From: Deltaproteobacteria bacterium
GTDB taxonomy: Bacteria; Myxococcota; Kuafuiibacteriia; Kuafuiibacteriales; Kuafuiibacteriaceae
Direction: 5' to 3'
NCBI GenBank assembly: GCA_040218735.1
Contig: JAVJQW010000061.1
Span: 64,001 to 128,000 of the forward strand
Length of the DNA stretch: 64,000 nt
Positions 1-64,000 of the stretch are shown here, piece by piece (the stretch's first letter is position 1; each line of letters opens with the position of its first letter). The notes under the pieces were generated by a model. It was not told where the DNA came from and made no database searches. It worked only from the letters and a program-made list of their open reading frames with translations. Both the position numbers and the translations under genes were made by a program.

Positions 1-60
1 CCAGCGGGTCGAGCTGCATCACCCTCCCGACCGGGTAGCGCGGCGAAACGTGACGCGCGG

Positions 61-1677
61 CTACTTCTTCTTCTTCTTCGGCTTGAAGAAGATCCCCGTC
101 GGCTCCGGATCCACGCGGCCGCCCGCGAGATCACCATCGGGCGCGGGCAGCGTGAAGGCCTCCAGGACCGGCTCGAGGTCGCCGTCCATCGTCTGCGAGT
201 CCGAAGGGTCGTCCAGCAGATCCGGCAGGTGCAGATCGTCGTCGTCGTCCTCCGTCGACGCGTCTTCCACCTGCATCGCGTGGGCGAAGACCTCCGCGGG
301 ATCCTGCACGTCGTCGATGTCCTCCAGGACGAGCTCCAGCGCATCGTCGTCGTCGTCGTGCGCGGCCTCGGCCTCCGCGAGCGCGAGCTGGAGCGCGTCG
401 TCGTCCGACCACGCTTCGGGGGCGTGCTCCGTCTCGGCCTCCACGAGCGCCACGTGCAGGACGTCGGCGTCGAGGAGGCTCGCCGTCGCTTCGACCTCGT
501 GGATCTCGGTGGGCGGCTGCGGCTCGTCCGGCTCCCGCTTCGGCGCGCGCAGCTCGATCCGCGCCTTCGCGGGGCGCGCGGCCTGCGGCTTCATCGGCGT
601 CTGCACGTGCATCACGCCGGGTTTGATCGTCGCGAGGAACGCCGCCTCGTCGTAGCCGCCCTGCGCATCGCTGAAGACGTGCCGCCGCTTCGCCGGCTCG
701 GCGTCGAACGCGCGACACACGTCGCCCTCGTCGTACTCGCCGTGCACCAACGCATCGAGCACCCGTGCGCGCAGCTCGATCCGGTTGCCGAACGTCCGCC
801 GCATCAGCTCCTTCACCGTCTTGCGCGTGGGTTTGCGGACCAGCGTGTCGATGTAGTCGACGAGCGCCGTCCCGAAGTCCGCCGCCGACTTGAAACGATC
901 CTTGGGCTCCACCGTCAGCGCCTTCGCGCAGATCCGATCGAGGTCCGGGTGGGCGTCGGGTTGCACGTCCTTCAGCCGCGGGTGCCCGTCGAGCTTCGCG
1001 ATCGCGAGCGCGTCGAGCCCCCCGCCGCTCGGCGGTTTCCGCGCGAGCGCTTCGAACAGCACCTCGGCGAGCGAGTAGATGTCCGTGCGCCGGTCGAGCT
1101 CCTTCCCGAGCAGCTGCTCGGGTGACATGTACTTGAAGCTGCCCTTGATGAAGCCGGTCTCGGTGGCGTCGTGCACGATGCGCGACTTGCCGGTACCGAA
1201 GTCGAGGATGCGCGGCCGGCCGTCGTCGCCGAGCATCAGGTTCGTGGTCGAGATGCCGCGGTGGACGATGTCGTAGGGACCGCCGCTCCCGGAGAGCTCG
1301 TGCGCGTAGTTCAGGCCGACGCACAGCTCCGCGATCACGCCGACCACCTCGCTGGCGGGCAGGCGCCACTCGGACGCCTCGAGCAGTCTCGCGAACGTCT
1401 CGCCGGGGTAGAACTGCGTCGAGATCCAGCAGATGCCTTCGTGCGCGCCCCACTCTTCGACGGCGACACATGACGGGTGCTCCAGGCGCGTGGCGATCTG
1501 CGCTTCGTTACTGAACGTGCGCCGCGCCTCCTTCTTCGCGCTCAGCTCCGCGAGCAGCGTCTCGACGATGACCGGACGCGGCCCGTCGTCCGTCGCGACG
1601 AGCGCGAGGAACCGCTGCGTCGTCGGGCGCACCGCCACCCGGACGAGCATCTGAAACGGGCCGAAGGTGAACGGCAC
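61..1677 (-). CDS. Ser/Thr protein kinase-like protein (probable pseudokinase) with acidic C-terminal tail
   Basis: Hanks-fold motifs ILDFG, YMSPEQ and DRRTDIYSL are present, but HRD reads HRG and the Gly loop and VAxK lysine are absent; GTG start. Confidence 0.85.
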   Translation of the reverse strand: MPFTFGPFQMLVRVAVRPTTQRFLALVATDDGPRPVIVETLLAELSAKKEARRTFSNEAQIATRLEHPSCVAVEEWGAHEGICWISTQFYPGETFARLLEASEWRLPASEVVGVIAELCVGLNYAHELSGSGGPYDIVHRGISTTNLMLGDDGRPRILDFGTGKSRIVHDATETGFIKGSFKYMSPEQLLGKELDRRTDIYSLAEVLFEALARKPPSGGGLDALAIAKLDGHPRLKDVQPDAHPDLDRICAKALTVEPKDRFKSAADFGTALVDYIDTLVRKPTRKTVKELMRRTFGNRIELRARVLDALVHGEYDEGDVCRAFDAEPAKRRHVFSDAQGGYDEAAFLATIKPGVMHVQTPMKPQAARPAKARIELRAPKREPDEPQPPTEIHEVEATASLLDADVLHVALVEAETEHAPEAWSDDDALQLALAEAEAAHDDDDDALELVLEDIDDVQDPAEVFAHAMQVEDASTEDDDDDLHLPDLLDDPSDSQTMDGDLEPVLEAFTLPAPDGDLAGGRVDPEPTGIFFKPKKKKK

Positions 1678-1716
1678 GGGCGCATCCTACCGCGCATCCG
1701 GGGGAGGCGTCGTGTT

Positions 1717-4005
1717 TCAGTCGTCGTACGCGAGCCGGAATCCGGAGAAGGCCCAACGCATGTGCGGATAGAAGAAGTTGCGGTACGTCGTGCGGATGTG
1801 ATCCCGCGGCGTCACACACGCTCCGCCGCGCAGGACGAGCTGGTTCATCATGAACTTGCCGTTGTACTCGCCGAGCGCCCCCGCGAGCGGCGCGAAGCCC
1901 GGGTACGGCGTGTACGCGCTCTGCGTGAGCTCCCAGACGTCACCGAGCATCTGCCTCAGCGCCCCGTTCGGCTCCGGCGCAGAGCGCGGGTGCAGCCACC
2001 CGTCGTCGAGGAAGTTGCCCTCGGCGGGATCGGCGTTCGCCGCCGCGTGCTCCCACTCGAGCTCGGTCGGCAGGCGCGCCTTGGCCCAACGCGCGTAGGC
2101 GTCGGCCTCGTAGAGGCTCACGTGCACGACGGGCGCCGCCAGATCGAGCCGGCGCGGACCGCCGAGTGTCATCTCCATCCACTCGCCGGCGTCCTCGAAC
2201 CAGTACAGCGGCGCTCTCCAGCCGCGCTCGCGCACGGTCGACCAGCCGTCGGAGAGCCACAACGAAGCGGTGTCGTAACCCCCCGCGCGCACGAACTCGA
2301 GGTACTCACCGTTGGTCACGAGCCGATCCGCGAGGCGGTAGGGTTCGAGGTGCGTCGTGTGGCGCGGCGTCTCGTTGTCGAAGCTGAACGTGCCTCCCGC
2401 GTGACCCACTTCGACGTTGCCCCCTTCGAGCTCCACCGCGCCGAGCGGCGTGGCGTTCGACGGTGGCGCGTCGAGGTCCGTCCGGTACGCGGGTCGGAGC
2501 GGGTTCTTCGCGAACGCGTGTTTCACGTCCATCAACAGCAGCTCTTGGTGCTGCTGCTCGTGGTTGAGACCGACCGTCACCCGCAGCGCCGTCTCGCGCC
2601 ACACCGTCTCGGAGACGTTCTCGAGGAAGCGGGTCATCGCGTCGTCGACGAGCCGCCGGTAGCGGCGCACTTCGTCGATCGTCGGGCGCGACAGCAGCCC
2701 GCGCTCCGGGCGTGGCTGCCGGTCGCCGACGGCCTCGTAGTACGAGTTGAACAGGTAGCCGTACTTCGGGTGCACGGGCGTGTAACCGGAGAGGTACGGC
2801 GACAACAGGAACGTCTCGAAGAACCACGTCGTGTGCGCGAGGTGCCACTTGGCCGGGCTCGCGTCGGGCATCGACTGGAGGTTGAAGTCCTCGGGCTCGA
2901 GCGACTTCACGAGGTCGTTCGTCGTCCCGCGCACGCGGCGGTAATCCTCCAGCGCCCGCTCGCGGGTGGGGCGGTCGTACTGCAGACGCTCGGCGCGTTT
3001 GCTGCGGCGGGCGGCGAGGACCTGCAGCGAGAAGAGGCGGTCGTCGTCGATGTACTGCTGCGCGAGATCGAAGCCGGTGCGTCGCGCCATGCGCTCGATG
3101 CGCTCGGGCGTGAACTTGTGCGAGCTCTCGGTGTGGATCGTCTCGCCCTCGCGGAAGTCGAAGTGGCGGTCGAGCGCGACGAGATCGACCACGTGTTCGA
3201 CGCGGCTGACGAGGTGCATCTCGATGCGCTCGAGCTGCGGGTTCCACACCGCGCGGTGGTCGAACTTGTCGAGGTCGAAGTTGCCTTCGAGCTCGCGGTT
3301 GATGCGCGCGAGGACGTTTTTGTTGAACGCGGCGGTGACCCCCTTCGCGTCGTCGTACGCGGCCTGCAGGCGCTTCGCGTCCTTCACGAGGTCGAGCCCG
3401 AGGAGGAGCAGGTCGCCCGGCCGCATCGCGGAGCGGAGGCGGGTGAGGAAGCGCTCGGCGTCGGTGAACTCGAAGTTGCCGAGGTTGCCGCCGAGGAAGA
3501 CGAAGAGGCGCTGCCCCTCGACCTCCGCGGCGACGCGCTCGATGCCGTCCTGATACTGCGCGGCGAACGCGCGCAACTCGAGTTGCGGGTACGCGGCGGT
3601 GAGGCGCTCGGCGGCGTCGAAGAGCGCGGCCTTGGAGACGTCGACGGGGATGTACGTGAGTTTGTCGCGCGTCTCGAGCAGCGCCTCGACGAGGACACGG
3701 GTCTTCTCGCTGCTGCCGCTGCCGAGCTCGATCACCGTGACGTCGGGGCGACACTGCTTCGCGATGTCCTTCGCGTGGTCGTGGAGGATCTTCCGCTCGG
3801 TGCGCGTGACGTAATACTCGTCGAGCGTGCAGATCTGTTCGAAGAGCTCGGAGCCGCGCTTGTCGTAGAAGAGCACCGGCGGCAGGGTCTTCGGACGTGT
3901 CCCGAGCCCGGCCGCGACGAGCTCACCGAGCGTTCGATCCGGAACCGACGGCGCGATCGCCTCGATGGTCCATTCAGTGGAATCCGATGCCTGCGGACGC
4001 GCCAC
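1717..4005 (-). CDS. egtD-egtB: Fused L-histidine N-alpha-methyltransferase (EgtD) / ergothioneine sulfoxide synthase (EgtB)
   Basis: N-half has PKTLPPVLFYDKRGSELFEQIC..EYYVTRTE, ELGSGS and AYDDAKGVTAAFNKN (EgtD). C-half has QSMPDASPAKWHLAHTTWFFE, NSYY, HEQQHQE, GEYNGKFM and an FGE-like domain (EgtB). Start GTG 4005 is uncertain (frame open to 4344). Confidence 0.92.
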   Translation of the reverse strand: MARPQASDSTEWTIEAIAPSVPDRTLGELVAAGLGTRPKTLPPVLFYDKRGSELFEQICTLDEYYVTRTERKILHDHAKDIAKQCRPDVTVIELGSGSSEKTRVLVEALLETRDKLTYIPVDVSKAALFDAAERLTAAYPQLELRAFAAQYQDGIERVAAEVEGQRLFVFLGGNLGNFEFTDAERFLTRLRSAMRPGDLLLLGLDLVKDAKRLQAAYDDAKGVTAAFNKNVLARINRELEGNFDLDKFDHRAVWNPQLERIEMHLVSRVEHVVDLVALDRHFDFREGETIHTESSHKFTPERIERMARRTGFDLAQQYIDDDRLFSLQVLAARRSKRAERLQYDRPTRERALEDYRRVRGTTNDLVKSLEPEDFNLQSMPDASPAKWHLAHTTWFFETFLLSPYLSGYTPVHPKYGYLFNSYYEAVGDRQPRPERGLLSRPTIDEVRRYRRLVDDAMTRFLENVSETVWRETALRVTVGLNHEQQHQELLLMDVKHAFAKNPLRPAYRTDLDAPPSNATPLGAVELEGGNVEVGHAGGTFSFDNETPRHTTHLEPYRLADRLVTNGEYLEFVRAGGYDTASLWLSDGWSTVRERGWRAPLYWFEDAGEWMEMTLGGPRRLDLAAPVVHVSLYEADAYARWAKARLPTELEWEHAAANADPAEGNFLDDGWLHPRSAPEPNGALRQMLGDVWELTQSAYTPYPGFAPLAGALGEYNGKFMMNQLVLRGGACVTPRDHIRTTYRNFFYPHMRWAFSGFRLAYDD

Positions 4006-4481
4006 GTCTCCCGGGGTACAGCGCTGGCCCCGAAGCGGCAAGCGACAAGTCCGGTACCGCGTCATTCGCGGCGGGCACCGGGAGGCTTCGGTGGTGTACT
4101 CGAGGGCGACGAGGGAGCCGACGTGGCGCCACGGCGAGAAGTCGTCGCCTTCGAGCTCGACGACGAGCTTGTGCCCGAGGAACTCGATCGGGCGGGTGTC
4201 CTGGTGCACGGAGCTCTTGCGGTAGCGAGGCTTCGGATCCGTCCATTTCCGCCGCGCGTCGTCCCACATCGACGTGGCGAGGAAGACCGGCGGGAGCGCG
4301 TCGAGCCGCAGCGGGATTCGGACGCCGTTGTGGAAGCGCAGCACGACGAGGTCGTCGGTGGCTTCGCGACGAAGCTACCCCGCCGTAACCGGAGACCCTC
4401 CGGGACGTCACCGCCCTGGGACACGTGCGGGCGATCCCGAACGTTGACGGCGTGACCGGCGGCCGCGAACGTCGGTGCCCG

Positions 4482-4943
4482 ATGCGGTGGCTGCTCCTCA
4501 CCCTGCTCCTCGGCGCGTGCGCGGCGACGCCGCCCGTGCTGACGGACGGGCGCTTCTCCTCGAAGGCCGCGAAGGTCGCGGTCATCTGGAGCGCAAACGC
4601 CGAGTGGAGCGAGGGCGACGAGACGATTCGCTTCGAAGCGACGGCGACGAAGTACCTCGACGCGCCCTGCCCGCACGTCGGCCTTCGGATCGACCACCGC
4701 GGGACGGGGACGATCTGGCGCTACGGCGCCGAGGCCCGCGTCGGTCTGCGTGTGCTCGACAGCGCCGAGTTGTCGTTCACGCCGGGCGGCGCGTCGATGA
4801 CGGCGAAGGCGGATCGCGAGGTGATCGCAGCGCTCGTCGACGGCGCGAACATCAGCATCGACGCCCGGACCTATTCGCTCGACGGCAGCGTGATCGGCGC
4901 GCTGCGGACGCTGCTCGGGCGGATCGAATGCGCCGGGCCGTAG
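4482..4943 (+). CDS. Hypothetical lipoprotein
   Basis: MRWLLLTLLLGAC lipobox-type signal; abuts the next gene. Confidence 0.7.
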   Translation: MRWLLLTLLLGACAATPPVLTDGRFSSKAAKVAVIWSANAEWSEGDETIRFEATATKYLDAPCPHVGLRIDHRGTGTIWRYGAEARVGLRVLDSAELSFTPGGASMTAKADREVIAALVDGANISIDARTYSLDGSVIGALRTLLGRIECAGP

Positions 4944-4944
4944 G

Positions 4945-7147
4945 ATGAGGCGCGCCGCTGCCGTCGTGATCGTCGCCGCCCTCGTCTTGCTCGCGTGGGT
5001 GTTCTGGCCTGCGTCGCCAAAAGCCCCGGACGAAGCGGTCCAGCCGACGGCCTCGACCGAGACGGCCGCCGCCCGCGAGCCCACGGCGCCGATCCCCGCG
5101 GACGCACCGAAGGCCACGGTCCTCGGGCGCGCGGCGTTCGCGGATGGGCGGCCCGCCGAGGGCGTCGAGGTCTGCGTGCGGATCTTCGCGCCGGTGGGCG
5201 ACGGGACGTTCCGCGAGACAAGCCAGCGTCCGTGTGCCCGGACCGACGCGGCCGGGGACTACGTCGTCGAGGCGTTGCCCGGGGGGATCGTGCCGGCGCT
5301 CTCGGGCGTGCTCGCAGGGTACGTCGTCGAGCGACCGGGGGACACGGCGCCGATCGAACCGGGCGAGCAACGCACCATCGATCTCCTCGTACGGCCGATC
5401 GCCGACTTCGCGCGGATCGTCGTCCGGGTCGACGACGAGGGCGGAGGGCCCGTGGTCGGCGCGCGCGTGACCGGGACGCGCAGCGAGGACGACCTGCGCT
5501 GCCTGGGCAACGGCGAGACCGACCCAAACGGCGTCGCGACGCTGTACTGCCAGCCGGGCGAGCACCGGATCTTCGCTTCGTCGCCGGGTTACATCACGAC
5601 GCGGTTCGACGGCCCGGCGCCGGGCGAGGTCACGTTGGTGCTCCGCCCCGGCGGCACGATCTCGGGGCGGCTCACAGGACCGGGCTTCGATCTGGCCGGC
5701 ACGTACCACGTGCGCGCCCGCGTGGGTCGATACGGAGGGCACGGCACCAAGGCACGCGAGGGGGGGTTCACGCTCTCGGGGCTCGAGCCCGGAACGTACG
5801 CGCTCACGGCGACCGGTGAAGGTGCGTTCGGGGGCACCGACGTCGTCCTCGGCGCGGCGGAGATCGTGTCGGGGTTGGAGATCGAGATGAAGCCCGCGAC
5901 GACGGCCCGCTTCTCGATCCGACGCGAAGGCGGGGTGTGCGAGCGACCCTGGGTCGAGATGACCCGGCGCGAGCGCCCGCGCGCGCGGCGCATGATGATG
6001 GAGCGCGACGATGCGCCGGTGGTCATCGAAGCTCTACCGCCCGGGACCTACGACGTGGAGGTGAAGTGCGGCGGATCGGAGGAGGACATCATCGATTGGA
6101 TCGTCGTCGCCGACGAGCCGATCGAACGCAGCTACGTCGTGCCCGCCAACTTCTCCGTCATCGTGCGGGTCATCGACGATCGGGATCGTCCCGTCGAAGG
6201 CGCGAAGCTGTTCATGAACGGCAGCGCGGGGCTCGAGTCCGGCCAGACGGACGCGTCCGGGACGTTCGACTTCGCCGCCGTCGCCGGGCAGTGGAAGATC
6301 TCGGCGACCCACGACGTCCTGGGTGCCGCCGAAGTGAAGATCGCGATCGACGAGCGCACGGCGCCCGTCGTCCTTCGCCTCGATCGCGGGCGGGTCGTGC
6401 GAGGCGTCGTCATGGACACGGAGCGTCGGCCGGTCGCGAACGCACGCGTCGTGCTGACCGTCATCGATGTGCTCGGCGACGTGCTCGAGACGACTTCGGG
6501 CGCGGACGGGCGGTTCACGTTCAGCCAGATCGAGAGCGAGCGCGTTCGTGTCGCCGCGACGAGCGGGAAGCTCGGGTCCGAGGAAGTCGAGGTCGTGGCC
6601 ACCGCCGACACAAAACCGATCGAGCTCGTGCTTCGTCCGCTGAACGGCCGGGTGTTCGGGCGCGTGCTCACCCACGACGGCCTGCCCGCCGGGCGAACAC
6701 GGGTCCGACTCCAACGAGGCCAACGTTCACTCCGGGCGTTCGACGGATACCTCGCCGAGACCGTGACGCGCGACGACGGGACGTTCGAGCTCACGCACGT
6801 CGCGGCCGCCAAGTACGACCTCGCCGCCGACCACGAGACGGCGGGGATCGGATCCGCTGACGACATCGACGTCGATGTTGCGGTCGAGCTTCGGCTCTCG
6901 GGGCGAGGTTCGGTCGAGGGGACGGTCGTGGACCCGTCCGGGCCCGTCGCGGCGTTCGAGCTGAAGACGAGACTGCCGAACGAACCGCGGCCGCTGGAGC
7001 GCCGCTTCGAGAACGGACGTTTCCGCCTCGACGATCTGATCGCCGGTCGGTACCAAATCGTGGTGAGCGAGGGCGCGCGCTCCGCGCAGGCGTGGGTCGA
7101 AGTGCCGGCCGGCGGGCGCGCGTCGGGGGTGGAGATTCGTCTGCCGT

Positions 7148-7158
<11 letters not shown>
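4945..7158 (+). CDS. Membrane-anchored protein with repeated carboxypeptidase-regulatory-like (beta-sandwich) domains
   Basis: N-terminal TM; repeated GRVxDxxGxPVxGAxV...TDxxGxF/Y modules. Confidence 0.8.
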
Positions 7159-8257
<1,099 letters not shown>

Positions 8258-8328
8258 GACGACGGATCCTTCCACCGATCGGCGACGGGCGCGACCCCGT
8301 CATTTCCACGCATCGAGCGGGCTGGCCG

Positions 8329-8571
8329 TCAGTCCTCGTCGCGCTTGCGGCGGCGCCCCAACACCAGGGCCGCCCCCGAGAAAACCAGACCCAGCGCAGC
8401 CGCTGCTCCGGTCGGGTCCAGCTCCGGCACCGCGCTCGGCGGCGGCCGACGCTGATGGCGCGGCGGACGGCGACGGCGGCGGGCTTCGGCGTCCGTGGCG
8501 GCGCCGAGCAAGACCAATGCGCAGGCCATCGAAGTCGCGGCGAAGAGATGAAAGAGGCGCCTCTTGAGCAT
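8329..8571 (-). CDS. Small secreted VPEID-CTERM-type sorting-signal protein
   Basis: Signal peptide ending AEA, Arg/Pro-rich mature part, then VPELDP + TM + RRRKR tail; next to an exosortase E-like gene. Confidence 0.8.
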   Translation of the reverse strand: MLKRRLFHLFAATSMACALVLLGAATDAEARRRRRPPRHQRRPPPSAVPELDPTGAAAALGLVFSGAALVLGRRRKRDED

Positions 8572-8689
8572 GATCTCGAACAACGCAATTCTGGTACCAC
8601 CTGGGTAGGATTTACGTTCACAGCGGAATCACGCAGAACGCTTCGTACGACTACGCAAGCGTATTCACTGGACTACGGATCAGGCTACG

Positions 8690-10228
8690 CTACGACCAGA
8701 GCCACCAGGCGTCGCCACCGAGCACCGCGATCGCCACGCCGAGGTTGGCGACGGCGTGCGCGACGATGGCGTCGACGAGCCGACCTCGGTACGCGGCGAC
8801 ACCCGCGAACGCGAGCCCCGCCACGGTGCCGGCGACGAAGGAGCTGTGCAGGGCGCCGAACGCGACCGACGAGATCCCCCAGGCGAGCGGCGCGAAGGAG
8901 TTCAGAGGGACCCCCTCGAAGTCGACCGAGATGATCCGCCGGAGCAGGTAGCCGCGGAACGCGAGCTCCTCGACGATCGGCACCACCAGGACACTCCCGA
9001 CCAACCGCGCCGCGATCCAGAGGATCCGGGTCGTCGGCGTCATCGCGTCGAGCGCCGTCCGACGCGCGGCCACGACCTCGGGCGCGGCGGGCTCTGCGAG
9101 CAGATACCAAACGGCGAACACGGCGATGCCCACGAACACGGACACCACCCAGCCGGGCCGTTGGAGCGGGCGGTGGCGGAGCGCCCACGCGGTCGCCGCG
9201 CCGACGAGCACGACCTGGACCGCGTAGAGTCGATCGAAGTCGACGACGAACAACCCGAACACCAGCTGCGCGGCGAGGGTGACGATCAGCGGGCCGAGGT
9301 ACACGAGCGTCGGTCGATCCACGAGCGGGCCGGACGCGGACCGGGTGAGCCACCGCTCGGAGCCGTGGACGAGCGCGAGCGCGATCGCGCAGGCGAGCAG
9401 CCATCCCGCCTTCGAGTGGAAGCCAGCGACGGCGAGCTCGGGTGCGCCGTTCGCGCCGATGCCCATCAACACGGCGATGCGCAAGACGTTGCCGAGCAGC
9501 GCGAGCGCGACGGCCGCCGGAAGCAGTAACCACGCGACGTTCAGACGGAGCGCGTCGCGGCGAGCGACGAGATACGCAATGCTCAACGTCGAGAGGAGGC
9601 CGAGCCCCTCGGAGCCCGAGCAGGTGCGGTCGATCATGACCGAGAAGTCGCCGGCCCCGAGGATGCGCGCGGGTTCGTCGAGCCAGGCGTCGACGCCGAA
9701 GACCTCGAGCATCGTGTGCGCCGCGAGGAGGGTGTCGGTCGCGAGGACCTCCCACGCCGCCTCCGTGAGCACGGCCGCGACGAACGCGACACCACCGACG
9801 CCGCCCGCGACGAGGAGCGTCGCGCGCTCCCCGACGAGGAATTTGCGGAGCGATGCGGGCGAGAACAACGCGAGGGGGATCGACGCGGCGGTGGCGACGC
9901 CCGCGAGGATCCACAGCGTGACTTCGGCCGGTCCCGCGGTGAACGGCGCCGCGGTGACGCGACTCGAGAGTCCGAAGAACGCGGCGTAGGCGAGCAGGTG
10001 CACACCGAGCCAGCGCAGGTCCGTCCGACCCTCGACCTCGGCGGCATCGGCGCGCTCGCGCATCACCGCGTATGCGGCGACGACGACGACGGGGAGCACC
10101 ACGAGGAGTCGGAACCGGAGGAGGCCGTTGACCTCCAGGAGCCCGTACAAGTCGTAGGCGAGGCTGACGATGAAGCCCTCGAGGGTCAGGATCCCGACCC
10201 CGACCGCGGCACGTACCCGGCCGTCCAT
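8690..10228 (-). CDS. xrtE: Exosortase E / CAAX (CPBP) protease fusion, VPEID-CTERM system
   Basis: Polytopic membrane protein with exosortase triad motifs TCSG, NVLRI and FHSKAGW, plus C-terminal CPBP motifs PIVEELAFRG, FGALH and AHAVAN. Confidence 0.88.
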   Translation of the reverse strand: MDGRVRAAVGVGILTLEGFIVSLAYDLYGLLEVNGLLRFRLLVVLPVVVVAAYAVMRERADAAEVEGRTDLRWLGVHLLAYAAFFGLSSRVTAAPFTAGPAEVTLWILAGVATAASIPLALFSPASLRKFLVGERATLLVAGGVGGVAFVAAVLTEAAWEVLATDTLLAAHTMLEVFGVDAWLDEPARILGAGDFSVMIDRTCSGSEGLGLLSTLSIAYLVARRDALRLNVAWLLLPAAVALALLGNVLRIAVLMGIGANGAPELAVAGFHSKAGWLLACAIALALVHGSERWLTRSASGPLVDRPTLVYLGPLIVTLAAQLVFGLFVVDFDRLYAVQVVLVGAATAWALRHRPLQRPGWVVSVFVGIAVFAVWYLLAEPAAPEVVAARRTALDAMTPTTRILWIAARLVGSVLVVPIVEELAFRGYLLRRIISVDFEGVPLNSFAPLAWGISSVAFGALHSSFVAGTVAGLAFAGVAAYRGRLVDAIVAHAVANLGVAIAVLGGDAWWLWS

Positions 10229-10345
10229 ACCGTGGCGGAATACACGACGGATCGTCGGGTTTGTACCGACCGGGAGATCAGGTCCGGACGATAAGCGTCG
10301 TGTAAGCGACCCCGGGGAACGCTTCAGCTGATACTATTCAACGAG

Positions 10346-10609
10346 ATGGGAATCAGCGTCGGCGAAGGTGTTCGCGACCTCACCAACACCGCACAGGATG
10401 TGCTCGATGCGCCCGGCGCGCTCCTCAGCGGAGACACGGACGGCGTCAAGGACGCCGTCATGGCGCCGCTCGAAGTGAAGCGCGGTTTCCTGAAGACCGT
10501 CCTCGGTGCCGCCGCCGCGCCGTTCCGCGCGGTGGGTTTGTTCGGCGGCAACCAGAGTGACCCCGCGGTCCAGCAGGGCACCCAAGCCGCCGTCGAGCGG
10601 TACGTCTGA
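10346..10609 (+). CDS. Small hypothetical protein
   Basis: 87 aa ORF with host-like codon usage; upstream of a co-oriented ORF. Confidence 0.6.
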   Translation: MGISVGEGVRDLTNTAQDVLDAPGALLSGDTDGVKDAVMAPLEVKRGFLKTVLGAAAAPFRAVGLFGGNQSDPAVQQGTQAAVERYV

Positions 10610-10620
10610 GGAGCCAAGCG

Positions 10621-11073
10621 ATGTCGCGCGCAGCGGACCTGGTCGAAAAACGCGTCGGCGAGGTGCTCGGCGCGCACCCGGAGGCGGAGGTGCGGCGCGC
10701 GATGCCGATCATCCTGCTCCTCCTCGCGCGCGACTTCGGCGTCGACAACCTCCGCCCGAAGATCGTCTCCGCGCTGACCGAAGTCCTCGCGAAGCTCGGC
10801 GTCCACGGCGAGATGGAGGCCGCGGAGATCGAGCGCCGCGTCGGCGAGCTCGTCCGCACCATCCCCGTCTCACGCGCGCTGCTGTCGGACCTCGAGCGGG
10901 TGTTCCGCACGCTCGACCTTGGCGAGAAGCTCGAAGAGAGCGCGCAGCACTTCCGGTTGCTCGCGCAGTCGGAGCCGCACCTGAAGGCGCCGCGCACGAC
11001 GGACGTCGCGCCGGACAACAGCGAGCGCGGCTCGACGATGGCGCTGAACGGCACCGGTCGCATCCCGGCGTAG
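10621..11073 (+). CDS. Hypothetical protein
   Basis: GAGGAG RBS, 150 aa, helical character. Confidence 0.7.
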   Translation: MSRAADLVEKRVGEVLGAHPEAEVRRAMPIILLLLARDFGVDNLRPKIVSALTEVLAKLGVHGEMEAAEIERRVGELVRTIPVSRALLSDLERVFRTLDLGEKLEESAQHFRLLAQSEPHLKAPRTTDVAPDNSERGSTMALNGTGRIPA

Positions 11074-11173
11074 CCGCGCCAGCCCCTCGGGGCGGATGTT
11101 CGGCCATTCCGTATAATCGTCTAACGAACATACGCACATCGAGAACACGGGGTCGTCCGTAGAATCGAGGGAC

Positions 11174-11863
11174 ATGACACCTCGAATCGGATTCCTCCGA
11201 CGTGCTGCACTCGGCCTCGCGCTGGGTTCGGGTCTCACGGCCGCGTGTGCCGTGGGGCCTTCTCCCGAAGCGGAGCCTTCGACCGGCGAGCACCCCGTGC
11301 TCGCGGAGCCCGACCGGCGCGTCGAGCTCGGGGAGCTCTCGCGCCTCCCCACGGAGCGTCGCCTGTGGGCGGAGCCCAATGCGATCGAGGCGAGCCTCGC
11401 ACGCCTCGAAGCCTTGGAGGTCCTCGACGTCGCCGACCTCGTCCGCGAGCGCACCGCGCACGCGTGGATCCCGTACGGCGGCTTCTGGAGCGAAGCGAAG
11501 GTCGAGATGGGTGAGGAGGAGATCGCGCGTCGGCTGGAGCACTTCGTCGACGTCGCGGAGGCGGCCGCCGCGACGGTGGAGACGATCCCCCAGGGCGCTC
11601 GGGGCGTCTGCTGGCCGGCGACACCCGGCGCGTTCTGCCTGACCATCACCGACCACGCCGCGGACCTCGCCGCGCTCGACGACCTGGAGATCGTCGACGT
11701 CGACGGCGTCGTGCGCGACAACGCCCAGGTCGACGGCGTTTGTTACTCGTCTTGGGAGACGGTCTCGGAGGACGTGTGCCTCCGCGCGTTGAAGGCGCAC
11801 GCGATCGTCGAGGCGACGGGGGACTTCCCGAGCCGGCGGCCGCCGGAGGAGCCCGGGGAGTAG
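11174..11863 (+). CDS. Cys-containing two-repeat lipoprotein; candidate MNIO substrate
   Basis: GAGGG RBS, lipobox LTAAC, internal repeat LEALEVLDVADLVRE / LDDLEIVDVDGVVRD; ends 3 nt before the DUF692 gene. Confidence 0.75.
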   Translation: MTPRIGFLRRAALGLALGSGLTAACAVGPSPEAEPSTGEHPVLAEPDRRVELGELSRLPTERRLWAEPNAIEASLARLEALEVLDVADLVRERTAHAWIPYGGFWSEAKVEMGEEEIARRLEHFVDVAEAAAATVETIPQGARGVCWPATPGAFCLTITDHAADLAALDDLEIVDVDGVVRDNAQVDGVCYSSWETVSEDVCLRALKAHAIVEATGDFPSRRPPEEPGE

Positions 11864-11866
11864 GCT

Positions 11867-12853
11867 GTGACCGACCTCGAAGCGCCCGGGCCGGCGCGCG
11901 CCGAGGACCGGCGCCTGGGTGTGGACTCGGACTCGCTCCCCGGTCGGCTCGGGCTCGGCGTCGGCATCGACCTCCGCTACGGCGATCCGTACGGCTTCGT
12001 GCGGAGCGGCGAGCGCGAGGTGGTGTCGCCGTCGATCCTCGGCTTCCTGGAGCGTGGCGCGTTCACGCACGCGTTCTTCAGCTTCCAGCCGCGCGACCGC
12101 GGGCGGCTGGTGCTGGAGGACTACGCACCGGCGTGGGACGCCCTGTACGCGGCGCTGCCTTCGTTCGAAGCGACCGGCTTGCACCACACGCTGTTGAACC
12201 TCGGCTCGCTCGACGTGGAGGACCGCGGACCGCTCTGTGAGTTCACGAATCAACTCATGGAGCGCTACGACATGCGCTGGGTGAACGAAGACCTCGGCAT
12301 CTGGGCGCTCGACGGCAAACTCATGCCGTACCCACTCCCGCCGCTGCTGACGGAGGCGGGGTTGGAGAAGGCGATCGCCGAGGTCGAAGACGTCATGCGC
12401 CGCCTCGACCGCACCCTGGTGGTGGAGTTTCCGGGGTTCTCGGAGGGCACGAACTTCTTCGTGGGTTCGATGCACGCGTATGACTACTTCGCGACGCTCG
12501 CGCGGGAAACCGGGTGCGCCGTGACACTCGATACGGGGCACCTGATCTCCTATCAATGGCTACGCGGGCAGCGGGGTGATGGGTTGTTCGATGCGTTGGA
12601 TCGGCTCCCCCTCGAGCGGTGCTTCGAGCTCCACCTGAGCGGCTGCCTGATCAAGGAGGATCGGTTCGTCGACGTGCACCACGGCGTGCTGCGCGACGAG
12701 CAGCTCGTGATGGCGGAGCGCCTCATCGCACTGTGCCCGAACCTCCGCGCGATCACCTACGAGGATCCGAAACCCGACGAGACCGGCGCGCTCCGCGACA
12801 AGGCGAGACCGGGGTTCGAAGCGCTACGTTCGCTGGTGGAGGCGTGGGCGTGA
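11867..12853 (+). CDS. DUF692-family multinuclear non-heme iron oxidative enzyme (MNIO), divergent
   Basis: GLGVG..LR start, GLHH.LLNLGS, WVNEDLG, YPLPPLLTE, VVEFP, LDTGH, ELHLSG, VDVHH and TYE, in the order of DUF692 metal-ligand motifs. Confidence 0.85.
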   Translation: MTDLEAPGPARAEDRRLGVDSDSLPGRLGLGVGIDLRYGDPYGFVRSGEREVVSPSILGFLERGAFTHAFFSFQPRDRGRLVLEDYAPAWDALYAALPSFEATGLHHTLLNLGSLDVEDRGPLCEFTNQLMERYDMRWVNEDLGIWALDGKLMPYPLPPLLTEAGLEKAIAEVEDVMRRLDRTLVVEFPGFSEGTNFFVGSMHAYDYFATLARETGCAVTLDTGHLISYQWLRGQRGDGLFDALDRLPLERCFELHLSGCLIKEDRFVDVHHGVLRDEQLVMAERLIALCPNLRAITYEDPKPDETGALRDKARPGFEALRSLVEAWA

Positions 12854-13506
12854 GTGTCTCGCAGGCGCGGGCCGAGCTCATCGCGTTGCTCACGAATCCG
12901 GAGCGGCGCGCGGCGCTGCGACGTGGCGAGCTGCCGCGGATGTTCGACACGATCGACACGGCGCAGCTCGAGCGCACGGCTCAGAAGATTCAACGGGACA
13001 CGCTGCGACGGCGACGCCGCGGGGCGCCTCCTCTGGTGGAGCAGTTCGCGGCGACGCTCGCGAACGAGTCGATCGATCCCATCGCGACGGCGTTCATCCA
13101 TTCGGAGCACTACGCGGCGTACCGCGAGGTGCCGTCGGGGCCGCCCGGGTTGTGTATCGAAGAGGCGTTCTACCGCTTCCTCGATGCCCACGAGATCGGT
13201 CCGGCGCAGATGCGGCGCGTCGAGTACCTGCGCGCGGCGGGGCAGGCGTTGGTCGTGCACCCGCGCCCGGCGTTCACGATTCCCCGACCGTTTGTGTTCA
13301 CGGCGGGCGCGTGGGTCGCGTTCGCCGAGGGGCCGACGATGTTCGCGGCGCTGCCCGGGCGTTTCGTGCAGGGGCGCGTGCCGCGGGTCGTGGTGGACGC
13401 CCTCGCGGGGCGCGCGGTGCCGGAGGCTGCGCGATCGAGGTTGGCGGCGCTCGGTTTTTCCTTCGATGATGGGGCGTGTCCGTCGAGAACGTCGCCGAGC
13501 ATCTGA
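12850..13506 (+). CDS. Probable MNIO partner protein
   Basis: GTGA overlap with the DUF692 stop; N-terminal helical region typical of DUF692 partner proteins (inference). Confidence 0.65.
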   Translation: MSVSQARAELIALLTNPERRAALRRGELPRMFDTIDTAQLERTAQKIQRDTLRRRRRGAPPLVEQFAATLANESIDPIATAFIHSEHYAAYREVPSGPPGLCIEEAFYRFLDAHEIGPAQMRRVEYLRAAGQALVVHPRPAFTIPRPFVFTAGAWVAFAEGPTMFAALPGRFVQGRVPRVVVDALAGRAVPEAARSRLAALGFSFDDGACPSRTSPSI

Positions 13507-14222
13507 AGGAGGCGCGACGCGTCCTGTTCATCACCGGGGCCGGCGTGTCGGCCGACTCCGGCATCCCGACCTACCGCGGCGTCGGTGGGTTGTACGAGGG
13601 CATCGAAGACCCGTCGGGGTACGCGATCGAGGAGATCCTCTCCGCGACGATGTTCGCGCGCGAGCCGGAGCGGACGTGGAGGTCCATCGCGGACATCGAG
13701 GAGGCCTGCCGCGGCGGCGCGCCGAACGCGGCGCACGAGATCATCGCGGAGCTCGATGGAGACGATCGCGAGGTCTGGGTCCTCACGCAGAACGTCGACG
13801 GCCTGCACCGCCGCGCGGGGAGCTCCAACCTGATCGAGCTCCACGGCCGCGTTCACACGTTGCGATGCACGCGCTGCCGCTACCGCGAAGAGGTCGAGGA
13901 CTTCTCGAAGCTGCCCATCCCCCCGCACTGCCCGGACTGCCACGCGCTGGTGCGCCCGGACGTCGTGCTGTTCGAGGAGCAGCTCCCGGGCGACGCACTG
14001 ATCACGCTGATGCGCCAGCTCGACGCAGGCTTCGACCTCGTCTTCTCGGTCGGCACGTCGAGCCTGTTCCCGTACATCGTGCAGCCGGTGATCGACGCCG
14101 CGGAGCGCGGCGTGCCGACGGTGGAGATCAACCCGGGCGAGACGACGATCTCGGGGCTCGTGCGCTACCACCTGAAGCTGGGCGCCGCAGACGCGATGCA
14201 GCGGATCCGCGAGCACCTCTGA
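13476..14222 (+). CDS. cobB: NAD-dependent protein deacylase (sirtuin)
   Basis: GAGVSADSGIPTYRG, TQNVDGLH, ELHG, two CxxC, RPDVVLF, VGTS, EINP. Confidence 0.93.
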   Translation: MSVENVAEHLKEARRVLFITGAGVSADSGIPTYRGVGGLYEGIEDPSGYAIEEILSATMFAREPERTWRSIADIEEACRGGAPNAAHEIIAELDGDDREVWVLTQNVDGLHRRAGSSNLIELHGRVHTLRCTRCRYREEVEDFSKLPIPPHCPDCHALVRPDVVLFEEQLPGDALITLMRQLDAGFDLVFSVGTSSLFPYIVQPVIDAAERGVPTVEINPGETTISGLVRYHLKLGAADAMQRIREHL

Positions 14223-14229
14223 TTCACGC

Positions 14230-15786
14230 TCACTCCGGGCGCAGCGCCTTCAGCAGCTTCTTCACGTCCTCCGCGTCCTCCGCGCCGGGCCTCAGCTTCA
14301 GGTACATGTCGAGCTTGTCGGCGGCTTCCTTCGACTCACCCATCGTCACCAGCGCGTGCCCCAGACGTTTGTACGCATCGGCGTGCGTGATGTTCAGCTC
14401 GACCGCGCGCCGCAGCGCACGCACCGCTTCCGCCGTGTTGCCCTTCTTCAGCATGTCGTCGCCGTAGGCGAACGCGGCGTTGGCGTCGTCGAACGTCTTC
14501 ACCTCGATCGCCGCCGCACCCGGCACCGGCGGCGGCTTGGGGGGCGGCGGAGGCGGCGCCGCGACGACGACCTCCTCGGGCGCCGGCGGCGACACCCCCA
14601 CGATGCCCGTCAACAACCCGCCGAAGAACGTCAGCAGCGACAACGCCGCGGCCACCGGCCACGACGGACCGTGCGCGGAGACGACCGGCGAAGGCGCGAC
14701 CAAGCGCGCCTCCGCCTGCACCGGGAGGTTCGGCTTCGACGAGGTCCCCGCCGACACCGGCGCGGGCGTCGGCCTCGTGTCGCGCGGCGGCGGGTCGAAG
14801 CGCTGCGGCGCCAAACAGAACGTCGCCGCCATGGTCTTGTCGTCGGAGATCGTCGCCTCCACGACGGTGCCCTCCGACCGGATCGACAGCAGCCGCTTGA
14901 TGATGTCCTGCGGGCGCGGACGCGCACGGGCATCCGACGCGAGCATCGAGCGGATCAACGCCTGCACCTCGGCGCCGTCCTGGACGTTCGCCGTCGCCGG
15001 CCACTCCATGCCCTGCCGGATCTCACGGACCAGCTCCGTCGGGTCCGTCGACACAAACGGCAAACGCCCCGTCAGCATCTCGAAGAGCACGACGCCGATC
15101 GAGTACACGTCCGACGAGATGTCCGACGGCAGCCCGCACAAACGCTCGGGCGCCATGTACGAGACGGTGCCGATCACCTGCCCTGCGCGCGTCAGGCGCG
15201 TGAGCTCCTCGGAGCGCGCGAGGCCGAAGTCCATCAACACCGTCCGCCCGCCGCGTTCGAGGAAGAGGTTGCTCGGCTTGATGTCGCGGTGCAGGACCTC
15301 CGCCGATTCGAGGTACACCAACGCCTGCGCCAGCAGGCCGATCACCTCGACGGCCTCCTCCGGCGAGAACCGACGGCCCTCGACGAGCAGCTCTTCGAGT
15401 GTCTTCCCGACGAGCCGCTCCATCAGGAAGAAGCCGAGCTCGGTCCCCTCCGGGTGGCGCGCGTAGCCGTACGCGAAGAAACGCACGATGCCGGGGTGCT
15501 CGAGCTGCGAGAGCACCGCGACCTCCTGCGAGAAGCGCCGCCCCGCCGTGCCGTCGCCCGCCTCGACGTACCGCATCTCGACGATCTTCAACGCGAAGTG
15601 CAGCCCCCCGTCGTCCACCACCTCGTAGACGACACCCATGCCGCCCTTCCCGAGCTGACGCACCACGCTGTACGGACCGACGCCGACGGTCTCGCCCTTG
15701 TCGTTCTGCACGAGGCGCGCGGTGAACGGCGACTCCGGCACGTTGGGGCCACGTCGGGACGTGGGGTTCGGTTGCGCGCGCGCCAT
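14230..15786 (-). CDS. Membrane Ser/Thr protein kinase with C-terminal TPR-like domain
   Basis: LGKGGMG, ALK, HRDIKPSN, DFG, YMAPE; TM; Pro linker; TPR-like helices. Confidence 0.92.
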   Translation of the reverse strand: MARAQPNPTSRRGPNVPESPFTARLVQNDKGETVGVGPYSVVRQLGKGGMGVVYEVVDDGGLHFALKIVEMRYVEAGDGTAGRRFSQEVAVLSQLEHPGIVRFFAYGYARHPEGTELGFFLMERLVGKTLEELLVEGRRFSPEEAVEVIGLLAQALVYLESAEVLHRDIKPSNLFLERGGRTVLMDFGLARSEELTRLTRAGQVIGTVSYMAPERLCGLPSDISSDVYSIGVVLFEMLTGRLPFVSTDPTELVREIRQGMEWPATANVQDGAEVQALIRSMLASDARARPRPQDIIKRLLSIRSEGTVVEATISDDKTMAATFCLAPQRFDPPPRDTRPTPAPVSAGTSSKPNLPVQAEARLVAPSPVVSAHGPSWPVAAALSLLTFFGGLLTGIVGVSPPAPEEVVVAAPPPPPPKPPPVPGAAAIEVKTFDDANAAFAYGDDMLKKGNTAEAVRALRRAVELNITHADAYKRLGHALVTMGESKEAADKLDMYLKLRPGAEDAEDVKKLLKALRPE

Positions 15787-15789
15787 CGC

Positions 15790-17490
15790 TTACAGCCCCG
15801 CCTCGAGCAGCCGGTCGATCTTCTCGATCTCCGGCGACTTGGGGCGCAGCAACTTGTACTGCTGTAGCAGCGTTTTGGCTTCCTGGGACTTCTCCAGCGC
15901 GAGTTTCGTGCGCGCTTGCAGGTACGTCGCCTCCGGGTGCACCGGGTTCATCGCGAGCGCCTGCCCCAGCGCATCTTCGGCGACCGACAGCTCACCGCGA
16001 TCGAACGCCGCCGCACCGTACCGGTAGGCGTCCTCCGCGCGCTCGAAGCGCGGGACCGGCGGCGGAGGGGGCGGAGGCGGAGGCGCCTCGATCACCTTCG
16101 CGGGCGGCGGAGGTGGCGGCGGCGCCTCGGCGACAGGCTCGGGCGCCGTGCTCCGACCGACCGAGAGCCCCGTCCCGAACGCGAGCCCCGCCGCGACGAG
16201 CACCATGAAGATCGCGATCGGCCACGTCGGGCCGGCGCGATCCGGCGGCGCCTTCGGGAGCATCACCGAGTCGGGCGTGCGCACCGCCGTCGCGGGGTTC
16301 ACGACCGGGTCGTCCGCGGCCTCGACGAAGAAGCTCGCGGTGGGCGGCTGCGCGACGCCGACCGGCGCCGACTCGGTGTCGGGGTGCACACGCGTCGACA
16401 CCCGATCGAGCGAAGGCGCCGACGCCTCGTCGGGTACCCGGCCGGAGACGCGGCTCTGCCGCGCCTCCTGGGCACCTCCTCGGCTTCCCCCCAAGAGGGG
16501 GGGCGCCTCGTCGGGTGGCACGGTCGGCTCGCCGAGGATCCAGGACGCTTGCCGCTCGACCTCGGTCGCGTTCGGGCGTCGGTCCTTGTCGGCCGCGAGC
16601 ATCGCTTCGATCAGCGCGACGGCCTGGTGGACGACCGGCTCGTCGGGGAGCGGCACCGGCCAGCGCACGCCTTCGCGGATCTCCTTCACGTGCTCGGTCG
16701 CGTCCTTCGTGACGAAGGGCTGCGTGCCGGTGAGCACTTCGAACAGCACGGTGCCGAGCGCGAAGACGTCGGTGCGCCCGTCGCACTCGTGCGCGAGCAG
16801 CGCCTCGGGGGACATGTACGCCATCGTCCCGATCACGTGACCGGTCTGCGTGAGCCGCGTGAACTCGCGCGAGCGCGCGAGGCCGAAGTCCATCAACACG
16901 ACGCGCCCCGGCGGCGAAGCGGACGGGCCTTCGATGAAGATGTTCGCCGGCTTGATGTCGCGGTGGAGGACGCCGTTCTTTTCGAGATACGCGAGCGCGC
17001 GCGTGACCTGCACCGCCATGTGCAGCGCTTCGGTGGCGTGCATCAGGCGCTCCCCCGCGATGCGATCCTCTACGGTCTCGCCCGTGAGCCGCTCCATCAC
17101 GAAGAACGCGAGGTCGTACCCCATCGGGTGCCGCACGAACCCGTAGTCGTGCAGCCGCACGATGCCGGCGTGATCGAGCCGCTCGAGGATCTCGATCTCC
17201 TGCGTGAAGCGCCGCCCGGCGTTGGTGTCCGGCAGCGCGAGGAAACGCGCCTCGATCGTCTTGAGCGCGAAGATCTTCCCGGAGGCCTCGTCGCGCACCT
17301 CGTAGACGATCCCCATTCCGCCGCGCCCGAGCGTCCCCAGCACGCGGTACGACCCGAGCAACGTCACGTGCCCCGACGGCGCGATCTCCACCGGCGCCGA
17401 GACGAGGTGCGAGTCGCCGAGCGGCCCGTCGTCGGTCGCTTCAGGGTCCCAGACGCGGCTGGGCACGGGCGGCTGCGAGGACTTCGCCAA
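15790..17490 (-). CDS. Membrane Ser/Thr protein kinase with C-terminal TPR-like domain (paralog of the adjacent gene)
   Basis: LGRGGMG, ALK, HRDIKPAN, DFG, YMSPE; same architecture; TTG start uncertain. Confidence 0.92.
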   Translation of the reverse strand: MAKSSQPPVPSRVWDPEATDDGPLGDSHLVSAPVEIAPSGHVTLLGSYRVLGTLGRGGMGIVYEVRDEASGKIFALKTIEARFLALPDTNAGRRFTQEIEILERLDHAGIVRLHDYGFVRHPMGYDLAFFVMERLTGETVEDRIAGERLMHATEALHMAVQVTRALAYLEKNGVLHRDIKPANIFIEGPSASPPGRVVLMDFGLARSREFTRLTQTGHVIGTMAYMSPEALLAHECDGRTDVFALGTVLFEVLTGTQPFVTKDATEHVKEIREGVRWPVPLPDEPVVHQAVALIEAMLAADKDRRPNATEVERQASWILGEPTVPPDEAPPLLGGSRGGAQEARQSRVSGRVPDEASAPSLDRVSTRVHPDTESAPVGVAQPPTASFFVEAADDPVVNPATAVRTPDSVMLPKAPPDRAGPTWPIAIFMVLVAAGLAFGTGLSVGRSTAPEPVAEAPPPPPPPAKVIEAPPPPPPPPPVPRFERAEDAYRYGAAAFDRGELSVAEDALGQALAMNPVHPEATYLQARTKLALEKSQEAKTLLQQYKLLRPKSPEIEKIDRLLEAGL

Positions 17491-17558
17491 GGCGGCCTAG
17501 GATATTAGCAGAGGATGTCGCACCCAAACGGGTGTCAGAGGTGTTCAGGGGACGCGGC

Positions 17559-18164
17559 TCAGGGCGCGGCGGCGATCGCCTGGACCAGCTCGCCGAGCGC
17601 GGCCTTCGGGTCGTAACCGGTGACGACGGAGGCGATCTTGCCATCCCGTCCCACGACCACGGTGTGGGGCAGACTCGTCACGCCGTACCGCCGCGCGACG
17701 ATCTCGCCCCAGTCGCGCACCACAGGGAACGGCAGCTTCAACTCGTCGACCACGAGCTTCGTCATCTTCTCCTGCTCCCCTTTGTCCCCGATGACGACCA
17801 CGACGTATTCGGCCCCCGTATCGCGGATCGACGCCGGGCTCCGCGCGTAGTCGCCGAGCTCCTTCTTGCACGGCTCGCAGTACCAAGCGGCGAACGACAA
17901 GACGACGGGCCGCGGCGTCGTCGCCTCGTCCCCCACGTGGTCGCCGAGCTTGAACCGCTCGACGCCAGACAGCTCGGCGTTCTCGGTGTTCTGGAAGAAC
18001 AGGTGCGCCGTCTGCCCGGGGCGCCCGAGGTTCGACGGAGGCGCGTCGACCGCCTTCGCGGGGGTGTCCGCGACGACCGGTTGGGGATCCAGCGCCGTGG
18101 GGGTCGAGCTGCACCCGACGAGCAGAGGCAGGACGAGGACGAAGCGACGCACGGCAAAGCGCAT
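17559..18164 (-). CDS. TlpA/ResA-like thioredoxin-fold lipoprotein
   Basis: LLVGC lipobox; VVLSFAAWYCEPC active site; YGVTSLPHTVVVGRDG cis-Pro loop. Confidence 0.88.
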   Translation of the reverse strand: MRFAVRRFVLVLPLLVGCSSTPTALDPQPVVADTPAKAVDAPPSNLGRPGQTAHLFFQNTENAELSGVERFKLGDHVGDEATTPRPVVLSFAAWYCEPCKKELGDYARSPASIRDTGAEYVVVVIGDKGEQEKMTKLVVDELKLPFPVVRDWGEIVARRYGVTSLPHTVVVGRDGKIASVVTGYDPKAALGELVQAIAAAP

Positions 18165-18194
18165 CGCAGAGGAGCGGCTTGTGTAGCGCATCGT

Positions 18195-19505
18195 TCAGCG
18201 AATCGTCACGACACCGGAGCCCGTCTCCGGGGGTTTGTTCAGCACCACCACGGCGGTCGTCGTGCCCGCGGCGGCGACGCCGCCGACGATCGCCCAGACC
18301 CACCAGCGTGTGTACCAGGGGCTCGGTCGCTCCCTGAGCTCGGCCCAGACCAGGTTCTCTTCACCCGGCTGGACGAACACGTCGGAGGCCCAGGTGTAGT
18401 AGCCGTCCTTTTCGAGGCGCAGCTCGAGGCGGCCCGGGGCGTACTCGTTCTCGAGCTTCACCGGCGACTCACCCATCGGCGACTCACCCACGATCACGTC
18501 GGCGCCCGACACCGGCCCGGTGACCGCGATCTTACCCGGCAGCTTCGTGGAGACACCGACCAACTCACGCGCGACGGTCCGCACCGCGCGCTTCAACTCT
18601 TCCTTCGGCCCGCGGAACGCGACCGTGCGAAGGTTCTCGACGCGGACGTCCTCCTGATTGATGAGTTTCAGAGAGACCACGTACTCACGAACGCTGCTCT
18701 GTTCTTCTTCCTCCTCGTCCGCCAAGCCACCGAAGCTACCGACCTGCCCGGTCACGAGGTACTTCACGTTCAGCGAGCCCGAGATCCGCGCGAGGCACTC
18801 CTCCGCGCAGTCACTCCCGAACGCGTCGTCGTAGGTCGCCTTGCCGATCATCGCTTCGATCGCCGAAGGGTTGATGATCTCGGCGCCGTTTACCTTCGAC
18901 AGCTCCACGATCACGAACTCCGCGAGGTTCTTCACGTCGTCCTCGGGCACACCCGCCGACTGGATCCCGAACACGCCGATGCGGATCTTACCCTTGCTCT
19001 CGGGCATCTCGTACTTCACCGCTTGCCCCTCGCCGTACCCGAACAAACGCCCCAGCTGCGCCGGGAGCTGCGCGAGTGCATTCGGCACCGTCGTCGCGTT
19101 GGTCGCCTCGCGTCCGAGCACACGACCGTCCGCGGTCGACATCAGCGAGATCGTCAGGAGCATCTCCCGGCCGACACGACCGACCGTCGTGGAGACGAGG
19201 TAGTCCGCCTCCGTCGCGTTCTGAATCTTCGCCAGGCACTCCTCGTCGTCCTGACAGTTGACCGCGCTCTTCTTCGCCTCCGCCGCGAGCATGTCCTCGA
19301 CGTCGCTGCTCGTGACGACCGGGTACGCCTTTCGACCCTTCAGCGCCTCCGCGATCCCGTCCGCGATCTGCCGGTCCAACCCCTTCAGGTCGATGTCCGA
19401 CTTCACCGGGCCGACGAACACACTCCCGTTCGGCACCGCCGCGAATCCCGCGCTCGGCGCGAGCAACGCCGCGACCACCATCCATCCCCACCTAGAACGC
19501 ATCAC
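18195..19505 (-). CDS. Secreted PEGA-domain protein with two CsgG/TolB-N-like alpha/beta domains and a C-terminal TM
   Basis: Signal peptide; two C...EECLA.I....L.V..LV.G.VG repeats; PEGA-like GESPV...PG..ELRLEKDGY; PWYTRWWVW TM. Confidence 0.75.
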   Translation of the reverse strand: MMRSRWGWMVVAALLAPSAGFAAVPNGSVFVGPVKSDIDLKGLDRQIADGIAEALKGRKAYPVVTSSDVEDMLAAEAKKSAVNCQDDEECLAKIQNATEADYLVSTTVGRVGREMLLTISLMSTADGRVLGREATNATTVPNALAQLPAQLGRLFGYGEGQAVKYEMPESKGKIRIGVFGIQSAGVPEDDVKNLAEFVIVELSKVNGAEIINPSAIEAMIGKATYDDAFGSDCAEECLARISGSLNVKYLVTGQVGSFGGLADEEEEEQSSVREYVVSLKLINQEDVRVENLRTVAFRGPKEELKRAVRTVARELVGVSTKLPGKIAVTGPVSGADVIVGESPMGESPVKLENEYAPGRLELRLEKDGYYTWASDVFVQPGEENLVWAELRERPSPWYTRWWVWAIVGGVAAAGTTTAVVVLNKPPETGSGVVTIR

Positions 19506-21573
19506 AGTTCACCTCTTCGCGCTCGCTGAGCACCACACCGAGCTCCGCTTCGAGCTCGTCACACACCTGAAGGTTGGCCTTCGCCGACTCTTCGAACTCA
19601 CCGCAGAAAATCCGTCGCGAACACAGCGCCGCGCAGTTTTGGAGCAACCCGCTGTTCGGCGCCGTCAGGTTGTCATCGACGTCGAACACCGGGCTCGACA
19701 GCCCACGCTCCGCGTCGACCTCTACGACACACGCCGCCCGTTTCTCTTCGAACAACTTCGGCGAAGTGAACTCGACCGCCTTCAGCACCACGTTCAACGC
19801 GAGCGGCGGAATCGGGCACTCGCCGTCGTTCGACAACGCGGGCCACCCGTCCGCCTCGTACGCCAACAGCTGCTCGACGTCGTTCCCGCGCGAGCCCCTC
19901 CCGACGCGCGAGCTCTTGCTCCAGAACAGGTTGAACGACTCCGGCGACTGCGGCATCGAGTAGTCGCGGCACAGCTCGTTGTAGGTCGTGTCGCGGTACT
20001 CCGTGAACGTCGCGAAGTCCGCGAAACCCAGCTCGTCCTTCAGCGCGAGGTGACAGCTGTCGTTACAGTGCTCCGCGATGATCCGGTAGAAGCCCCGCTG
20101 CGACTCGTCCGCCGACCAGCCCGCCGGGATCTCCGTATCCGCGTGGAGGAGCTGCAGACGCTCCGCCGCACCCAACGGATCGAACACGTCCAGCGTCGCG
20201 AGGGTCTCGTCGTTCACCGGGAGCGTCTTCGTCAGCCGAATGAGCCGGTTGATCTCGAACGTGTCCTCCAAGTCCGCGCTCAGATCCGCGCGCAGCGGCA
20301 CGCGATCCCCGAGCGCCTCGCCGTTCGGCGCCGACACCACCGTCGACGTCAGGCTGTCGATGTCGATCCGCGTGCTGCCCTCCTCGATGGTCACGTTCGC
20401 TGCGACGTCGAACGCCTCCGCCACCGGACGCGACCGCATCAACGACGCATCGAACACGTCGGTCACCGACTGCGCCCGCGCGTCCCCGCCCGCCTCTTTG
20501 AGCGCTTTCAGGACGTTCTGCAGCGGCTCGAGCTCGCGCAGCGCGTAGCGCGGGTTGATCGGGAGGAACTGCGAGTCGAGCGCGACGTCCAACGGCAGCG
20601 GCGCGTCGACCGAGGTCGGCGCGTACGCCGCACCGCCGTGGCACGAGTTGCAGATGTTCGGGATCGTCTCGAAGACCTCTTCCTTGCCGTCGAAGTCGAG
20701 GTCGATCCGATCCATCAGCTCCGCCTGCCGGCCCGTGCCGCGGTAGCCGCCGAAGATCACCGCCGGCTCCGTCCCGTTCGGCGGCACGTCGTAGTGCATC
20801 GTCACCGACACCGCCTCGCAGGCCTGGCAGCCCGCGGCGAGGTCGTCCGGATCCGTCGGATCGCAGCGGCGCTCGCCGAGCGGCAACGACGTATCCTCCA
20901 CGAACAGGCCGCCAGGGACCGGGCGACCGTCGTCGTAGGACTCGGTCCCGGAGACACGCTCCGGGCAGATGTAGTTGAGGTTCACGCACGCGAAGCCGAC
21001 GCCCGTCGTGGGGTCGACGACCTTGCGGCCCGTGCGGTCCACGGAGTCGAGGCTGTTGCACAGCGTCACGCGGAACACCGGCAGCGCGTGCGCGTTGAAG
21101 TAGTTGATGTTGAGGTCGCGCGGCGGGCCCTGCGTGAAGTCGTGCGCAGCGAAGTTACCGTTCTGGCAGTCGGCCGACAGGCCGTACCGATCGCACCACT
21201 CACCCATCGTCGGCGGCACACCGCCGGCCGCGTAGTACCCCCCCGCCCAGGCCTTGCTGTTGGGCGAGCACGCGTCCCCGCCGAACAGCGGACCGGCCTC
21301 CGCGTCGGGGAACCCGCGTCGGGTTCCCGCCTCCTGCCGGATGCTGCGGGTGAGGTCGTTCGCGACGAAGTCCCCAGCGACGAGGTTCTTCACGGTGGAG
21401 TTCGAGCCGTCGAAGTTCTTGCAAGCCGGGTCGTCGTCGAAGTCGACGAACAGCCGGTCCGTATCGCTGAAGTGGTTGCCCCTCGGTGTATCCGCACCGT
21501 CGACGACGACCGGATCCGAACACCCCCCCGTGGCCGTCGCGGCCAGGGCCAACCCGATGATGAATCGATTCAC
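19492..21573 (-). CDS. Cys-rich lipoprotein with two heme c motifs
   Basis: GGAGGGG RBS + GTG; signal ending GGC; CNSCH and CNDSCH. Confidence 0.7.
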   Translation of the reverse strand: MNRFIIGLALAATATGGCSDPVVVDGADTPRGNHFSDTDRLFVDFDDDPACKNFDGSNSTVKNLVAGDFVANDLTRSIRQEAGTRRGFPDAEAGPLFGGDACSPNSKAWAGGYYAAGGVPPTMGEWCDRYGLSADCQNGNFAAHDFTQGPPRDLNINYFNAHALPVFRVTLCNSLDSVDRTGRKVVDPTTGVGFACVNLNYICPERVSGTESYDDGRPVPGGLFVEDTSLPLGERRCDPTDPDDLAAGCQACEAVSVTMHYDVPPNGTEPAVIFGGYRGTGRQAELMDRIDLDFDGKEEVFETIPNICNSCHGGAAYAPTSVDAPLPLDVALDSQFLPINPRYALRELEPLQNVLKALKEAGGDARAQSVTDVFDASLMRSRPVAEAFDVAANVTIEEGSTRIDIDSLTSTVVSAPNGEALGDRVPLRADLSADLEDTFEINRLIRLTKTLPVNDETLATLDVFDPLGAAERLQLLHADTEIPAGWSADESQRGFYRIIAEHCNDSCHLALKDELGFADFATFTEYRDTTYNELCRDYSMPQSPESFNLFWSKSSRVGRGSRGNDVEQLLAYEADGWPALSNDGECPIPPLALNVVLKAVEFTSPKLFEEKRAACVVEVDAERGLSSPVFDVDDNLTAPNSGLLQNCAALCSRRIFCGEFEESAKANLQVCDELEAELGVVLSEREEVNCDAF

Positions 21574-21677
21574 ACCCCCTCCGTGCGCCGAGGATGATGG
21601 ATCGATCATTCGGGATCGTCGACCCGATAAATGCATCGTTGACGTATTCGATGTCGCGGGAGAAATTCTCGCCCGAC

Positions 21678-22535
21678 ATGGGGGGATTTTTTCGACGCGC
21701 GGCGTCGTGCGCCGTTCTTTTGCTCTGCGCGTGCCCGCGCTCGGCCCCCGTGGAACCGAGCGTTCGGGGACGCCCCACCGTCGAGGTCGGGCCCTTCGAC
21801 CACGCGGCCCACCTCGCGCCAGCCGTCGGACTCGAGTGCGCGGCCTGCCACGTCGCGGTGCCCGACCAGGCCTACGCCCTCGTCCGCCCGGGCTCGGACG
21901 ACCACGCCCCGTGTGTGGCGTGCCACGAAGACGCCTTCCGCACCGAGCCGGCGGCGTTCTGCACATCCTGCCACGTCTCCGTGAACCCCCTGAAGAAGGG
22001 GGACAGCCCCCTCGGGGTGTATCCGTCCGTGAACCTCCGGGCGTCGTTGGTGTCGGCGTTCAATCACCAGCGCCACCTCGACGACGCCACCCGCGATGAA
22101 GGCGGCGCCGGCCTCGAGTGCGCGCAGTGCCACCGACCCTACGCCGAGTCGGACGCGTTCATGACGTTCCCGACCCACGCCGACTGCGCGCGCTGCCACG
22201 CCGCCGCCGTCGCGCCGCGGATGGAGAACTGCGCCGAGTGCCACCACAGCGACGGCCCGGGTCGCGCGCGTCGGTTCACGCGCGGCGACGTCCGCTTCAC
22301 CCACGCGAAACACGAGACGGACGTTCGCGGCGAGGCGGTCGCGTGCGCGCGCTGCCACGAAGCCATCCCGCGCAGCAGCTCGTCGGACGACCTCAACCTC
22401 CCGCGGATGGCGACGTGCAACACCTGCCACGACAGCGCCGAAGAGACCCCGGAGCGCGTTCGCATCACGCGCTGCGGGACGTGTCACCTCGACGACGTCG
22501 AGGCACAGCCGCTCCCCGGCTCGCACACACCCTGA
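21678..22535 (+). CDS. Nonaheme cytochrome c (three c7-like triheme units), probable lipoprotein
   Basis: 9 CxxCH; three FxHxxH...CxxCH...CxxCH...CxxCH units; LLLCAC signal. Confidence 0.9.
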   Translation: MGGFFRRAASCAVLLLCACPRSAPVEPSVRGRPTVEVGPFDHAAHLAPAVGLECAACHVAVPDQAYALVRPGSDDHAPCVACHEDAFRTEPAAFCTSCHVSVNPLKKGDSPLGVYPSVNLRASLVSAFNHQRHLDDATRDEGGAGLECAQCHRPYAESDAFMTFPTHADCARCHAAAVAPRMENCAECHHSDGPGRARRFTRGDVRFTHAKHETDVRGEAVACARCHEAIPRSSSSDDLNLPRMATCNTCHDSAEETPERVRITRCGTCHLDDVEAQPLPGSHTP

Positions 22536-22612
22536 TCGTATTCAGAAAAAGTCACGATCGCAGCGGAGATATTCTGATCGTTCGGCGCGTAGTCACGCAC
22601 GGACGGTAGGCG

Positions 22613-25600
22613 ATGAATTCTAAAATATTCGCGAAGTGCGCAGTGGCGGCAGGTCTGCTCGCCGGATGTCAGCAGGATCCCGGGCAGTTCCGGGTCGTAT
22701 TCGAGTGGGCGGACGGTGCTCCGGCGGCCGGGAGCGTGTGGATTCACGCGCGAGTCGAGGAGCGCGCCGGGGATCGAGACGCTCCCGGTCAGTCACTCCG
22801 CGCGGCGGATCCGGTCGCGTGGTCACCGGACCTTCAGCTGTCGATCGCGCCGGTGCTGCACGGCGACGACCGCGTCGTGGTGGTCGAGGTCTACCCCGGC
22901 GAGGAGGCCGATGGGCGCCCCTCGTTCTTCGGGTTGTCGGAGCCGTTCTCGCTCCAGCCGGGCGATGACAAGTCGGTGCCGGTCTACCTCGAGATCGCAC
23001 GCACGCCGACCCTCGGGGTGGCGACGGTGGAGATCACGAACGCCAACGAATTCTCGCGCATCGGCACGCCGCTCGCCGAGCTGAGGATCGTCGGGGAGGG
23101 CATCGCTCGGATCGAGGTCGCCAAGGACGCCGACTTTCAGATCGACGCCGAGCGCTACGAAGCCGCGGAGGTGAAGACCGGGACGGACGGAGAACGCGAA
23201 GTCTTCGAGCTGACCTACGATCTGAACAAGAACCTCGACTGCGCGAACGGCTGTGACGGCCCCCGACAGATCGCCGTCCGCGCGCGCAACGCCCAGGGCT
23301 ACCCGTCCGAGGTCATCAGCCTCCGCGTCGTCCTCGACACCGTCGGACCGCGGGCCGCGAACATTCGCATCACGCCGCAGAACGCGAAGGAGGACGACGA
23401 GGTCTTCCTCACGTTCGTCACCGACGAGACGGTGAGCAAGGACGAGGTCACCCTCGAATTCGAAGGTGAAGATCCGGGCTTCGTCCTCCGCGGCTCGGAG
23501 TCACCGCAACAGGTCACCTTCTCGTTCCTCGCCAACGCTTCACACTCCGTCGGCGGCGCGCCGACCCAGTACCGCCTCGCGCGCCTCACCCTCACCGACG
23601 ACCTCGGCAACGTCCGCACCGCGACCGTCCCCGACGACGCGTTGGTCATCGTCGACGCGAAGGCGCCGGAGATCGACGACGTCCAGGTGACACCGACGCT
23701 CGTCGGCAACACGATCGGGCAGACGATCCAGGTCGACTTCACGGTGAGCGAAGCGCTCGACCCGGACATCGGGCTGAGCGTCACGATCGAGCGCCCGAGC
23801 GGAACGCCGGCGCAGCTCGAATGCACGCAGACGCCGCAGGGCACCGAGCTCGATCCGGTCGACGTAACGTGCTCGCACGTCGTGACCGAGGAGGATCTCG
23901 ACGGACCGCGCGCGCTCGACAACCGCGAGATCTTGATTCAGGTGCTCGACCGCTCGCAGAACCGCGACAGTGAGGTCGGCAGCGTCGTGTTCGACCTCGA
24001 GCCCCCTGCGCTCGAGACGCTGAGCTTCTCCCCGGGCGCGGCGCGCGGCGGCACCGACGTCGTGCTTTCGGTGTTCCTGAGCGACGAGCTCGACCCCGCG
24101 TTCGCCCCCACGCTGGAGCTCGGCTACGCCCCGTCGATCGACGGCGTCCCTGCGCCGGTGTCGACGAACATCGCGCTCGCGAGCGTCGAGGGACGCGCGT
24201 ACCTGTACCGCTTCCCGATCACCGCGGCGGTGCCGGACGGGTACTACCGCGTCCTCGGGCTGACGGCGCGCGACGTTCGGAGCAACACTGCGACGATCAC
24301 CGCGCCGCTCTCACTACCGGCGTTGTCGGTGGACAGCGTTCCGCCCGAGCTGTCGTTCGTCGAGGTCCTCCCCGATCCGCCGATCGTGGGGATCGGTGAT
24401 CAGATCTCGGTCACGGTCGAGATGACGGAGCCACTCGTGGCCACGACGACGATCACGCTCGGCGGTGTCGACATGGGCAACTGCACGACGACGGCGACAA
24501 CCGCGCTCCCGATCCAGATGACATGCACGACGATGGTCACTGGCACCGAGATCCCCGCCGATACCGCGCAGAGCCTCGCCGTCGTCGCGACGACGGTCGA
24601 CCCCGCCGGCAACCGGACCCTGATCGACACGTCGGTGCTCTTCGACTTCGCGCCGCCCGTCGCGCGCGGCGCGTCGCTCAACCCATCGTTCGCGCGCGAG
24701 GGCACGCCGCTCTTCCTGGAGATCGTGCTGGACGAACCCGTCGTGAATCCGCCGGCCACCATCGACCTGGTTCGCATGGACGGCACGACGCTGACGCTGA
24801 ACGCTCAACCCAGCACCGGCGCGGCGCTCACCTATCGCCGCAACATCTCTGCTTCGGATCCGCAGGGTGTGTTCTTCTTCGAAGGCACCACGCTGACCGA
24901 CGCGCAGGGGAACACGGGGTACGTCGAAGCGCCGCTCGGGGTGTCGGTGGAGATCGACACGATCGCGCCCGCGGTGACGAACGTGAGCGTGATGCGACCG
25001 GTCGCGCCGCTCGATCGCGCCCGGCCGGGTCAGGCGGTCGACATCGCGTTCAACGTGAACATCGCCGGTGAGGCGACCCCGCCCACGCTCGAGATCGTCC
25101 TCGCCGGACAGACCATCCTGGCGCCCTGCCCGCAGACCGCAACGCAGATTGCGAACGGCTGCTCCACGACGATCACGACGGCGATGATCGCGCCCAACGT
25201 CGAAGAAATCGCTCCGCTCGTAGTGCGCGCGAGGGACGCCGCCGGCAACGAGGCCGTGGGGTCCGCGACGATCGTCCTCGACCGCCTCGCGCCGTCGCTC
25301 GCGGCGACCAACGGCGTCGTCTTCTCGCCGCCGGGGACGGCGGGTTCACCGACGACGGTCGGCCTCGGTGCGGTCGCGACGTTGACGCTCAACGCCGACG
25401 AGCGGCTGGCGATCACGCCCACCCTCACGATGACCCCGTCGAACCCCGGCTTCTTGCCCGAGGCGTCCGCGACGGGGCAGAGCTACACGTTCACGTATCA
25501 GGTCGAGGCCAACGCGACGGACACGACGTACACGCTGACGTCGGTGGTGCTCCGCGACCTCGTCGGCAACGTCCGAACCGTGGCGCTGACGACGCCGAAC

Positions 25601-28600
25601 ACGACCCGCCAGGTCGCGCTCGATCCGAACGCACCGACGATCTCCCCGGCGGTCGCCGTGACCCCGGCCCGCGCTAGCCGGGGCACCGTCGTCACCGCGA
25701 CGTTCGGTGCCGACGAGGCCGCTTCGATCAACGCGTCGTTCGACGGGGCGGCGATGAGTTGTACGCCGTCGTCGTTCACCACCCAGAGCAACGTGACTTG
25801 CACGTACACCGTGCCGGCCAACCATCCGATCGAGGAACGCGGCGCGAGCGTCGTCGTGCAGGTCGTGGACGACGCCGGCAACGCGCGGTCCGGCTCCGCG
25901 AACGTCGTGATCGACACCCTCCCTCCCGACGTGGTGGCCGGCACCGAGTTCGTCACGCTGGTGCCGGACGCCGGCAACCCGCTCGGCACCTCGATCGGAT
26001 CCCTCCGCAACGGCGCGAGCGCGTTGGTGCACTTCAACGTGACCGAAGAGCTCGGCCCCCAACCCACCGTGACCGCGGTGGGTGGCCCACAACCCATCCC
26101 GATCGGACAGAGCTCCAGCGCCGGACTCAGTTACACCTACGAGCTCGTGGTCGGGCCGACGACGCCGGAGGTGAGTTATGGGTTCAGCGTCATCCTCGAA
26201 GATCTCGCCGGCAACATCGCAACCCATCCGCTCGCAGTGGCTCCCACCGTCGTCGATCGCAGCCCTCCGGCCGCGCCCAACGTACTCACCCCCGGTCGCA
26301 TCGCGTTCACGCGTCGCGTGTGGGGCTCGCTGGGTTCGCCGACGGCCAATCACACCCTGGCCGGTCAAAACGGAGCCGTGGAGGCCGGTGCGCTCGTGCG
26401 TGCGCATCACCCGACGACGGGCATCATCGGAACCACGAACGCCAACGGCAACGGCGCATTCTCGATCACGAACATGACGGTCGACACCAACGACCTCGAG
26501 ATCGACGCCATCGACGACGCGGGCAACCCGAGCCCGCGCGTCGCTGTGCTCGACGGCGTGTGGGCGGCCAACCTCAATCGCAAGCTCCCCGGAACGAACA
26601 CCCCCAACCCGCACACCGTGAGCCGCACGAACGAAGTCATCGAATCGTTCGACCAGGTCGACGTCGAGATCAACGCCGCCGAGTACGCGACGATCGCTTC
26701 CGCGGCCGGCGTCGTCGGATCGATCGCGGGCCTCCGCTGGGAGAACGTCCAACCGGACGTGATCGGCCCGGGGCGCCGCTCCGACATGGGCGTCGCCTAC
26801 GATCAGAAGCGCGGGGTCGTCGTCCTGTTCGGTGGCTTCAACGGGCAGAGCCTCGAAAACGACACCTGGGAGTGGGACGGACACCGCTGGCGGGAAGTGA
26901 CGCCGCTCGGCATCTCCCCGTCGCCGCGACGCACGCGCATGGTCTACGACTCACGACGCGAACGCGTAGTCATGGTCGCCGGCGGCGGGCTCGTGACGTC
27001 ACCGGAGAGCGACGTCTGGGAGTGGAACGGTTCGACCTGGACCGAGGTGACGCCGCCGGGGATCGGCCCGACCGTCACCAACCACGGCATGGCCTACGAC
27101 AGCCGCCGCGGCGTCGTGATCGTGCAGGGTGGCTTCGATGGGGCTGGCCTGTCCGACCAGACCTGGGAGTGGGACGGCACGAGCTGGACGATGCACGACG
27201 GATCCCTTCGCCCGTACGACGACATCTATCCGGGCGTCGCGTTCGACGAGAACACCGACTCGATGATCATGTTCGGCGGCGCGGACACCGCGTTGACGCA
27301 ACCCGAGGGGCTGGCGCACGACGTCTGGATCTACGAGCCCTGCCCGTCGCCCCCGCCGATCCCCAACACGTGCGGCGCGAGCACCGGCATGCGGTGGCGT
27401 CACGCGGTCTCGTTCGGCGCGCCGCCGCCCGCCGGGACGTGGCCGGCCGACCGCTCCGATCCCATGATCACCTTCCACCGTGGCGTGTCGCAGCAGCGGC
27501 TCCTCATGTTCGGCGGCGAGAACCGCGACACCGGCATGGCGCTCGGCGACGTGTGGGCGTGGGACTCGTCGATCGAACAGTGGGTCGCGCCCGGTAACGG
27601 CCTCGACCCGGGACCGCAGCCTCGCTTCAACGCGGCGATGACGCACTTCGGAGCGAACGACGAGCTGTTCGTCTTCGGCGGCTTCGCCGACGGCAACAAC
27701 TACCTCACGGACGTCTCTGCGCACGACGGGAATCAATGGATCCGAGCCTTCAGTATCCTGCCCAACGTTCCGTCCCCGACGCCGACCGTTTCGCGTCGTG
27801 ACCACATGATGGTGGGCGGGCCGGTCATTCCGCTGCCGCCGCCCCCCGGGGTCACCGTCGGAACGCTGCCGGGTGTGCTCGCGTTCGGCGGACGCACGGA
27901 CTGCCCCGCGTTCCCGGGCTGCCCGTACCCACCGGAGATCCTGCACTTCAATGGGTTCGAGTGGGTCGCCGCTCCGACCGGCACCCCCGGTGCCCCCGGC
28001 GTCCCGTTCAACACGATCGGCGCGGTCCCGCCGGAGATGCTGGTCTCGGGCGGCGCCGCGACGCGCGCGGGCGGCGCGGGCGCGCCGAGGGATCAGGTCT
28101 TCGTGTTCGGCGGCGAACAGGCAAGCGGCGCGCGCCCGAACGTCCTCACGGTCTACGACGGCAGCACGTTGTCGCAGCGCTTCCCCAACTTCGCGGGAGC
28201 GCCGTGGCCGACGTCGCGTGTGTTCGCGTCGATGGCCTACGACTCGGACCGCGATCGCATCCTCCTCTACGGCGGGGTGACCAACCTCGACCCCGCATCG
28301 ACGCCGATTTCGAACAACGACAACACCTGGGTGTACAACCCGGGCAACAACACCTGGACCCGCTACCCGACCGCATCGCCGCCGGGCATGAGCGCACGCG
28401 GCGGCGCAGCGCTCGCCTACGATCCGAACCGCCAAGGCTTCGTGCTCCAGGGCGGCAACGCGTTCACGATCGAGCTCGCCGAGACGTGGCTGTTCCAGCT
28501 CCACGGCGCGAACGCCTTCCAGTGGGTCCCGATCAACACGACCACTCAACCGCCCGCGCGAACGCAGGCGCGGCTCGCGTTCGACCCGTCGCGCGACGCG

Positions 28601-29173
28601 CTCGTGCTCCTCGGCGGCACGTTGGATCCGAGCGGCAACACGACGCCGTTCAACGACTCGTGGGAGCTGGGCACGACGGACTGGCGCCTGGTGCGGACCG
28701 TCCCCGACCCCGCACCGATGGCGTCGCAAGGGCTCGCGGTCAGCTCGCTCGACGACCACCTGATCGCGTGGGGCGGGATCCGGACGGGCCTCGAGGTCTG
28801 GAAGCGCCGCGACGCGGCGACCATCCGCCCCGGCTTCTTCCTCTCCTTCGACTGGGTCCCGGCGCAAATCGATCCGCTCGACATCACCGGCGTGCGACTC
28901 GTCGGCACGGCGGGCGGGAACGCGAGCGGGCCGGGCATGCGCGTGCGCGTCTGGAACGCGACGCTCGGGCAGTGGGAGCTCGTCGCGGCGAACGGCGCCG
29001 CGACGCCAGCGGCGTTCGACTTCTCGCTGACGGCCGAACAAACCGCGAGCGCGGTCAACGCCGACGGCCGTGTCTCGTTCCTGATCGAGACCGGGGCCGC
29101 CTACGGGATGTCGGCGACGCCGGCGCAGGTGAACGTGAACAACGTCGAGCTTCGCGTCAGCTACCGGCGCTGA
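22613..29173 (+). CDS. Giant surface lipoprotein (2186 aa) with tandem Ig-like modules and C-terminal kelch-type repeats
   Basis: LLAGC lipobox; about 10 modules ending DxxGN...D..(A/P)P; repeated MAYD..R..VVLFGG...DTWEWDG. Confidence 0.85.
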   Translation: MNSKIFAKCAVAAGLLAGCQQDPGQFRVVFEWADGAPAAGSVWIHARVEERAGDRDAPGQSLRAADPVAWSPDLQLSIAPVLHGDDRVVVVEVYPGEEADGRPSFFGLSEPFSLQPGDDKSVPVYLEIARTPTLGVATVEITNANEFSRIGTPLAELRIVGEGIARIEVAKDADFQIDAERYEAAEVKTGTDGEREVFELTYDLNKNLDCANGCDGPRQIAVRARNAQGYPSEVISLRVVLDTVGPRAANIRITPQNAKEDDEVFLTFVTDETVSKDEVTLEFEGEDPGFVLRGSESPQQVTFSFLANASHSVGGAPTQYRLARLTLTDDLGNVRTATVPDDALVIVDAKAPEIDDVQVTPTLVGNTIGQTIQVDFTVSEALDPDIGLSVTIERPSGTPAQLECTQTPQGTELDPVDVTCSHVVTEEDLDGPRALDNREILIQVLDRSQNRDSEVGSVVFDLEPPALETLSFSPGAARGGTDVVLSVFLSDELDPAFAPTLELGYAPSIDGVPAPVSTNIALASVEGRAYLYRFPITAAVPDGYYRVLGLTARDVRSNTATITAPLSLPALSVDSVPPELSFVEVLPDPPIVGIGDQISVTVEMTEPLVATTTITLGGVDMGNCTTTATTALPIQMTCTTMVTGTEIPADTAQSLAVVATTVDPAGNRTLIDTSVLFDFAPPVARGASLNPSFAREGTPLFLEIVLDEPVVNPPATIDLVRMDGTTLTLNAQPSTGAALTYRRNISASDPQGVFFFEGTTLTDAQGNTGYVEAPLGVSVEIDTIAPAVTNVSVMRPVAPLDRARPGQAVDIAFNVNIAGEATPPTLEIVLAGQTILAPCPQTATQIANGCSTTITTAMIAPNVEEIAPLVVRARDAAGNEAVGSATIVLDRLAPSLAATNGVVFSPPGTAGSPTTVGLGAVATLTLNADERLAITPTLTMTPSNPGFLPEASATGQSYTFTYQVEANATDTTYTLTSVVLRDLVGNVRTVALTTPNTTRQVALDPNAPTISPAVAVTPARASRGTVVTATFGADEAASINASFDGAAMSCTPSSFTTQSNVTCTYTVPANHPIEERGASVVVQVVDDAGNARSGSANVVIDTLPPDVVAGTEFVTLVPDAGNPLGTSIGSLRNGASALVHFNVTEELGPQPTVTAVGGPQPIPIGQSSSAGLSYTYELVVGPTTPEVSYGFSVILEDLAGNIATHPLAVAPTVVDRSPPAAPNVLTPGRIAFTRRVWGSLGSPTANHTLAGQNGAVEAGALVRAHHPTTGIIGTTNANGNGAFSITNMTVDTNDLEIDAIDDAGNPSPRVAVLDGVWAANLNRKLPGTNTPNPHTVSRTNEVIESFDQVDVEINAAEYATIASAAGVVGSIAGLRWENVQPDVIGPGRRSDMGVAYDQKRGVVVLFGGFNGQSLENDTWEWDGHRWREVTPLGISPSPRRTRMVYDSRRERVVMVAGGGLVTSPESDVWEWNGSTWTEVTPPGIGPTVTNHGMAYDSRRGVVIVQGGFDGAGLSDQTWEWDGTSWTMHDGSLRPYDDIYPGVAFDENTDSMIMFGGADTALTQPEGLAHDVWIYEPCPSPPPIPNTCGASTGMRWRHAVSFGAPPPAGTWPADRSDPMITFHRGVSQQRLLMFGGENRDTGMALGDVWAWDSSIEQWVAPGNGLDPGPQPRFNAAMTHFGANDELFVFGGFADGNNYLTDVSAHDGNQWIRAFSILPNVPSPTPTVSRRDHMMVGGPVIPLPPPPGVTVGTLPGVLAFGGRTDCPAFPGCPYPPEILHFNGFEWVAAPTGTPGAPGVPFNTIGAVPPEMLVSGGAATRAGGAGAPRDQVFVFGGEQASGARPNVLTVYDGSTLSQRFPNFAGAPWPTSRVFASMAYDSDRDRILLYGGVTNLDPASTPISNNDNTWVYNPGNNTWTRYPTASPPGMSARGGAALAYDPNRQGFVLQGGNAFTIELAETWLFQLHGANAFQWVPINTTTQPPARTQARLAFDPSRDALVLLGGTLDPSGNTTPFNDSWELGTTDWRLVRTVPDPAPMASQGLAVSSLDDHLIAWGGIRTGLEVWKRRDAATIRPGFFLSFDWVPAQIDPLDITGVRLVGTAGGNASGPGMRVRVWNATLGQWELVAANGAATPAAFDFSLTAEQTASAVNADGRVSFLIETGAAYGMSATPAQVNVNNVELRVSYRR

Positions 29174-29177
29174 GCGC

Positions 29178-30776
29178 TCAGCGCGGCGCGACGTTCATCG
29201 GCACGAAGACGTCGCCCGGGTAGCGGACCTGCTTCGTCGCCCCCTTCACACAACTTGCGAAAGCCGTGTTGTCGCTGATCACCACGGGCGCGAGCCCGGG
29301 CGCGGACGTCACCGTGAACGCGACGGAACCACCTCCGCCGTGTTTCGCGTAGCACTTCTGCGCTGCACGAACGACGGACGCGTGAGGCTTCGCCGCCCCC
29401 GCCGGCGCGGGACCCGTGACCCTCGGAGGCACGCCGCCGCCCACGCGCTCGAGGCGAACGGGCACGGTGATCGTCTTGCCCGCGACGACCGTGAAGGCGA
29501 CCGGCTTCGCGCGGTGCTTCGGTGCGCTGACGAACGCGGTGTGCTCGCCGGGGGCCAGCTCGACGCCGTCACTTGCGTTCGGCGCGGGGTCGTCGCCGAT
29601 CACGACTTCGGCGCTCGGCGGTACGAGCTCGAAGCGCGCGATCCCGGTCTTCGCGCCTGCGTCCGGCGTGCCTGCGTCGCGAGGCGGTGGAGGTGGGATC
29701 GGAAGGCCGCCGTCGCGGATCGGTGCGGGGTCTTCGTCCGAGCCGACGATCCGCCCGACGCCGAAGCCGCCGATCACCACGACGAGCGCGACCGCGAGCC
29801 AGCCCCAGCGCGAGGTCGGCTTCGGCGGAGGCTCGGGCGTCGGAGGCGGTGGTGGCGGCGGGCGCGACTCCGCCATGCCGTCGAGCGCCTGCAACACCTC
29901 CAGCGCCGAAGGCCGGCTCTCGGGATCCTTGGCGAGCATCCGCGTGACGAGGACACGAAGCTCCAGCGAAATCGCAGCGTCCAGCGGCTGCGGGATCACG
30001 TTCTTGTGGGCGTCGACGATGAGCTCGGGTGGCCCGATGAAGGGCGGCGCGCCCGACAGGCAGGCGTAGGCGACGATGCCCAGGCTGTAGACGTCGCTCT
30101 TGTCGACGGCGGGGCGCAAGCTCGCCTGCTCGGGCGACATGAACTTGTAGGTACCGATCATCGGTACCGACCCGTCGTCCGCGACCGCGGTGCGGCTCTC
30201 GCCGTCGCGGACCACGCGGGCGACCCCGAAGTCGAGGACCCGCGTCTGCTTCAGTCCGCCGGGGACCTCTTCAACGAAGAGGTTCGCCGGCTTGATGTCG
30301 CGGTGAATGATGCCGAGCGCGTGCGCTTCGACGAGCGCGCGGCTGGTTTCTCGGAGCACTTCGATCGTTCGCGCCTCGGTGAGACCGCCCGACGCCTTGA
30401 TCTCCGCCTCCAGCGTCCCGCCCTCCAAGAGCTCGGTCACCATGAAGGCGTCGCCGTCAGAGGTGTGACCGAAGTCGATCACCCGGAGCACGTGAATGCT
30501 CTTGAGTCCTTCGAGGACCTGAATCTCCGCGGCGAAGCGGCGCTCGAGCTCGGCGATGTCGACGTTCAGTGACCGCACGTCGAGGAACTTCACCGCGACG
30601 TCCATGTTTCGTTTGACGTGTTTCGCGCGATAGACCGCGCCCATCCCGCCGCGCGCGATCAGCTTGCCGACGACGACCGTGCCGTCGAGCAGCTCCATCC
30701 CTTCGCGCGGATCCACTTCGTCGAACTCCATCGGCGTGACGACCGTCCCGTCGGGTGCGTCGGGGCCGTCCGTCAT
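29178..30776 (-). CDS. Membrane Ser/Thr protein kinase with PEGA-like extracytoplasmic domain
   Basis: IARGGMG, VAVK, HRDIKPAN, DFG, FMSPEQ; TM; last gene of the minus-strand cytochrome operon. Confidence 0.92.
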   Translation of the reverse strand: MTDGPDAPDGTVVTPMEFDEVDPREGMELLDGTVVVGKLIARGGMGAVYRAKHVKRNMDVAVKFLDVRSLNVDIAELERRFAAEIQVLEGLKSIHVLRVIDFGHTSDGDAFMVTELLEGGTLEAEIKASGGLTEARTIEVLRETSRALVEAHALGIIHRDIKPANLFVEEVPGGLKQTRVLDFGVARVVRDGESRTAVADDGSVPMIGTYKFMSPEQASLRPAVDKSDVYSLGIVAYACLSGAPPFIGPPELIVDAHKNVIPQPLDAAISLELRVLVTRMLAKDPESRPSALEVLQALDGMAESRPPPPPPPTPEPPPKPTSRWGWLAVALVVVIGGFGVGRIVGSDEDPAPIRDGGLPIPPPPPRDAGTPDAGAKTGIARFELVPPSAEVVIGDDPAPNASDGVELAPGEHTAFVSAPKHRAKPVAFTVVAGKTITVPVRLERVGGGVPPRVTGPAPAGAAKPHASVVRAAQKCYAKHGGGGSVAFTVTSAPGLAPVVISDNTAFASCVKGATKQVRYPGDVFVPMNVAPR

Positions 30777-30785
30777 CGCCGCGCC

Positions 30786-31661
30786 TCAGTGCGGGTTGGC
30801 GCTCGCGTCGATGTTCTTGGCGAGGTGGCACTTCGTACAGTTCGCAAACACCGAGAAGACCGGCTTTCCATCCGGCATCGTCTTACCCGTCTTGTGACAC
30901 CGACCGCACGCATCGAACATCGTCTTCATACCATTCGTCGGCGTGATGTCACGGACCCGTCGAGCATTCCGCGCGGAAGGATGGCAAACGCCACAACTCA
31001 CCGCGGGCTGGCTCTTCTGAGTTCGATCGACGCGATGGATTCTGTGCTCGAACCTCCCGCGAACACTCCCGTAGGCGGAGGTCCGCCGCGGGCCGGTCCG
31101 CACCGCCTTGCCGTCCGCCGTACGCCGATACTCATGACATCGTCCGCACGAGTCCATCGCGAACGAACGCTCCCCGTCGTGACAGCCGGAGCAGTCGCCG
31201 TGGTCGGGGTCGTCGAGACGACGCGTCTTGCGGTTGATGCGATGACACTTCAGACAGGCCTGCTCGCTTCGCATCCCGCGCAGCTTCAAGTGCGCGCGGT
31301 GATCGATCGTCGCGTAGAACTCACGACGAAACGAAGCCGCCTCGGGGTAGCGAACGAGCGGAGACGCCGCGCCGTACTGCGCGCTCTCGTGGCACACCGT
31401 GCACACCCGCGCGTCGCGCTCCGCCTCGGGTCCGAAGAAGTCCTTCGCGTGACCCTCGCCGGACTGCCCCTCGTGGCACGACTCCAAACACAGCGCGTGG
31501 CCCTTCGCCCCGGGGCGCTCACGATCGGCCATCGCCTGCGCCGGGTGACACGTCTTGCACGCCCCCGCGCCGCGCGCGTCGTGCGCGCGGTGATCGAACG
31601 CCGTCGGATCCGCGGCGCCCAACAGCAACGCGGCGGCTACGACTGATCCGAACCGTGACAT
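30786..31661 (-). CDS. Nonaheme cytochrome c (c7-repeat type)
   Basis: Signal peptide; 8 CxxCH plus CLESCH; FDHRAH / IDHRAH / FEHRIH. Confidence 0.9.
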   Translation of the reverse strand: MSRFGSVVAAALLLGAADPTAFDHRAHDARGAGACKTCHPAQAMADRERPGAKGHALCLESCHEGQSGEGHAKDFFGPEAERDARVCTVCHESAQYGAASPLVRYPEAASFRREFYATIDHRAHLKLRGMRSEQACLKCHRINRKTRRLDDPDHGDCSGCHDGERSFAMDSCGRCHEYRRTADGKAVRTGPRRTSAYGSVRGRFEHRIHRVDRTQKSQPAVSCGVCHPSARNARRVRDITPTNGMKTMFDACGRCHKTGKTMPDGKPVFSVFANCTKCHLAKNIDASANPH

Positions 31662-32362
31662 CGATGACACTCGAACCCGGTGACCGAGAAACTCTGCGCT
31701 CCGTTGTGGCACTTCGCGCAGTCCGCTTTCGCGGGCCGCGCCGGCTCGGATCGCTTCTTCACGTCGACGTGGCACCGCGCGCACTCCGCGTCCGGCGCAC
31801 GCTCCCGGTGTTTGTCGTGGGAGAACCTATCGCGCACCCGCCACTTCGACGCCCCCTCGATCTTCGCGCGCACGTGGCACGCGGCGCAGTCGTCCATCTG
31901 CGGCGTCTGCAGCGCCTCGTGGCAAGACGCGCATTGACGATGCTGAGGCGCGAGCTCGTCACTCGCGGGCGCCGACTCACCGTGCTGCGACGGATGACAC
32001 GACGAACACTTCGACTTCTGCGCGAGCACCGGCAGCGCCAGGTGTGTCGGGTGGTCGAATCGACCGTCGAACTCTCCGTTGGTCTTCAACCCCCGCAACC
32101 GTGAGTCGAGCGGACGTTCCGCAACGTGACACGCGCGGCACAACGTCGACTCACGCCGTTCGAACTCCGCGCCATGACACGCGCTGTTCGAGCACGGCTT
32201 GTGGTCCGGAGCCGGATAGGAAAGGACGCCGGACGACGAGCTCTCGTGGCACGCCTCGCACGTCAGCGTGACGCCGAGCTTCTCGTGTTGACCGTGCCAA
32301 TAGCGGACGTCCTCCGACGCCTGCCCTACCGTCGCGAGCGCGACCACCAACCACAAACTCAC
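31637..32362 (-). CDS. Nonaheme cytochrome c (c7-repeat type)
   Basis: Signal peptide; 8 CxxCH plus CSNSACH; GTGA overlap with the upstream gene. Confidence 0.9.
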   Translation of the reverse strand: MSLWLVVALATVGQASEDVRYWHGQHEKLGVTLTCEACHESSSSGVLSYPAPDHKPCSNSACHGAEFERRESTLCRACHVAERPLDSRLRGLKTNGEFDGRFDHPTHLALPVLAQKSKCSSCHPSQHGESAPASDELAPQHRQCASCHEALQTPQMDDCAACHVRAKIEGASKWRVRDRFSHDKHRERAPDAECARCHVDVKKRSEPARPAKADCAKCHNGAQSFSVTGFECHRCHGSDQS

Positions 32363-33144
32363 GGTTCACTCCCCGGACGAACGTGACAAGCGAAACACCG
32401 CGTCGTGTACACGCCGAACGCCTTCTTCCCGTCCTGGTGACAGGTCTTGCAAGCCGGCTTGCGCGGCAGCCCGACGCGCTGCCCCTTCGACGCCGTGCTC
32501 TGAGAATGACACGCCGTGCACGCGGTGCCCGCAGCGACGCGGTTGTGTGCGAGGTGCGAGAAGCTCCCGGCGCGGAACGGGTCGGACGACGTCGACGCCA
32601 GCGGCGGCACCGGAGCGGCGACGGCGACGTGACAACCGATGCAGTCGGCCATCGGCGGCGACGTCGTCCCGCCGTGGCACGCCGCATCCCCGCACGCCGT
32701 GTGCTTCGAGCGCACGCGCTCCTTCTTCTCGTAGCCCACGTGGCACGTGGCGCACGTCGCCTCGAGCTGGAGATGCTTCGTGTGGTGGAAGGTCATGAGC
32801 CCGAACTGTCGACGGCCCGAGGCGTCGAGGCGTGCGTGCCGGAACTGCCCCTTCTTGGTGGTGTGGCAAGTCGCGCAGAAGCGCCCCTCCCCCCACCGAC
32901 GGTTCTTCGCCCAGCGCATCAACCCCTCTTGAAGATCACGCGCGTGACACCCCTCGGCCGAACACACCGCGTGTGCCTCCGGCTTCGCACCCACGACGGC
33001 GGTGGGCGCAAAGCTCCGGGCGGCGTCGAGCTGGTGACACCGGTTGCACTCCGCGACGTGCCCCGCCACCGGTCGCTCCGCGGTGTCGAGTTGAAAGTGC
33101 TCGTACGGCTGGGCGACCAGCGCGAGGAGGAGGAGAGGCGGCAT
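32359..33144 (-). CDS. Nonaheme cytochrome c (c7-repeat type)
   Basis: Signal peptide; 7 CxxCH plus CSAEGCH and CGDAACH. Confidence 0.9.
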   Translation of the reverse strand: MPPLLLLALVAQPYEHFQLDTAERPVAGHVAECNRCHQLDAARSFAPTAVVGAKPEAHAVCSAEGCHARDLQEGLMRWAKNRRWGEGRFCATCHTTKKGQFRHARLDASGRRQFGLMTFHHTKHLQLEATCATCHVGYEKKERVRSKHTACGDAACHGGTTSPPMADCIGCHVAVAAPVPPLASTSSDPFRAGSFSHLAHNRVAAGTACTACHSQSTASKGQRVGLPRKPACKTCHQDGKKAFGVYTTRCFACHVRPGSEP

Positions 33145-33148
33145 CGTG

Positions 33149-35977
33149 TCAGTCGACCCAGTGAAGGAAGTCGCGCAGCCGAACCTCGGTGGACGGCGCC
33201 GCGGTGGTCGACGGCATCTTCACGTCCTTCGACTCCAAGAAACGCGTGAGCTCCTCCCGGAGCGTGACGAGCTCCGAGTGCAGCTCGTCGCCAGCCGCCG
33301 ACACCATCGACGTCGGGAGCTGCGCTCTGAACGCCTGCACGCGCTCGGCATCGAGCTTGTACGCCTCGGTGTACAGCTCGGCGCGTCGCTCCAGCATCTT
33401 CTGGTCGACCTGACCGCTGCGGAACGTCGCGACGATCGCGTTGAGGAGCACTTCGATGCGCTTGTCCTTCGGCGGGTTGAGCTTCAGCGCAGCCTCGTAC
33501 CGCGCGAGGCCACCGGAGGGCTGCTTCTGAATCATGCGCATGTTGCCGACGTTGTTCTCGGCGCCCGCGGTCGGCTCCTTGCCGAGGCTCGCGTCGAACA
33601 TCGCCTGGGCCTCGTTCATCCGGCCGCGGCGCACCTCGAGGATGCCCGCGCGATTGAGCGACGCGGCGGTGTTCTGGGAGAGCGAAGCCTCGATGGTCTT
33701 CTTGACGCGCGCGTCGTGCGCGGCGCGGCCCTTCTTGATCTGCTGCTCCATGACCTTCGCCGTGACGAGCTTCGCCTTCGCGAGGTCGGCGGGCGTCAGG
33801 TCGATCGGCGGAAACGCCTTCCACGCTTCGGCGATGTGCACGACGTTCTTCTCCGTCACCGGCTTGCGCGCCTTCTTGGCGGCGCCGATCTCCTTCGCGC
33901 CGGCGGCCCAGGCCTCCTCGAATGACTTGCCGACCTTCGTGGTCTCCAGCGGGATCCAGTTGCTCCCGTAGAGGTTCACGTACCGATTCGGGTCGCGGAC
34001 CACCGCCGCCGCCGCGCTCTTCGGGAGGTTGGTCTTCACGCCGACGAACACGTGCCCCGGCGTGCGAATGAGGACCGCCGGGATCGACGCCGCCTGGAGC
34101 AACGAGGCGTAGACGACCGCGAGGTCATCACAGTCACCGTCACGGCCGGCGAGGGTCTCCGCCGGGAACAACACGTAGTCGAGGCCCTGCGTGTTCCACG
34201 GGTTCGCCGGATCGTGCCGGTAGTCGTGCTGCGACAGCGCTGCGAACAGCGCGATGGGCATCGCGAGCGCGTCGTCGCCGCCGGCCGCCTTCACCGCGGT
34301 GCGCGCCGACGCCACCACGTCGCGGATCTGCTGCGACTGGGGCGTCACGAAGGCCGCGATCGAGGTCGGCTTCTTCCAGTCCATGGCGTTGCGGTCCAGG
34401 ACGAGCACGCCGACCTTTCGTTGTCGGGCCGGGTACCGCTCGTCGTCGACGCGATACTTCACCTTCACCTCGAGCACCGACGTCGACGCCGCGTCCTGCG
34501 CGCTGAGTTTGGTGTGGTCGAGGTCGAGGAGGATCGGCACCGTCTTCGTCGCCTTCGGCGCCAACGTGATGGGCGCTTCGTTCTCGATCGCGGCACGCGA
34601 GAAACCGGTGAGGGACGCCGAAACGAAGACATCCTCGATCGCTTTTTGACCGCGGTTCACCAGCGTGACCGTACCGACGGCGCCGCCCACTTCGGCTGCG
34701 TTGCCCGCCTTCGCGTACGCCCCCACCCGCGCCGGATAGATCTCGTGCGCCGAGACGGTGAACGAGAGCGGGTCGTTCGGCGGCTCGACGATCACGGACT
34801 TCTCGAACGGGATCGCATCGCGGTGGCGCTGCACCGACTCCGTGAGCGCCGACTTGAGCGCCTCCGCGAGCTTGGTGGCGCACGTCCCCGCCTCGTCGAT
34901 CGGGCAAGACGTCGAGTGGGACGTGAGCACGCGTGCGCGATGCGTCGCCCGCACCTCACCGAACAGACGCAGCGTCTTCTTGTCCGCCGTGTAGGAACCG
35001 ACCAACGCGATCTTCCCGCGCTTGGCGGCCAGCGCCTTCTTCTTCGACACGAGGCCGGCGTCGGACGTGATGAAGTCGAGGTCACCGAGCGTGGCGCGCA
35101 CGACCTCGGGCACCTCGCGCGCCAGCCAGCCGTGTTTCTTCAGCCCGCCCTTCCGCGTGAACGCAGCCGCGGCGAGGGTGATGACACCGCGCGGACGATA
35201 CTCCGCGTGGACGAGGCGATCGGAGAACCGCGTGACGAAGAGCGGACAGGACGCCTCACCCGCGATCGCCTCGGCGATCGCAGGAGCATCCCGATCGTCG
35301 TAGACGTCGAGCCGAAGCTCGCGTCGGCCTTGAACGCCGCGTTCGACCTTCTCGGCCTTCGTCGCGTTGCGAACACACGCGATGACTTCGCTCCCGACGC
35401 GTACGTCGACGTCCGTCTGGTAGGTCACGCGGAGCTCGGTGCTGCGCGGCGAGCTCGTGCCCCGCCCGCGGAGGATCTCGTCGAGCTTCGGCACGATCTT
35501 CTGGGTGAGGTTCTTCGTCCCGTTCTGCCGCGCGCCGTGCGCGTCGAAGTGACGCCCGATCCCCTCGACGTTCACCGCGCCGTCGATCTTCGCGGACCCG
35601 GTGACGAGGACCTTGAGCCGAACGCCGCCGCGGTAGAGCGCGAGGCCCTTGATCGGTGAGTCCTGCGGGAGGAGCCGCACCTCGCCGATGACGAGTCGAT
35701 CGACGTCGATCGCGTCGACGAGGACCTTCCCGTCCGCCTGGAGCAGCGGCTTGTCTCCCGCCGCCGCACGCACGGCCGCGGCCTGCGTCGGGTCGACGAG
35801 CTCGATGCCCTCCACGGAGCGGAAGTGCTCGAGCAGCCGGAACTCGACGCTCGAAGTCGTCTCCTGCTTCCCGTCGATGTACTCGTCGATGACGATCGCG
35901 ACGCGCGTCTTGGCGGAGGCTTCGGTGACCCCCGCGATGGTGACCAGCCCGGTCAGGAGCGCAATCGAACCTCTCAT
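33149..35977 (-). CDS. Large secreted protein with transglutaminase-like domain and TPR-like C-terminus
   Basis: Signal ending ASA; PAETL...GDCDDLAV, PGHVFVG and WIPLETT (Cys-His-acid triad pattern); TGATG coupling to the upstream gene. Confidence 0.8.
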   Translation of the reverse strand: MRGSIALLTGLVTIAGVTEASAKTRVAIVIDEYIDGKQETTSSVEFRLLEHFRSVEGIELVDPTQAAAVRAAAGDKPLLQADGKVLVDAIDVDRLVIGEVRLLPQDSPIKGLALYRGGVRLKVLVTGSAKIDGAVNVEGIGRHFDAHGARQNGTKNLTQKIVPKLDEILRGRGTSSPRSTELRVTYQTDVDVRVGSEVIACVRNATKAEKVERGVQGRRELRLDVYDDRDAPAIAEAIAGEASCPLFVTRFSDRLVHAEYRPRGVITLAAAAFTRKGGLKKHGWLAREVPEVVRATLGDLDFITSDAGLVSKKKALAAKRGKIALVGSYTADKKTLRLFGEVRATHRARVLTSHSTSCPIDEAGTCATKLAEALKSALTESVQRHRDAIPFEKSVIVEPPNDPLSFTVSAHEIYPARVGAYAKAGNAAEVGGAVGTVTLVNRGQKAIEDVFVSASLTGFSRAAIENEAPITLAPKATKTVPILLDLDHTKLSAQDAASTSVLEVKVKYRVDDERYPARQRKVGVLVLDRNAMDWKKPTSIAAFVTPQSQQIRDVVASARTAVKAAGGDDALAMPIALFAALSQHDYRHDPANPWNTQGLDYVLFPAETLAGRDGDCDDLAVVYASLLQAASIPAVLIRTPGHVFVGVKTNLPKSAAAAVVRDPNRYVNLYGSNWIPLETTKVGKSFEEAWAAGAKEIGAAKKARKPVTEKNVVHIAEAWKAFPPIDLTPADLAKAKLVTAKVMEQQIKKGRAAHDARVKKTIEASLSQNTAASLNRAGILEVRRGRMNEAQAMFDASLGKEPTAGAENNVGNMRMIQKQPSGGLARYEAALKLNPPKDKRIEVLLNAIVATFRSGQVDQKMLERRAELYTEAYKLDAERVQAFRAQLPTSMVSAAGDELHSELVTLREELTRFLESKDVKMPSTTAAPSTEVRLRDFLHWVD

Positions 35978-36741
35978 CACTTCCCCCTTCGCAGCTCGAA
36001 ACGAATCGTGCTCTTCAACTCGGACGGGTCGGCGCTCGCCGTCGTGCTGAAGTCGATGTCGAACTGCTTCCCTCGCAGGTGACCTTCCCCGCACGCGATG
36101 AACGCGGCGTTCGGCTCCCCTTTCGTCACCCGCAGTGCGGTGAAGTTGCCGAATCGATCAGCGTCGAGCGCAAAAGCCATCGACTCCGAGAACCCAGGAC
36201 AATCCGCCAGCTTGGAAGCGGTCTGGGCGAGGTCGGATTGTGACTTCGATGCGAGCGTCCCGCCTTCGACCCGGAGGTCGCGCACGCGTGCGACGCGCGC
36301 GGGGACCTCGATCTTCGGCGTCTTGGGCGGAGGTGTGTTCGGCGGCGGTGAGACCGGCGGAGGCGGAGGCGCGATCTTCGTGGGCGGGGGCGGAGGGGTC
36401 TTGATGGCGATCGGCGGGACCACCGAGGCGGGCGCGCCGGGCTCGCCGCCTCTTAGGAGGAAGAAGGCGAGCGCGGCGGCGGCGGCGACTGCGAGTCCTC
36501 CGACGACGAATCGCGGCCAGACCGGCGGTCGAACAGGCCCGCCCGCGTGAAGCCGCCTCCGGAGGCGTTCGACGGCGTCGCGCTCGGCGGCCGGGAGTGA
36601 CTTGAGGAGCTCGGTGGCCTCCTCTTCGGCCCGGATCGAGGCGTTGACGCGGTTGCGTACGCGATTGATTCGCGCGCGGCTGGCTTGGGTGCCGTCCCGC
36701 AGGTCTTCGAAGGCGCGGTCGAGGCGGTCGTCGTCACTCAT
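35977..36741 (-). CDS. Putative membrane anti-sigma factor
   Basis: ATGA overlap with the ECF sigma gene; short cytoplasmic N-terminus, single TM, Pro-rich linker, periplasmic domain. Confidence 0.65.
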   Translation of the reverse strand: MSDDDRLDRAFEDLRDGTQASRARINRVRNRVNASIRAEEEATELLKSLPAAERDAVERLRRRLHAGGPVRPPVWPRFVVGGLAVAAAAALAFFLLRGGEPGAPASVVPPIAIKTPPPPPTKIAPPPPPVSPPPNTPPPKTPKIEVPARVARVRDLRVEGGTLASKSQSDLAQTASKLADCPGFSESMAFALDADRFGNFTALRVTKGEPNAAFIACGEGHLRGKQFDIDFSTTASADPSELKSTIRFELRRGK

Positions 36742-37337
36742 CGCACACTCCCCTTGGCAGGTCTGGGGTTGCGAGCACCGGGGGGGTCGATGCCTTCGGC
36801 CTCGAGGAGCTGCAGCAGCCGCTTCTTACCCAGCCGCAGGCGACCTCGGACGGTGCCCTCCGGGATGCCGAGCATCTCGGCGACCTCGGGGCCCGACCGC
36901 CCCTCCACGTGCACGAGGATCAGCACCTCGCGCTGCGCGGCGGGGACACGTTCCATGAGACGTCGGATCCGATCCGAAGATTCTTTGCGAATGACGTCCA
37001 TCGCGGGCCCCGGTGCATCGTCCGCCACGTCGATCTCCTCCTGGGCTCCGACCCACCTCTTGATCCAGGCGCGACGCCGATATTTGGCCACGGTCTTACG
37101 CGTGATGCCGTAGAGCCACGACTTGAACTTGGTCGGGTCCTTCAGTGAACCCAGCTTCGTGAGCGCGACGATGAAGACCTCGTGCGCGATATCCTCCGGG
37201 TCGAGCCGCGGTCCGCACAACCGCGTGGCCCAGGTGACCACCACTTCGAGGTACGGGTCCACCAGCTGGGACTGCGCGACCGCGTCCCCCTTGGCTGCCC
37301 GTTCGATCAGTTCGCGTGTCGGCGTGTCGATGACCAT
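36738..37337 (-). CDS. ECF-family RNA polymerase sigma factor
   Basis: GGGAGGGG RBS; EDIAHEVF, FKSWLYGITR (region 2); EVAEMLGIPEGTVRGRLRLG (region 4). Confidence 0.92.
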   Translation of the reverse strand: MVIDTPTRELIERAAKGDAVAQSQLVDPYLEVVVTWATRLCGPRLDPEDIAHEVFIVALTKLGSLKDPTKFKSWLYGITRKTVAKYRRRAWIKRWVGAQEEIDVADDAPGPAMDVIRKESSDRIRRLMERVPAAQREVLILVHVEGRSGPEVAEMLGIPEGTVRGRLRLGKKRLLQLLEAEGIDPPGARNPRPAKGSVR

Positions 37338-37497
37338 CCCCTCCCGACCGCGCCGTGCGCTCACATCGAAGAATCGATCAATTCGATTTTCGAGTGATCG
37401 ATTGCAAGAACTCGATGCACGGTCAAGGCGGATGTCGGGGTTGCGTGCAATGTGGCACTGCGTTAGTCGCGACGTGGCTCGGGGAGGGGGGCGCTCG

Positions 37498-38052
37498 ATG
37501 CAACGCGCGGCGGTCGCACAAAGCTCGATCTTGTTGCTCACGGCGGCGCTGCTCAGCGTGGGTTACGCCTGCCGGTCGAACGGGGGTGAGTACCGCCGAT
37601 CCGAGCGCACGGCCGCGCGGTCGTTGGCGCTGGGCGAGGCCCCCGATGACCACACGATCTTCTTTCGAAAGAACCACGGCGGCGCCGCTTCCGCGCGCGA
37701 CGCCAAGTGTTCGTCGTGTCACCTCGGCGTCAGCGGGAGCCCGACGGACTCTTGCATGGACTGCCACGCCACGATGCGTCCGCGTGACCACACTTTGCGG
37801 TGGCGCGGGCCGGCGCACGGTCGCTCCTCGGCGATCGAACCCACCCGGTGCGCCACGTGCCACGAGGCCGACGTCTGCTCCTCCTGCCACGCAGTGCCGC
37901 CGCCGAGTCACTCGCCGCTGAGGACATTTCGGTTCCGGCACGCGCGGCCGGCCGCACGCAACCCACGGTCCTGCCTGACCTGCCATACGTTCGAATCCAC
38001 TTGCATCGATTGCCACGCGCTCGACGTCGCGCCGCCGGTGGGGCTGCGATGA
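37498..38052 (+). CDS. Hexaheme cytochrome c lipoprotein
   Basis: GGGGAGGGG RBS; VGYAC lipobox; 6 CxxCH arranged as three H...H...CxxCH..CxxCH pairs. Confidence 0.88.
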   Translation: MQRAAVAQSSILLLTAALLSVGYACRSNGGEYRRSERTAARSLALGEAPDDHTIFFRKNHGGAASARDAKCSSCHLGVSGSPTDSCMDCHATMRPRDHTLRWRGPAHGRSSAIEPTRCATCHEADVCSSCHAVPPPSHSPLRTFRFRHARPAARNPRSCLTCHTFESTCIDCHALDVAPPVGLR

Positions 38053-39668
38053 GTTGGGTCGCCTCCGCCCTCCTCGCCCTCGTCGTCGCGCAAGCGCCGA
38101 CCGCCGAGGCCTCGCCCGAAGAGGACCAAACCGTCCGCGGCCTCGAGGAGCAACTCATCCTGCGCCTCGACGCGACGGCTGACTTCGCGCTGACGACCGC
38201 CGAAGGCACCAACGCGGCCGGCGTGGAGATTCCGCCGGACACACTCCGTGACTCGACCAACTTCGTCATCGGCGACCTGCGCATCGGCTCCCGCGGTCTG
38301 CTGTACCAACCGCTGAGCACCTACGCGATGGCCACCGGCGGGCTGAACCTCGCGGGCGCCCCCGCGACGGTCGCGCTCGAGGAAGTCATCGCCAACGACG
38401 CCGCGGTGCACCCGACGATCTACGACCCCTACGGCGGACAGCAAGTCTTCTTGCGCCTCGCCTACGCCGAGCTCGACGGACTCACGGAGCGTGGCGCGCT
38501 GTCGCAGATCTACGTGCGGGCGGGCCGCCAGTTCCACTGGGGTGTCGCGCCGGTGACCTTCGACGGCGCGACCCTCGCGTTCGACTCGGGCCTGCTCCGC
38601 GCGAGCGGTTGGTTCGGCCAGCGCGCGGGTGTCTTCGAAGCGTTCCAACCTTCGCCGGGCATCGTCGGCGGGGCGTCGGCGCACCTCGACTTCGACGACC
38701 TCGACGTCCCGCTCTTGATTCGCGCCGAGTACACGTTTGCGCGTCGCTCGATCGCGCTCGACCCACGCGACACTGCGAACCTCGGGCTGAACGATCTCAC
38801 CGCCACCTCTCACCTCGGCCGCGTGTCCGCGTTCTACGACGTCACCCGCGACCTCCTCCTGCAGGCGCGTGTCGACACCCTCGACCAGGACGTCACCCGC
38901 GCGCGGCTCGGCGTGCGTTATCTGAACGTGCTCGGTGCGCTGTCCGTCGACCTGGATCAGAAGATCGGTGAGGAAGCGATCTACGCGGTGAGTGGGATGC
39001 GGACGATTACGGTGCGTGATCAGCGAACTCAGCTCGCACGCCCCGCCGTCGTCGAGGCGTTCCGCCTGGGGATGACCGATCGCAGCGCCTATACCCACCT
39101 CGACGCGCGCTTTGCGATCGAGATCCTCCCATGGCTGGAGATCGAACCCACCGGCGTCGCGCACGTCGTGTACGGCGACCCGGACACCCTCACGCCGTGG
39201 GACGCGTCGTTCTACGGCGTCGGGTTGGGCGTCTACAGCCGCCACCGCCTCGACGATTCGGCCGGCCTGGAGGTGGACTTCCGCTACGACGGCCGGCTCT
39301 ACGATCGCGACGTCGACGGCCTCGGCCTGTACACGGACGCGGGCGCGGGCCCCGAGAAGCTCGCCAACGAATTCACGCTGGGTGTGAGTTATGCGCTCGC
39401 GACCCGAGCCATCGGAAAACGCATGCTCCAGCGGCGCTGGCTGAAGCTCGGCGTCGCCGGGACGGTGCTGCTCTACGATCTCGCAACCCCGCACGAGGAC
39501 GACATCGGTCAGGACACGATGTTCGGCGCGTCGGCCTCGGCGGAGTGGGTACCGAACGACTACGTGTCACTCGCGCTCCGCTACGAGATGGCGGTGGACT
39601 CGTCGTTGTTCCTCCCGGAGCTCGGCGCTATCCACGAGCTCTTCCTGCGGACGCGCTTCGTGTTCTGA
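38049..39668 (+). CDS. Probable outer-membrane beta-barrel (porin-cytochrome partner)
   Basis: ATGA overlap with the hexaheme gene; signal peptide; alternating amphipathic strands; RAGRQF; C-terminal LRTRFVF ending in Phe. Confidence 0.75.
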   Translation: MSWVASALLALVVAQAPTAEASPEEDQTVRGLEEQLILRLDATADFALTTAEGTNAAGVEIPPDTLRDSTNFVIGDLRIGSRGLLYQPLSTYAMATGGLNLAGAPATVALEEVIANDAAVHPTIYDPYGGQQVFLRLAYAELDGLTERGALSQIYVRAGRQFHWGVAPVTFDGATLAFDSGLLRASGWFGQRAGVFEAFQPSPGIVGGASAHLDFDDLDVPLLIRAEYTFARRSIALDPRDTANLGLNDLTATSHLGRVSAFYDVTRDLLLQARVDTLDQDVTRARLGVRYLNVLGALSVDLDQKIGEEAIYAVSGMRTITVRDQRTQLARPAVVEAFRLGMTDRSAYTHLDARFAIEILPWLEIEPTGVAHVVYGDPDTLTPWDASFYGVGLGVYSRHRLDDSAGLEVDFRYDGRLYDRDVDGLGLYTDAGAGPEKLANEFTLGVSYALATRAIGKRMLQRRWLKLGVAGTVLLYDLATPHEDDIGQDTMFGASASAEWVPNDYVSLALRYEMAVDSSLFLPELGAIHELFLRTRFVF

Positions 39669-39678
39669 GGCCAGTGCG

Positions 39679-41859
39679 ATGGGCAACACGGTCTTCTACA
39701 CGATCCACGCGAGCAACAAGATCTCCGCGGACGAGATCGAAACGCGGCTCATGCCGCTCGCGTTCCTCCCGCCCAACGACAAGGAGCGGCGGCGACTCGC
39801 GTCCGGCGTGCTTCGGTCCTACTCGGCCGGCGAGAACATCTTTGCGCAAGGTGAGTACGGCACGTCGATGTTCGCGCTCATGCGCGGGCGCGTGAGCCTG
39901 CAGCTCGCCTCGGGGTTCGGTGCGGAGGCGCCGGGTTCGGAGGCGCAGAAGGGCATCGACATTCCGCTTCGGGTCCTCGACGCGGACGGTGATCAAAACT
40001 GGTTCGGTGAACGGGCCGTGCTCGGGCGAGGCCTGCGACCGTACACCGCGTGTGCGCTCACCGACGTGATGGTCCTGCAGATCGACAAGATCGACATCGA
40101 CCGCCTCGACGGCACGTACGGCGACGTCATCGCTCAGCTCGAACGCCTCTCCGAGCAGAACACGATCGAGACCTTCCTCCTCGGGCACCGCGCCTTTGCT
40201 TCGCTCACCTCGCGCGACCTACGACCCATCTGGTCGAACGGGCGACTCCGACAGTACGGACGCGGTGAAGTCATCGACCAACGTGGCGGATCCTCGGACA
40301 CCGTTCGGCTCGTGAAGGGCGGCGTGGCCAAACTCACCCGGGCGGGCGTCGGCGCCAACGCGCACGAGATCGTGCTCGCCTACTACGGCAGTGGGGATGT
40401 GGTCGGCACGGACGCCTCGCGGAGCCGGATGGGTTCGTTGCTCGCTATGAGTGTCACGGAGGTCGTGGAGGTTTCGAGGAACGCCTTCGACCAGGTCCGC
40501 GCGGTGGCCGAGGTGCAGCGCCCCGGTTGGTCCGAGCAGTTCGAGAAGGTCACCCTCGACGCCAACGATGCCCCCTCGCGCGTGAAGATCGGCGACGGCG
40601 CCTCTTCGCTCTTCCTCAACCAGCTCCTCGCCGACACCGCACAGGACGCGAAGTCACTGATGACCATCGATCTGGATCTCTGCATCCGGTGCGGCAACTG
40701 CGTGCGCTCCTGCGAGGCGCGCCACGGTTTCCCGAAGATGGTGAGGCGCGGAAACAAACTCGATCGCACGCCCGCGAACCCATCCGACCCCAAGCCGCTA
40801 CTCATCCCGACGTCGTGTCGTCACTGTGAGTCTCCGGAGTGCATGGTCGGGTGCCCGACCGGCGCCATTCACCTCAAACCCACCGGTGAGGTCGCGATTC
40901 GCAACGACTGCATCGGCTGTTCGAACTGCGCGCTGCGTTGCCCGTGGGACAACATCACGATGGTCGCGAGAGAGAAGGTCGAGCGGCCGGAGCTCGGGAT
41001 CGTCGTCGAGGAGATCGCGAGCAAGTGTGACCTCTGCTTCGGCTACTCGGAGGCCAACTGCGTCTACAACTGCCCGACGCAAGCCATCTTGCGCGTGGAC
41101 CCCGTGCAGTTCTTCCCGGAGGTCGCTGCGCAGCTGCCGGAGCGCAGGCACGCGCCGCAGGACGCGACGAAGCGCCGCACGGGTGCGGCCCGTGACCTCT
41201 CCCGGCTCGTCATCTGGTCCATCGCCGCGGTGCTGTTCGCGGTCCTCACGGCACTGTGGGCCACGGCGACTCCGTACAGCCCCGCGTCGGCGCGAGGCGG
41301 TGTCCTCGGTGGCGTCGCGCTGCTGTGTTTCGCGGGCGCCACCGCGCTCGCATGGCGAAGGCGGCGCAACGGGCTCGGGCGCCTGAAGGAGGAAGAACGA
41401 AACCGGCGCGCCGCCGACGCCAACGCACCATCCTCCGGGCGCGTGCAGTGGGGCCCGTTCTACCTGTGGGCGCGCGCGCACGTCGCGCTCGGCACGCTCG
41501 GGCTGGGCGCCGCGTTGCTGCACGCGGACTTCGCCGCGCGGAGCCTGCTGTCCGCGGGCCTCGTGTTGATGATGTTGTTCGCGATCGCGACCGGGCTGTT
41601 CGGCGTCTTCTGGGCGCGTTGGATGCCGAAGGCGATCACCCGCATCGAAGGGGACGCCCAGCTCGAAGAGGACCTGCGCGACGAGCTCGCGACGGGACTC
41701 GCCGACGAAGCCCGAGTCGCGCAGCTCGAAGCGGGGCTCCGCCTTCACGCCGTGCGACGTGTCTGGCTCGTCGCGCACATCTGCACCGCGGTCGGACTCC
41801 TCGCGCTCCTCGCGGTGCACGTGGTGGTGGGCCTTCGCATCCTGGGGGCGATGCTTTGA
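39679..41859 (+). CDS. Tandem cNMP-binding domains + 4x[4Fe-4S] DmsB/NrfC-like domain + His-containing membrane domain
   Basis: IFAQGEYG...WFGERAVL..R..TACA and a second cNMP-like repeat; CIRCGNCVRSC, CRHCESPECMVGCP, CIGCSNCALRCP, CDLC..CVYNCP; TM helices with four His. Confidence 0.85.
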   Translation: MGNTVFYTIHASNKISADEIETRLMPLAFLPPNDKERRRLASGVLRSYSAGENIFAQGEYGTSMFALMRGRVSLQLASGFGAEAPGSEAQKGIDIPLRVLDADGDQNWFGERAVLGRGLRPYTACALTDVMVLQIDKIDIDRLDGTYGDVIAQLERLSEQNTIETFLLGHRAFASLTSRDLRPIWSNGRLRQYGRGEVIDQRGGSSDTVRLVKGGVAKLTRAGVGANAHEIVLAYYGSGDVVGTDASRSRMGSLLAMSVTEVVEVSRNAFDQVRAVAEVQRPGWSEQFEKVTLDANDAPSRVKIGDGASSLFLNQLLADTAQDAKSLMTIDLDLCIRCGNCVRSCEARHGFPKMVRRGNKLDRTPANPSDPKPLLIPTSCRHCESPECMVGCPTGAIHLKPTGEVAIRNDCIGCSNCALRCPWDNITMVAREKVERPELGIVVEEIASKCDLCFGYSEANCVYNCPTQAILRVDPVQFFPEVAAQLPERRHAPQDATKRRTGAARDLSRLVIWSIAAVLFAVLTALWATATPYSPASARGGVLGGVALLCFAGATALAWRRRRNGLGRLKEEERNRRAADANAPSSGRVQWGPFYLWARAHVALGTLGLGAALLHADFAARSLLSAGLVLMMLFAIATGLFGVFWARWMPKAITRIEGDAQLEEDLRDELATGLADEARVAQLEAGLRLHAVRRVWLVAHICTAVGLLALLAVHVVVGLRILGAML

Positions 41860-44800
41860 CGCAGGAACGGCACGTCGTCGTCGAGGACATCGACGCCGAA
41901 GGTACCGGCGAGCTGATCCTCGCGCGGTACGCGGACCGCGCCGCGCTGTCGTTCCTCTTCGGCCCGCACGAGGGGCGCCACGTCTTCATCGGCGACGGGC
42001 CGCTCACGTTCGGGAGCGGGAACACGTGTGATGTCGTCCTGGACGGCGACGGCGTCGCGCGGGTGCACGCGAAGATCGATCGCGACGGACCGAACTGGAT
42101 CCTGACGCGCCTCGACGCATCACTTCCGCTCGCGGTGGACGACCGCGCCGTCGCTTCGGCGTGTGTGTTGATCCACGGCGCCACGATCTCGGTCGGGCCG
42201 TCCCACGTCGTGTTCCTCACCGACGTCGTCGACCGCCGCGAAGGCACGCTCGCCGCGACGGTGCCCGCGTCGGCCGAGGCGGCGCGGTTCGTGTTGCCCG
42301 ATGGCCCCGCCAAGAAGCCGGGTGTGCTGCTCGGCTCGAGCCCGACCTGCGACGTGCCGCTCCTCCTGCGCAGCGTGCAGCGTCGACACGCGCGCATCGA
42401 CTACCGCGTTCGACCGACGGAGGGGGGCCCGCTCACCGGGGCCTTCGAGCTGTCGGATCTCAGCGGCGGTTCGACGTTCGTCAACGGCGACAAGGTTCAT
42501 AAGAAGTGGCTCGACACCGGGGACGTGATTCGCCTCGGCGGCTACGAGCTGCGCACGACGATCCGCGAGAACCGCTGTGAGATCACCGCGGCGGTCGTGG
42601 AACCGGACCGCGACATCCCGAGCTACGCGATCGACGTCCCCAGCGGACGAGCGGGCGCCACCGTGCTCCCGCGCCCGTCGGACGCACGCTCCGCCCAGGC
42701 CGCACCGCCGCGCTTCAGCCTGCAACCCAAGGACGGGAGTGTGTTCCGCACGCCGACCGAGATACTGCACAACGGCGCGACGATCCTCGCGCCGCAGGTC
42801 GCGCCGAAGGACAACCGCCTCGCGGTGAAGTGGAAGGAGCCGGACGACGTCCGCACGAGCACCCGGCTCCGCAACGCGGTCCTCGTCAGCGTCGCGCTGG
42901 GTGTCGTCACGGCCGGCGCGCTGATCTTCGCGGGCGGTGACGAGGTCTCCGCGCTCCCGCCCGTCCGCCACACCCAAGATGTCGCGTGCGCGAGCTGCCA
43001 CGTCGGAGGCGCGGCCGCCACGCCGACCGTCGAGGCCTGCACCAGCTGTCACGAACACGAGGGGTACGAGCATCGCGTCCGCCCTGCGCACGCGTTCGGC
43101 GAGGACATCACGAGCTGCGCCGACTGCCACGGCGAGCACCGTGAGGCGTCGGAGCCGAAGCAGGTCGCGAGCGCGCGATGCGCCGCGTGTCACGAGTCGC
43201 GGCATTCGAAGCTCGTCGTTCGCGGCGCCCCGCCCGAGATCGTCGAGGCGCCGGGGATCTTCGCGGACGTCGAGGAGACACCTCGACCGTATCGACTCCA
43301 GCTGCACCGCCTTCACGACGCGGTGCCGCACCGGTGCCGTGCGTGCCACGAAGCGGACGGTGCCGCGCGTTCGCCGGGCGCAGCCTGGAACGCGTGCGGG
43401 AGCTGCCACGTCCAGCTCGCCGAGGGCCTCGCGATTCAGTCGTGCGCGAGTTGCCACGTCGAACACCGCGACGAACGCGCCGCGCCGGCGGAGCGCACGT
43501 ACGCCGCGGCGAGCGCGTTGCCGTGGTCGGCGGGGATCGTGCTCGGGTTCTTGTTGTTGACGGCGCTGCTGCTGCGCGTCGTGCCGAGCCGCGCGCACGA
43601 GCGGGAACGCAAGGTCACGCACGAGGAGGTTCCGCCGCCGGGGCTCGGACGCAAGAAGGAGCTCGAGACACCGCCGACCGAGTGCCCCGGTGCGGAGCGT
43701 GGACAAGCGATCAAGCTGCCTCGGCTGTACCCGGAGAAGTGCGTCGGGAGTCGGACGTGTGTGGAGCGCTGCCCGTACAACGTGCTCGAGATGAAGGACG
43801 GCCTCCCCGAGCTGGTCGCGCCGCACAAGTGTCACGAGTGTGGGATCTGCGTGGAGGTTTGTAAGTTCAACGCGCTCGAGATGGTCGAGCCGAACAAGCC
43901 GGCCAAGACGGAGGAAGTGCCCGCGCTGTCCGCCGACTTCGAAACGGGGCTCACGCCCGAGCGGCGCGGCCTCTACGTGATCGGACACGCAGCGGGCGTG
44001 TCGAAGGTGAAAAACGCGGCCAACCTCGGGGTGTGGGTCGTGCAGCACATGATCGACGAGGGCGGTGTGAAGCCAGGGGCCGCGGCGCGACTTGGACTGT
44101 CCGCCGAGGTCATCATCCTCGGCGCCGGCCCCGGTGGGTTGGCGGCCGCCGTCAACGCGCGCGAGGAGGGGCTGACTTCGATCGTCTTCGACGTGGAGGA
44201 CGAAACACTCTCCACGATTCGTAAGTACGGCGCGACGAAGAAATACGAGGCGAACCCACCCCACGTCGAGAACAAGGGTCCGTTCGTGCTCGAGACCGGG
44301 CAGCAACCTGGCTTGCTCTCGGCGATCGAGAGCGTCGTCGTTCGCGCGGACCTCGACATCCGGTTGGGCGTGAAGCTCGCGAAGGAGAACAGCCTCACGC
44401 AGGACGGTGACGTGCTGACGCTCGACACGAATCAGGGCGCCTTCACGGCGCTTCGGTTGATCGTCGCGGTCGGGATGGGAGAGCCGCGCAAGCTCGGACC
44501 CGAGGTCCCGGTCGCGCCGGGTACGGACATTCGTTACTCGATCGTCGAGGGTGAGCCGCCGAAGGGTAAGGCGGTGATGGTGAACGGCGCCGGTAACATG
44601 GCGCTGGAGGTGGCCGCGCAGCTCGAGGCCCGCGGGAATCGGGTGACGATCATCTACCGCGGAGACAAGTTGAAGAGCGCGAGCCCCGGGAACGTCGAGA
44701 TGCTGGAGCAGCTCGTCGGAGCGGGGCGGCTGACACTCCTCATGGAGACGTCTCCGGTGGCGCTCGCGCCCGGCGCGGTGACCGTGCGCACGAAGGACGC

Positions 44801-44966
44801 CCCGTCCGACCAGCGCATCGACGCCGACGTGTTCTACTGCCTGATCGGCCAGATCGCGCCCACGAAGTGGCTCGATGGCCTCGGCGTCCCGGTCAAGGAC
44901 CGCCCGATGACGGAGCGTGTCCCCCGGACCGACCAGCCTCAGTTCTTGCTGCGCAAACAGGAGTGA
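41856..44966 (+). CDS. FHA-FHA-TM-heptaheme c-TM-ferredoxin-FAD/NAD(P)H oxidoreductase fusion
   Basis: TTGA overlap; two FHA-like domains; 7 CxxCH between two TMs; CVGSRTCVERCP and CHECGICVEVC; GLYVIG, GAGPGG, GAGNMA. Confidence 0.85.
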   Translation: MTQERHVVVEDIDAEGTGELILARYADRAALSFLFGPHEGRHVFIGDGPLTFGSGNTCDVVLDGDGVARVHAKIDRDGPNWILTRLDASLPLAVDDRAVASACVLIHGATISVGPSHVVFLTDVVDRREGTLAATVPASAEAARFVLPDGPAKKPGVLLGSSPTCDVPLLLRSVQRRHARIDYRVRPTEGGPLTGAFELSDLSGGSTFVNGDKVHKKWLDTGDVIRLGGYELRTTIRENRCEITAAVVEPDRDIPSYAIDVPSGRAGATVLPRPSDARSAQAAPPRFSLQPKDGSVFRTPTEILHNGATILAPQVAPKDNRLAVKWKEPDDVRTSTRLRNAVLVSVALGVVTAGALIFAGGDEVSALPPVRHTQDVACASCHVGGAAATPTVEACTSCHEHEGYEHRVRPAHAFGEDITSCADCHGEHREASEPKQVASARCAACHESRHSKLVVRGAPPEIVEAPGIFADVEETPRPYRLQLHRLHDAVPHRCRACHEADGAARSPGAAWNACGSCHVQLAEGLAIQSCASCHVEHRDERAAPAERTYAAASALPWSAGIVLGFLLLTALLLRVVPSRAHERERKVTHEEVPPPGLGRKKELETPPTECPGAERGQAIKLPRLYPEKCVGSRTCVERCPYNVLEMKDGLPELVAPHKCHECGICVEVCKFNALEMVEPNKPAKTEEVPALSADFETGLTPERRGLYVIGHAAGVSKVKNAANLGVWVVQHMIDEGGVKPGAAARLGLSAEVIILGAGPGGLAAAVNAREEGLTSIVFDVEDETLSTIRKYGATKKYEANPPHVENKGPFVLETGQQPGLLSAIESVVVRADLDIRLGVKLAKENSLTQDGDVLTLDTNQGAFTALRLIVAVGMGEPRKLGPEVPVAPGTDIRYSIVEGEPPKGKAVMVNGAGNMALEVAAQLEARGNRVTIIYRGDKLKSASPGNVEMLEQLVGAGRLTLLMETSPVALAPGAVTVRTKDAPSDQRIDADVFYCLIGQIAPTKWLDGLGVPVKDRPMTERVPRTDQPQFLLRKQE

Positions 44967-44999
44967 TCGTTTCGCGCGGGTCGCCGCACGACGGAGGTG

Positions 45000-45944
45000 A
45001 TGCTGCTGAAGAACGCCCGCCGCCTCGTGATCCTCTGCACCGCCGTCCTCCTCACGAACCCGCTCACGGTCTGTGTCGTGGGCCGAATCAACCGCCTCCT
45101 CGGCCGCCCGCTATGCACGATGTTCGTAGGTTACGCCGCGAGCCGGGAGTACAGCCAGGCCTACGCCTTCTCGTTCATGCTTCCCTGGATTCGCTACACG
45201 CCGATGATCGTCGGACTGTTCATCCAGAACGGGCGACTCGGAATCATCGCGATGACGAGCTCGGTCGAGCCCGACTTCCTGTCGCCGGTGCACCTCGACC
45301 GGCTCCACGAAGGCTGCCACCGAATCGCGGAGCGCCTCGGCATCGAGGAGGTGAACTTCTCGGGCATCCTCCCCACGGTGTTTCGGCGCGCGGGGCTGAT
45401 GACCGAGCTGCATCATCAGTCGCGCTGTCGTGTCGTGGGTCGCGTCGTGACGGACGCGGCCATTCGCACCGCGGAGGCACACGACATCGACGCGTACCTC
45501 CCGATCGTCCTGTTGGGCGGGCGCGGCAGCGTCGGTCGAGCGGTCTCGGCGGAGCTGGGACGACGTGGACGCACGTGTTTCATCGTGGACCTGAACGATC
45601 GATGGCCGGAGCACCTCCGCGGCGAGCGCATCCTCCTCGTCGACGTTTCCAAACGCGGCGCGCTCGAACGCCGCGCGTCGCAGCTGTGGGAAGGCGTCGT
45701 GGTCCTCAACGAGGCCTACCCCGAGCCCGACCCCGGCACGGTCCGCGCGCTGCGCGCCCGCGGGATCGCGGTGCACCACGTGTGCGGCGTCGCGGCGACG
45801 TCCTTGCCGCCCTTCCCGGGCGCGTACGCCGGCGGCGTCCCGTGCTGCGCAGCGCGAGAAGATCCGGGACTTCGGGCCGTGGTCAAGACGCTGAGTGGCG
45901 TCCCGCGACGAAGCGCGGCGAACAAGACACGTCGCGCCGCCTGA
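45000..45944 (+). CDS. Hypothetical protein with Rossmann-like motif
   Basis: GGAGG RBS; IVLLGGRGSVG; followed by a terminator. Confidence 0.7.
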   Translation: MLLKNARRLVILCTAVLLTNPLTVCVVGRINRLLGRPLCTMFVGYAASREYSQAYAFSFMLPWIRYTPMIVGLFIQNGRLGIIAMTSSVEPDFLSPVHLDRLHEGCHRIAERLGIEEVNFSGILPTVFRRAGLMTELHHQSRCRVVGRVVTDAAIRTAEAHDIDAYLPIVLLGGRGSVGRAVSAELGRRGRTCFIVDLNDRWPEHLRGERILLVDVSKRGALERRASQLWEGVVVLNEAYPEPDPGTVRALRARGIAVHHVCGVAATSLPPFPGAYAGGVPCCAAREDPGLRAVVKTLSGVPRRSAANKTRRAA

Positions 45945-45971
45945 ACCTCTCGATCGAATCGAACTTCGAAG

Positions 45972-46015
45972 AGACCCGCTCGCAATTTCGCGAGCGGGTC
46001 TTTTTTCGTTTTTTT
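45972..46015 (+). terminator. Rho-independent terminator
   Basis: 12-bp perfect stem AGACCCGCTCGC / GCGAGCGGGTCT, 6-nt loop, then T tracts. Confidence 0.85.
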
Positions 46016-46077
46016 CTCGCGGCGGTGATCGAACCCGAGACCTCTCTTCACGGAGAGGTCAAATGGAGATCATCAAC

Positions 46078-47010
46078 ATGAACACCGCCCTCACCCGCAT
46101 CGTCGCTTCGTTCGCCTGTGCTTCCTTCGTCGCCTGCGGCGGCGTCGCGCCGACCGACACCACGGCCGCGAACGCGTCCACGCTCGAGGTGCAGGTGGAG
46201 CCGTCGATCGTCGACTCCATCGCGACCATGGGGAAGGACTCGCGCTACTTCCGTGACCTCATGAAGCAGGCCAGCATCCTCGACCTCTTCGACAACCCAC
46301 GCTTCCAGGTCACCGTCTTCGTGCCGCACCGTAGCGCGCTCGAGGCGTACATGGAGCGTCGCCCGTGGCTCGCGAAGCCGGGCAACGAAGACGAGCTCGC
46401 GGAGCTCCTGCTCGGGCACTTCGTCCCGGGTCGCATCGAGCAGAGCGCGCTCCGCGGCGCCGACCTCGCAACGCTGGTCGACGACGTCGGCCTCGCGATC
46501 GTCGACCCGCAGGTGCGGCTCGGCTCGCGCACCGGGCGTACCGCGAACATCCACGGCCTTGCTGCGAGCGCCTTCTCGGGGAACGTCTTCACGATCGACG
46601 ACGTTCTCCCCCCGCACGCCGACCTGACGACCGCGCTGCGGGCTCGCCGCCCCCTCTTCGCCGCCGCCTTCGAAGTCGCGTACCCCCGCGGCCTGCCCCG
46701 CGAGCTCACCGTCCTGATGCCCGACGACCAGGCCCTCCTCGACGCCCGCCTCGACCTCGCCGCGATCCAGTCGGGCCGCGTCGACCGGCAGGTCGTGGAC
46801 TTCGTCCGCCGCCACACCATCGACGGCCGCATCACGCTCGACGACCTCGAGAGCCGCAAGCTGTTCACCCTCGCCGGCGCCCCGGTGCGGGCCGAGGCGA
46901 CGAAGCACGGCCCGATGCTCCGCGTGGGTCGCGACGCCAAGGTGCGCCTGCTCGACACCGACATGCACCGCGACGATGGCGCCATCCACGAGCTCGACGG
47001 GGCGCTCTGA
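46078..47010 (+). CDS. Fasciclin (FAS1) two-domain lipoprotein
   Basis: FVAC lipobox; TVFVP..SA, LLGHFVPG, FTIDDVL; second repeat TVLMPDD...GAIHELDG; alternative ATG at 46063. Confidence 0.85.
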   Translation: MNTALTRIVASFACASFVACGGVAPTDTTAANASTLEVQVEPSIVDSIATMGKDSRYFRDLMKQASILDLFDNPRFQVTVFVPHRSALEAYMERRPWLAKPGNEDELAELLLGHFVPGRIEQSALRGADLATLVDDVGLAIVDPQVRLGSRTGRTANIHGLAASAFSGNVFTIDDVLPPHADLTTALRARRPLFAAAFEVAYPRGLPRELTVLMPDDQALLDARLDLAAIQSGRVDRQVVDFVRRHTIDGRITLDDLESRKLFTLAGAPVRAEATKHGPMLRVGRDAKVRLLDTDMHRDDGAIHELDGAL

Positions 47011-47014
47011 GTTG

Positions 47015-49543
47015 TCAGTCGAACCGCGCGAACGCGGACAGGAACAACGGATACGCCAACTCTGACTGGTCGAAGTTCCACACCGCCCCGCCCTCGCCGC
47101 GCACCCCGAGGATCAACCTGCCGATCGGGAAACTCGCGGACGCCGTCACCCCGCCCCCCGCCGCGTACGCATACTTCGGCTCGTCCGTGAAACGCACCGA
47201 CACCGTACGTTCGTAGACCGCACCGTGTCCGAACACTCCGACGTCCCAGTATCGCGCTCCGATGAACAGGACACGGAGGTTCGCGTAGCCGGCGGTCGGC
47301 TTCGCGAAGCCAACACCGACCTGAACCCACCGGAAGAAGTCGACGAAGATCTCACCACCGAAGCCCACACCGTCGGTGGCTTGGCGTCGCGTCGTCCAGG
47401 CACCGGCGGCGACACCCAAGGAGATCGGGTTGGGGATGCGGACGAGGTTCACCGCATACTCAAAAGGCTCGCGCCCACCGGCGATGTAGTCACCGAGCGC
47501 GAAGAGACGAAGCTCTTCGAACGGGTAGTAGCCGTCTTCCTCGATGCGGACGCGCACGTGCCCACCGAGGATGTCATCGACGGTCACCTCGCCGGAGCCG
47601 ACCTCGCGGCCGTTGAGCCGAATCGCGGCGGTCGTGGGCGTGACGGTCACGTGGAGCGTGACGTGAAGGGCGGCGAGCTCCGCCTCCTTCTTCTCGGCCT
47701 GGTCCTTCTTGCGCTTCTCCTCCTTCGCGTCACGGCGACGGAGGTGTTGACGCTCGAGCTCCTCGCGCGCGCGCTTCTCGAGCTCGGACCGACTCAGCTT
47801 CCGCCCGACGAGCTCACCCATCACCTCCTCCGAGAGTGAGTGGTTCGCGCTCCGCGCGATGCCCTCGGAGAGCGAAGTGAGCACGTTCATCAGGTCGTCC
47901 TTCTTCCCGGTGACGGTGGCCGAGAAGAGGATCTCACCCGACTTCACTTCGACCATGCGCGCGTCGATCCGCAGGAGCCCCTCGCGATCCAACACGGCCC
48001 CGAGCACCACGAAGTCCGCCCGCAGCCGGTTCGCAATCTCGCGACCTTCCTGGAGGTCATCGGTCGTCGTCGAAGTGCCGGTGAAGTATTCCTTCAGGAC
48101 CTGGTCGATCTGCGCGCGCTCCACGATCCGAAACCCGAGCGTCGGCAGGTCGGTCTGCAGCGACTCTTGAATCGCCTCCACGAGCCAGGCGTCCTGGGAG
48201 GTCTCGTCGAGGTTGACGAACGGGAGAATCGCAACGCGCGCCGACTCCTCCGGGAACTCTTGTTTGAGCTCTTCGAAAAGCGCGGCGTACGTCGGGTCGG
48301 AACGAAGCGCCTTGGCGTAGAGGCGACGCGCCTCTGCCTCTTCCGTCGACAGCAACTTCCGTGCGTTGACCAGGTCGCGGATGACGGTCCGTTCGGGCAC
48401 GCGCGCCGTTCTCAGCTCTGTCACCGCGATCGCGTCGACCCAGCCGATGCTCTCCAGCAGCCCGATCAGGACCTCGCGTGCCTTGGAGAACAGATCATCC
48501 TCCGGAGCCGCGCCTGTACCGACCGCGAGGATGATCCCCGTCGAGAGATCCACGAGCCGGATGTTGAGCTCGACGGTCCCTTCCGACGCGCGACGAAACG
48601 AGCCCACCAGGAGGGAGCCCGCTCCGAGGAGCGATTCGATCTTTTCGAGCTGGTCGTTCTCACCGTCGAGAACGTACTGGAGCTGGTATTCACCGATGAC
48701 TTTCTCGAGCTGGGATCGTTCGACGATCGAGAGATCAGTGAAACGAACGAGGTCAGACGAGAGGACCTCCATCATTCCGCGCTCGACCCACTCCAACGAC
48801 GCGTCCTGCCCGACATTTTCGAAGGGCATGACACCAATCGAGCTGAGCCGGACTCCGCTGAGACGACGGAGTCGCTTCTCCTCTGGCGAGAGATCCGGCT
48901 CGTCGACGAGATCGCGGAGCGCGCGGAGATCGGGATCCGAGTCGATTCGCTCGAACCACTTCACGGCGTCATCGTCCCGACCCATTCGAAACGACGCGGA
49001 ACCCATCATGTAGAAGTACTCTCGCAGGAGCTGAAGTCGATACTTGGGCTCTCCCTGTCGTCTTAGACCCAGGTCGCGCACGGTGCGAATCGAGATTCGT
49101 TCGCCGTAGGCCAGCACGAGCTCGTACTCACCTTTTGCGATGTTCTGAACCATGTTGAGGAGCCCGACGAGGTTGTCGTAGACGCGGTAGAGCTCCGTCG
49201 CCCCCGGCTGCTCGAATGGCGCTCCCTTCCTGAAGGCGGGGGTCTGCGCATCGATGGCCTGAAGAACGGGTAGGTACGCGCGAGCGCGCTTCACCTCCTG
49301 AGCGAACACCTCGGCCGTGATGCCCTCGGGGAGTTTTCGGCGCGCGTGAAGTCGTTGAACGCGAAGAAAATAGGAGCGGTCGTAGTCGAGTTTCGTGAGA
49401 ATGGCGTCGCGAATCGCAGCGGGGGTTCGCACCCCACGAACCGCAGGCAGCGTGTCCGCGTTCTCGGTTTCGGTGGTGCTCCCCGATGTCGACGTCTGGA
49501 CGAGCGCCACGGCGAAGACCAGCGCTTGGATACTCATGGACAT
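47015..49543 (-). CDS. Secreted multidomain protein: helical region, two CsgG/FlgO-like domains, PEGA, C-terminal beta-strand domain
   Basis: Signal peptide; IGVMPFEN...IVERSQLEKVI and VAILPFVN...IVERAQIDQVL repeats; PEGA-like VTP..A.I.LNG; C-terminal amphipathic strands. Confidence 0.75.
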   Translation of the reverse strand: MSMSIQALVFAVALVQTSTSGSTTETENADTLPAVRGVRTPAAIRDAILTKLDYDRSYFLRVQRLHARRKLPEGITAEVFAQEVKRARAYLPVLQAIDAQTPAFRKGAPFEQPGATELYRVYDNLVGLLNMVQNIAKGEYELVLAYGERISIRTVRDLGLRRQGEPKYRLQLLREYFYMMGSASFRMGRDDDAVKWFERIDSDPDLRALRDLVDEPDLSPEEKRLRRLSGVRLSSIGVMPFENVGQDASLEWVERGMMEVLSSDLVRFTDLSIVERSQLEKVIGEYQLQYVLDGENDQLEKIESLLGAGSLLVGSFRRASEGTVELNIRLVDLSTGIILAVGTGAAPEDDLFSKAREVLIGLLESIGWVDAIAVTELRTARVPERTVIRDLVNARKLLSTEEAEARRLYAKALRSDPTYAALFEELKQEFPEESARVAILPFVNLDETSQDAWLVEAIQESLQTDLPTLGFRIVERAQIDQVLKEYFTGTSTTTDDLQEGREIANRLRADFVVLGAVLDREGLLRIDARMVEVKSGEILFSATVTGKKDDLMNVLTSLSEGIARSANHSLSEEVMGELVGRKLSRSELEKRAREELERQHLRRRDAKEEKRKKDQAEKKEAELAALHVTLHVTVTPTTAAIRLNGREVGSGEVTVDDILGGHVRVRIEEDGYYPFEELRLFALGDYIAGGREPFEYAVNLVRIPNPISLGVAAGAWTTRRQATDGVGFGGEIFVDFFRWVQVGVGFAKPTAGYANLRVLFIGARYWDVGVFGHGAVYERTVSVRFTDEPKYAYAAGGGVTASASFPIGRLILGVRGEGGAVWNFDQSELAYPLFLSAFARFD

Positions 49544-49584
49544 CGTCCGAACCCCGTCGCTACCATCGCTCGGCGGTGAGTGTC

Positions 49585-52008
49585 ATGCGTCGATATGCAG
49601 TCGTGTTCTGGGTATTCGGACTCACCGGCTGCTTGGAATACTCCGCCTACGACACCAACACCTGCGTGGACGGTGTGATCGAAGTGACCGACGGGGTCCT
49701 CAACCTGGGGATCGACGAGGTGCCACGCGGGTGCTCCGAGATCGATGGCTCCGTGCTCGCAGCCGGTCGAGCGACCACGCTGGAAGCGCTGCGAGGCATC
49801 TCCATCATTCGAGGTGATCTTTCGATCATTCAGTCGGGCGTGGTCGACACCGAGCCCCTCGATTCCCTCCAACGTGTCGGCGGCAACGTCCTGGTTCGTG
49901 GAAACACGTCACTCCGGGACGTCCGATTTCAGCGACTCACCGAGGTCGGCGGAGATCTCCTCTTCCAGGACAATATCCGAGTCGCGACGATCGACGTCCC
50001 CGTCGTCGCGTCCAGCGCTACGCAGACCAGCGAGCTCGAGGTGTCCGGCAACCCCTCGTTGCGATCCCTCCGAGGGTTCGACCTCGCTCGACGCCTCGGA
50101 CGCATCGAGATCTCCGACAACGACTCCCTACTCGACGTACCCGCCTTTGCCGCGCTCGAAGAGGTCGAAGGTGGCCTCATGCTCACTGCCAACACCGCTC
50201 TGCCCGACCTCTCCGCGTTCAACGGCGTCGAGGCGATCGCCGGCGCGGTCGTCCTGACTACGATGCCCGAGTTGCGGTCCCTCGACGTCCTGGCGATGGG
50301 ACCGTCGGGCGTCGCCTTCCTGGAGATCCATGGGCTCGGCGTGCGCGCCTGTGAGACGCTCGCGCTCGAAGCACGGCTCGGACTCGTGCCGGGTGCCGTC
50401 AACCGCGACGGCGAGCGGTGTTTCGCAGAGTTCGACGAGAGCAACCCGGAGGTCGTCGCCACCCGAGCCAACTTCGATCTCACGTGGACCCTCGAAGGCG
50501 TCCCGGAGTCCTTCACGCAGCATCTCGAGTGGGGCCCGGACGATGACTTCGACAACGCGGACCTCCTGTCCGTGCCGAGCGACGTTCGGGTCGCCTCGTT
50601 CGTCGCACCTCCGGTCGACACGGACCTTCGTTTCGAGCTCGAGGTGGTCTGGAGCGGCGGGGCGCGCACGGCCGTCTGGCACCTGCGTTCCGACGAGGAC
50701 CTGGCCAGCCTCCCGCCGACGATCACCGGTCCTCGCAACCTCGTCGTCGCGGCGGGCTTCGATCCGCACTTCGAGCTCGTCGCCATGGACCCGGACGGAC
50801 CGAGCCCGGGGCCGGTGACGGTGATCGACGCACCGCTGGGCAACGTCCAGCGGGTGAGCGAAACCGGATGGGTCTACGAGGCACCGCGCGGCTTCAGGGG
50901 CCTGGACACCGCGCGCTTCGAGGTCGTGGCCGGCGATCGGTCGGCGACGCACACGCTCACGTTCGACGTCCGTGACGCCGCGCTCATCGTGTCCGACGTC
51001 GATGGGCCCGGCGTGGAGCTCTCCGACGACGCGACCTACGGCGTGTACATTCGAGGCAACGAGGTCGTCCGACGCAACATCGTGCGAGGCTCGGAGAACG
51101 TCGTCAGTGATTCGCTTCGCTTCGTCGACCCGGTTTTTCCGAGGATCGATCCGACGGCTGAGTGGGTGGTGTTCTCCGGGGACGGCGGAACGAACCGGCA
51201 GATCTTCAAGGCCAACCTGAACGGCGGAGGACCCGTCCGACTCACGCTCGCGCAGAAAGGTGAGCCCGCACCTCACGAGAGCGGCGCGGACATTCGGCTC
51301 GCACAAGAGGGAGGATCGGAGCTCGGCGTCGTGTCCCACCTCAGCCCGGACGACGGCGAGATGCAGGTCTTCAGGTTTCCCGGCGGGACGAAACGCACCC
51401 GCGGGGGCCCCTGCACCGGCGGCGCCATGCTGACCGAGACGGGGGTCCTGGTCGTCGCGTGTGCGTCCACCGCGACCTTCCTCGACGGCTCGGGCGGCAT
51501 CGCCTGGATCGGGAACGACTACTTCCGCGTCGACCAGCCCGAGTACACGTCCGTTCCGCCGCCGACGCCCGGACTCTATCCCAGCACTTCGGCCTCGGGA
51601 GATCGCATCGCGTTCGGATCGCGCTCCAACCTTCGAGTCGCGAACGACCCCGACCGACGCATGCGTGTCTACGTCAACGAGGCGGGCACGCTACTGCACC
51701 GCGAGGACGCCGGCCCGCATCTCCTCTTCGCCGACCTCGAGCACCCGCGCGACCTCGACATCTCATCCGACGGCAGCCGCCTCGGCATCCGCACGACAAC
51801 GGCCCTGACAAATGCTGACGAAGACACCACCCACGACCTCTACCTGCTGAACCTCGACAACCTCGACGCCGGCCCCGTCCTCCTCACGACCGGCACGAGC
51901 ACGAGCGTGGACCGCCCCTCCGGCGTGGACGCCTTCGCGCTCGACGCGACCGGCGAGCGCGTCCTCGTCTCCGACGGCGGCCGCCTCTTCGCGATCTCGA
52001 TCCGGTGA
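49585..52008 (+). CDS. Lipoprotein with receptor-L/LRR-like repeats, Ig-like domain and TolB-like propeller
   Basis: LTGC lipobox; LxxVGGxLxxxxN repeats; ISSDGSR-type propeller blades. Confidence 0.75.
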   Translation: MRRYAVVFWVFGLTGCLEYSAYDTNTCVDGVIEVTDGVLNLGIDEVPRGCSEIDGSVLAAGRATTLEALRGISIIRGDLSIIQSGVVDTEPLDSLQRVGGNVLVRGNTSLRDVRFQRLTEVGGDLLFQDNIRVATIDVPVVASSATQTSELEVSGNPSLRSLRGFDLARRLGRIEISDNDSLLDVPAFAALEEVEGGLMLTANTALPDLSAFNGVEAIAGAVVLTTMPELRSLDVLAMGPSGVAFLEIHGLGVRACETLALEARLGLVPGAVNRDGERCFAEFDESNPEVVATRANFDLTWTLEGVPESFTQHLEWGPDDDFDNADLLSVPSDVRVASFVAPPVDTDLRFELEVVWSGGARTAVWHLRSDEDLASLPPTITGPRNLVVAAGFDPHFELVAMDPDGPSPGPVTVIDAPLGNVQRVSETGWVYEAPRGFRGLDTARFEVVAGDRSATHTLTFDVRDAALIVSDVDGPGVELSDDATYGVYIRGNEVVRRNIVRGSENVVSDSLRFVDPVFPRIDPTAEWVVFSGDGGTNRQIFKANLNGGGPVRLTLAQKGEPAPHESGADIRLAQEGGSELGVVSHLSPDDGEMQVFRFPGGTKRTRGGPCTGGAMLTETGVLVVACASTATFLDGSGGIAWIGNDYFRVDQPEYTSVPPPTPGLYPSTSASGDRIAFGSRSNLRVANDPDRRMRVYVNEAGTLLHREDAGPHLLFADLEHPRDLDISSDGSRLGIRTTTALTNADEDTTHDLYLLNLDNLDAGPVLLTTGTSTSVDRPSGVDAFALDATGERVLVSDGGRLFAISIR

Positions 52009-52047
52009 CCCTTGCGCCAAGGCGCCGCCTTCGGCTTCCCTCGTAGC

Positions 52048-53787
52048 GTGCGGTCCCTGCTCCTCCTCCCCGCGCTCGCGCTCGTCGCGTGCAGCGGCGA
52101 CGACGCCCCCGACGGTCAACCGCTCCCGTACCAACTCAGCTCCCGGCCGGTGCTGCCCTTCCCCTCCGACGACGCAACGCGCTCCGCCGACACCGCGACC
52201 GGTCTGCATCTGAACATCCGCGCGCGGGGTGAGACGCTCGGCGACGTCGACGAGGCGATCTACCTGTTCGGCGACAACTTCACCGACGAGCTCGGCGCGC
52301 TCGACGGGTGGTCGACGCTCGGGCCTTCGTTTGTCTCCCTCGGCGTACCGCCGGATCCGGCGACGCTCGACGAGCACCTGTTCCTCGTCGACCTCGAACG
52401 CCGACAGAAGATCCCGCTCCGCATCCGCGCGATCACCGGGGAGACCGACTACGGCCGCGTCGTGCACTGGGCGCAGCTGAGGCCGCTCGTGCCGCTCGCC
52501 GAGGCGACGCCGCACGCGATCGTCGCAACCCGCGGGCTCGCCACCGAAGACGGCACCCCCTTCGCGCGCCCCGCGATCTTCGACGCCGTGTGGTCCGGCG
52601 ACAGCGACACCGAAGGCGAAGCCGACCGCGTCACGAACGCCGTCGCGCGACTCGACGGCGTGGACGACGCGCTCGCGGCCGTGGGGATCGAACCCGACGA
52701 CGTGCTCGTCGCCGAGCGCTACACCACCCTCTCCATCCAGGCGCACGCCGATGCGCTCATCGACGCGATGGCCCAACACCCGCCGACGTTCACCGTCACC
52801 AGCACCGCGTCCGGGGCCTCACCGATCCGCGCGCGTATCACCGCCGACTTCGACATCCCCGCGTTCCGCGAAGAGCCGGACGCACCGATCGACCTGACGA
52901 TCGAACCCCGCTTCGAGACCGTCGAGGTCCTCGTCCTCGTGCCGGAAGGCGAAGGTCCCTTCCCGGTGCTCGTCTTCCACCACGGGCTCGGCGGTGAGAA
53001 GGAGAAGATCGTCGAGTTCGCGCAAGACATCTTGCCGAATGGCGTCGCGGTCGTCGCGATCGACGCACCGCTGCACGGCGCACGCACAGAGCGCCCCGGC
53101 AACGCCGGCACGCGGTTCCTCAACGTCGTCGCGCCGACCGTCGTCGCCGACAACATGCGGCAGGCGCAGGTCGACCAGGTCTACTTCGCGGCGCACCTCG
53201 ATCGACTCGCCACGACGGACCTCCTGAAGAACGGCGAGACCGTCCTCGACGCGAGCCGGGTCATGTACCTCGGCGAGTCACTCGGTTCGATCGTCGGTGC
53301 GGCGGTCGTCGGTCTGTCGGAGCCGATCGACACCGCCGTCCTCATGGTCGGGGGCGGCACGCTGCTCGAGTTCTTCGACCAGGTGCTGTCGGGGTTCGAG
53401 TTCGATGGGTTCCCGACGCAGATGTTCACGACCGTCGCGCAGTCCGTGTTGGACCGCGGCGACCCGTCGAACTTCGCGGCGCGCTCGCTCGAGGAGGACG
53501 TGTTCCTCCTCCAGGGCATGACGGACACGGTGGTGCCGCCGGGTGCCACGGAGTCACTCGCGCGTGCGATGGGGTTGCCGATCGTCGCGCCCGCCGCGGA
53601 CGCGCCGGAGGGGATCGAAGTCATCGACGGGCCGGTCGCGGGACGCGGCTGGACGCAGTTCCCCGGTGTCGGTCACAACCTCTTCTACGAGCGGGACAAA
53701 CCCACTTGGGAACAGGCGCACGGACAGCTGAGCCACTACGTCGCGACGTGGGCCGCGACCGGTGTCGGTGAAATCAAAACGCGCTGA
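52048..53787 (+). CDS. Alpha/beta-hydrolase (lipase-like) lipoprotein
   Basis: LVAC lipobox; PFPSD, LDGWS, VFHHGLGG, AIDAPLHG, nucleophile YLGESLG, DTVVP, GHN. Confidence 0.82.
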   Translation: MRSLLLLPALALVACSGDDAPDGQPLPYQLSSRPVLPFPSDDATRSADTATGLHLNIRARGETLGDVDEAIYLFGDNFTDELGALDGWSTLGPSFVSLGVPPDPATLDEHLFLVDLERRQKIPLRIRAITGETDYGRVVHWAQLRPLVPLAEATPHAIVATRGLATEDGTPFARPAIFDAVWSGDSDTEGEADRVTNAVARLDGVDDALAAVGIEPDDVLVAERYTTLSIQAHADALIDAMAQHPPTFTVTSTASGASPIRARITADFDIPAFREEPDAPIDLTIEPRFETVEVLVLVPEGEGPFPVLVFHHGLGGEKEKIVEFAQDILPNGVAVVAIDAPLHGARTERPGNAGTRFLNVVAPTVVADNMRQAQVDQVYFAAHLDRLATTDLLKNGETVLDASRVMYLGESLGSIVGAAVVGLSEPIDTAVLMVGGGTLLEFFDQVLSGFEFDGFPTQMFTTVAQSVLDRGDPSNFAARSLEEDVFLLQGMTDTVVPPGATESLARAMGLPIVAPAADAPEGIEVIDGPVAGRGWTQFPGVGHNLFYERDKPTWEQAHGQLSHYVATWAATGVGEIKTR

Positions 53788-53794
53788 GGGTCAT

Positions 53795-53971
53795 CTACTC
53801 CTGCAGATCGTCGACGGCCTCGTCGACCGCGTCACTGACGTCCTCTGCAGCTTCGTCGACCTTCTCACCCGCCTTCTCCATCGGACCATCTCGGTCCGGG
53901 CAACCCGCCAGCGGGAGCGCGAGCGCCAGGATGAACGCCGAAGCGATCTTCTGAATGGACTTGGTCATCAT
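53795..53971 (-). CDS. Small acidic lipoprotein (general-stress type)
   Basis: LAGC lipobox; GPMEKAGEKVDEAAED amphipathic helix. Confidence 0.75.
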   Translation of the reverse strand: MMTKSIQKIASAFILALALPLAGCPDRDGPMEKAGEKVDEAAEDVSDAVDEAVDDLQE

Positions 53972-54014
53972 GCCCCCTGCTTTTGCAAGCAGGGGGCCGA
54001 CGACCAACGCGACA

Positions 54015-54602
54015 TCAAACGAGCTTCGTGTCGACCAAGTTGTCTCGGTCCGCGCGCTCCTGCCTCAGTCGCTTGCGGTACACGCCCGGCGTGACGCCCG
54101 TCCAACGCTTGAAGGCGCGACGGAAGGCACGCGGGTCGGCGTAGGCGAGGGCCTCCGCGACCGCCGGGATCGACTGCGAGCCGGCGAGGAGTTTCCGCGC
54201 GAGCTCCGCGCGGGCGTCCTGCATCAGCGACTGGAACGTCACGTTCTCGTTCTGCAGGCGCTCCTGCAGCGTACGCGGACGGATGCCGAACATCTTCGCC
54301 GTCTCGACCAGCGTCAGCGCGCGACCTTCGTCGAGCGCGGCGACCAGCTTGCTACGCACCTGGTCGGCCGACGACCGCGTGTCCGCGGTCTCGGGCTGGC
54401 GCGTCGGGATGGCCTGGATCGGCTGCGTCTGCGGCGTCGTGGTCTGCAGTGTCGACTGCGCGTGGTCCGGCTGGGCGTACGGCCCGCTCGGAAGGCTCGG
54501 CGCGACGCCGGGGGCCGCGGGGGTGACCGGCGACGAGGTCTTCTCGTCACGGTCGAGATCGGTGTGCTCCTTGTTCAGGTGCTCGAGTTCGAGGCTATTC
54601 AT
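54015..54602 (-). CDS. AraC-family HTH regulator without a recognisable sensor domain
   Basis: AAGGAG RBS; RTLQERL...VAEALAYADPRAFRRAFKRWTGVTPGVYR. Confidence 0.88.
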   Translation of the reverse strand: MNSLELEHLNKEHTDLDRDEKTSSPVTPAAPGVAPSLPSGPYAQPDHAQSTLQTTTPQTQPIQAIPTRQPETADTRSSADQVRSKLVAALDEGRALTLVETAKMFGIRPRTLQERLQNENVTFQSLMQDARAELARKLLAGSQSIPAVAEALAYADPRAFRRAFKRWTGVTPGVYRKRLRQERADRDNLVDTKLV

Positions 54603-54737
54603 ATCGTTGCTCTCCTTAGTGCTTGGGGGGACCTTGTAGGTGGGGCTTCTTCTTTGGCGCGCTGCACCATGGCGTGCACTCGGCTCAACCAAGGGGGACG
54701 CATTGCGATTCCAGCGATCATCGCCGTGGGTCTTGAA

Positions 54738-54754
54738 AGCATATGGGATGCCAG
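54738..54754 (-). promoter_or_regulatory. Sigma-54 -24/-12 promoter (araC direction)
   Basis: Minus strand CTGGCATCCCATATGCT: GG-N10-GC. Confidence 0.55.
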
Positions 54755-54921
54755 TCCGGAACCGGGCCGTAAGGGCCCGTTCATGCGGCAAACCGCGTCA
54801 GCTGTGGCCATTTGCCACGCCTCATTTTTTCTCCGAGCGCCTGTCCGCGGGGGTCACGGCCGCTTTGGCCACGCTCGGGGCATACCGCCACGCGAGGCGC
54901 CGCTGAGCGCCCCGACGCCGG

Positions 54922-54938
54922 TTGGCACGCCGCCTGCG
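54922..54938 (+). promoter_or_regulatory. Sigma-54 -24/-12 promoter (DUF4398-ompA direction)
   Basis: TTGGCACGCCGCCTGCG: TGGCACG and GG-N10-GC. Confidence 0.65.
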
Positions 54939-54951
54939 TTGGCGGGGAAGC

Positions 54952-55314
54952 ATGAATCGAATCACGTCCTGGGGGCTCGCGGCAGCGACCGTACTGTTGG
55001 GCGCGGCCTGCGCGTCCACGTCCGCCCCGAAACAACTGAAGGTCGACACGGCCGCCACCATCCGTTCCGCCGAAGCGCTCGACGCCGGTGAACAACCCGA
55101 AGCCGCGCTCCACCTCGAGCTCGCGCGCCGCGGTTACGACGACGCGCAGAAGCTGATGGAGGACGGCGACCACGCGGCCGCCACGAAGCAGCTGGAACGC
55201 GCCGAGGCCGACGCCGAGCTCGCCGTCGCGCTCGCGAAGGCCAACACCGCACGTACCGAAGCGACCCGCGAGCTCGAGCGGGTCCGTGAGCTGAAGGAGG
55301 AGATGGAGCAATGA
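54952..55314 (+). CDS. DUF4398-like lipoprotein
   Basis: GAAC lipobox; AATIRSAE...PEAALHLELA...RAEADAELA. Confidence 0.8.
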   Translation: MNRITSWGLAAATVLLGAACASTSAPKQLKVDTAATIRSAEALDAGEQPEAALHLELARRGYDDAQKLMEDGDHAAATKQLERAEADAELAVALAKANTARTEATRELERVRELKEEMEQ

Positions 55315-56351
55315 AAGTCCTGAAGAAGACCCTGATGGTCGGCGGCATCGCCGTCGCCGCGACCGCCTGCGCGACCGCGCACCCTTCGGTGGAGCTCACC
55401 GAAGCGCGTCGCGTCTACGACGAAGCCGAGAAGTCCCACGCGCCCGAGCTCGCGCCGGACAAGATGTTGGACGCCCGCCAGCTGATGGTGCGCGCCGAGA
55501 AGGCCCACGACGACGACCCGGGTGGCGCGAAGGAGCGGCAGCTCGCGTACCTCGCCAACCGCAAGGCAAAGGTCGCGATGGCGCACGGTGAGCGCCTCGA
55601 CGCCGAGCGCGACCGCGCGCAGGCGAAGGACATGTACGTCGACACGCAGTCGAAGATCATTCGCGACACGCGGCAGACGAATCGTCAGCTGCGCGAAGCG
55701 CACGCGGCGACGACCGAGTCGTTGATGCAAACCGAGTCGGAGCTGGCGGAGATCGATCGCGAGCTCGCGGAGAAGGACACGCTGATGAAGGCGCGGGTCG
55801 ACGAGCTCGAAGCGCGCGCCGACGAGCTGCGCTCCGAGAAGGAGACGCTGACCGAGAAGCGCGCCGACCTCGAGGCGTCACTCGCCGCGAAGGATCAGGC
55901 GCTCGAGTCCGAGCGCGAGGCCCGCGTGAACGCGGAGCAGCGCGCCGCCGATGCGTTGAAGAGCCTCGAAGAGATCGCGAAGGTGAAGTCGGAGCTCGAG
56001 GAGACCGTCATCACCCTGTCCGGTTCGGTGGTGTTCGAGTTCGGCACGGCGAAGCTGTTGCCGATCGCGAAGACGAAGCTGAAGGAGGTCGCCGCGGCGC
56101 TCGTCGCGCAGGGCGAGCACAAACGCATCGTCGTCGAGGGGCACACGGACTCGAAGGGTCCGTCCGCCTTCAACGATCGCCTCTCGCAGGACCGCGCCGC
56201 CGCGGTCCGAACGTTCCTCGTCGCCGAGGGTGTCCCGTCCAACCGGGTGGTCGCCATCGGTCGCGGTGAGTCGGAGCCGATCGCTACCAACGACACCGCC
56301 GAGGGGCGCGCCAACAATCGCCGCGTCGAGATCGTGCTGCGCGACAGCTGA
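55311..56351 (+). CDS. OmpA-C-terminal (peptidoglycan-binding) lipoprotein with DUF4398-like and coiled-coil regions
   Basis: ATGA overlap; [39 protein letters not shown]. Confidence 0.9.
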
Positions 56352-56401
56352 TCTGCGAACGCATCCCATTCACCCCTGACATAAGAGAAAGGAGAGCTCT
56401 C

Positions 56402-56581
56402 ATGCTCCGCTTTGCACTTGCCTTCTTCATCCTGGCCATCATCGCCGCCCTCTTCGGGTTCGGTGGAATCGCGGCGGGCGCCGCCGGCATCGCCAAGCTC
56501 CTGTTCTGGGGCTTCGTGATCATCGCCGCCGTCTCGCTCGTCGCGGGTTTGTTCACGGGACGAACGCCCAAGTTGTTGTGA
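56402..56581 (+). CDS. DUF1328 (YtjA-like) small membrane protein
   Basis: 59 aa, absent from the ORF track; AAAGGAG RBS; [36 protein letters not shown]. Confidence 0.9.
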
Positions 56582-56638
56582 CCCCGTGACGAACGACGGC
56601 TGGCGCACCGCCTACCGGCCCCCTATATTCCGGGGCCG

Positions 56639-57424
56639 GTGGGCGTCGGTTCCACAGCGCTGCTGATCGCGACGATGGCCACCGCCGCGGGTGACCTCGA
56701 AGACGGGATCACGCTGTACCAGAACAAGGATTACCGCGGCGCCCTCGCGGCCTTCGGACGGGCCGGTGCTCAAAACCAGAGCCCCCGTCGCCGCGCCCTG
56801 ATTCACGCCTACATCGGCATTCTCCAGTACCGGTTCGGCCTCACCGACGACGCCAAGAGCTCGTTCGAGGAGAGCCTGAGCCACGCGTCCATCGCGTTCC
56901 CCGACCCCTCGCAGGGCGGCGCGAAGCGCCTCTACGAGTCCCTCCTCCCCGACCCCGAGCCCGCGTCGGAGCCGAAGGTGAAGAAGAAGCGACGCAAGCG
57001 CCGGCGTCGCAAGCGGCGACCGCGGGATCCCGGAGAGGGACCCTTCCCCGAGGAGCCGGACGACGAAGACGAGGACGAGGCGTCGGGGGCGATCGGCCCC
57101 GTCGCGACGATCGCGCCGCCGCCGCCGCCGATCGACACGCGCCTGACTTCGCCGCCCACGGTTGGGACCACGCCGGATCCCGACGACACTTCGGTCCTGC
57201 CCTGGGTCGTCGCGGGCGGCGCGGGGGTCGCGGCGGTCTTCGGGACCGTGATGATCGCGGTCGGGCGCAGCAACGGCAGCGCCGCGCAAGACCCCATGAC
57301 CGACGCCCTCGAAGCCGAGCGGCTCTACGGCACACACCGCACCCAAGTGGGCGCGGGGATCGCCGGGCTGGTCGTCGCAGGCGTCGCGGGTACCGTCGCC
57401 GCGGTGCTCTTCGCCACGGAATGA
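56639..57424 (+). CDS. Secreted TPR-like protein with C-terminal hydrophobic segments
   Basis: Signal peptide; GITLYQNKDYRGALAAF TPR-like start; adjacent basic and acidic blocks. Confidence 0.7.
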   Translation: MGVGSTALLIATMATAAGDLEDGITLYQNKDYRGALAAFGRAGAQNQSPRRRALIHAYIGILQYRFGLTDDAKSSFEESLSHASIAFPDPSQGGAKRLYESLLPDPEPASEPKVKKKRRKRRRRKRRPRDPGEGPFPEEPDDEDEDEASGAIGPVATIAPPPPPIDTRLTSPPTVGTTPDPDDTSVLPWVVAGGAGVAAVFGTVMIAVGRSNGSAAQDPMTDALEAERLYGTHRTQVGAGIAGLVVAGVAGTVAAVLFATE

Positions 57425-57557
57425 CGCTTACTTTCGGTCCCTACCGGCCGCTGGTATCTCGAGGAACCGGTGCCCGGGTGCAGCCCCGGGCGCCGTGTCC
57501 GCAGTTATGCCCTCGGGGGCGCGACAGCGCACCCGAAATTTGGGTAAGCTCCCGGCC

Positions 57558-58463
57558 GTGGCGACCCTCAAGTCGCTGAAGGACGACACGAGCCTTCCTG
57601 TGACCGCTCGACTCCTGGTCGGGCGCTCGCCGTCGTGCGGCCTGCGCGTGTCGGACCCACACGCCTCGGGTGAGCACGCGACCGTCACCTGGACGGGCTG
57701 GCACTGGGAGATCAAGGACCTCGGCAGCCGCAACGGGACGTACGTCGACGGGACGAAGCTCGACGCCGGCGTCGCCGTGAAGCTCACGACCGGGAGCCGC
57801 ATCGCGTTCGGCGATCCCGAGCGCGCCTGGGAGATGGAGTCGGACGACGCGCCGAACGTCATGGCGATCCACCTCGTCACCAACGAGATCCGCGACGCCG
57901 ACGCCGGCCTGCTCGTCCTCCCGAGCGACGACGAGCCCGAGCTTTCGTTCTTCCAGAACAGCACGGGTGAGTGGGTCGAGGAGGACCTCGACGGGCAGCG
58001 GCGCAACGTCGAGGACCAGTCCGTCGTCCAGACGTCGAAGGGCGCGTGGCAGATCCAGCTGCCGTACATCAACGAAGGTACGCCGTTGATGCAGCTCGAG
58101 CTCGCGCTCGAGACGATCAGCCTGCAGTTCGCCGTGAGCCGCGACGAGGAGCGCGTCGAGATGACGATCCTCCACCGCGGGATGGAGATCCCCCTCGAAC
58201 CGCGCGAGCACGGCTACGTCTTGCTCACGCTCGCGCGCGCCCGCGCGGAGGACGAAGCCGTCCCCCTCGAACAACGCGGCTGGCGGGACCGCGACCGACT
58301 GGAGAAGATGCTCGCGATGGATTCGAACGCCCTGAACGTGGCGATCCATCGCGCGCGACAGCAGCTCTCGAGCGCCGGGGTCGCCGGCGCCGCCAACATC
58401 GTCGAGGTCCGACGCAAACAGCGACGCCTCGGGACCGATCGCTTCCGGATCGTCTCGCTGTAG
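57558..58463 (+). CDS. FHA-domain protein with putative C-terminal winged helix
   Basis: VGR, SGEHA and DLGSRNGT (intact FHA); LNVAIHRARQQL helix; start uncertain. Confidence 0.85.
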   Translation: MATLKSLKDDTSLPVTARLLVGRSPSCGLRVSDPHASGEHATVTWTGWHWEIKDLGSRNGTYVDGTKLDAGVAVKLTTGSRIAFGDPERAWEMESDDAPNVMAIHLVTNEIRDADAGLLVLPSDDEPELSFFQNSTGEWVEEDLDGQRRNVEDQSVVQTSKGAWQIQLPYINEGTPLMQLELALETISLQFAVSRDEERVEMTILHRGMEIPLEPREHGYVLLTLARARAEDEAVPLEQRGWRDRDRLEKMLAMDSNALNVAIHRARQQLSSAGVAGAANIVEVRRKQRRLGTDRFRIVSL

Positions 58464-58472
58464 GCGCTGCCC

Positions 58473-60329
58473 ATGGCAGACAACAAGCTCCGGCCGGGCA
58501 CGCTGATCGACGATCGTTTCCTCCTCGGAAAGCGGCTCGGCTCGGGCTCCACCGGCGTGGTGTGGCGCGCGCTCGATCAGGAGAGCGGGCAGGACGTCGC
58601 GCTGAAGATCCTGCACCCGAAGATGAGCCACGACGCGATGCTCGTCGCACAGCTCGCGCGCGAAGCCGACGTCCTGCAGCAGCTCGATCACCCGCACATC
58701 GCGACGTCCTTCGCATTCCAGCCGGACGGGCCGTTTGTTTACCTCGCGATGGAGTTCATCGACGGGCGCCCGCTGCACGAGGTCATCGGCGCCCACACGC
58801 GCGACAAGAGGTACTTCGAGCACCGTGAGGTGATGAACATCCTCTCGCAGCTCGCCGACGCCGTCGGGCACGCGCACGCGAAGTACATCGTGCACCGCGA
58901 CCTCAAGCCGCAGAACGTCATCGTCATCGGCGACGGCCCCGACGCGACGGTGAAGGTGCTCGACTTCGGGATCGCGCGGCTCCTCGAGGGGAGCATCTTC
59001 GACGCCACCACGCTCGGGCGTCAGCTCGGCTCGCTGTTCTACATGTCGCCGGAGCAGACACGCGGAGAGCCGGCCGACGCACGCAGTGACGTCTTCGCGC
59101 TCGGCGCGATCCTCTTCGAGCTGATCACGTTGCGCCGCGCGTGGGCCTGGGACGAACAGGGCATGCCGGTCCCCGCGTTCGAGCGACCGGTGCCGGCCGG
59201 CGAGGCCAACGCGCTCGCCGCGGTGTTCACGCGGCTGACCTCCGGGCCCCGCCCTCGCGTGAGCGATGCACGCCTGGAGATGCCGCCTTCGTTCGACGCG
59301 GTCATCACCCGTGCGCTCGCGGTGAAGCGCGAGGATCGTTACGCGTCGGTGCAGGAGTTCGCGAAGGAGGCGCTCGGGGCGCTGGAGCGGATCACCGGGT
59401 CGGTCGAGGCGGCGACGGTGCTCGCTTCGGCGGTCGGTGAAGTGCCGTGGTCGGCGGAGGGCCACGGGCACGGCGTCGCGAACGTGGCGGCGGCGCAGTC
59501 CGGCGAGTACGCGGAGACGGCGCTCCTCGCGGCGGCGGACCACGCGGTGCTGGGGACGACCACGGTGGTCGACTCGGAGGACGAAGCGATCGAGACCGAC
59601 GATCAGCTCTCGCAGAACGAGCTGATCGACACGATGGAGGGTTCGATCGAGGAGACGGCGGCGGAGGCTTCGATCACGGCGCCGCCGGTCCCGCCCGAGC
59701 ACTCCGGTCGCAGCAAACGCGACTATCCGGAGACGGTGGAGTTCGTCGGCCCGAGCGACGAAGCGGGGCGGCGCTCCGGCGGTGCGCAAAAGAGCGATCC
59801 GCGCTCCGCGGAGGCGCGCTCGCCGCGGACCCGGACGCGCCCCGTCGGTGAGCACGAGCGACCGCCGCTGGCCGTCGAGGTCTCGGCGCCCACCCCGAAC
59901 CTCCCCCGCTTCGACGACGTCCCCCCGCCGGTCACGGCGCTGTCCGCGACGCGCGAGACGCCGCAGGCGCAGGAAGAGGGCATTCGGTTGCTGCCGATCG
60001 TCGCCGTCGCGATCGTCTCGATGCTCGCGGCGATCCTCGTCGGCCTGGTGATCTTCGATCCCGAGCCCGCGGTGGAGTCGGTCGAGATCCCGCCCGAGGC
60101 GACTCGGCCGCACGCCGCGCTGTGGCAGCAGCTCGCGACGGTCGAGCAGCGCCCGAAGGACAAGGTCGCGATGCAGGCCCTCAGCGACGGCATCGTGAAG
60201 GCCGCGGGGGTCATCGAGGACGACGAGACCTCCGAGACGATCGTCGCGTGCGCGAAGGGCAACGCGTTGCTCGCGAACCCGAAGGGGATGCGGAACTGCT
60301 TGGAGCGCCTGACGAAGGCGACGCAGTAG
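58473..60329 (+). CDS. Membrane Ser/Thr protein kinase
   Basis: LGSGSTG, VALK, HRDLKPQN, DFG, YMSPEQ; TM near the C-terminus. Confidence 0.92.
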   Translation: MADNKLRPGTLIDDRFLLGKRLGSGSTGVVWRALDQESGQDVALKILHPKMSHDAMLVAQLAREADVLQQLDHPHIATSFAFQPDGPFVYLAMEFIDGRPLHEVIGAHTRDKRYFEHREVMNILSQLADAVGHAHAKYIVHRDLKPQNVIVIGDGPDATVKVLDFGIARLLEGSIFDATTLGRQLGSLFYMSPEQTRGEPADARSDVFALGAILFELITLRRAWAWDEQGMPVPAFERPVPAGEANALAAVFTRLTSGPRPRVSDARLEMPPSFDAVITRALAVKREDRYASVQEFAKEALGALERITGSVEAATVLASAVGEVPWSAEGHGHGVANVAAAQSGEYAETALLAAADHAVLGTTTVVDSEDEAIETDDQLSQNELIDTMEGSIEETAAEASITAPPVPPEHSGRSKRDYPETVEFVGPSDEAGRRSGGAQKSDPRSAEARSPRTRTRPVGEHERPPLAVEVSAPTPNLPRFDDVPPPVTALSATRETPQAQEEGIRLLPIVAVAIVSMLAAILVGLVIFDPEPAVESVEIPPEATRPHAALWQQLATVEQRPKDKVAMQALSDGIVKAAGVIEDDETSETIVACAKGNALLANPKGMRNCLERLTKATQ

Positions 60330-60335
60330 GCCGAA

Positions 60336-60371
60336 TCTCCAGAACTTCTCCAGAGGTCCTCCAAGTCTCCA
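60336..60371 (+). repeat. CTCCA direct repeats with 11-bp period upstream of the mddA-like gene
   Basis: CTCCA at 60337, 60348, 60359 and 60367. Confidence 0.65.
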
Positions 60372-60436
60372 CGGGGCGGGTCCTGAGAGTGTCCCCATCG
60401 CGGGTCGTCGACACGGCCACGAAGAAAGGACCTCCC

Positions 60437-61228
60437 ATGTTCAAGCGAATCTCCACCTTCCTCTACGGCGTCGTGTCCTACGGCGTCGGTGTTGCGGCCC
60501 TGGTGGCCCTCATCCTCATCACGCTCGGCGTGCTCGGCTTCACGGGCGGACCGGTGTCCATCGAATCGTTCGCCGGGGCGCTCGTGTTCAACGTCGCCCT
60601 GCTCCTCGCCTTCGGCATCCAGCACAGCGTCATGGCCCGCAAGTGGTTCAAGGAGCGCTGGACGAAGATCATCCCCGAGGCCGCGGAGCGGTCGACGTTC
60701 GTGCTCGCGACCGCCCTCGTCCTCGGGCCGGCGCTGTACCTCTGGCAGCCGATGCCCGAGGTCATCTGGGACGTCTCGAACCCGATCGCGCGTGTCGCGC
60801 TGACCGCCGCTTGTGTCGCGGGCTGGGGTTACCTGTTCGTGTCGACGTTCGCGATCGACCACTTCGAGCTGTTCGGACTGCGGCAGGTCTGGGACGCGAT
60901 GCGGGGCAACAAGACGGAGCGCACGTCGTTCCAGGAGAAGTGGATGTACCGCTTCGACCGTCACCCGATCATGACCGGCGCGATCCTCGGCATCTGGATG
61001 ACGCCGACGATGACCGCCGACCACCTCCTCCTCGCCGTGATGTCGACGCTCTACGTGATGGTCGGCGTGCACTTCGAGGAGCGCGCGCTGCGTCGCGAGT
61101 GGGGCGAGCGCTACGCGGAGTACGCGAGCCGCGTGGGGACGATCGTCCCGCGCCTCCCGCTCGGGAAACGCGCGCCTACGACGTCAGAGGAGCGACGAAC
61201 CGGTAGCCGACCCTATGCAGCGTCTTGA
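60437..61228 (+). CDS. mddA: Methanethiol S-methyltransferase-like membrane methyltransferase (ICMT family)
   Basis: AAAGGA RBS; QHSVMAR..FK..WT.IIP...ERSTFVL, IDHFELFGLRQVW, RHPIM, EER. Confidence 0.8.
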   Translation: MFKRISTFLYGVVSYGVGVAALVALILITLGVLGFTGGPVSIESFAGALVFNVALLLAFGIQHSVMARKWFKERWTKIIPEAAERSTFVLATALVLGPALYLWQPMPEVIWDVSNPIARVALTAACVAGWGYLFVSTFAIDHFELFGLRQVWDAMRGNKTERTSFQEKWMYRFDRHPIMTGAILGIWMTPTMTADHLLLAVMSTLYVMVGVHFEERALRREWGERYAEYASRVGTIVPRLPLGKRAPTTSEERRTGSRPYAAS

Positions 61229-62666
61229 TGACGCGCTGTGACCGTCCGTCGTCGCCCACGGCCTGGCGGGCCGCCTTCAGGCGGCTCGTCAACGCCGACT
61301 CGGAGACGAACCGATCCCCCCACACCTCGGCGAGGAGCTCCTCCTTCGTCACGACGCGGTGGCGCTGCTCGGCCAGGAACCTCAGCACCTGGAACACCTG
61401 CGGCTCCATCGCGACGACCTCGCCGCCGCGGCGCAGCTCGTGCGCCTCTCGGTCCAGCTCGCAGTCGAAGAAGCTCAGTACGTCGGACGAGGGCGGAGGC
61501 GGAGGCGCCGGCGGGCCGCCTGTCACGTGCGCGGGCAGGTGCTCGGCGGCGATCGCCTGCCCCTCGGCGCGCGCGATCCCCAGCGCGACGGCCTGCTCCA
61601 TCTCACGGATGTTGAGCGGCCAAGCGTACGCGAGGAGCGCGCGCGTCGCGCGACGCGACAAACGCAAGTCCTCCGGATGATCCGAAGCGCGCCGCAAGAT
61701 GGCTTGCAGCATGAGGCCGATGTCCTGCTTGCGCTCTTGGACCGTAGGGAGGTCGATGCGCACGCCCGAGAGGCGCGCCATCAGATCGGATCGGAAGCGC
61801 CCGGCATCCACCGCCGCCTGCATGTCCTCGCGCGCGGCGCTGACCAGCTTGAAGTCCACGGGGACCGGCTCCGTCGCACCGACGGGGAGGACCTCGCGCT
61901 CCTGGAGGACACGCAGCAGCGTCGACTGGCTCTCGAGGGGGAGGTCGAGGACCTCGTCGAGGAACAGCGTGCCGCGATCGGCGGCGCGGATCAGCCCGAG
62001 GTCGCCGTCGACGTGACCGAAGAGCTGACGCTCGAGCTCGGCCTGGGCGAGCGCGCCGCAGCTCACGCCCACGAACGAACCGCCGCGCTCGGTGCGGGCG
62101 TGGACGGCGCGGGCGACGAGCTCCTTGCCGGTGCCGCTCGGTCCCTGCACGAGGATACCGCTGGCGTGCGGCGCGAGGTCGAGCGCCGTGCGGTAGGCCT
62201 CGGCGAGCGTGGCGTCGAAGGTCGTCAGCGCGTCGGAGCCGAAGCTCCGCGGGGCGACCTCGTGCTCGGACCAGGTCGACGCCGCGGCGCGGAACACGAG
62301 GAAGGTGTGCCCGACCTCGACGACGTCGCCGTCGGCGAGCGTGAGCTCCGCGGTGACCCGCTCGTCGTTGACGCGCGTGCCGTTCTTGGAGCCGAGATCC
62401 TTCAGCCGGACGCTGCCGCCCTGCACCGCGAGCGCGACGTGCCGCTGCGAGAGCCCACGGTCCGGGATGTCGATGCGGAGCGTGCCGCCGTCGCGGCGTC
62501 GGCTGACGTCGTCACTCGGGCTGCGGCCGAGCTCCGCCTCCTCGACCCCACCGAGCGAGAACCGCGCGCACGGGAGGAGCGGATGATCTGCGCGCAGGAC
62601 GAGCACGAGCTGCGGCGCGTGCGCGGTCGGCGCAATCCCCGCGGCGGTCTCGTCGACCAGCGACAT
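61176..62666 (-). CDS. FHA + sigma54-activator-like AAA+ + OmpR/CadC-type winged-helix regulator
   Basis: ELGR..LSQRH..DLGSKNGT; GPSGTGKE, GTLFLDE, FRSDL, WPLNIRE; EPQVF..L..VVTKEELL..VW...GYRF. Confidence 0.88.
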   Translation of the reverse strand: MSLVDETAAGIAPTAHAPQLVLVLRADHPLLPCARFSLGGVEEAELGRSPSDDVSRRRDGGTLRIDIPDRGLSQRHVALAVQGGSVRLKDLGSKNGTRVNDERVTAELTLADGDVVEVGHTFLVFRAAASTWSEHEVAPRSFGSDALTTFDATLAEAYRTALDLAPHASGILVQGPSGTGKELVARAVHARTERGGSFVGVSCGALAQAELERQLFGHVDGDLGLIRAADRGTLFLDEVLDLPLESQSTLLRVLQEREVLPVGATEPVPVDFKLVSAAREDMQAAVDAGRFRSDLMARLSGVRIDLPTVQERKQDIGLMLQAILRRASDHPEDLRLSRRATRALLAYAWPLNIREMEQAVALGIARAEGQAIAAEHLPAHVTGGPPAPPPPPSSDVLSFFDCELDREAHELRRGGEVVAMEPQVFQVLRFLAEQRHRVVTKEELLAEVWGDRFVSESALTSRLKAARQAVGDDGRSQRVIKTLHRVGYRFVAPLTS

Positions 62667-62698
62667 CGTGTGGGTCTCGCCGGGCACCGCACCTCGAA

Positions 62699-64000
62699 CT
62701 AATCACGGGCGAGGGGTCCATTCCAGCACCGGTGCGTGGTGGGCGCGGCGGCGGCGACGGGGGCGCCGCGCTCCCAGACGACGGGGACCGAGCGCCAGAC
62801 CTCCTCGAGGAGCTCGCAGTACGGGCGAGAGATCGCGGTCAGGTCCCACGTCGCGAAGTCTCCGAGCTCCGAGGCGGCGTAGAGGCGCTCCTCGTCCGCG
62901 AAGAGGTGTAATGCGCGACCGTTCAACGCGCCGGTGACGAGGCGGACGCCCGTCTCGAGGTCCCAGCCGATCACGACCCCCGTTCGGTAGCCGGCGATGA
63001 GCGACCCGCGAGGGCCTTCGAGGAGCGCTTCGATCGGGGACTGCGGCGACTGTTCGAGGGCGACCTCCCGGACCGCGCCGGTCGTCGGATCGATCGTGCG
63101 GATGTGGCCGCGGTCGAAGCCGACGACGATCCAGCGCCCGACGCGCGCCGCGGTGCGCGGCTCGCCGGTGATGTCGAACCGCCGGGCACCTTCGCGACCG
63201 AAGACGTGCACGGCGCTGCTCGTGGTGACGTACCAGGCGTGGGCGTCCACGGAGAGCCCGGTGGCGTCCGTGACTACGGCGCGGGCGCCCTCCGCGTCGT
63301 AGCGCCAGACGGCGTCGCCGCGGAGCGCGAGGCACGCGTCGGCGGTCGCGCGGAGCTCGGGGGTCCCTTCGATCGGCCACGAGTCGATCCGTGTCCCGAG
63401 TGAAGCGTCGAGCGCGCGAAGCTCACCGTCGGCGAGGACACACAGCCGACGGCCGAGCGGATCCGAGACGGCGATCGACGACGGCTTGGACCACGCCGGC
63501 CCCTCGACGACCTCGGCCGGCACACGATCGAGCGCGAGCCACCCGCGGTGCGTTCGCAACCTCGGCGGGCGCTGCAGGACGGCGCTCGTCCACCAGCGCG
63601 GCGTGGCGTCCTCGGCGTTCCACAGACGCACGGCGCCGTCGCCGCCGCTGGTCACGACGAGGCGACCGGACGCATCGAAGCGCGCGTAGTTGGTGAACCG
63701 CGCGTGTCCGTCGAAGCCGCGGGGCGTCGTTCGGCCCTCGAGGTCGACGAGTCGTACGATGTCGCGGTTCGCCATCGCGATGGTCTCGGACGGGCGGTGC
63801 CACCCGGTGACCCACAGACCGTTCGATTCGCGGAGGACGTCGGTGCGGCCGGTGCGCGGATCCCACTCGAAGAGGCGGAGCGAGGTGTCTTGGTAGAAGA
63901 TCGTCCGTCCGTCGCGGCGCCAGCGGGCGAAGGTGATGTCCGTGCCGCGGGCGTGTGCACGCACGTCGGTCCCGTCCGGCGCGAACAGATGCAGGCCGCC
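62699..64000 (-). CDS. WD40-repeat protein, 5' end outside the window
   Basis: GHARFTNYARF...VVTSGGDGAVRLWN; frame open to the window edge. Confidence 0.75.
   Translation of the reverse strand, partial: GGLHLFAPDGTDVRAHARGTDITFARWRRDGRTIFYQDTSLRLFEWDPRTGRTDVLRESNGLWVTGWHRPSETIAMANRDIVRLVDLEGRTTPRGFDGHARFTNYARFDASGRLVVTSGGDGAVRLWNAEDATPRWWTSAVLQRPPRLRTHRGWLALDRVPAEVVEGPAWSKPSSIAVSDPLGRRLCVLADGELRALDASLGTRIDSWPIEGTPELRATADACLALRGDAVWRYDAEGARAVVTDATGLSVDAHAWYVTTSSAVHVFGREGARRFDITGEPRTAARVGRWIVVGFDRGHIRTIDPTTGAVREVALEQSPQSPIEALLEGPRGSLIAGYRTGVVIGWDLETGVRLVTGALNGRALHLFADEERLYAASELGDFATWDLTAISRPYCELLEEVWRSVPVVWERGAPVAAAAPTTHRCWNGPLARD

Follow-up and report, generated by a model that had tools for sequence, protein, structure and literature searches.

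A multiheme cytochrome, beta-barrel and flavoprotein gene cluster of a Myxococcota bacterium, a candidate signal-gated electron pathway to the cell surface

Gene content and heme load of the locus

The cluster lies within a 64-kb window (the whole stretch of DNA that was analysed, 64,000 nucleotides), in which genes were called from codon-position GC, lists of open reading frames (ORFs) and their translations. It comprises the following features.

17559..18191, minus: TlpA/ResA-like thioredoxin lipoprotein with a CEPC motif (AhpC-TSA/Redoxin; ResA-like at 9e-17, below cut-off)
19492..21609, minus: lipoprotein with one CxxCH and one CxxxCH, no family match (Pfam, motif scan)
21594..22535, plus: fourth nonaheme cytochrome, 9 CxxCH; likely start Met at 21678, followed by a lipobox, LLCAC
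22613..29173, plus: giant lipoprotein, 2186 aa, Kelch and Ig-like domains, no heme motif (Pfam, motif scan)
29178..30776, minus: receptor-type Ser/Thr kinase, 532 aa, TM 327-345, external C-terminal part (Pkinase, 3e-43)
30786..31784, minus: nonaheme c7-type cytochrome, 8 CxxCH and 1 CxxxCH; likely start Met at 31661
31637..32362, minus: nonaheme c7-type cytochrome, 8 CxxCH and 1 variant, secreted (TIGR04257 triheme domain)
32359..33144, minus: nonaheme c7/c3-type cytochrome, 7 CxxCH and 2 CxxxxCH, secreted (Pfam, NCBIfam)
33149..35977, minus: secreted protein of ~940 aa with a weak transglutaminase-like core (Transglut_core, E 0.006, below cut-off)
35977..36741, minus: anti-sigma-like protein, 254 aa, single TM 78-96, Pro-rich linker (from its position after the ECF gene)
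36738..37337, minus: ECF sigma factor (Pfam Sigma70_r2/r4_2; TIGR02937, 2.4e-27)
37498..38052, plus: hexaheme c-type cytochrome, 184 aa, signal peptide, 6 CxxCH; proposed partner of the barrel
38049..39668, plus: outer-membrane beta-barrel, 539 aa, ~22-24 strands, signal peptide, no plug (AF2, Foldseek, VIA)
39679..41859, plus: core protein 1, 726 aa, with 2 cNMP_binding domains, a four-cluster [4Fe-4S] domain and a C-terminal 5-TM domain (Pfam, alignments, AF2)
41856..44966, plus: core protein 2, 1036 aa, in the order FHA, FHA, TM, heptaheme c, TM, 2-cluster ferredoxin, TrxR-like flavoprotein (Pfam, NCBIfam)
44997..45944, plus: 315-aa protein with a GGRGSVG motif, possibly Rossmann-type and NAD(P)-binding (atlas look-alikes)
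45968..46005, plus: terminator-like hairpin closing the plus operon, 16-bp stem with 9 GC pairs, T run

The plus operon (37498-45944) runs from the hexaheme and barrel genes through the cNMP/Fe-S/membrane and the FHA/heptaheme/Fer4/Pyr_redox_2 genes to that of the 315-aa protein and the hairpin behind it; Pfam, the ORF calls and the hairpin thus bear out the gene and domain list of an earlier, sequence-only reading of this DNA. Divergent from it, across a gap of 160 nt, the ECF sigma gene opens the minus operon (37337-29178), followed by the anti-sigma-like and transglutaminase-like genes, three nonaheme cytochromes and, as the last gene, the kinase, with neighbours overlapping by up to ~25 nt or lying up to 9 nt apart. 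The same reading had counted 51 heme motifs, and exactly this number was recovered, as 46 canonical CxxCH (9+8+8+7+6+7+1) and 5 CxxxCH/CxxxxCH variants. Among the listed high-GC3 ORFs of the window, CxxCH occurs outside the cluster in a single one (13470-14222), and the heme load of the cluster is therefore not a product of chance. The cluster as observed is confirmed, while its earlier interpretation finds partial support.

Conservation was counted over 80 related genome loci, and synteny over 59 related loci whose sequence continues for at least 3 kb downstream. The genes at 17.5-29 kb had been taken as part of the system, of which only the nonaheme at 21594-22535 stands: it belongs with the module because its homologs (14/80 loci) are fused to the hexaheme in relatives, whereas for the TlpA-like, diheme and giant lipoprotein genes the related loci gave no homolog (0/80 each). 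The gene labelled transglutaminase-TPR is real, but that label is tentative, as Transglut_core stays below its cut-off; NCBIfam gave a partial ProA-like match (3e-19). Similarly, the supposed Rossmann protein at 44997-45944 exists and may have that fold, its atlas look-alikes being Rossmann-type (Shikimate_DH-like at 0.85-0.90, a lead only), with no sequence match in Pfam, NCBIfam or the PDB. Neither of these two genes is conserved with the module (0/80 loci each).

The two-gene core and the inner membrane

Judged from sequence, the conserved core of the system is the gene pair 39679-41859 and 41856-44966. The TTG start of the second gene overlaps the TGA stop of the first, and the two are predicted to be translationally coupled. 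A same-strand ORF with at least 3 CxxCH starts within 5 kb after the first core gene in 52 of the 59 loci, for a chance expectation of 0.9% from the own-genome density, and a ferredoxin/flavoprotein homolog lies downstream of it in 41/59. The full FHA-heme-ferredoxin-FAD fusion is found in two phyla, and in two relatives (P0097, P0100) a single chain unites the four-cluster Fe-S domain with two cNMP domains and the flavoprotein. A paralog without the flavoprotein is carried on contig C67.

In core protein 1, the phosphate-binding cassette (FGE...R) of the first cNMP domain is intact, and the 16 Cys of the four [4Fe-4S] clusters are invariant in alignments of 24 and 56 sequences, as are four TM His with i/i+14 spacing. 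These histidines (H601/H615 and H700/H714) are kept in 33/33 sequences, including 9 stand-alone membrane proteins (other phyla), and because of this invariance we propose two bis-His b hemes for the 5-TM domain. The AF2 model (pLDDT 89.4) matches four-cluster subunits in its Fe-S half (HycB, ArrB, PsrB and FdnH, 1kqf_B; Foldseek). Its membrane half comes closest to a di-heme bundle made by design (Z 10.7; 101 residues at rmsd 2.5) and resembles the TM domain of STEAP4 (Z 10.3; 152 aligned residues), Z values of ~10 being also reached by unrelated helical bundles. Membership in Ferric_reduct fails by sequence, with sub-threshold matches in 4/9 relatives, an hhalign probability of 2.3% and no match even below threshold for the window's own domain. 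The loops carry 6/7/8 K+R on the cytoplasmic side against 0/1/0 outside. Ligand pattern and modelled fold make the C-terminal part of the cNMP/Fe-S protein, as a di-heme b domain, the most likely crossing of the inner membrane.

In core protein 2, the heptaheme c domain (7 CxxCH) lies between two TM helices, each with 7 K+R on its inner flank. TM segments and loop charges place this domain in the periplasm and the reductase in the cytoplasm, on opposite sides of the membrane as had been supposed. The heme, Fe-S, FAD and NAD(P) motifs are invariant in an alignment of 17 rows; in the first ferredoxin cluster motif of the window and of one relative (L001), Ser replaces the second Cys. The flavoprotein domain is of the TrxR-like FAD/NAD(P)H type and has no conserved redox-active CxxC. 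What had been called an NADPH flavoprotein is indeed a flavoprotein (Pyr_redox_2), but its sequence reads as NAD(P)H, alike for NADPH and NADH. The domain content thus supports, as an architecture, the proposed inner end of flavoprotein, Fe-S and cNMP/FHA parts. Membrane heme as its link is likely as well, not through the heptaheme c, which is itself periplasmic, but through the putative b-heme 5-TM domain that the earlier reading had missed. Since the flavoprotein is missing from the C67 paralog and from many related loci, NAD(P)H would not be the universal donor.

Formate dehydrogenase-N and nitrate reductase likewise set a four-cluster Fe-S subunit on a di-heme b anchor, the arrangement proposed here, and FdnH is among the structural matches of the Fe-S half. 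Furthermore, quinone reduction was considered by the authors who described the Ferrigenium FHA-nonaheme cluster (bioRxiv 10.64898/2026.01.22.701106). The 5-TM domain could then bear a quinone/quinol site like those of NarI and FdnI, with the flavoprotein as an accessory. We consider such a module quite unlikely: the domain gave no Pfam match to NarI, FdnI or NrfD-type anchors, a catalytic molybdo-subunit is missing from the cluster, the Fe-S domain shares its chain with a cNMP sensor and recurs beside, or joined to, the NAD(P)H flavoprotein, and a TM-tethered heme c domain is directly adjacent and translationally coupled.

A proposed route from the periplasm to the cell surface

Homologs of the minus-operon nonahemes occur in 7/80 (32359-33144), 16/80 (31637-32362) and 7/80 loci (30786-31784); in L001 and L005-L009 those of the first are joined to the following nonaheme, giving proteins of 14-17 hemes. 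Fusions of nonaheme and hexaheme into 15-heme proteins (L005-L009, with L006 among them, L055 and L091-L093) lie directly beside the barrel gene in 8/8 barrel-positive loci. The window's own hexaheme protein, described earlier as a lipoprotein, has its six CxxCH, but its lipobox (VGYAC) is non-canonical and lipidation is only possible.

The ORF at 38049-39668, which matches no Pfam or NCBIfam family, had been called a barrel, and its model agrees (pLDDT 87.5, pTM 0.84), showing ~22-24 long antiparallel strands. Its best structural matches are outer-membrane barrels throughout (Foldseek top: AlgE, FimD and TonB-dependent receptors), with VIA Z values of 17.0 for SusC, 15.4 for Cir, 15.1 for FimD and 13.9 for MtrB. 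It has 100 relatives at E<=1e-3 (50% representatives). The barrel gene adjoins and overlaps a hexaheme or nonaheme-hexaheme gene in all 8 barrel-positive loci and in the window, which, together with the downstream multihemes of the core, bears out that these genes co-occur elsewhere. In three relatives a large multiheme protein (1150-1180 aa, 6 hemes) follows the barrel; no large surface cytochrome is encoded in the window's cluster, and its own genome holds only a distant homolog elsewhere.

Most related loci combine the core with periplasmic multihemes and have no barrel. Barrel homologs were found in 5 of the 80 loci. Of 401 genomes sampled from the phylum, 4 have one, and each of these also carries the closest core genes; two loci (L008, L009) have the hexaheme fusion with no barrel homolog detected at E<=1e-5. 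This rarity would suit a pathway that ends in the periplasm, in which the flavoprotein/Fe-S/heme b module feeds low-potential electrons to multihemes that store them or act as reductases (for instance for peroxide, nitrogen oxides or metals, or as a redox overflow valve) and the barrel is a substrate porin. Indeed, the barrel resembles substrate channels as much as MtrB, or more, and PtdA of a related operon falls in the NrfA COG, for which a nitrogen-cycling role was suggested (bioRxiv 10.1101/2023.11.21.568154). However, the invariable adjacency of barrel and hexaheme-type genes, a plugless barrel of a size fitting a cytochrome-filled porin and the large multiheme protein after it in relatives all speak against a periplasmic endpoint. 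The window's cytochromes also showed no catalytic heme site, and their Pfam matches are c7/c3 electron-transfer types. We rate both this endpoint and the roles attached to it as rather unlikely.

We instead give an even chance to the reading that the cluster encodes an electron pathway, signal-gated and quinone-independent, which leads from cytoplasm to cell surface. Cytoplasmic NAD(P)H, the putative donor, would reduce the FAD of the TrxR-like domain; the ferredoxin domain would take up the electrons and deliver them to core protein 1 with its four [4Fe-4S] clusters. If the cofactor sites are occupied and the proteins contact one another as we presume, two stacked b hemes (H601/H700 towards the cytoplasm, H615/H714 towards the periplasm) would then carry them across the inner membrane to the heptaheme c domain, held by a TM helix on each side. 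The secreted c7-type nonahemes would hand them on to the hexaheme paired with the large barrel, and so to an external or outer-leaflet acceptor.

Signalling genes, direction of flow and described systems

Outward flow along this route would be redox-downhill and aided by the membrane potential, its energy being dissipated. Such dissipation would explain the switches built into the chain, with a cNMP domain in the Fe-S protein and FHA domains in the heme protein, and likewise the neighbouring genes for a receptor kinase and an ECF sigma/anti-sigma pair. In 7 of 8 ECF-positive related loci, an ECF gene is found immediately upstream of the core gene, in divergent orientation. A kinase homolog is present in 22/80 loci, in 16 of which it precedes the core gene by 0.6-3.3 kb in the same orientation, and FHA proteins adjoin the module in loci of Acidobacteriota and Rhodothermales. 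The anti-sigma-like protein matches no Pfam family and has no homolog in the related loci (0/80). The earlier reading saw the conduit wired to FHA and kinase; both are present, but the canonical Arg and Ser that bind phosphothreonine are absent from both of the window's FHA domains, the window being the sole row of 10 with none of the four FHA ligand residues, and control of FHA by the kinase is therefore doubtful here.

That reading left extracellular electron transfer and redox sensing as possible functions. A sensor, in which the heme chain signals the external or periplasmic redox state to the Fe-S, cNMP and FHA parts, the kinase and the ECF sigma/anti-sigma pair while passing few electrons on balance, would fit the density of signalling parts (cNMP, 2 FHA, ECF sigma, anti-sigma, receptor kinase) and the conserved positions of the ECF and kinase genes. 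Nevertheless, a sensor would need far less than 51 heme sites, six Fe-S clusters, a dedicated barrel and an NAD(P)H flavoprotein, neither core protein has a DNA-binding, cyclase or kinase output domain fused to it by Pfam, and the flavoprotein recurs with the module, fused to it in two relatives. Sensing as the main role thus seems improbable to us.

Multiheme wires are reversible in principle, and relatives of the module occur in lithotrophs: the Ferrigenium cluster was discussed in the context of Fe(II) oxidation (bioRxiv 10.64898/2026.01.22.701106), and ptd genes were reported in nitrite oxidizers (bioRxiv 10.1101/2023.11.21.568154). Electrons drawn from outside the cell or from the periplasm, for example from Fe(II) or reduced humics, might enter through the barrel-cytochrome pair and, via the hemes, let the Fe-S/flavoprotein part reduce NAD(P)+ or ferredoxin. 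By standard bioenergetics, however, the inside-negative membrane potential would oppose such a flow, and NAD(P)+ reduction from Fe(II)-level donors would be strongly uphill; the cluster encodes no pmf-coupling element (pump, Q-cycle), and members of the Myxococcota, the host lineage, are usually organotrophs. An inward wire is, in our view, unlikely.

The system had not been recognised as a characterised one, but the same parts appear in two preprints. The parts list of the window module was already named the ptdABCDEFG operon, its function being left unknown (bioRxiv 10.1101/2023.11.21.568154), and a Ferrigenium cluster joins an FHA-nonaheme protein to 5-TM and [4Fe-4S] parts, again with function left unknown (bioRxiv 10.64898/2026.01.22.701106). 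The window system is a fused Myxococcota variant of both. As for precedents of flow, the Tmc/Hmc complexes are described as carrying electrons inward, whereas the outward and energy-dissipating flow that we propose for the window pathway would be reminiscent of NADPH oxidases.

Gene layout and heme content of the cluster

The two divergent operons described in the sequence-only reading proved to be real. As the window has a G+C content of ~69%, gene calling relied on codon-position GC, with ORF lists and translations as further input. The plus operon comprises five genes spaced by -4 to +30 nt, and a gap of 160 nt separates it from the divergent minus operon.

Features of the two operons (window coordinates, strand, content; basis in brackets)
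37498-38052, plus strand: hexaheme cytochrome gene, six CxxCH motifs
38049-39668, plus strand: gene of the predicted barrel, 539 aa, no family match (Pfam, NCBIfam, predicted fold)
39679-41859, plus strand: core protein 1, combining a pair of cNMP-binding domains with 4Fe-4S domains and, at the C-terminus, a membrane domain (Pfam)
41856-44966, plus strand: core protein 2, 1036 aa, with two FHA domains, seven CxxCH motifs, a 4Fe-4S ferredoxin and Pyr_redox_2 (Pfam, NCBIfam)
44997-45944, plus strand: 315-aa protein, no family match (Pfam, NCBIfam)
45968-46005, plus strand: hairpin with 16-bp stem and T run, 3' of the plus operon
Minus operon, minus strand: ECF sigma factor, single-TM anti-sigma-like protein, secreted protein, three nonaheme cytochromes and receptor-type Ser/Thr kinase

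The earlier estimate of about 51 heme motifs held exactly, with 46 canonical CxxCH and five CxxxCH/CxxxxCH variants in the cluster; outside it, CxxCH occurs in just one high-GC3 ORF of those listed for the window. The genome itself (11.6 Mb, 96% complete) contains 36 ORFs with at least three CxxCH as well as cytochrome c assembly genes. It is thus cytochrome-rich overall, and the cluster is therefore one among several multiheme loci. The ECF sigma factor is recognized by PF04542 and PF08281 and by TIGR02937 (2.4e-27, above its cut-off), and the transglutaminase-like signal of the secreted protein from the minus operon is weak. A sequence search of solved structures returned no match for the 315-aa protein. 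The fasciclin-domain ORF that follows (45895-47010, plus strand), as listed from its first GTG, spans the terminator hairpin; since from this start it would cross the hairpin, its true start must lie 3' of it.

Elsewhere, the window encodes a regulator composed of FHA, sigma-54 AAA+ activator and OmpR-type Trans_reg_C domains (61176-62702, minus strand), and a separate FHA protein together with a Ser/Thr kinase (57300-60329). An 885-aa fusion of EgtD-like histidine methyltransferase, DinB_2 and FGE-sulfatase (EgtB-like) domains (1717-4374, minus strand) looks, from its domains, like a single-chain ergothioneine-type biosynthesis enzyme. Furthermore, at 8690-12853 a minus-strand exosortase-Rce1-like CAAX protease fusion, accompanied by two ORFs without Pfam match and an MbnB/TglH/ChrH-like RiPP-modifying enzyme, may mark a peptide-modification locus.

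The two core proteins and a predicted path across the inner membrane

The reading with the best support is a direct route for electrons from NAD(P)H to the cell exterior, for which we infer the protein contacts. Electrons would pass from NAD(P)H to FAD, through two ferredoxin clusters and four [4Fe-4S] clusters to two predicted b hemes, then to a tethered heptaheme c, and finally via c7-type nonahemes and the hexaheme in the barrel to the outside. By standard bioenergetics, such outward flow would be favoured by both redox potential and membrane potential and would dissipate energy, which would explain the built-in cNMP/FHA switches and the ECF/kinase neighbours.

For core protein 1, a homolog search returned 107 matches from Myxococcota, Acidobacteriota and Nitrospinota that carry annotation only as cyclic nucleotide-binding or Fe-S proteins; judged by sequence, its family is wide and has no name. 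Sixteen Cys forming four cluster motifs are invariant across alignments of 24 and of 56 members at 26-53% identity (positions 335-345, 380-392, 411-421 and 450-465 in the 24-sequence alignment). The Fe-S half of the predicted model (residues 320-726; pLDDT 89.4, pTM 0.86) resembles the four-cluster subunits HycB, ArrB, PsrB and FdnH, with Foldseek matches to 7z0s_B (8.7e-7), 6cz7_B, 7qv7 and 2vpw_B, and NCBIfam matches were partial and below their cut-offs. By Cys motifs and predicted fold, the domain is of the four-cluster [4Fe-4S] HycB/PsrB/NrfC/FdnH type.

The membrane half holds the putative crossing step. H601/H615 and H700/H714 are invariant in the alignments of 24 and 56 members, each pair being spaced i/i+14 on one TM helix, and none of the four His is lost in any of 33 sequences, nine of which are stand-alone membrane proteins encoded after short cNMP/Fe-S genes at loci of Acidobacteriota, Nitrospinota and Rhodothermales. 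Structural comparison of the five-helix domain gave Z 10.7 with a designed two-heme four-helix bundle, Z 10.3 with the TM domain of STEAP4 (152 aligned, rmsd 4.6), the best natural match, Z 8.4 with CybB and Z 7.7 with cytochrome b561, all scores that helical bundles may reach by chance. Membership in the Ferric_reduct family (PF01794) was considered and rejected on profile and hhalign tests: the window's domain gave no match even at E<=10, a PF01794 scan of the own genome did not pick up core protein 1, and hhalign against five genuine Ferric_reduct members returned a probability of 2.3%, and matches in four of nine relatives were sub-threshold (E 0.08-3.3). A sequence search of solved structures found no match for the domain either. 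As sequence membership fails, we call it di-heme-cytochrome-b-like and not a member of the ferric-reductase family; its conserved His and model suggest a function in the manner of a di-heme transmembrane cytochrome b, with heme b binding predicted.

Core protein 1 has no signal or Tat motif ahead of its cNMP domains, and its cytoplasmic loops carry 6, 7 and 8 Lys+Arg versus 0, 1 and 0 outside. These loop charges point to an N-in, C-out protein with five TM helices, of which the His-bearing ones are parallel, and such a topology would place the predicted heme of H601/H700 near the cytoplasm and that of H615/H714 near the periplasm. As a counterpoint to a quinone-independent path, the 5-TM domain may contain a quinone site. 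On the cytoplasmic end, cNMP domain 1 keeps the phosphate-binding cassette FGE...R(x)xT (G110 and R120 invariant, F109 and E111 nearly so) and domain 2 retains the glycines only; the top PDB sequence matches of this part were the regulatory subunits of PKA and PKG.

In core protein 2, two TM helices bracket the heptaheme domain, and the inner flank of each carries 7 Lys+Arg. This agrees with the earlier proposal that heme domain and reductase face opposite sides of the membrane, and the N-terminal FHA as well as the C-terminal ferredoxin and flavoprotein domains are predicted to be cytoplasmic. Within the flavoprotein part (Pyr_redox_2, 3.8e-18), the FAD motif G756xG758P759xxG761 and the NAD(P)H motif (G911...E918, R935) are invariant in a 17-row alignment, which contains no conserved Cys pair of the redox-active CxxC kind in this part; NCBIfam matches to TRX_reduct and YpdA stayed far under their cut-offs. 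We take this flavoprotein to be closer to TrxR-type ferredoxin reductases than to disulfide reductases.

Two features of the same protein sit less well with the direct path. First, the FHA fold is recognized by profile in two stretches (PF00498, 1.1e-21), but the canonical pThr-binding Arg (GR) and Ser (SxxH) are missing from both window domains, where these positions hold Ser/Ala (FHA1) and Ser/Gln (FHA2), and this also counts against FHA control. Among the ten FHA-bearing rows, Arg is present in five (FHA1) and eight (FHA2) and Ser in eight and five, the window alone having none of the four residues, and the FHA His is kept in all ten. Second, the first ferredoxin motif (residues ~629-639) has Ser for its second Cys in the window and in the related locus L001 (CxxSxxCxxxCP), against CxxCxxCxxxCP in the remaining 15 of 17 rows. 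The altered motif might hold a [3Fe-4S] cluster or use a different fourth ligand.

Conservation of the module and its outer-membrane extension

A profile scan with one genome per species confirmed at least 541 relatives of the core gene (that of core protein 1) among at least 599 matched stretches. Neighbourhoods were compared for the best 80 of these relatives' loci, which by record title comprise 37 Myxococcota-type, 37 Acidobacteriota, two 'proteobacterium', two 'bacterium', one Nitrospinota and one Rhodothermales locus. The conserved neighbourhood that a genuine conduit implied was recovered: in 52 of the 59 loci among them with at least 3 kb downstream, a same-strand ORF with at least three CxxCH starts within 5 kb downstream of the core gene, mostly overlapping or abutting it, and 41 of the 59 contain a ferredoxin/flavoprotein homolog, both counts being too low because run-on ORFs hid the loci L001, L011 and L028. 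From the cytochrome density of the own genome, a downstream multiheme ORF would be expected by chance in ~0.9% per locus, a value that shows scale only because related genomes are not independent.

When 18 window proteins were run by phmmer against all ORFs of the best 80 loci, homologs of core protein 2 were found in 48, of the kinase in 22, of the four nonaheme genes in 16, 14, 7 and 7, of the ECF sigma factor in 8, of the hexaheme protein in 7 and of the barrel in 5. The kinase gene lies 0.6-3.3 kb upstream of the core gene on the same strand in 16 of the 22 kinase-positive loci, and the ECF gene is divergent and just upstream in seven of the eight that have one. The TlpA-like, PEGA, diheme, giant lipoprotein, transglutaminase-like, anti-sigma, 315-aa and fasciclin proteins had no phmmer homolog in any of the 80. 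With eight of 18 proteins thus lacking a counterpart in these loci, the earlier view of 17.5-46 kb as a single system had to be given up. The distant nonaheme gene 21594-22535 is tied to the system by nonaheme-hexaheme fusions in relatives.

Full-length FHA-heme-Fd-FAD fusions are present in nine related loci, six in Myxococcota (L001, L004, L005, L007-L009) and three in Acidobacteriota (L031, L050, L054), and near-uniqueness of the big fusion is rejected. Other arrangements vary by lineage. For instance, Polyangia-type loci contain a kinase, a five-heme protein, the core gene and a heme-Fd-FAD gene, and Pyrinomonadaceae-type loci the core gene, a heptaheme gene and Fd-FAD as a separate gene. 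In L044, L071 and L080 the order is tetra- or heptaheme, cNMP/Fe-S, a ~270-aa membrane ORF and decaheme, with separate FHA proteins, and two related proteins (P0097, P0100) unite a flavoprotein, two cNMP domains and four clusters in a single chain. Within the phylum, the core gene occurs in 15 of 401 sampled genomes, all from two families. The module is also present in the cultured strains Labilithrix luteola DSM 27648, Enhygromyxa salina DSM 15201 and Paraliomyxa miuraensis SMH-27-4, which makes experiments feasible, and the four invariant His render its central step directly testable.

The flavoprotein is missing from the own-genome paralog and from many relatives, which argues against NAD(P)H as a donor shared by all. 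This paralog belongs to a second module on contig C67 (L089, 9768-18265), consisting of a divergent nonaheme gene, a core gene (810 aa, 32% identity) and an FHA-FHA-heptaheme gene (603 aa, without ferredoxin or flavoprotein parts), and then two ORFs of 530 and 564 aa without Pfam match that might be barrels. In addition, a partial third copy on contig C42 (L090, 9207-11366, minus strand; 720 aa) has the four-cluster Fe-S and membrane parts and no cNMP match, and adjoins a 1166-aa protein whose TPR match is CcmH/CycH-like.

A full HMMER scan of 50%-identity representatives yielded 100 relatives of the barrel protein at E<=1e-3, of which 49 formed the AlphaFold2 alignment. In the model (pLDDT 87.5, pTM 0.84), a signal peptide precedes ~22-24 long antiparallel strands. 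Foldseek placed only outer-membrane barrels at the top (e.g. AlgE, FimD, TonB-dependent receptors), and an independent structure aligner puts 22-26-strand barrels first (SusC Z 17.0, Cir 15.4, FimD 15.1), with MtrB (6r2q_B; Z 13.9 over 371 aligned residues) reaching rank 18, on a par with many barrels of the TonB-dependent and usher types. The assignment of 38049-39668 as a barrel was hence upheld by modelling, and its predicted fold is that of a large plug-less outer-membrane barrel, its match to MtrB being no closer than to many other barrels.

Its gene overlaps the hexaheme gene by 4 nt, and the hexaheme protein had no match in a sequence search of solved structures. The barrel adjoins a hexaheme or nonaheme-hexaheme fusion gene in all eight barrel-positive loci (five genome loci and three metagenome loci, the latter from a scan with a closer barrel alignment); L008 and L009 carry the fusion, and no barrel homolog was detected in them. 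Among the 401 sampled genomes of the phylum the barrel occurs in four, all with the closest core genes. The window's cluster encodes no extracellular multiheme lipoprotein partner or large surface cytochrome, which speaks against the surface leg of the path. In the closest relatives, a 1150-1180-aa protein with six CxxCH lies 3' of the barrel (L001 18820-22281; L091 4823-8356; L092 4814-8347) and is a candidate surface cytochrome, whose homolog in the own genome is distant, on contig C41. A trans-envelope conduit, as originally read, is partly supported; the absence of a surface cytochrome from the cluster and FHA domains without pThr-binding residues count against it.

A possible gate for electron export and its known counterparts

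Beyond the direct path, the core proteins could represent a kind of inner-membrane electron-export gate not recognised before, a quinone-free analogue of NADPH oxidase switched by cyclic nucleotides and (mostly) phosphothreonine, and here extended to the surface by a barrel-cytochrome pair. We put this forward tentatively and would sooner expect it to need revision than to hold in full. A multiheme c chain would be fed by NAD(P)H, flavin, six Fe-S clusters and a pair of transmembrane b hemes; cyclic nucleotide would switch the flux directly, as would phosphothreonine binding in most members, and the barrel-cytochrome pair would carry the gate to the cell surface in the window's lineage. If true, such a gate would allow non-respiratory, on-demand extracellular reduction, e.g. 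for iron acquisition, redox attack on prey or as an electron overflow valve.

Unlike Mtr/Pcc-type routes, the window's system has at its inner end no quinol dehydrogenase of the CymA, ImcH or CbcL kind, and to our knowledge all well-studied Gram-negative extracellular electron transfer routes begin at such enzymes. A start from cytoplasmic NAD(P)H or ferredoxin, if true, would be a second design principle for extracellular electron transfer, with the b-heme membrane crossing placed under second-messenger control. Such a start would further account for a widespread set of orphan genes with at least 541 relatives in a single genome collection, also reported as ptd and, in Fe(II) oxidizers, as NHC, and a cNMP-gated “electron wire” could be of interest for bioelectronics.

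Like NADPH oxidase, STEAP and ferric-reductase proteins, the window's system is predicted to link NAD(P)H, flavin and two stacked bis-His b hemes to an acceptor across the membrane. It shares with these proteins two parallel TM helices with His at i/i+14 and, as proposed, a dissipative and tightly regulated process. However, its domain has five TM helices instead of six, its flavoprotein belongs to the TrxR type rather than to FNR, its proposed acceptor is a multiheme c chain and not O2 or metal, and a six-cluster Fe-S relay would stand between flavin and the predicted b hemes.

Tmc and Hmc contain a NarI-type cytochrome b and an HdrD/CCG-type Fe-S subunit, and NarI-type or CCG-type families are absent among the window's Pfam and NCBIfam matches. 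These complexes similarly join periplasmic multiheme c, membrane b-type cytochrome and cytoplasmic Fe-S in a direct inner-membrane path, but their electrons move inward from periplasmic H2 or formate oxidation (PMC10920352). Unlike the window's system, they are not known to include a flavoprotein, cNMP or FHA domains, or an extension to the outer membrane. No sequence relationship was detected, and we see the likeness as one of logic only. MtrCAB and Pcc, as portrayed in PMC4245776 and PMC4282303, likewise place a large plug-less outer-membrane barrel beside a multiheme cytochrome, whereas the barrel's partner in the window has six hemes only and the cluster has no extracellular decaheme-type lipoprotein.

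Closer counterparts are two clusters known from preprints. In the FHA-nonaheme cytochrome (NHC) cluster of Ferrigenium straubiae, as its description has it, an FHA-TM-nonaheme cytochrome stands beside a five-TM protein without database match and a cytosolic [4Fe-4S] protein; the cluster showed expression in each condition tried, and its function is stated to be unknown to the authors (bioRxiv 10.64898/2026.01.22.701106). Cytosolic FHA, TM helix, periplasmic multiheme c and neighbouring 5-TM and [4Fe-4S] parts are thus common to both, but the description of NHC reports no flavoprotein, cNMP domain or barrel, gives its cytochrome one TM helix versus two in the window, and notes no redox motif in the 5-TM protein, which in the window's family has four invariant His.

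The ptdABCDEFG operon of the marine Alphaproteobacteria UBA11136 and others, found in marine oxygen-deficient zones, is described as encoding a pentaheme protein, a porin, an FAD/NAD(P) oxidoreductase, a tetraheme protein of the periplasm, a 4Fe-4S protein that binds cNMP, a TM protein resembling ferric reductases and a decaheme likewise in the periplasm, with a function that its authors call “completely unknown” (bioRxiv 10.1101/2023.11.21.568154). The parts list is common to both systems, and in both the porin adjoins a multiheme cytochrome. The putative homology to the Ptd proteins rests on this parts list and on a match of gene order, which for ptd resembles that of the distant loci L044, L071 and L080. 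The PtdE-like and PtdF-like parts, i.e. cNMP/4Fe-4S and TM, are present in the window but joined in one protein (39679-41859), and Pyr_redox_2 and a 7-CxxCH domain, encoded in the same operon, both lie in 41856-44966, where two FHA domains precede the fused tethered heme, ferredoxin and flavoprotein domains. The heme counts, 6/7/9 (9/9/9/9 for the nonahemes), differ from the 5/4/10 of ptd, deca- and tetraheme forms being found in L044 and L071, and we count four Fe-S clusters in the window's cNMP protein where the ptd preprint states two. Unlike ptd, the window has four c7-type nonahemes and an adjoining operon with ECF sigma, anti-sigma and kinase genes. As to habitat, DNA near-identical to 39679-44966 (at least half of the sampled words) occurs in six metagenome runs belonging to three studies (sponge, aquaculture and biofloc), a possible source sample set aside, which agrees with reports of ptd clusters from saline habitats.

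The impression that the cluster matched no recognised system was correct as to function, since literature searches brought up no later work on ptd- or NHC-type clusters and no functional characterisation of them, and not as to kind, which two preprints had already described. The cluster is a new, heavily fused Myxococcota variant of this described but uncharacterised kind, to which our analysis adds an invariant four-His signature predicted to supply the missing transmembrane step, family-wide synteny and fusion evidence, and a distinction between conserved parts and mere neighbours.
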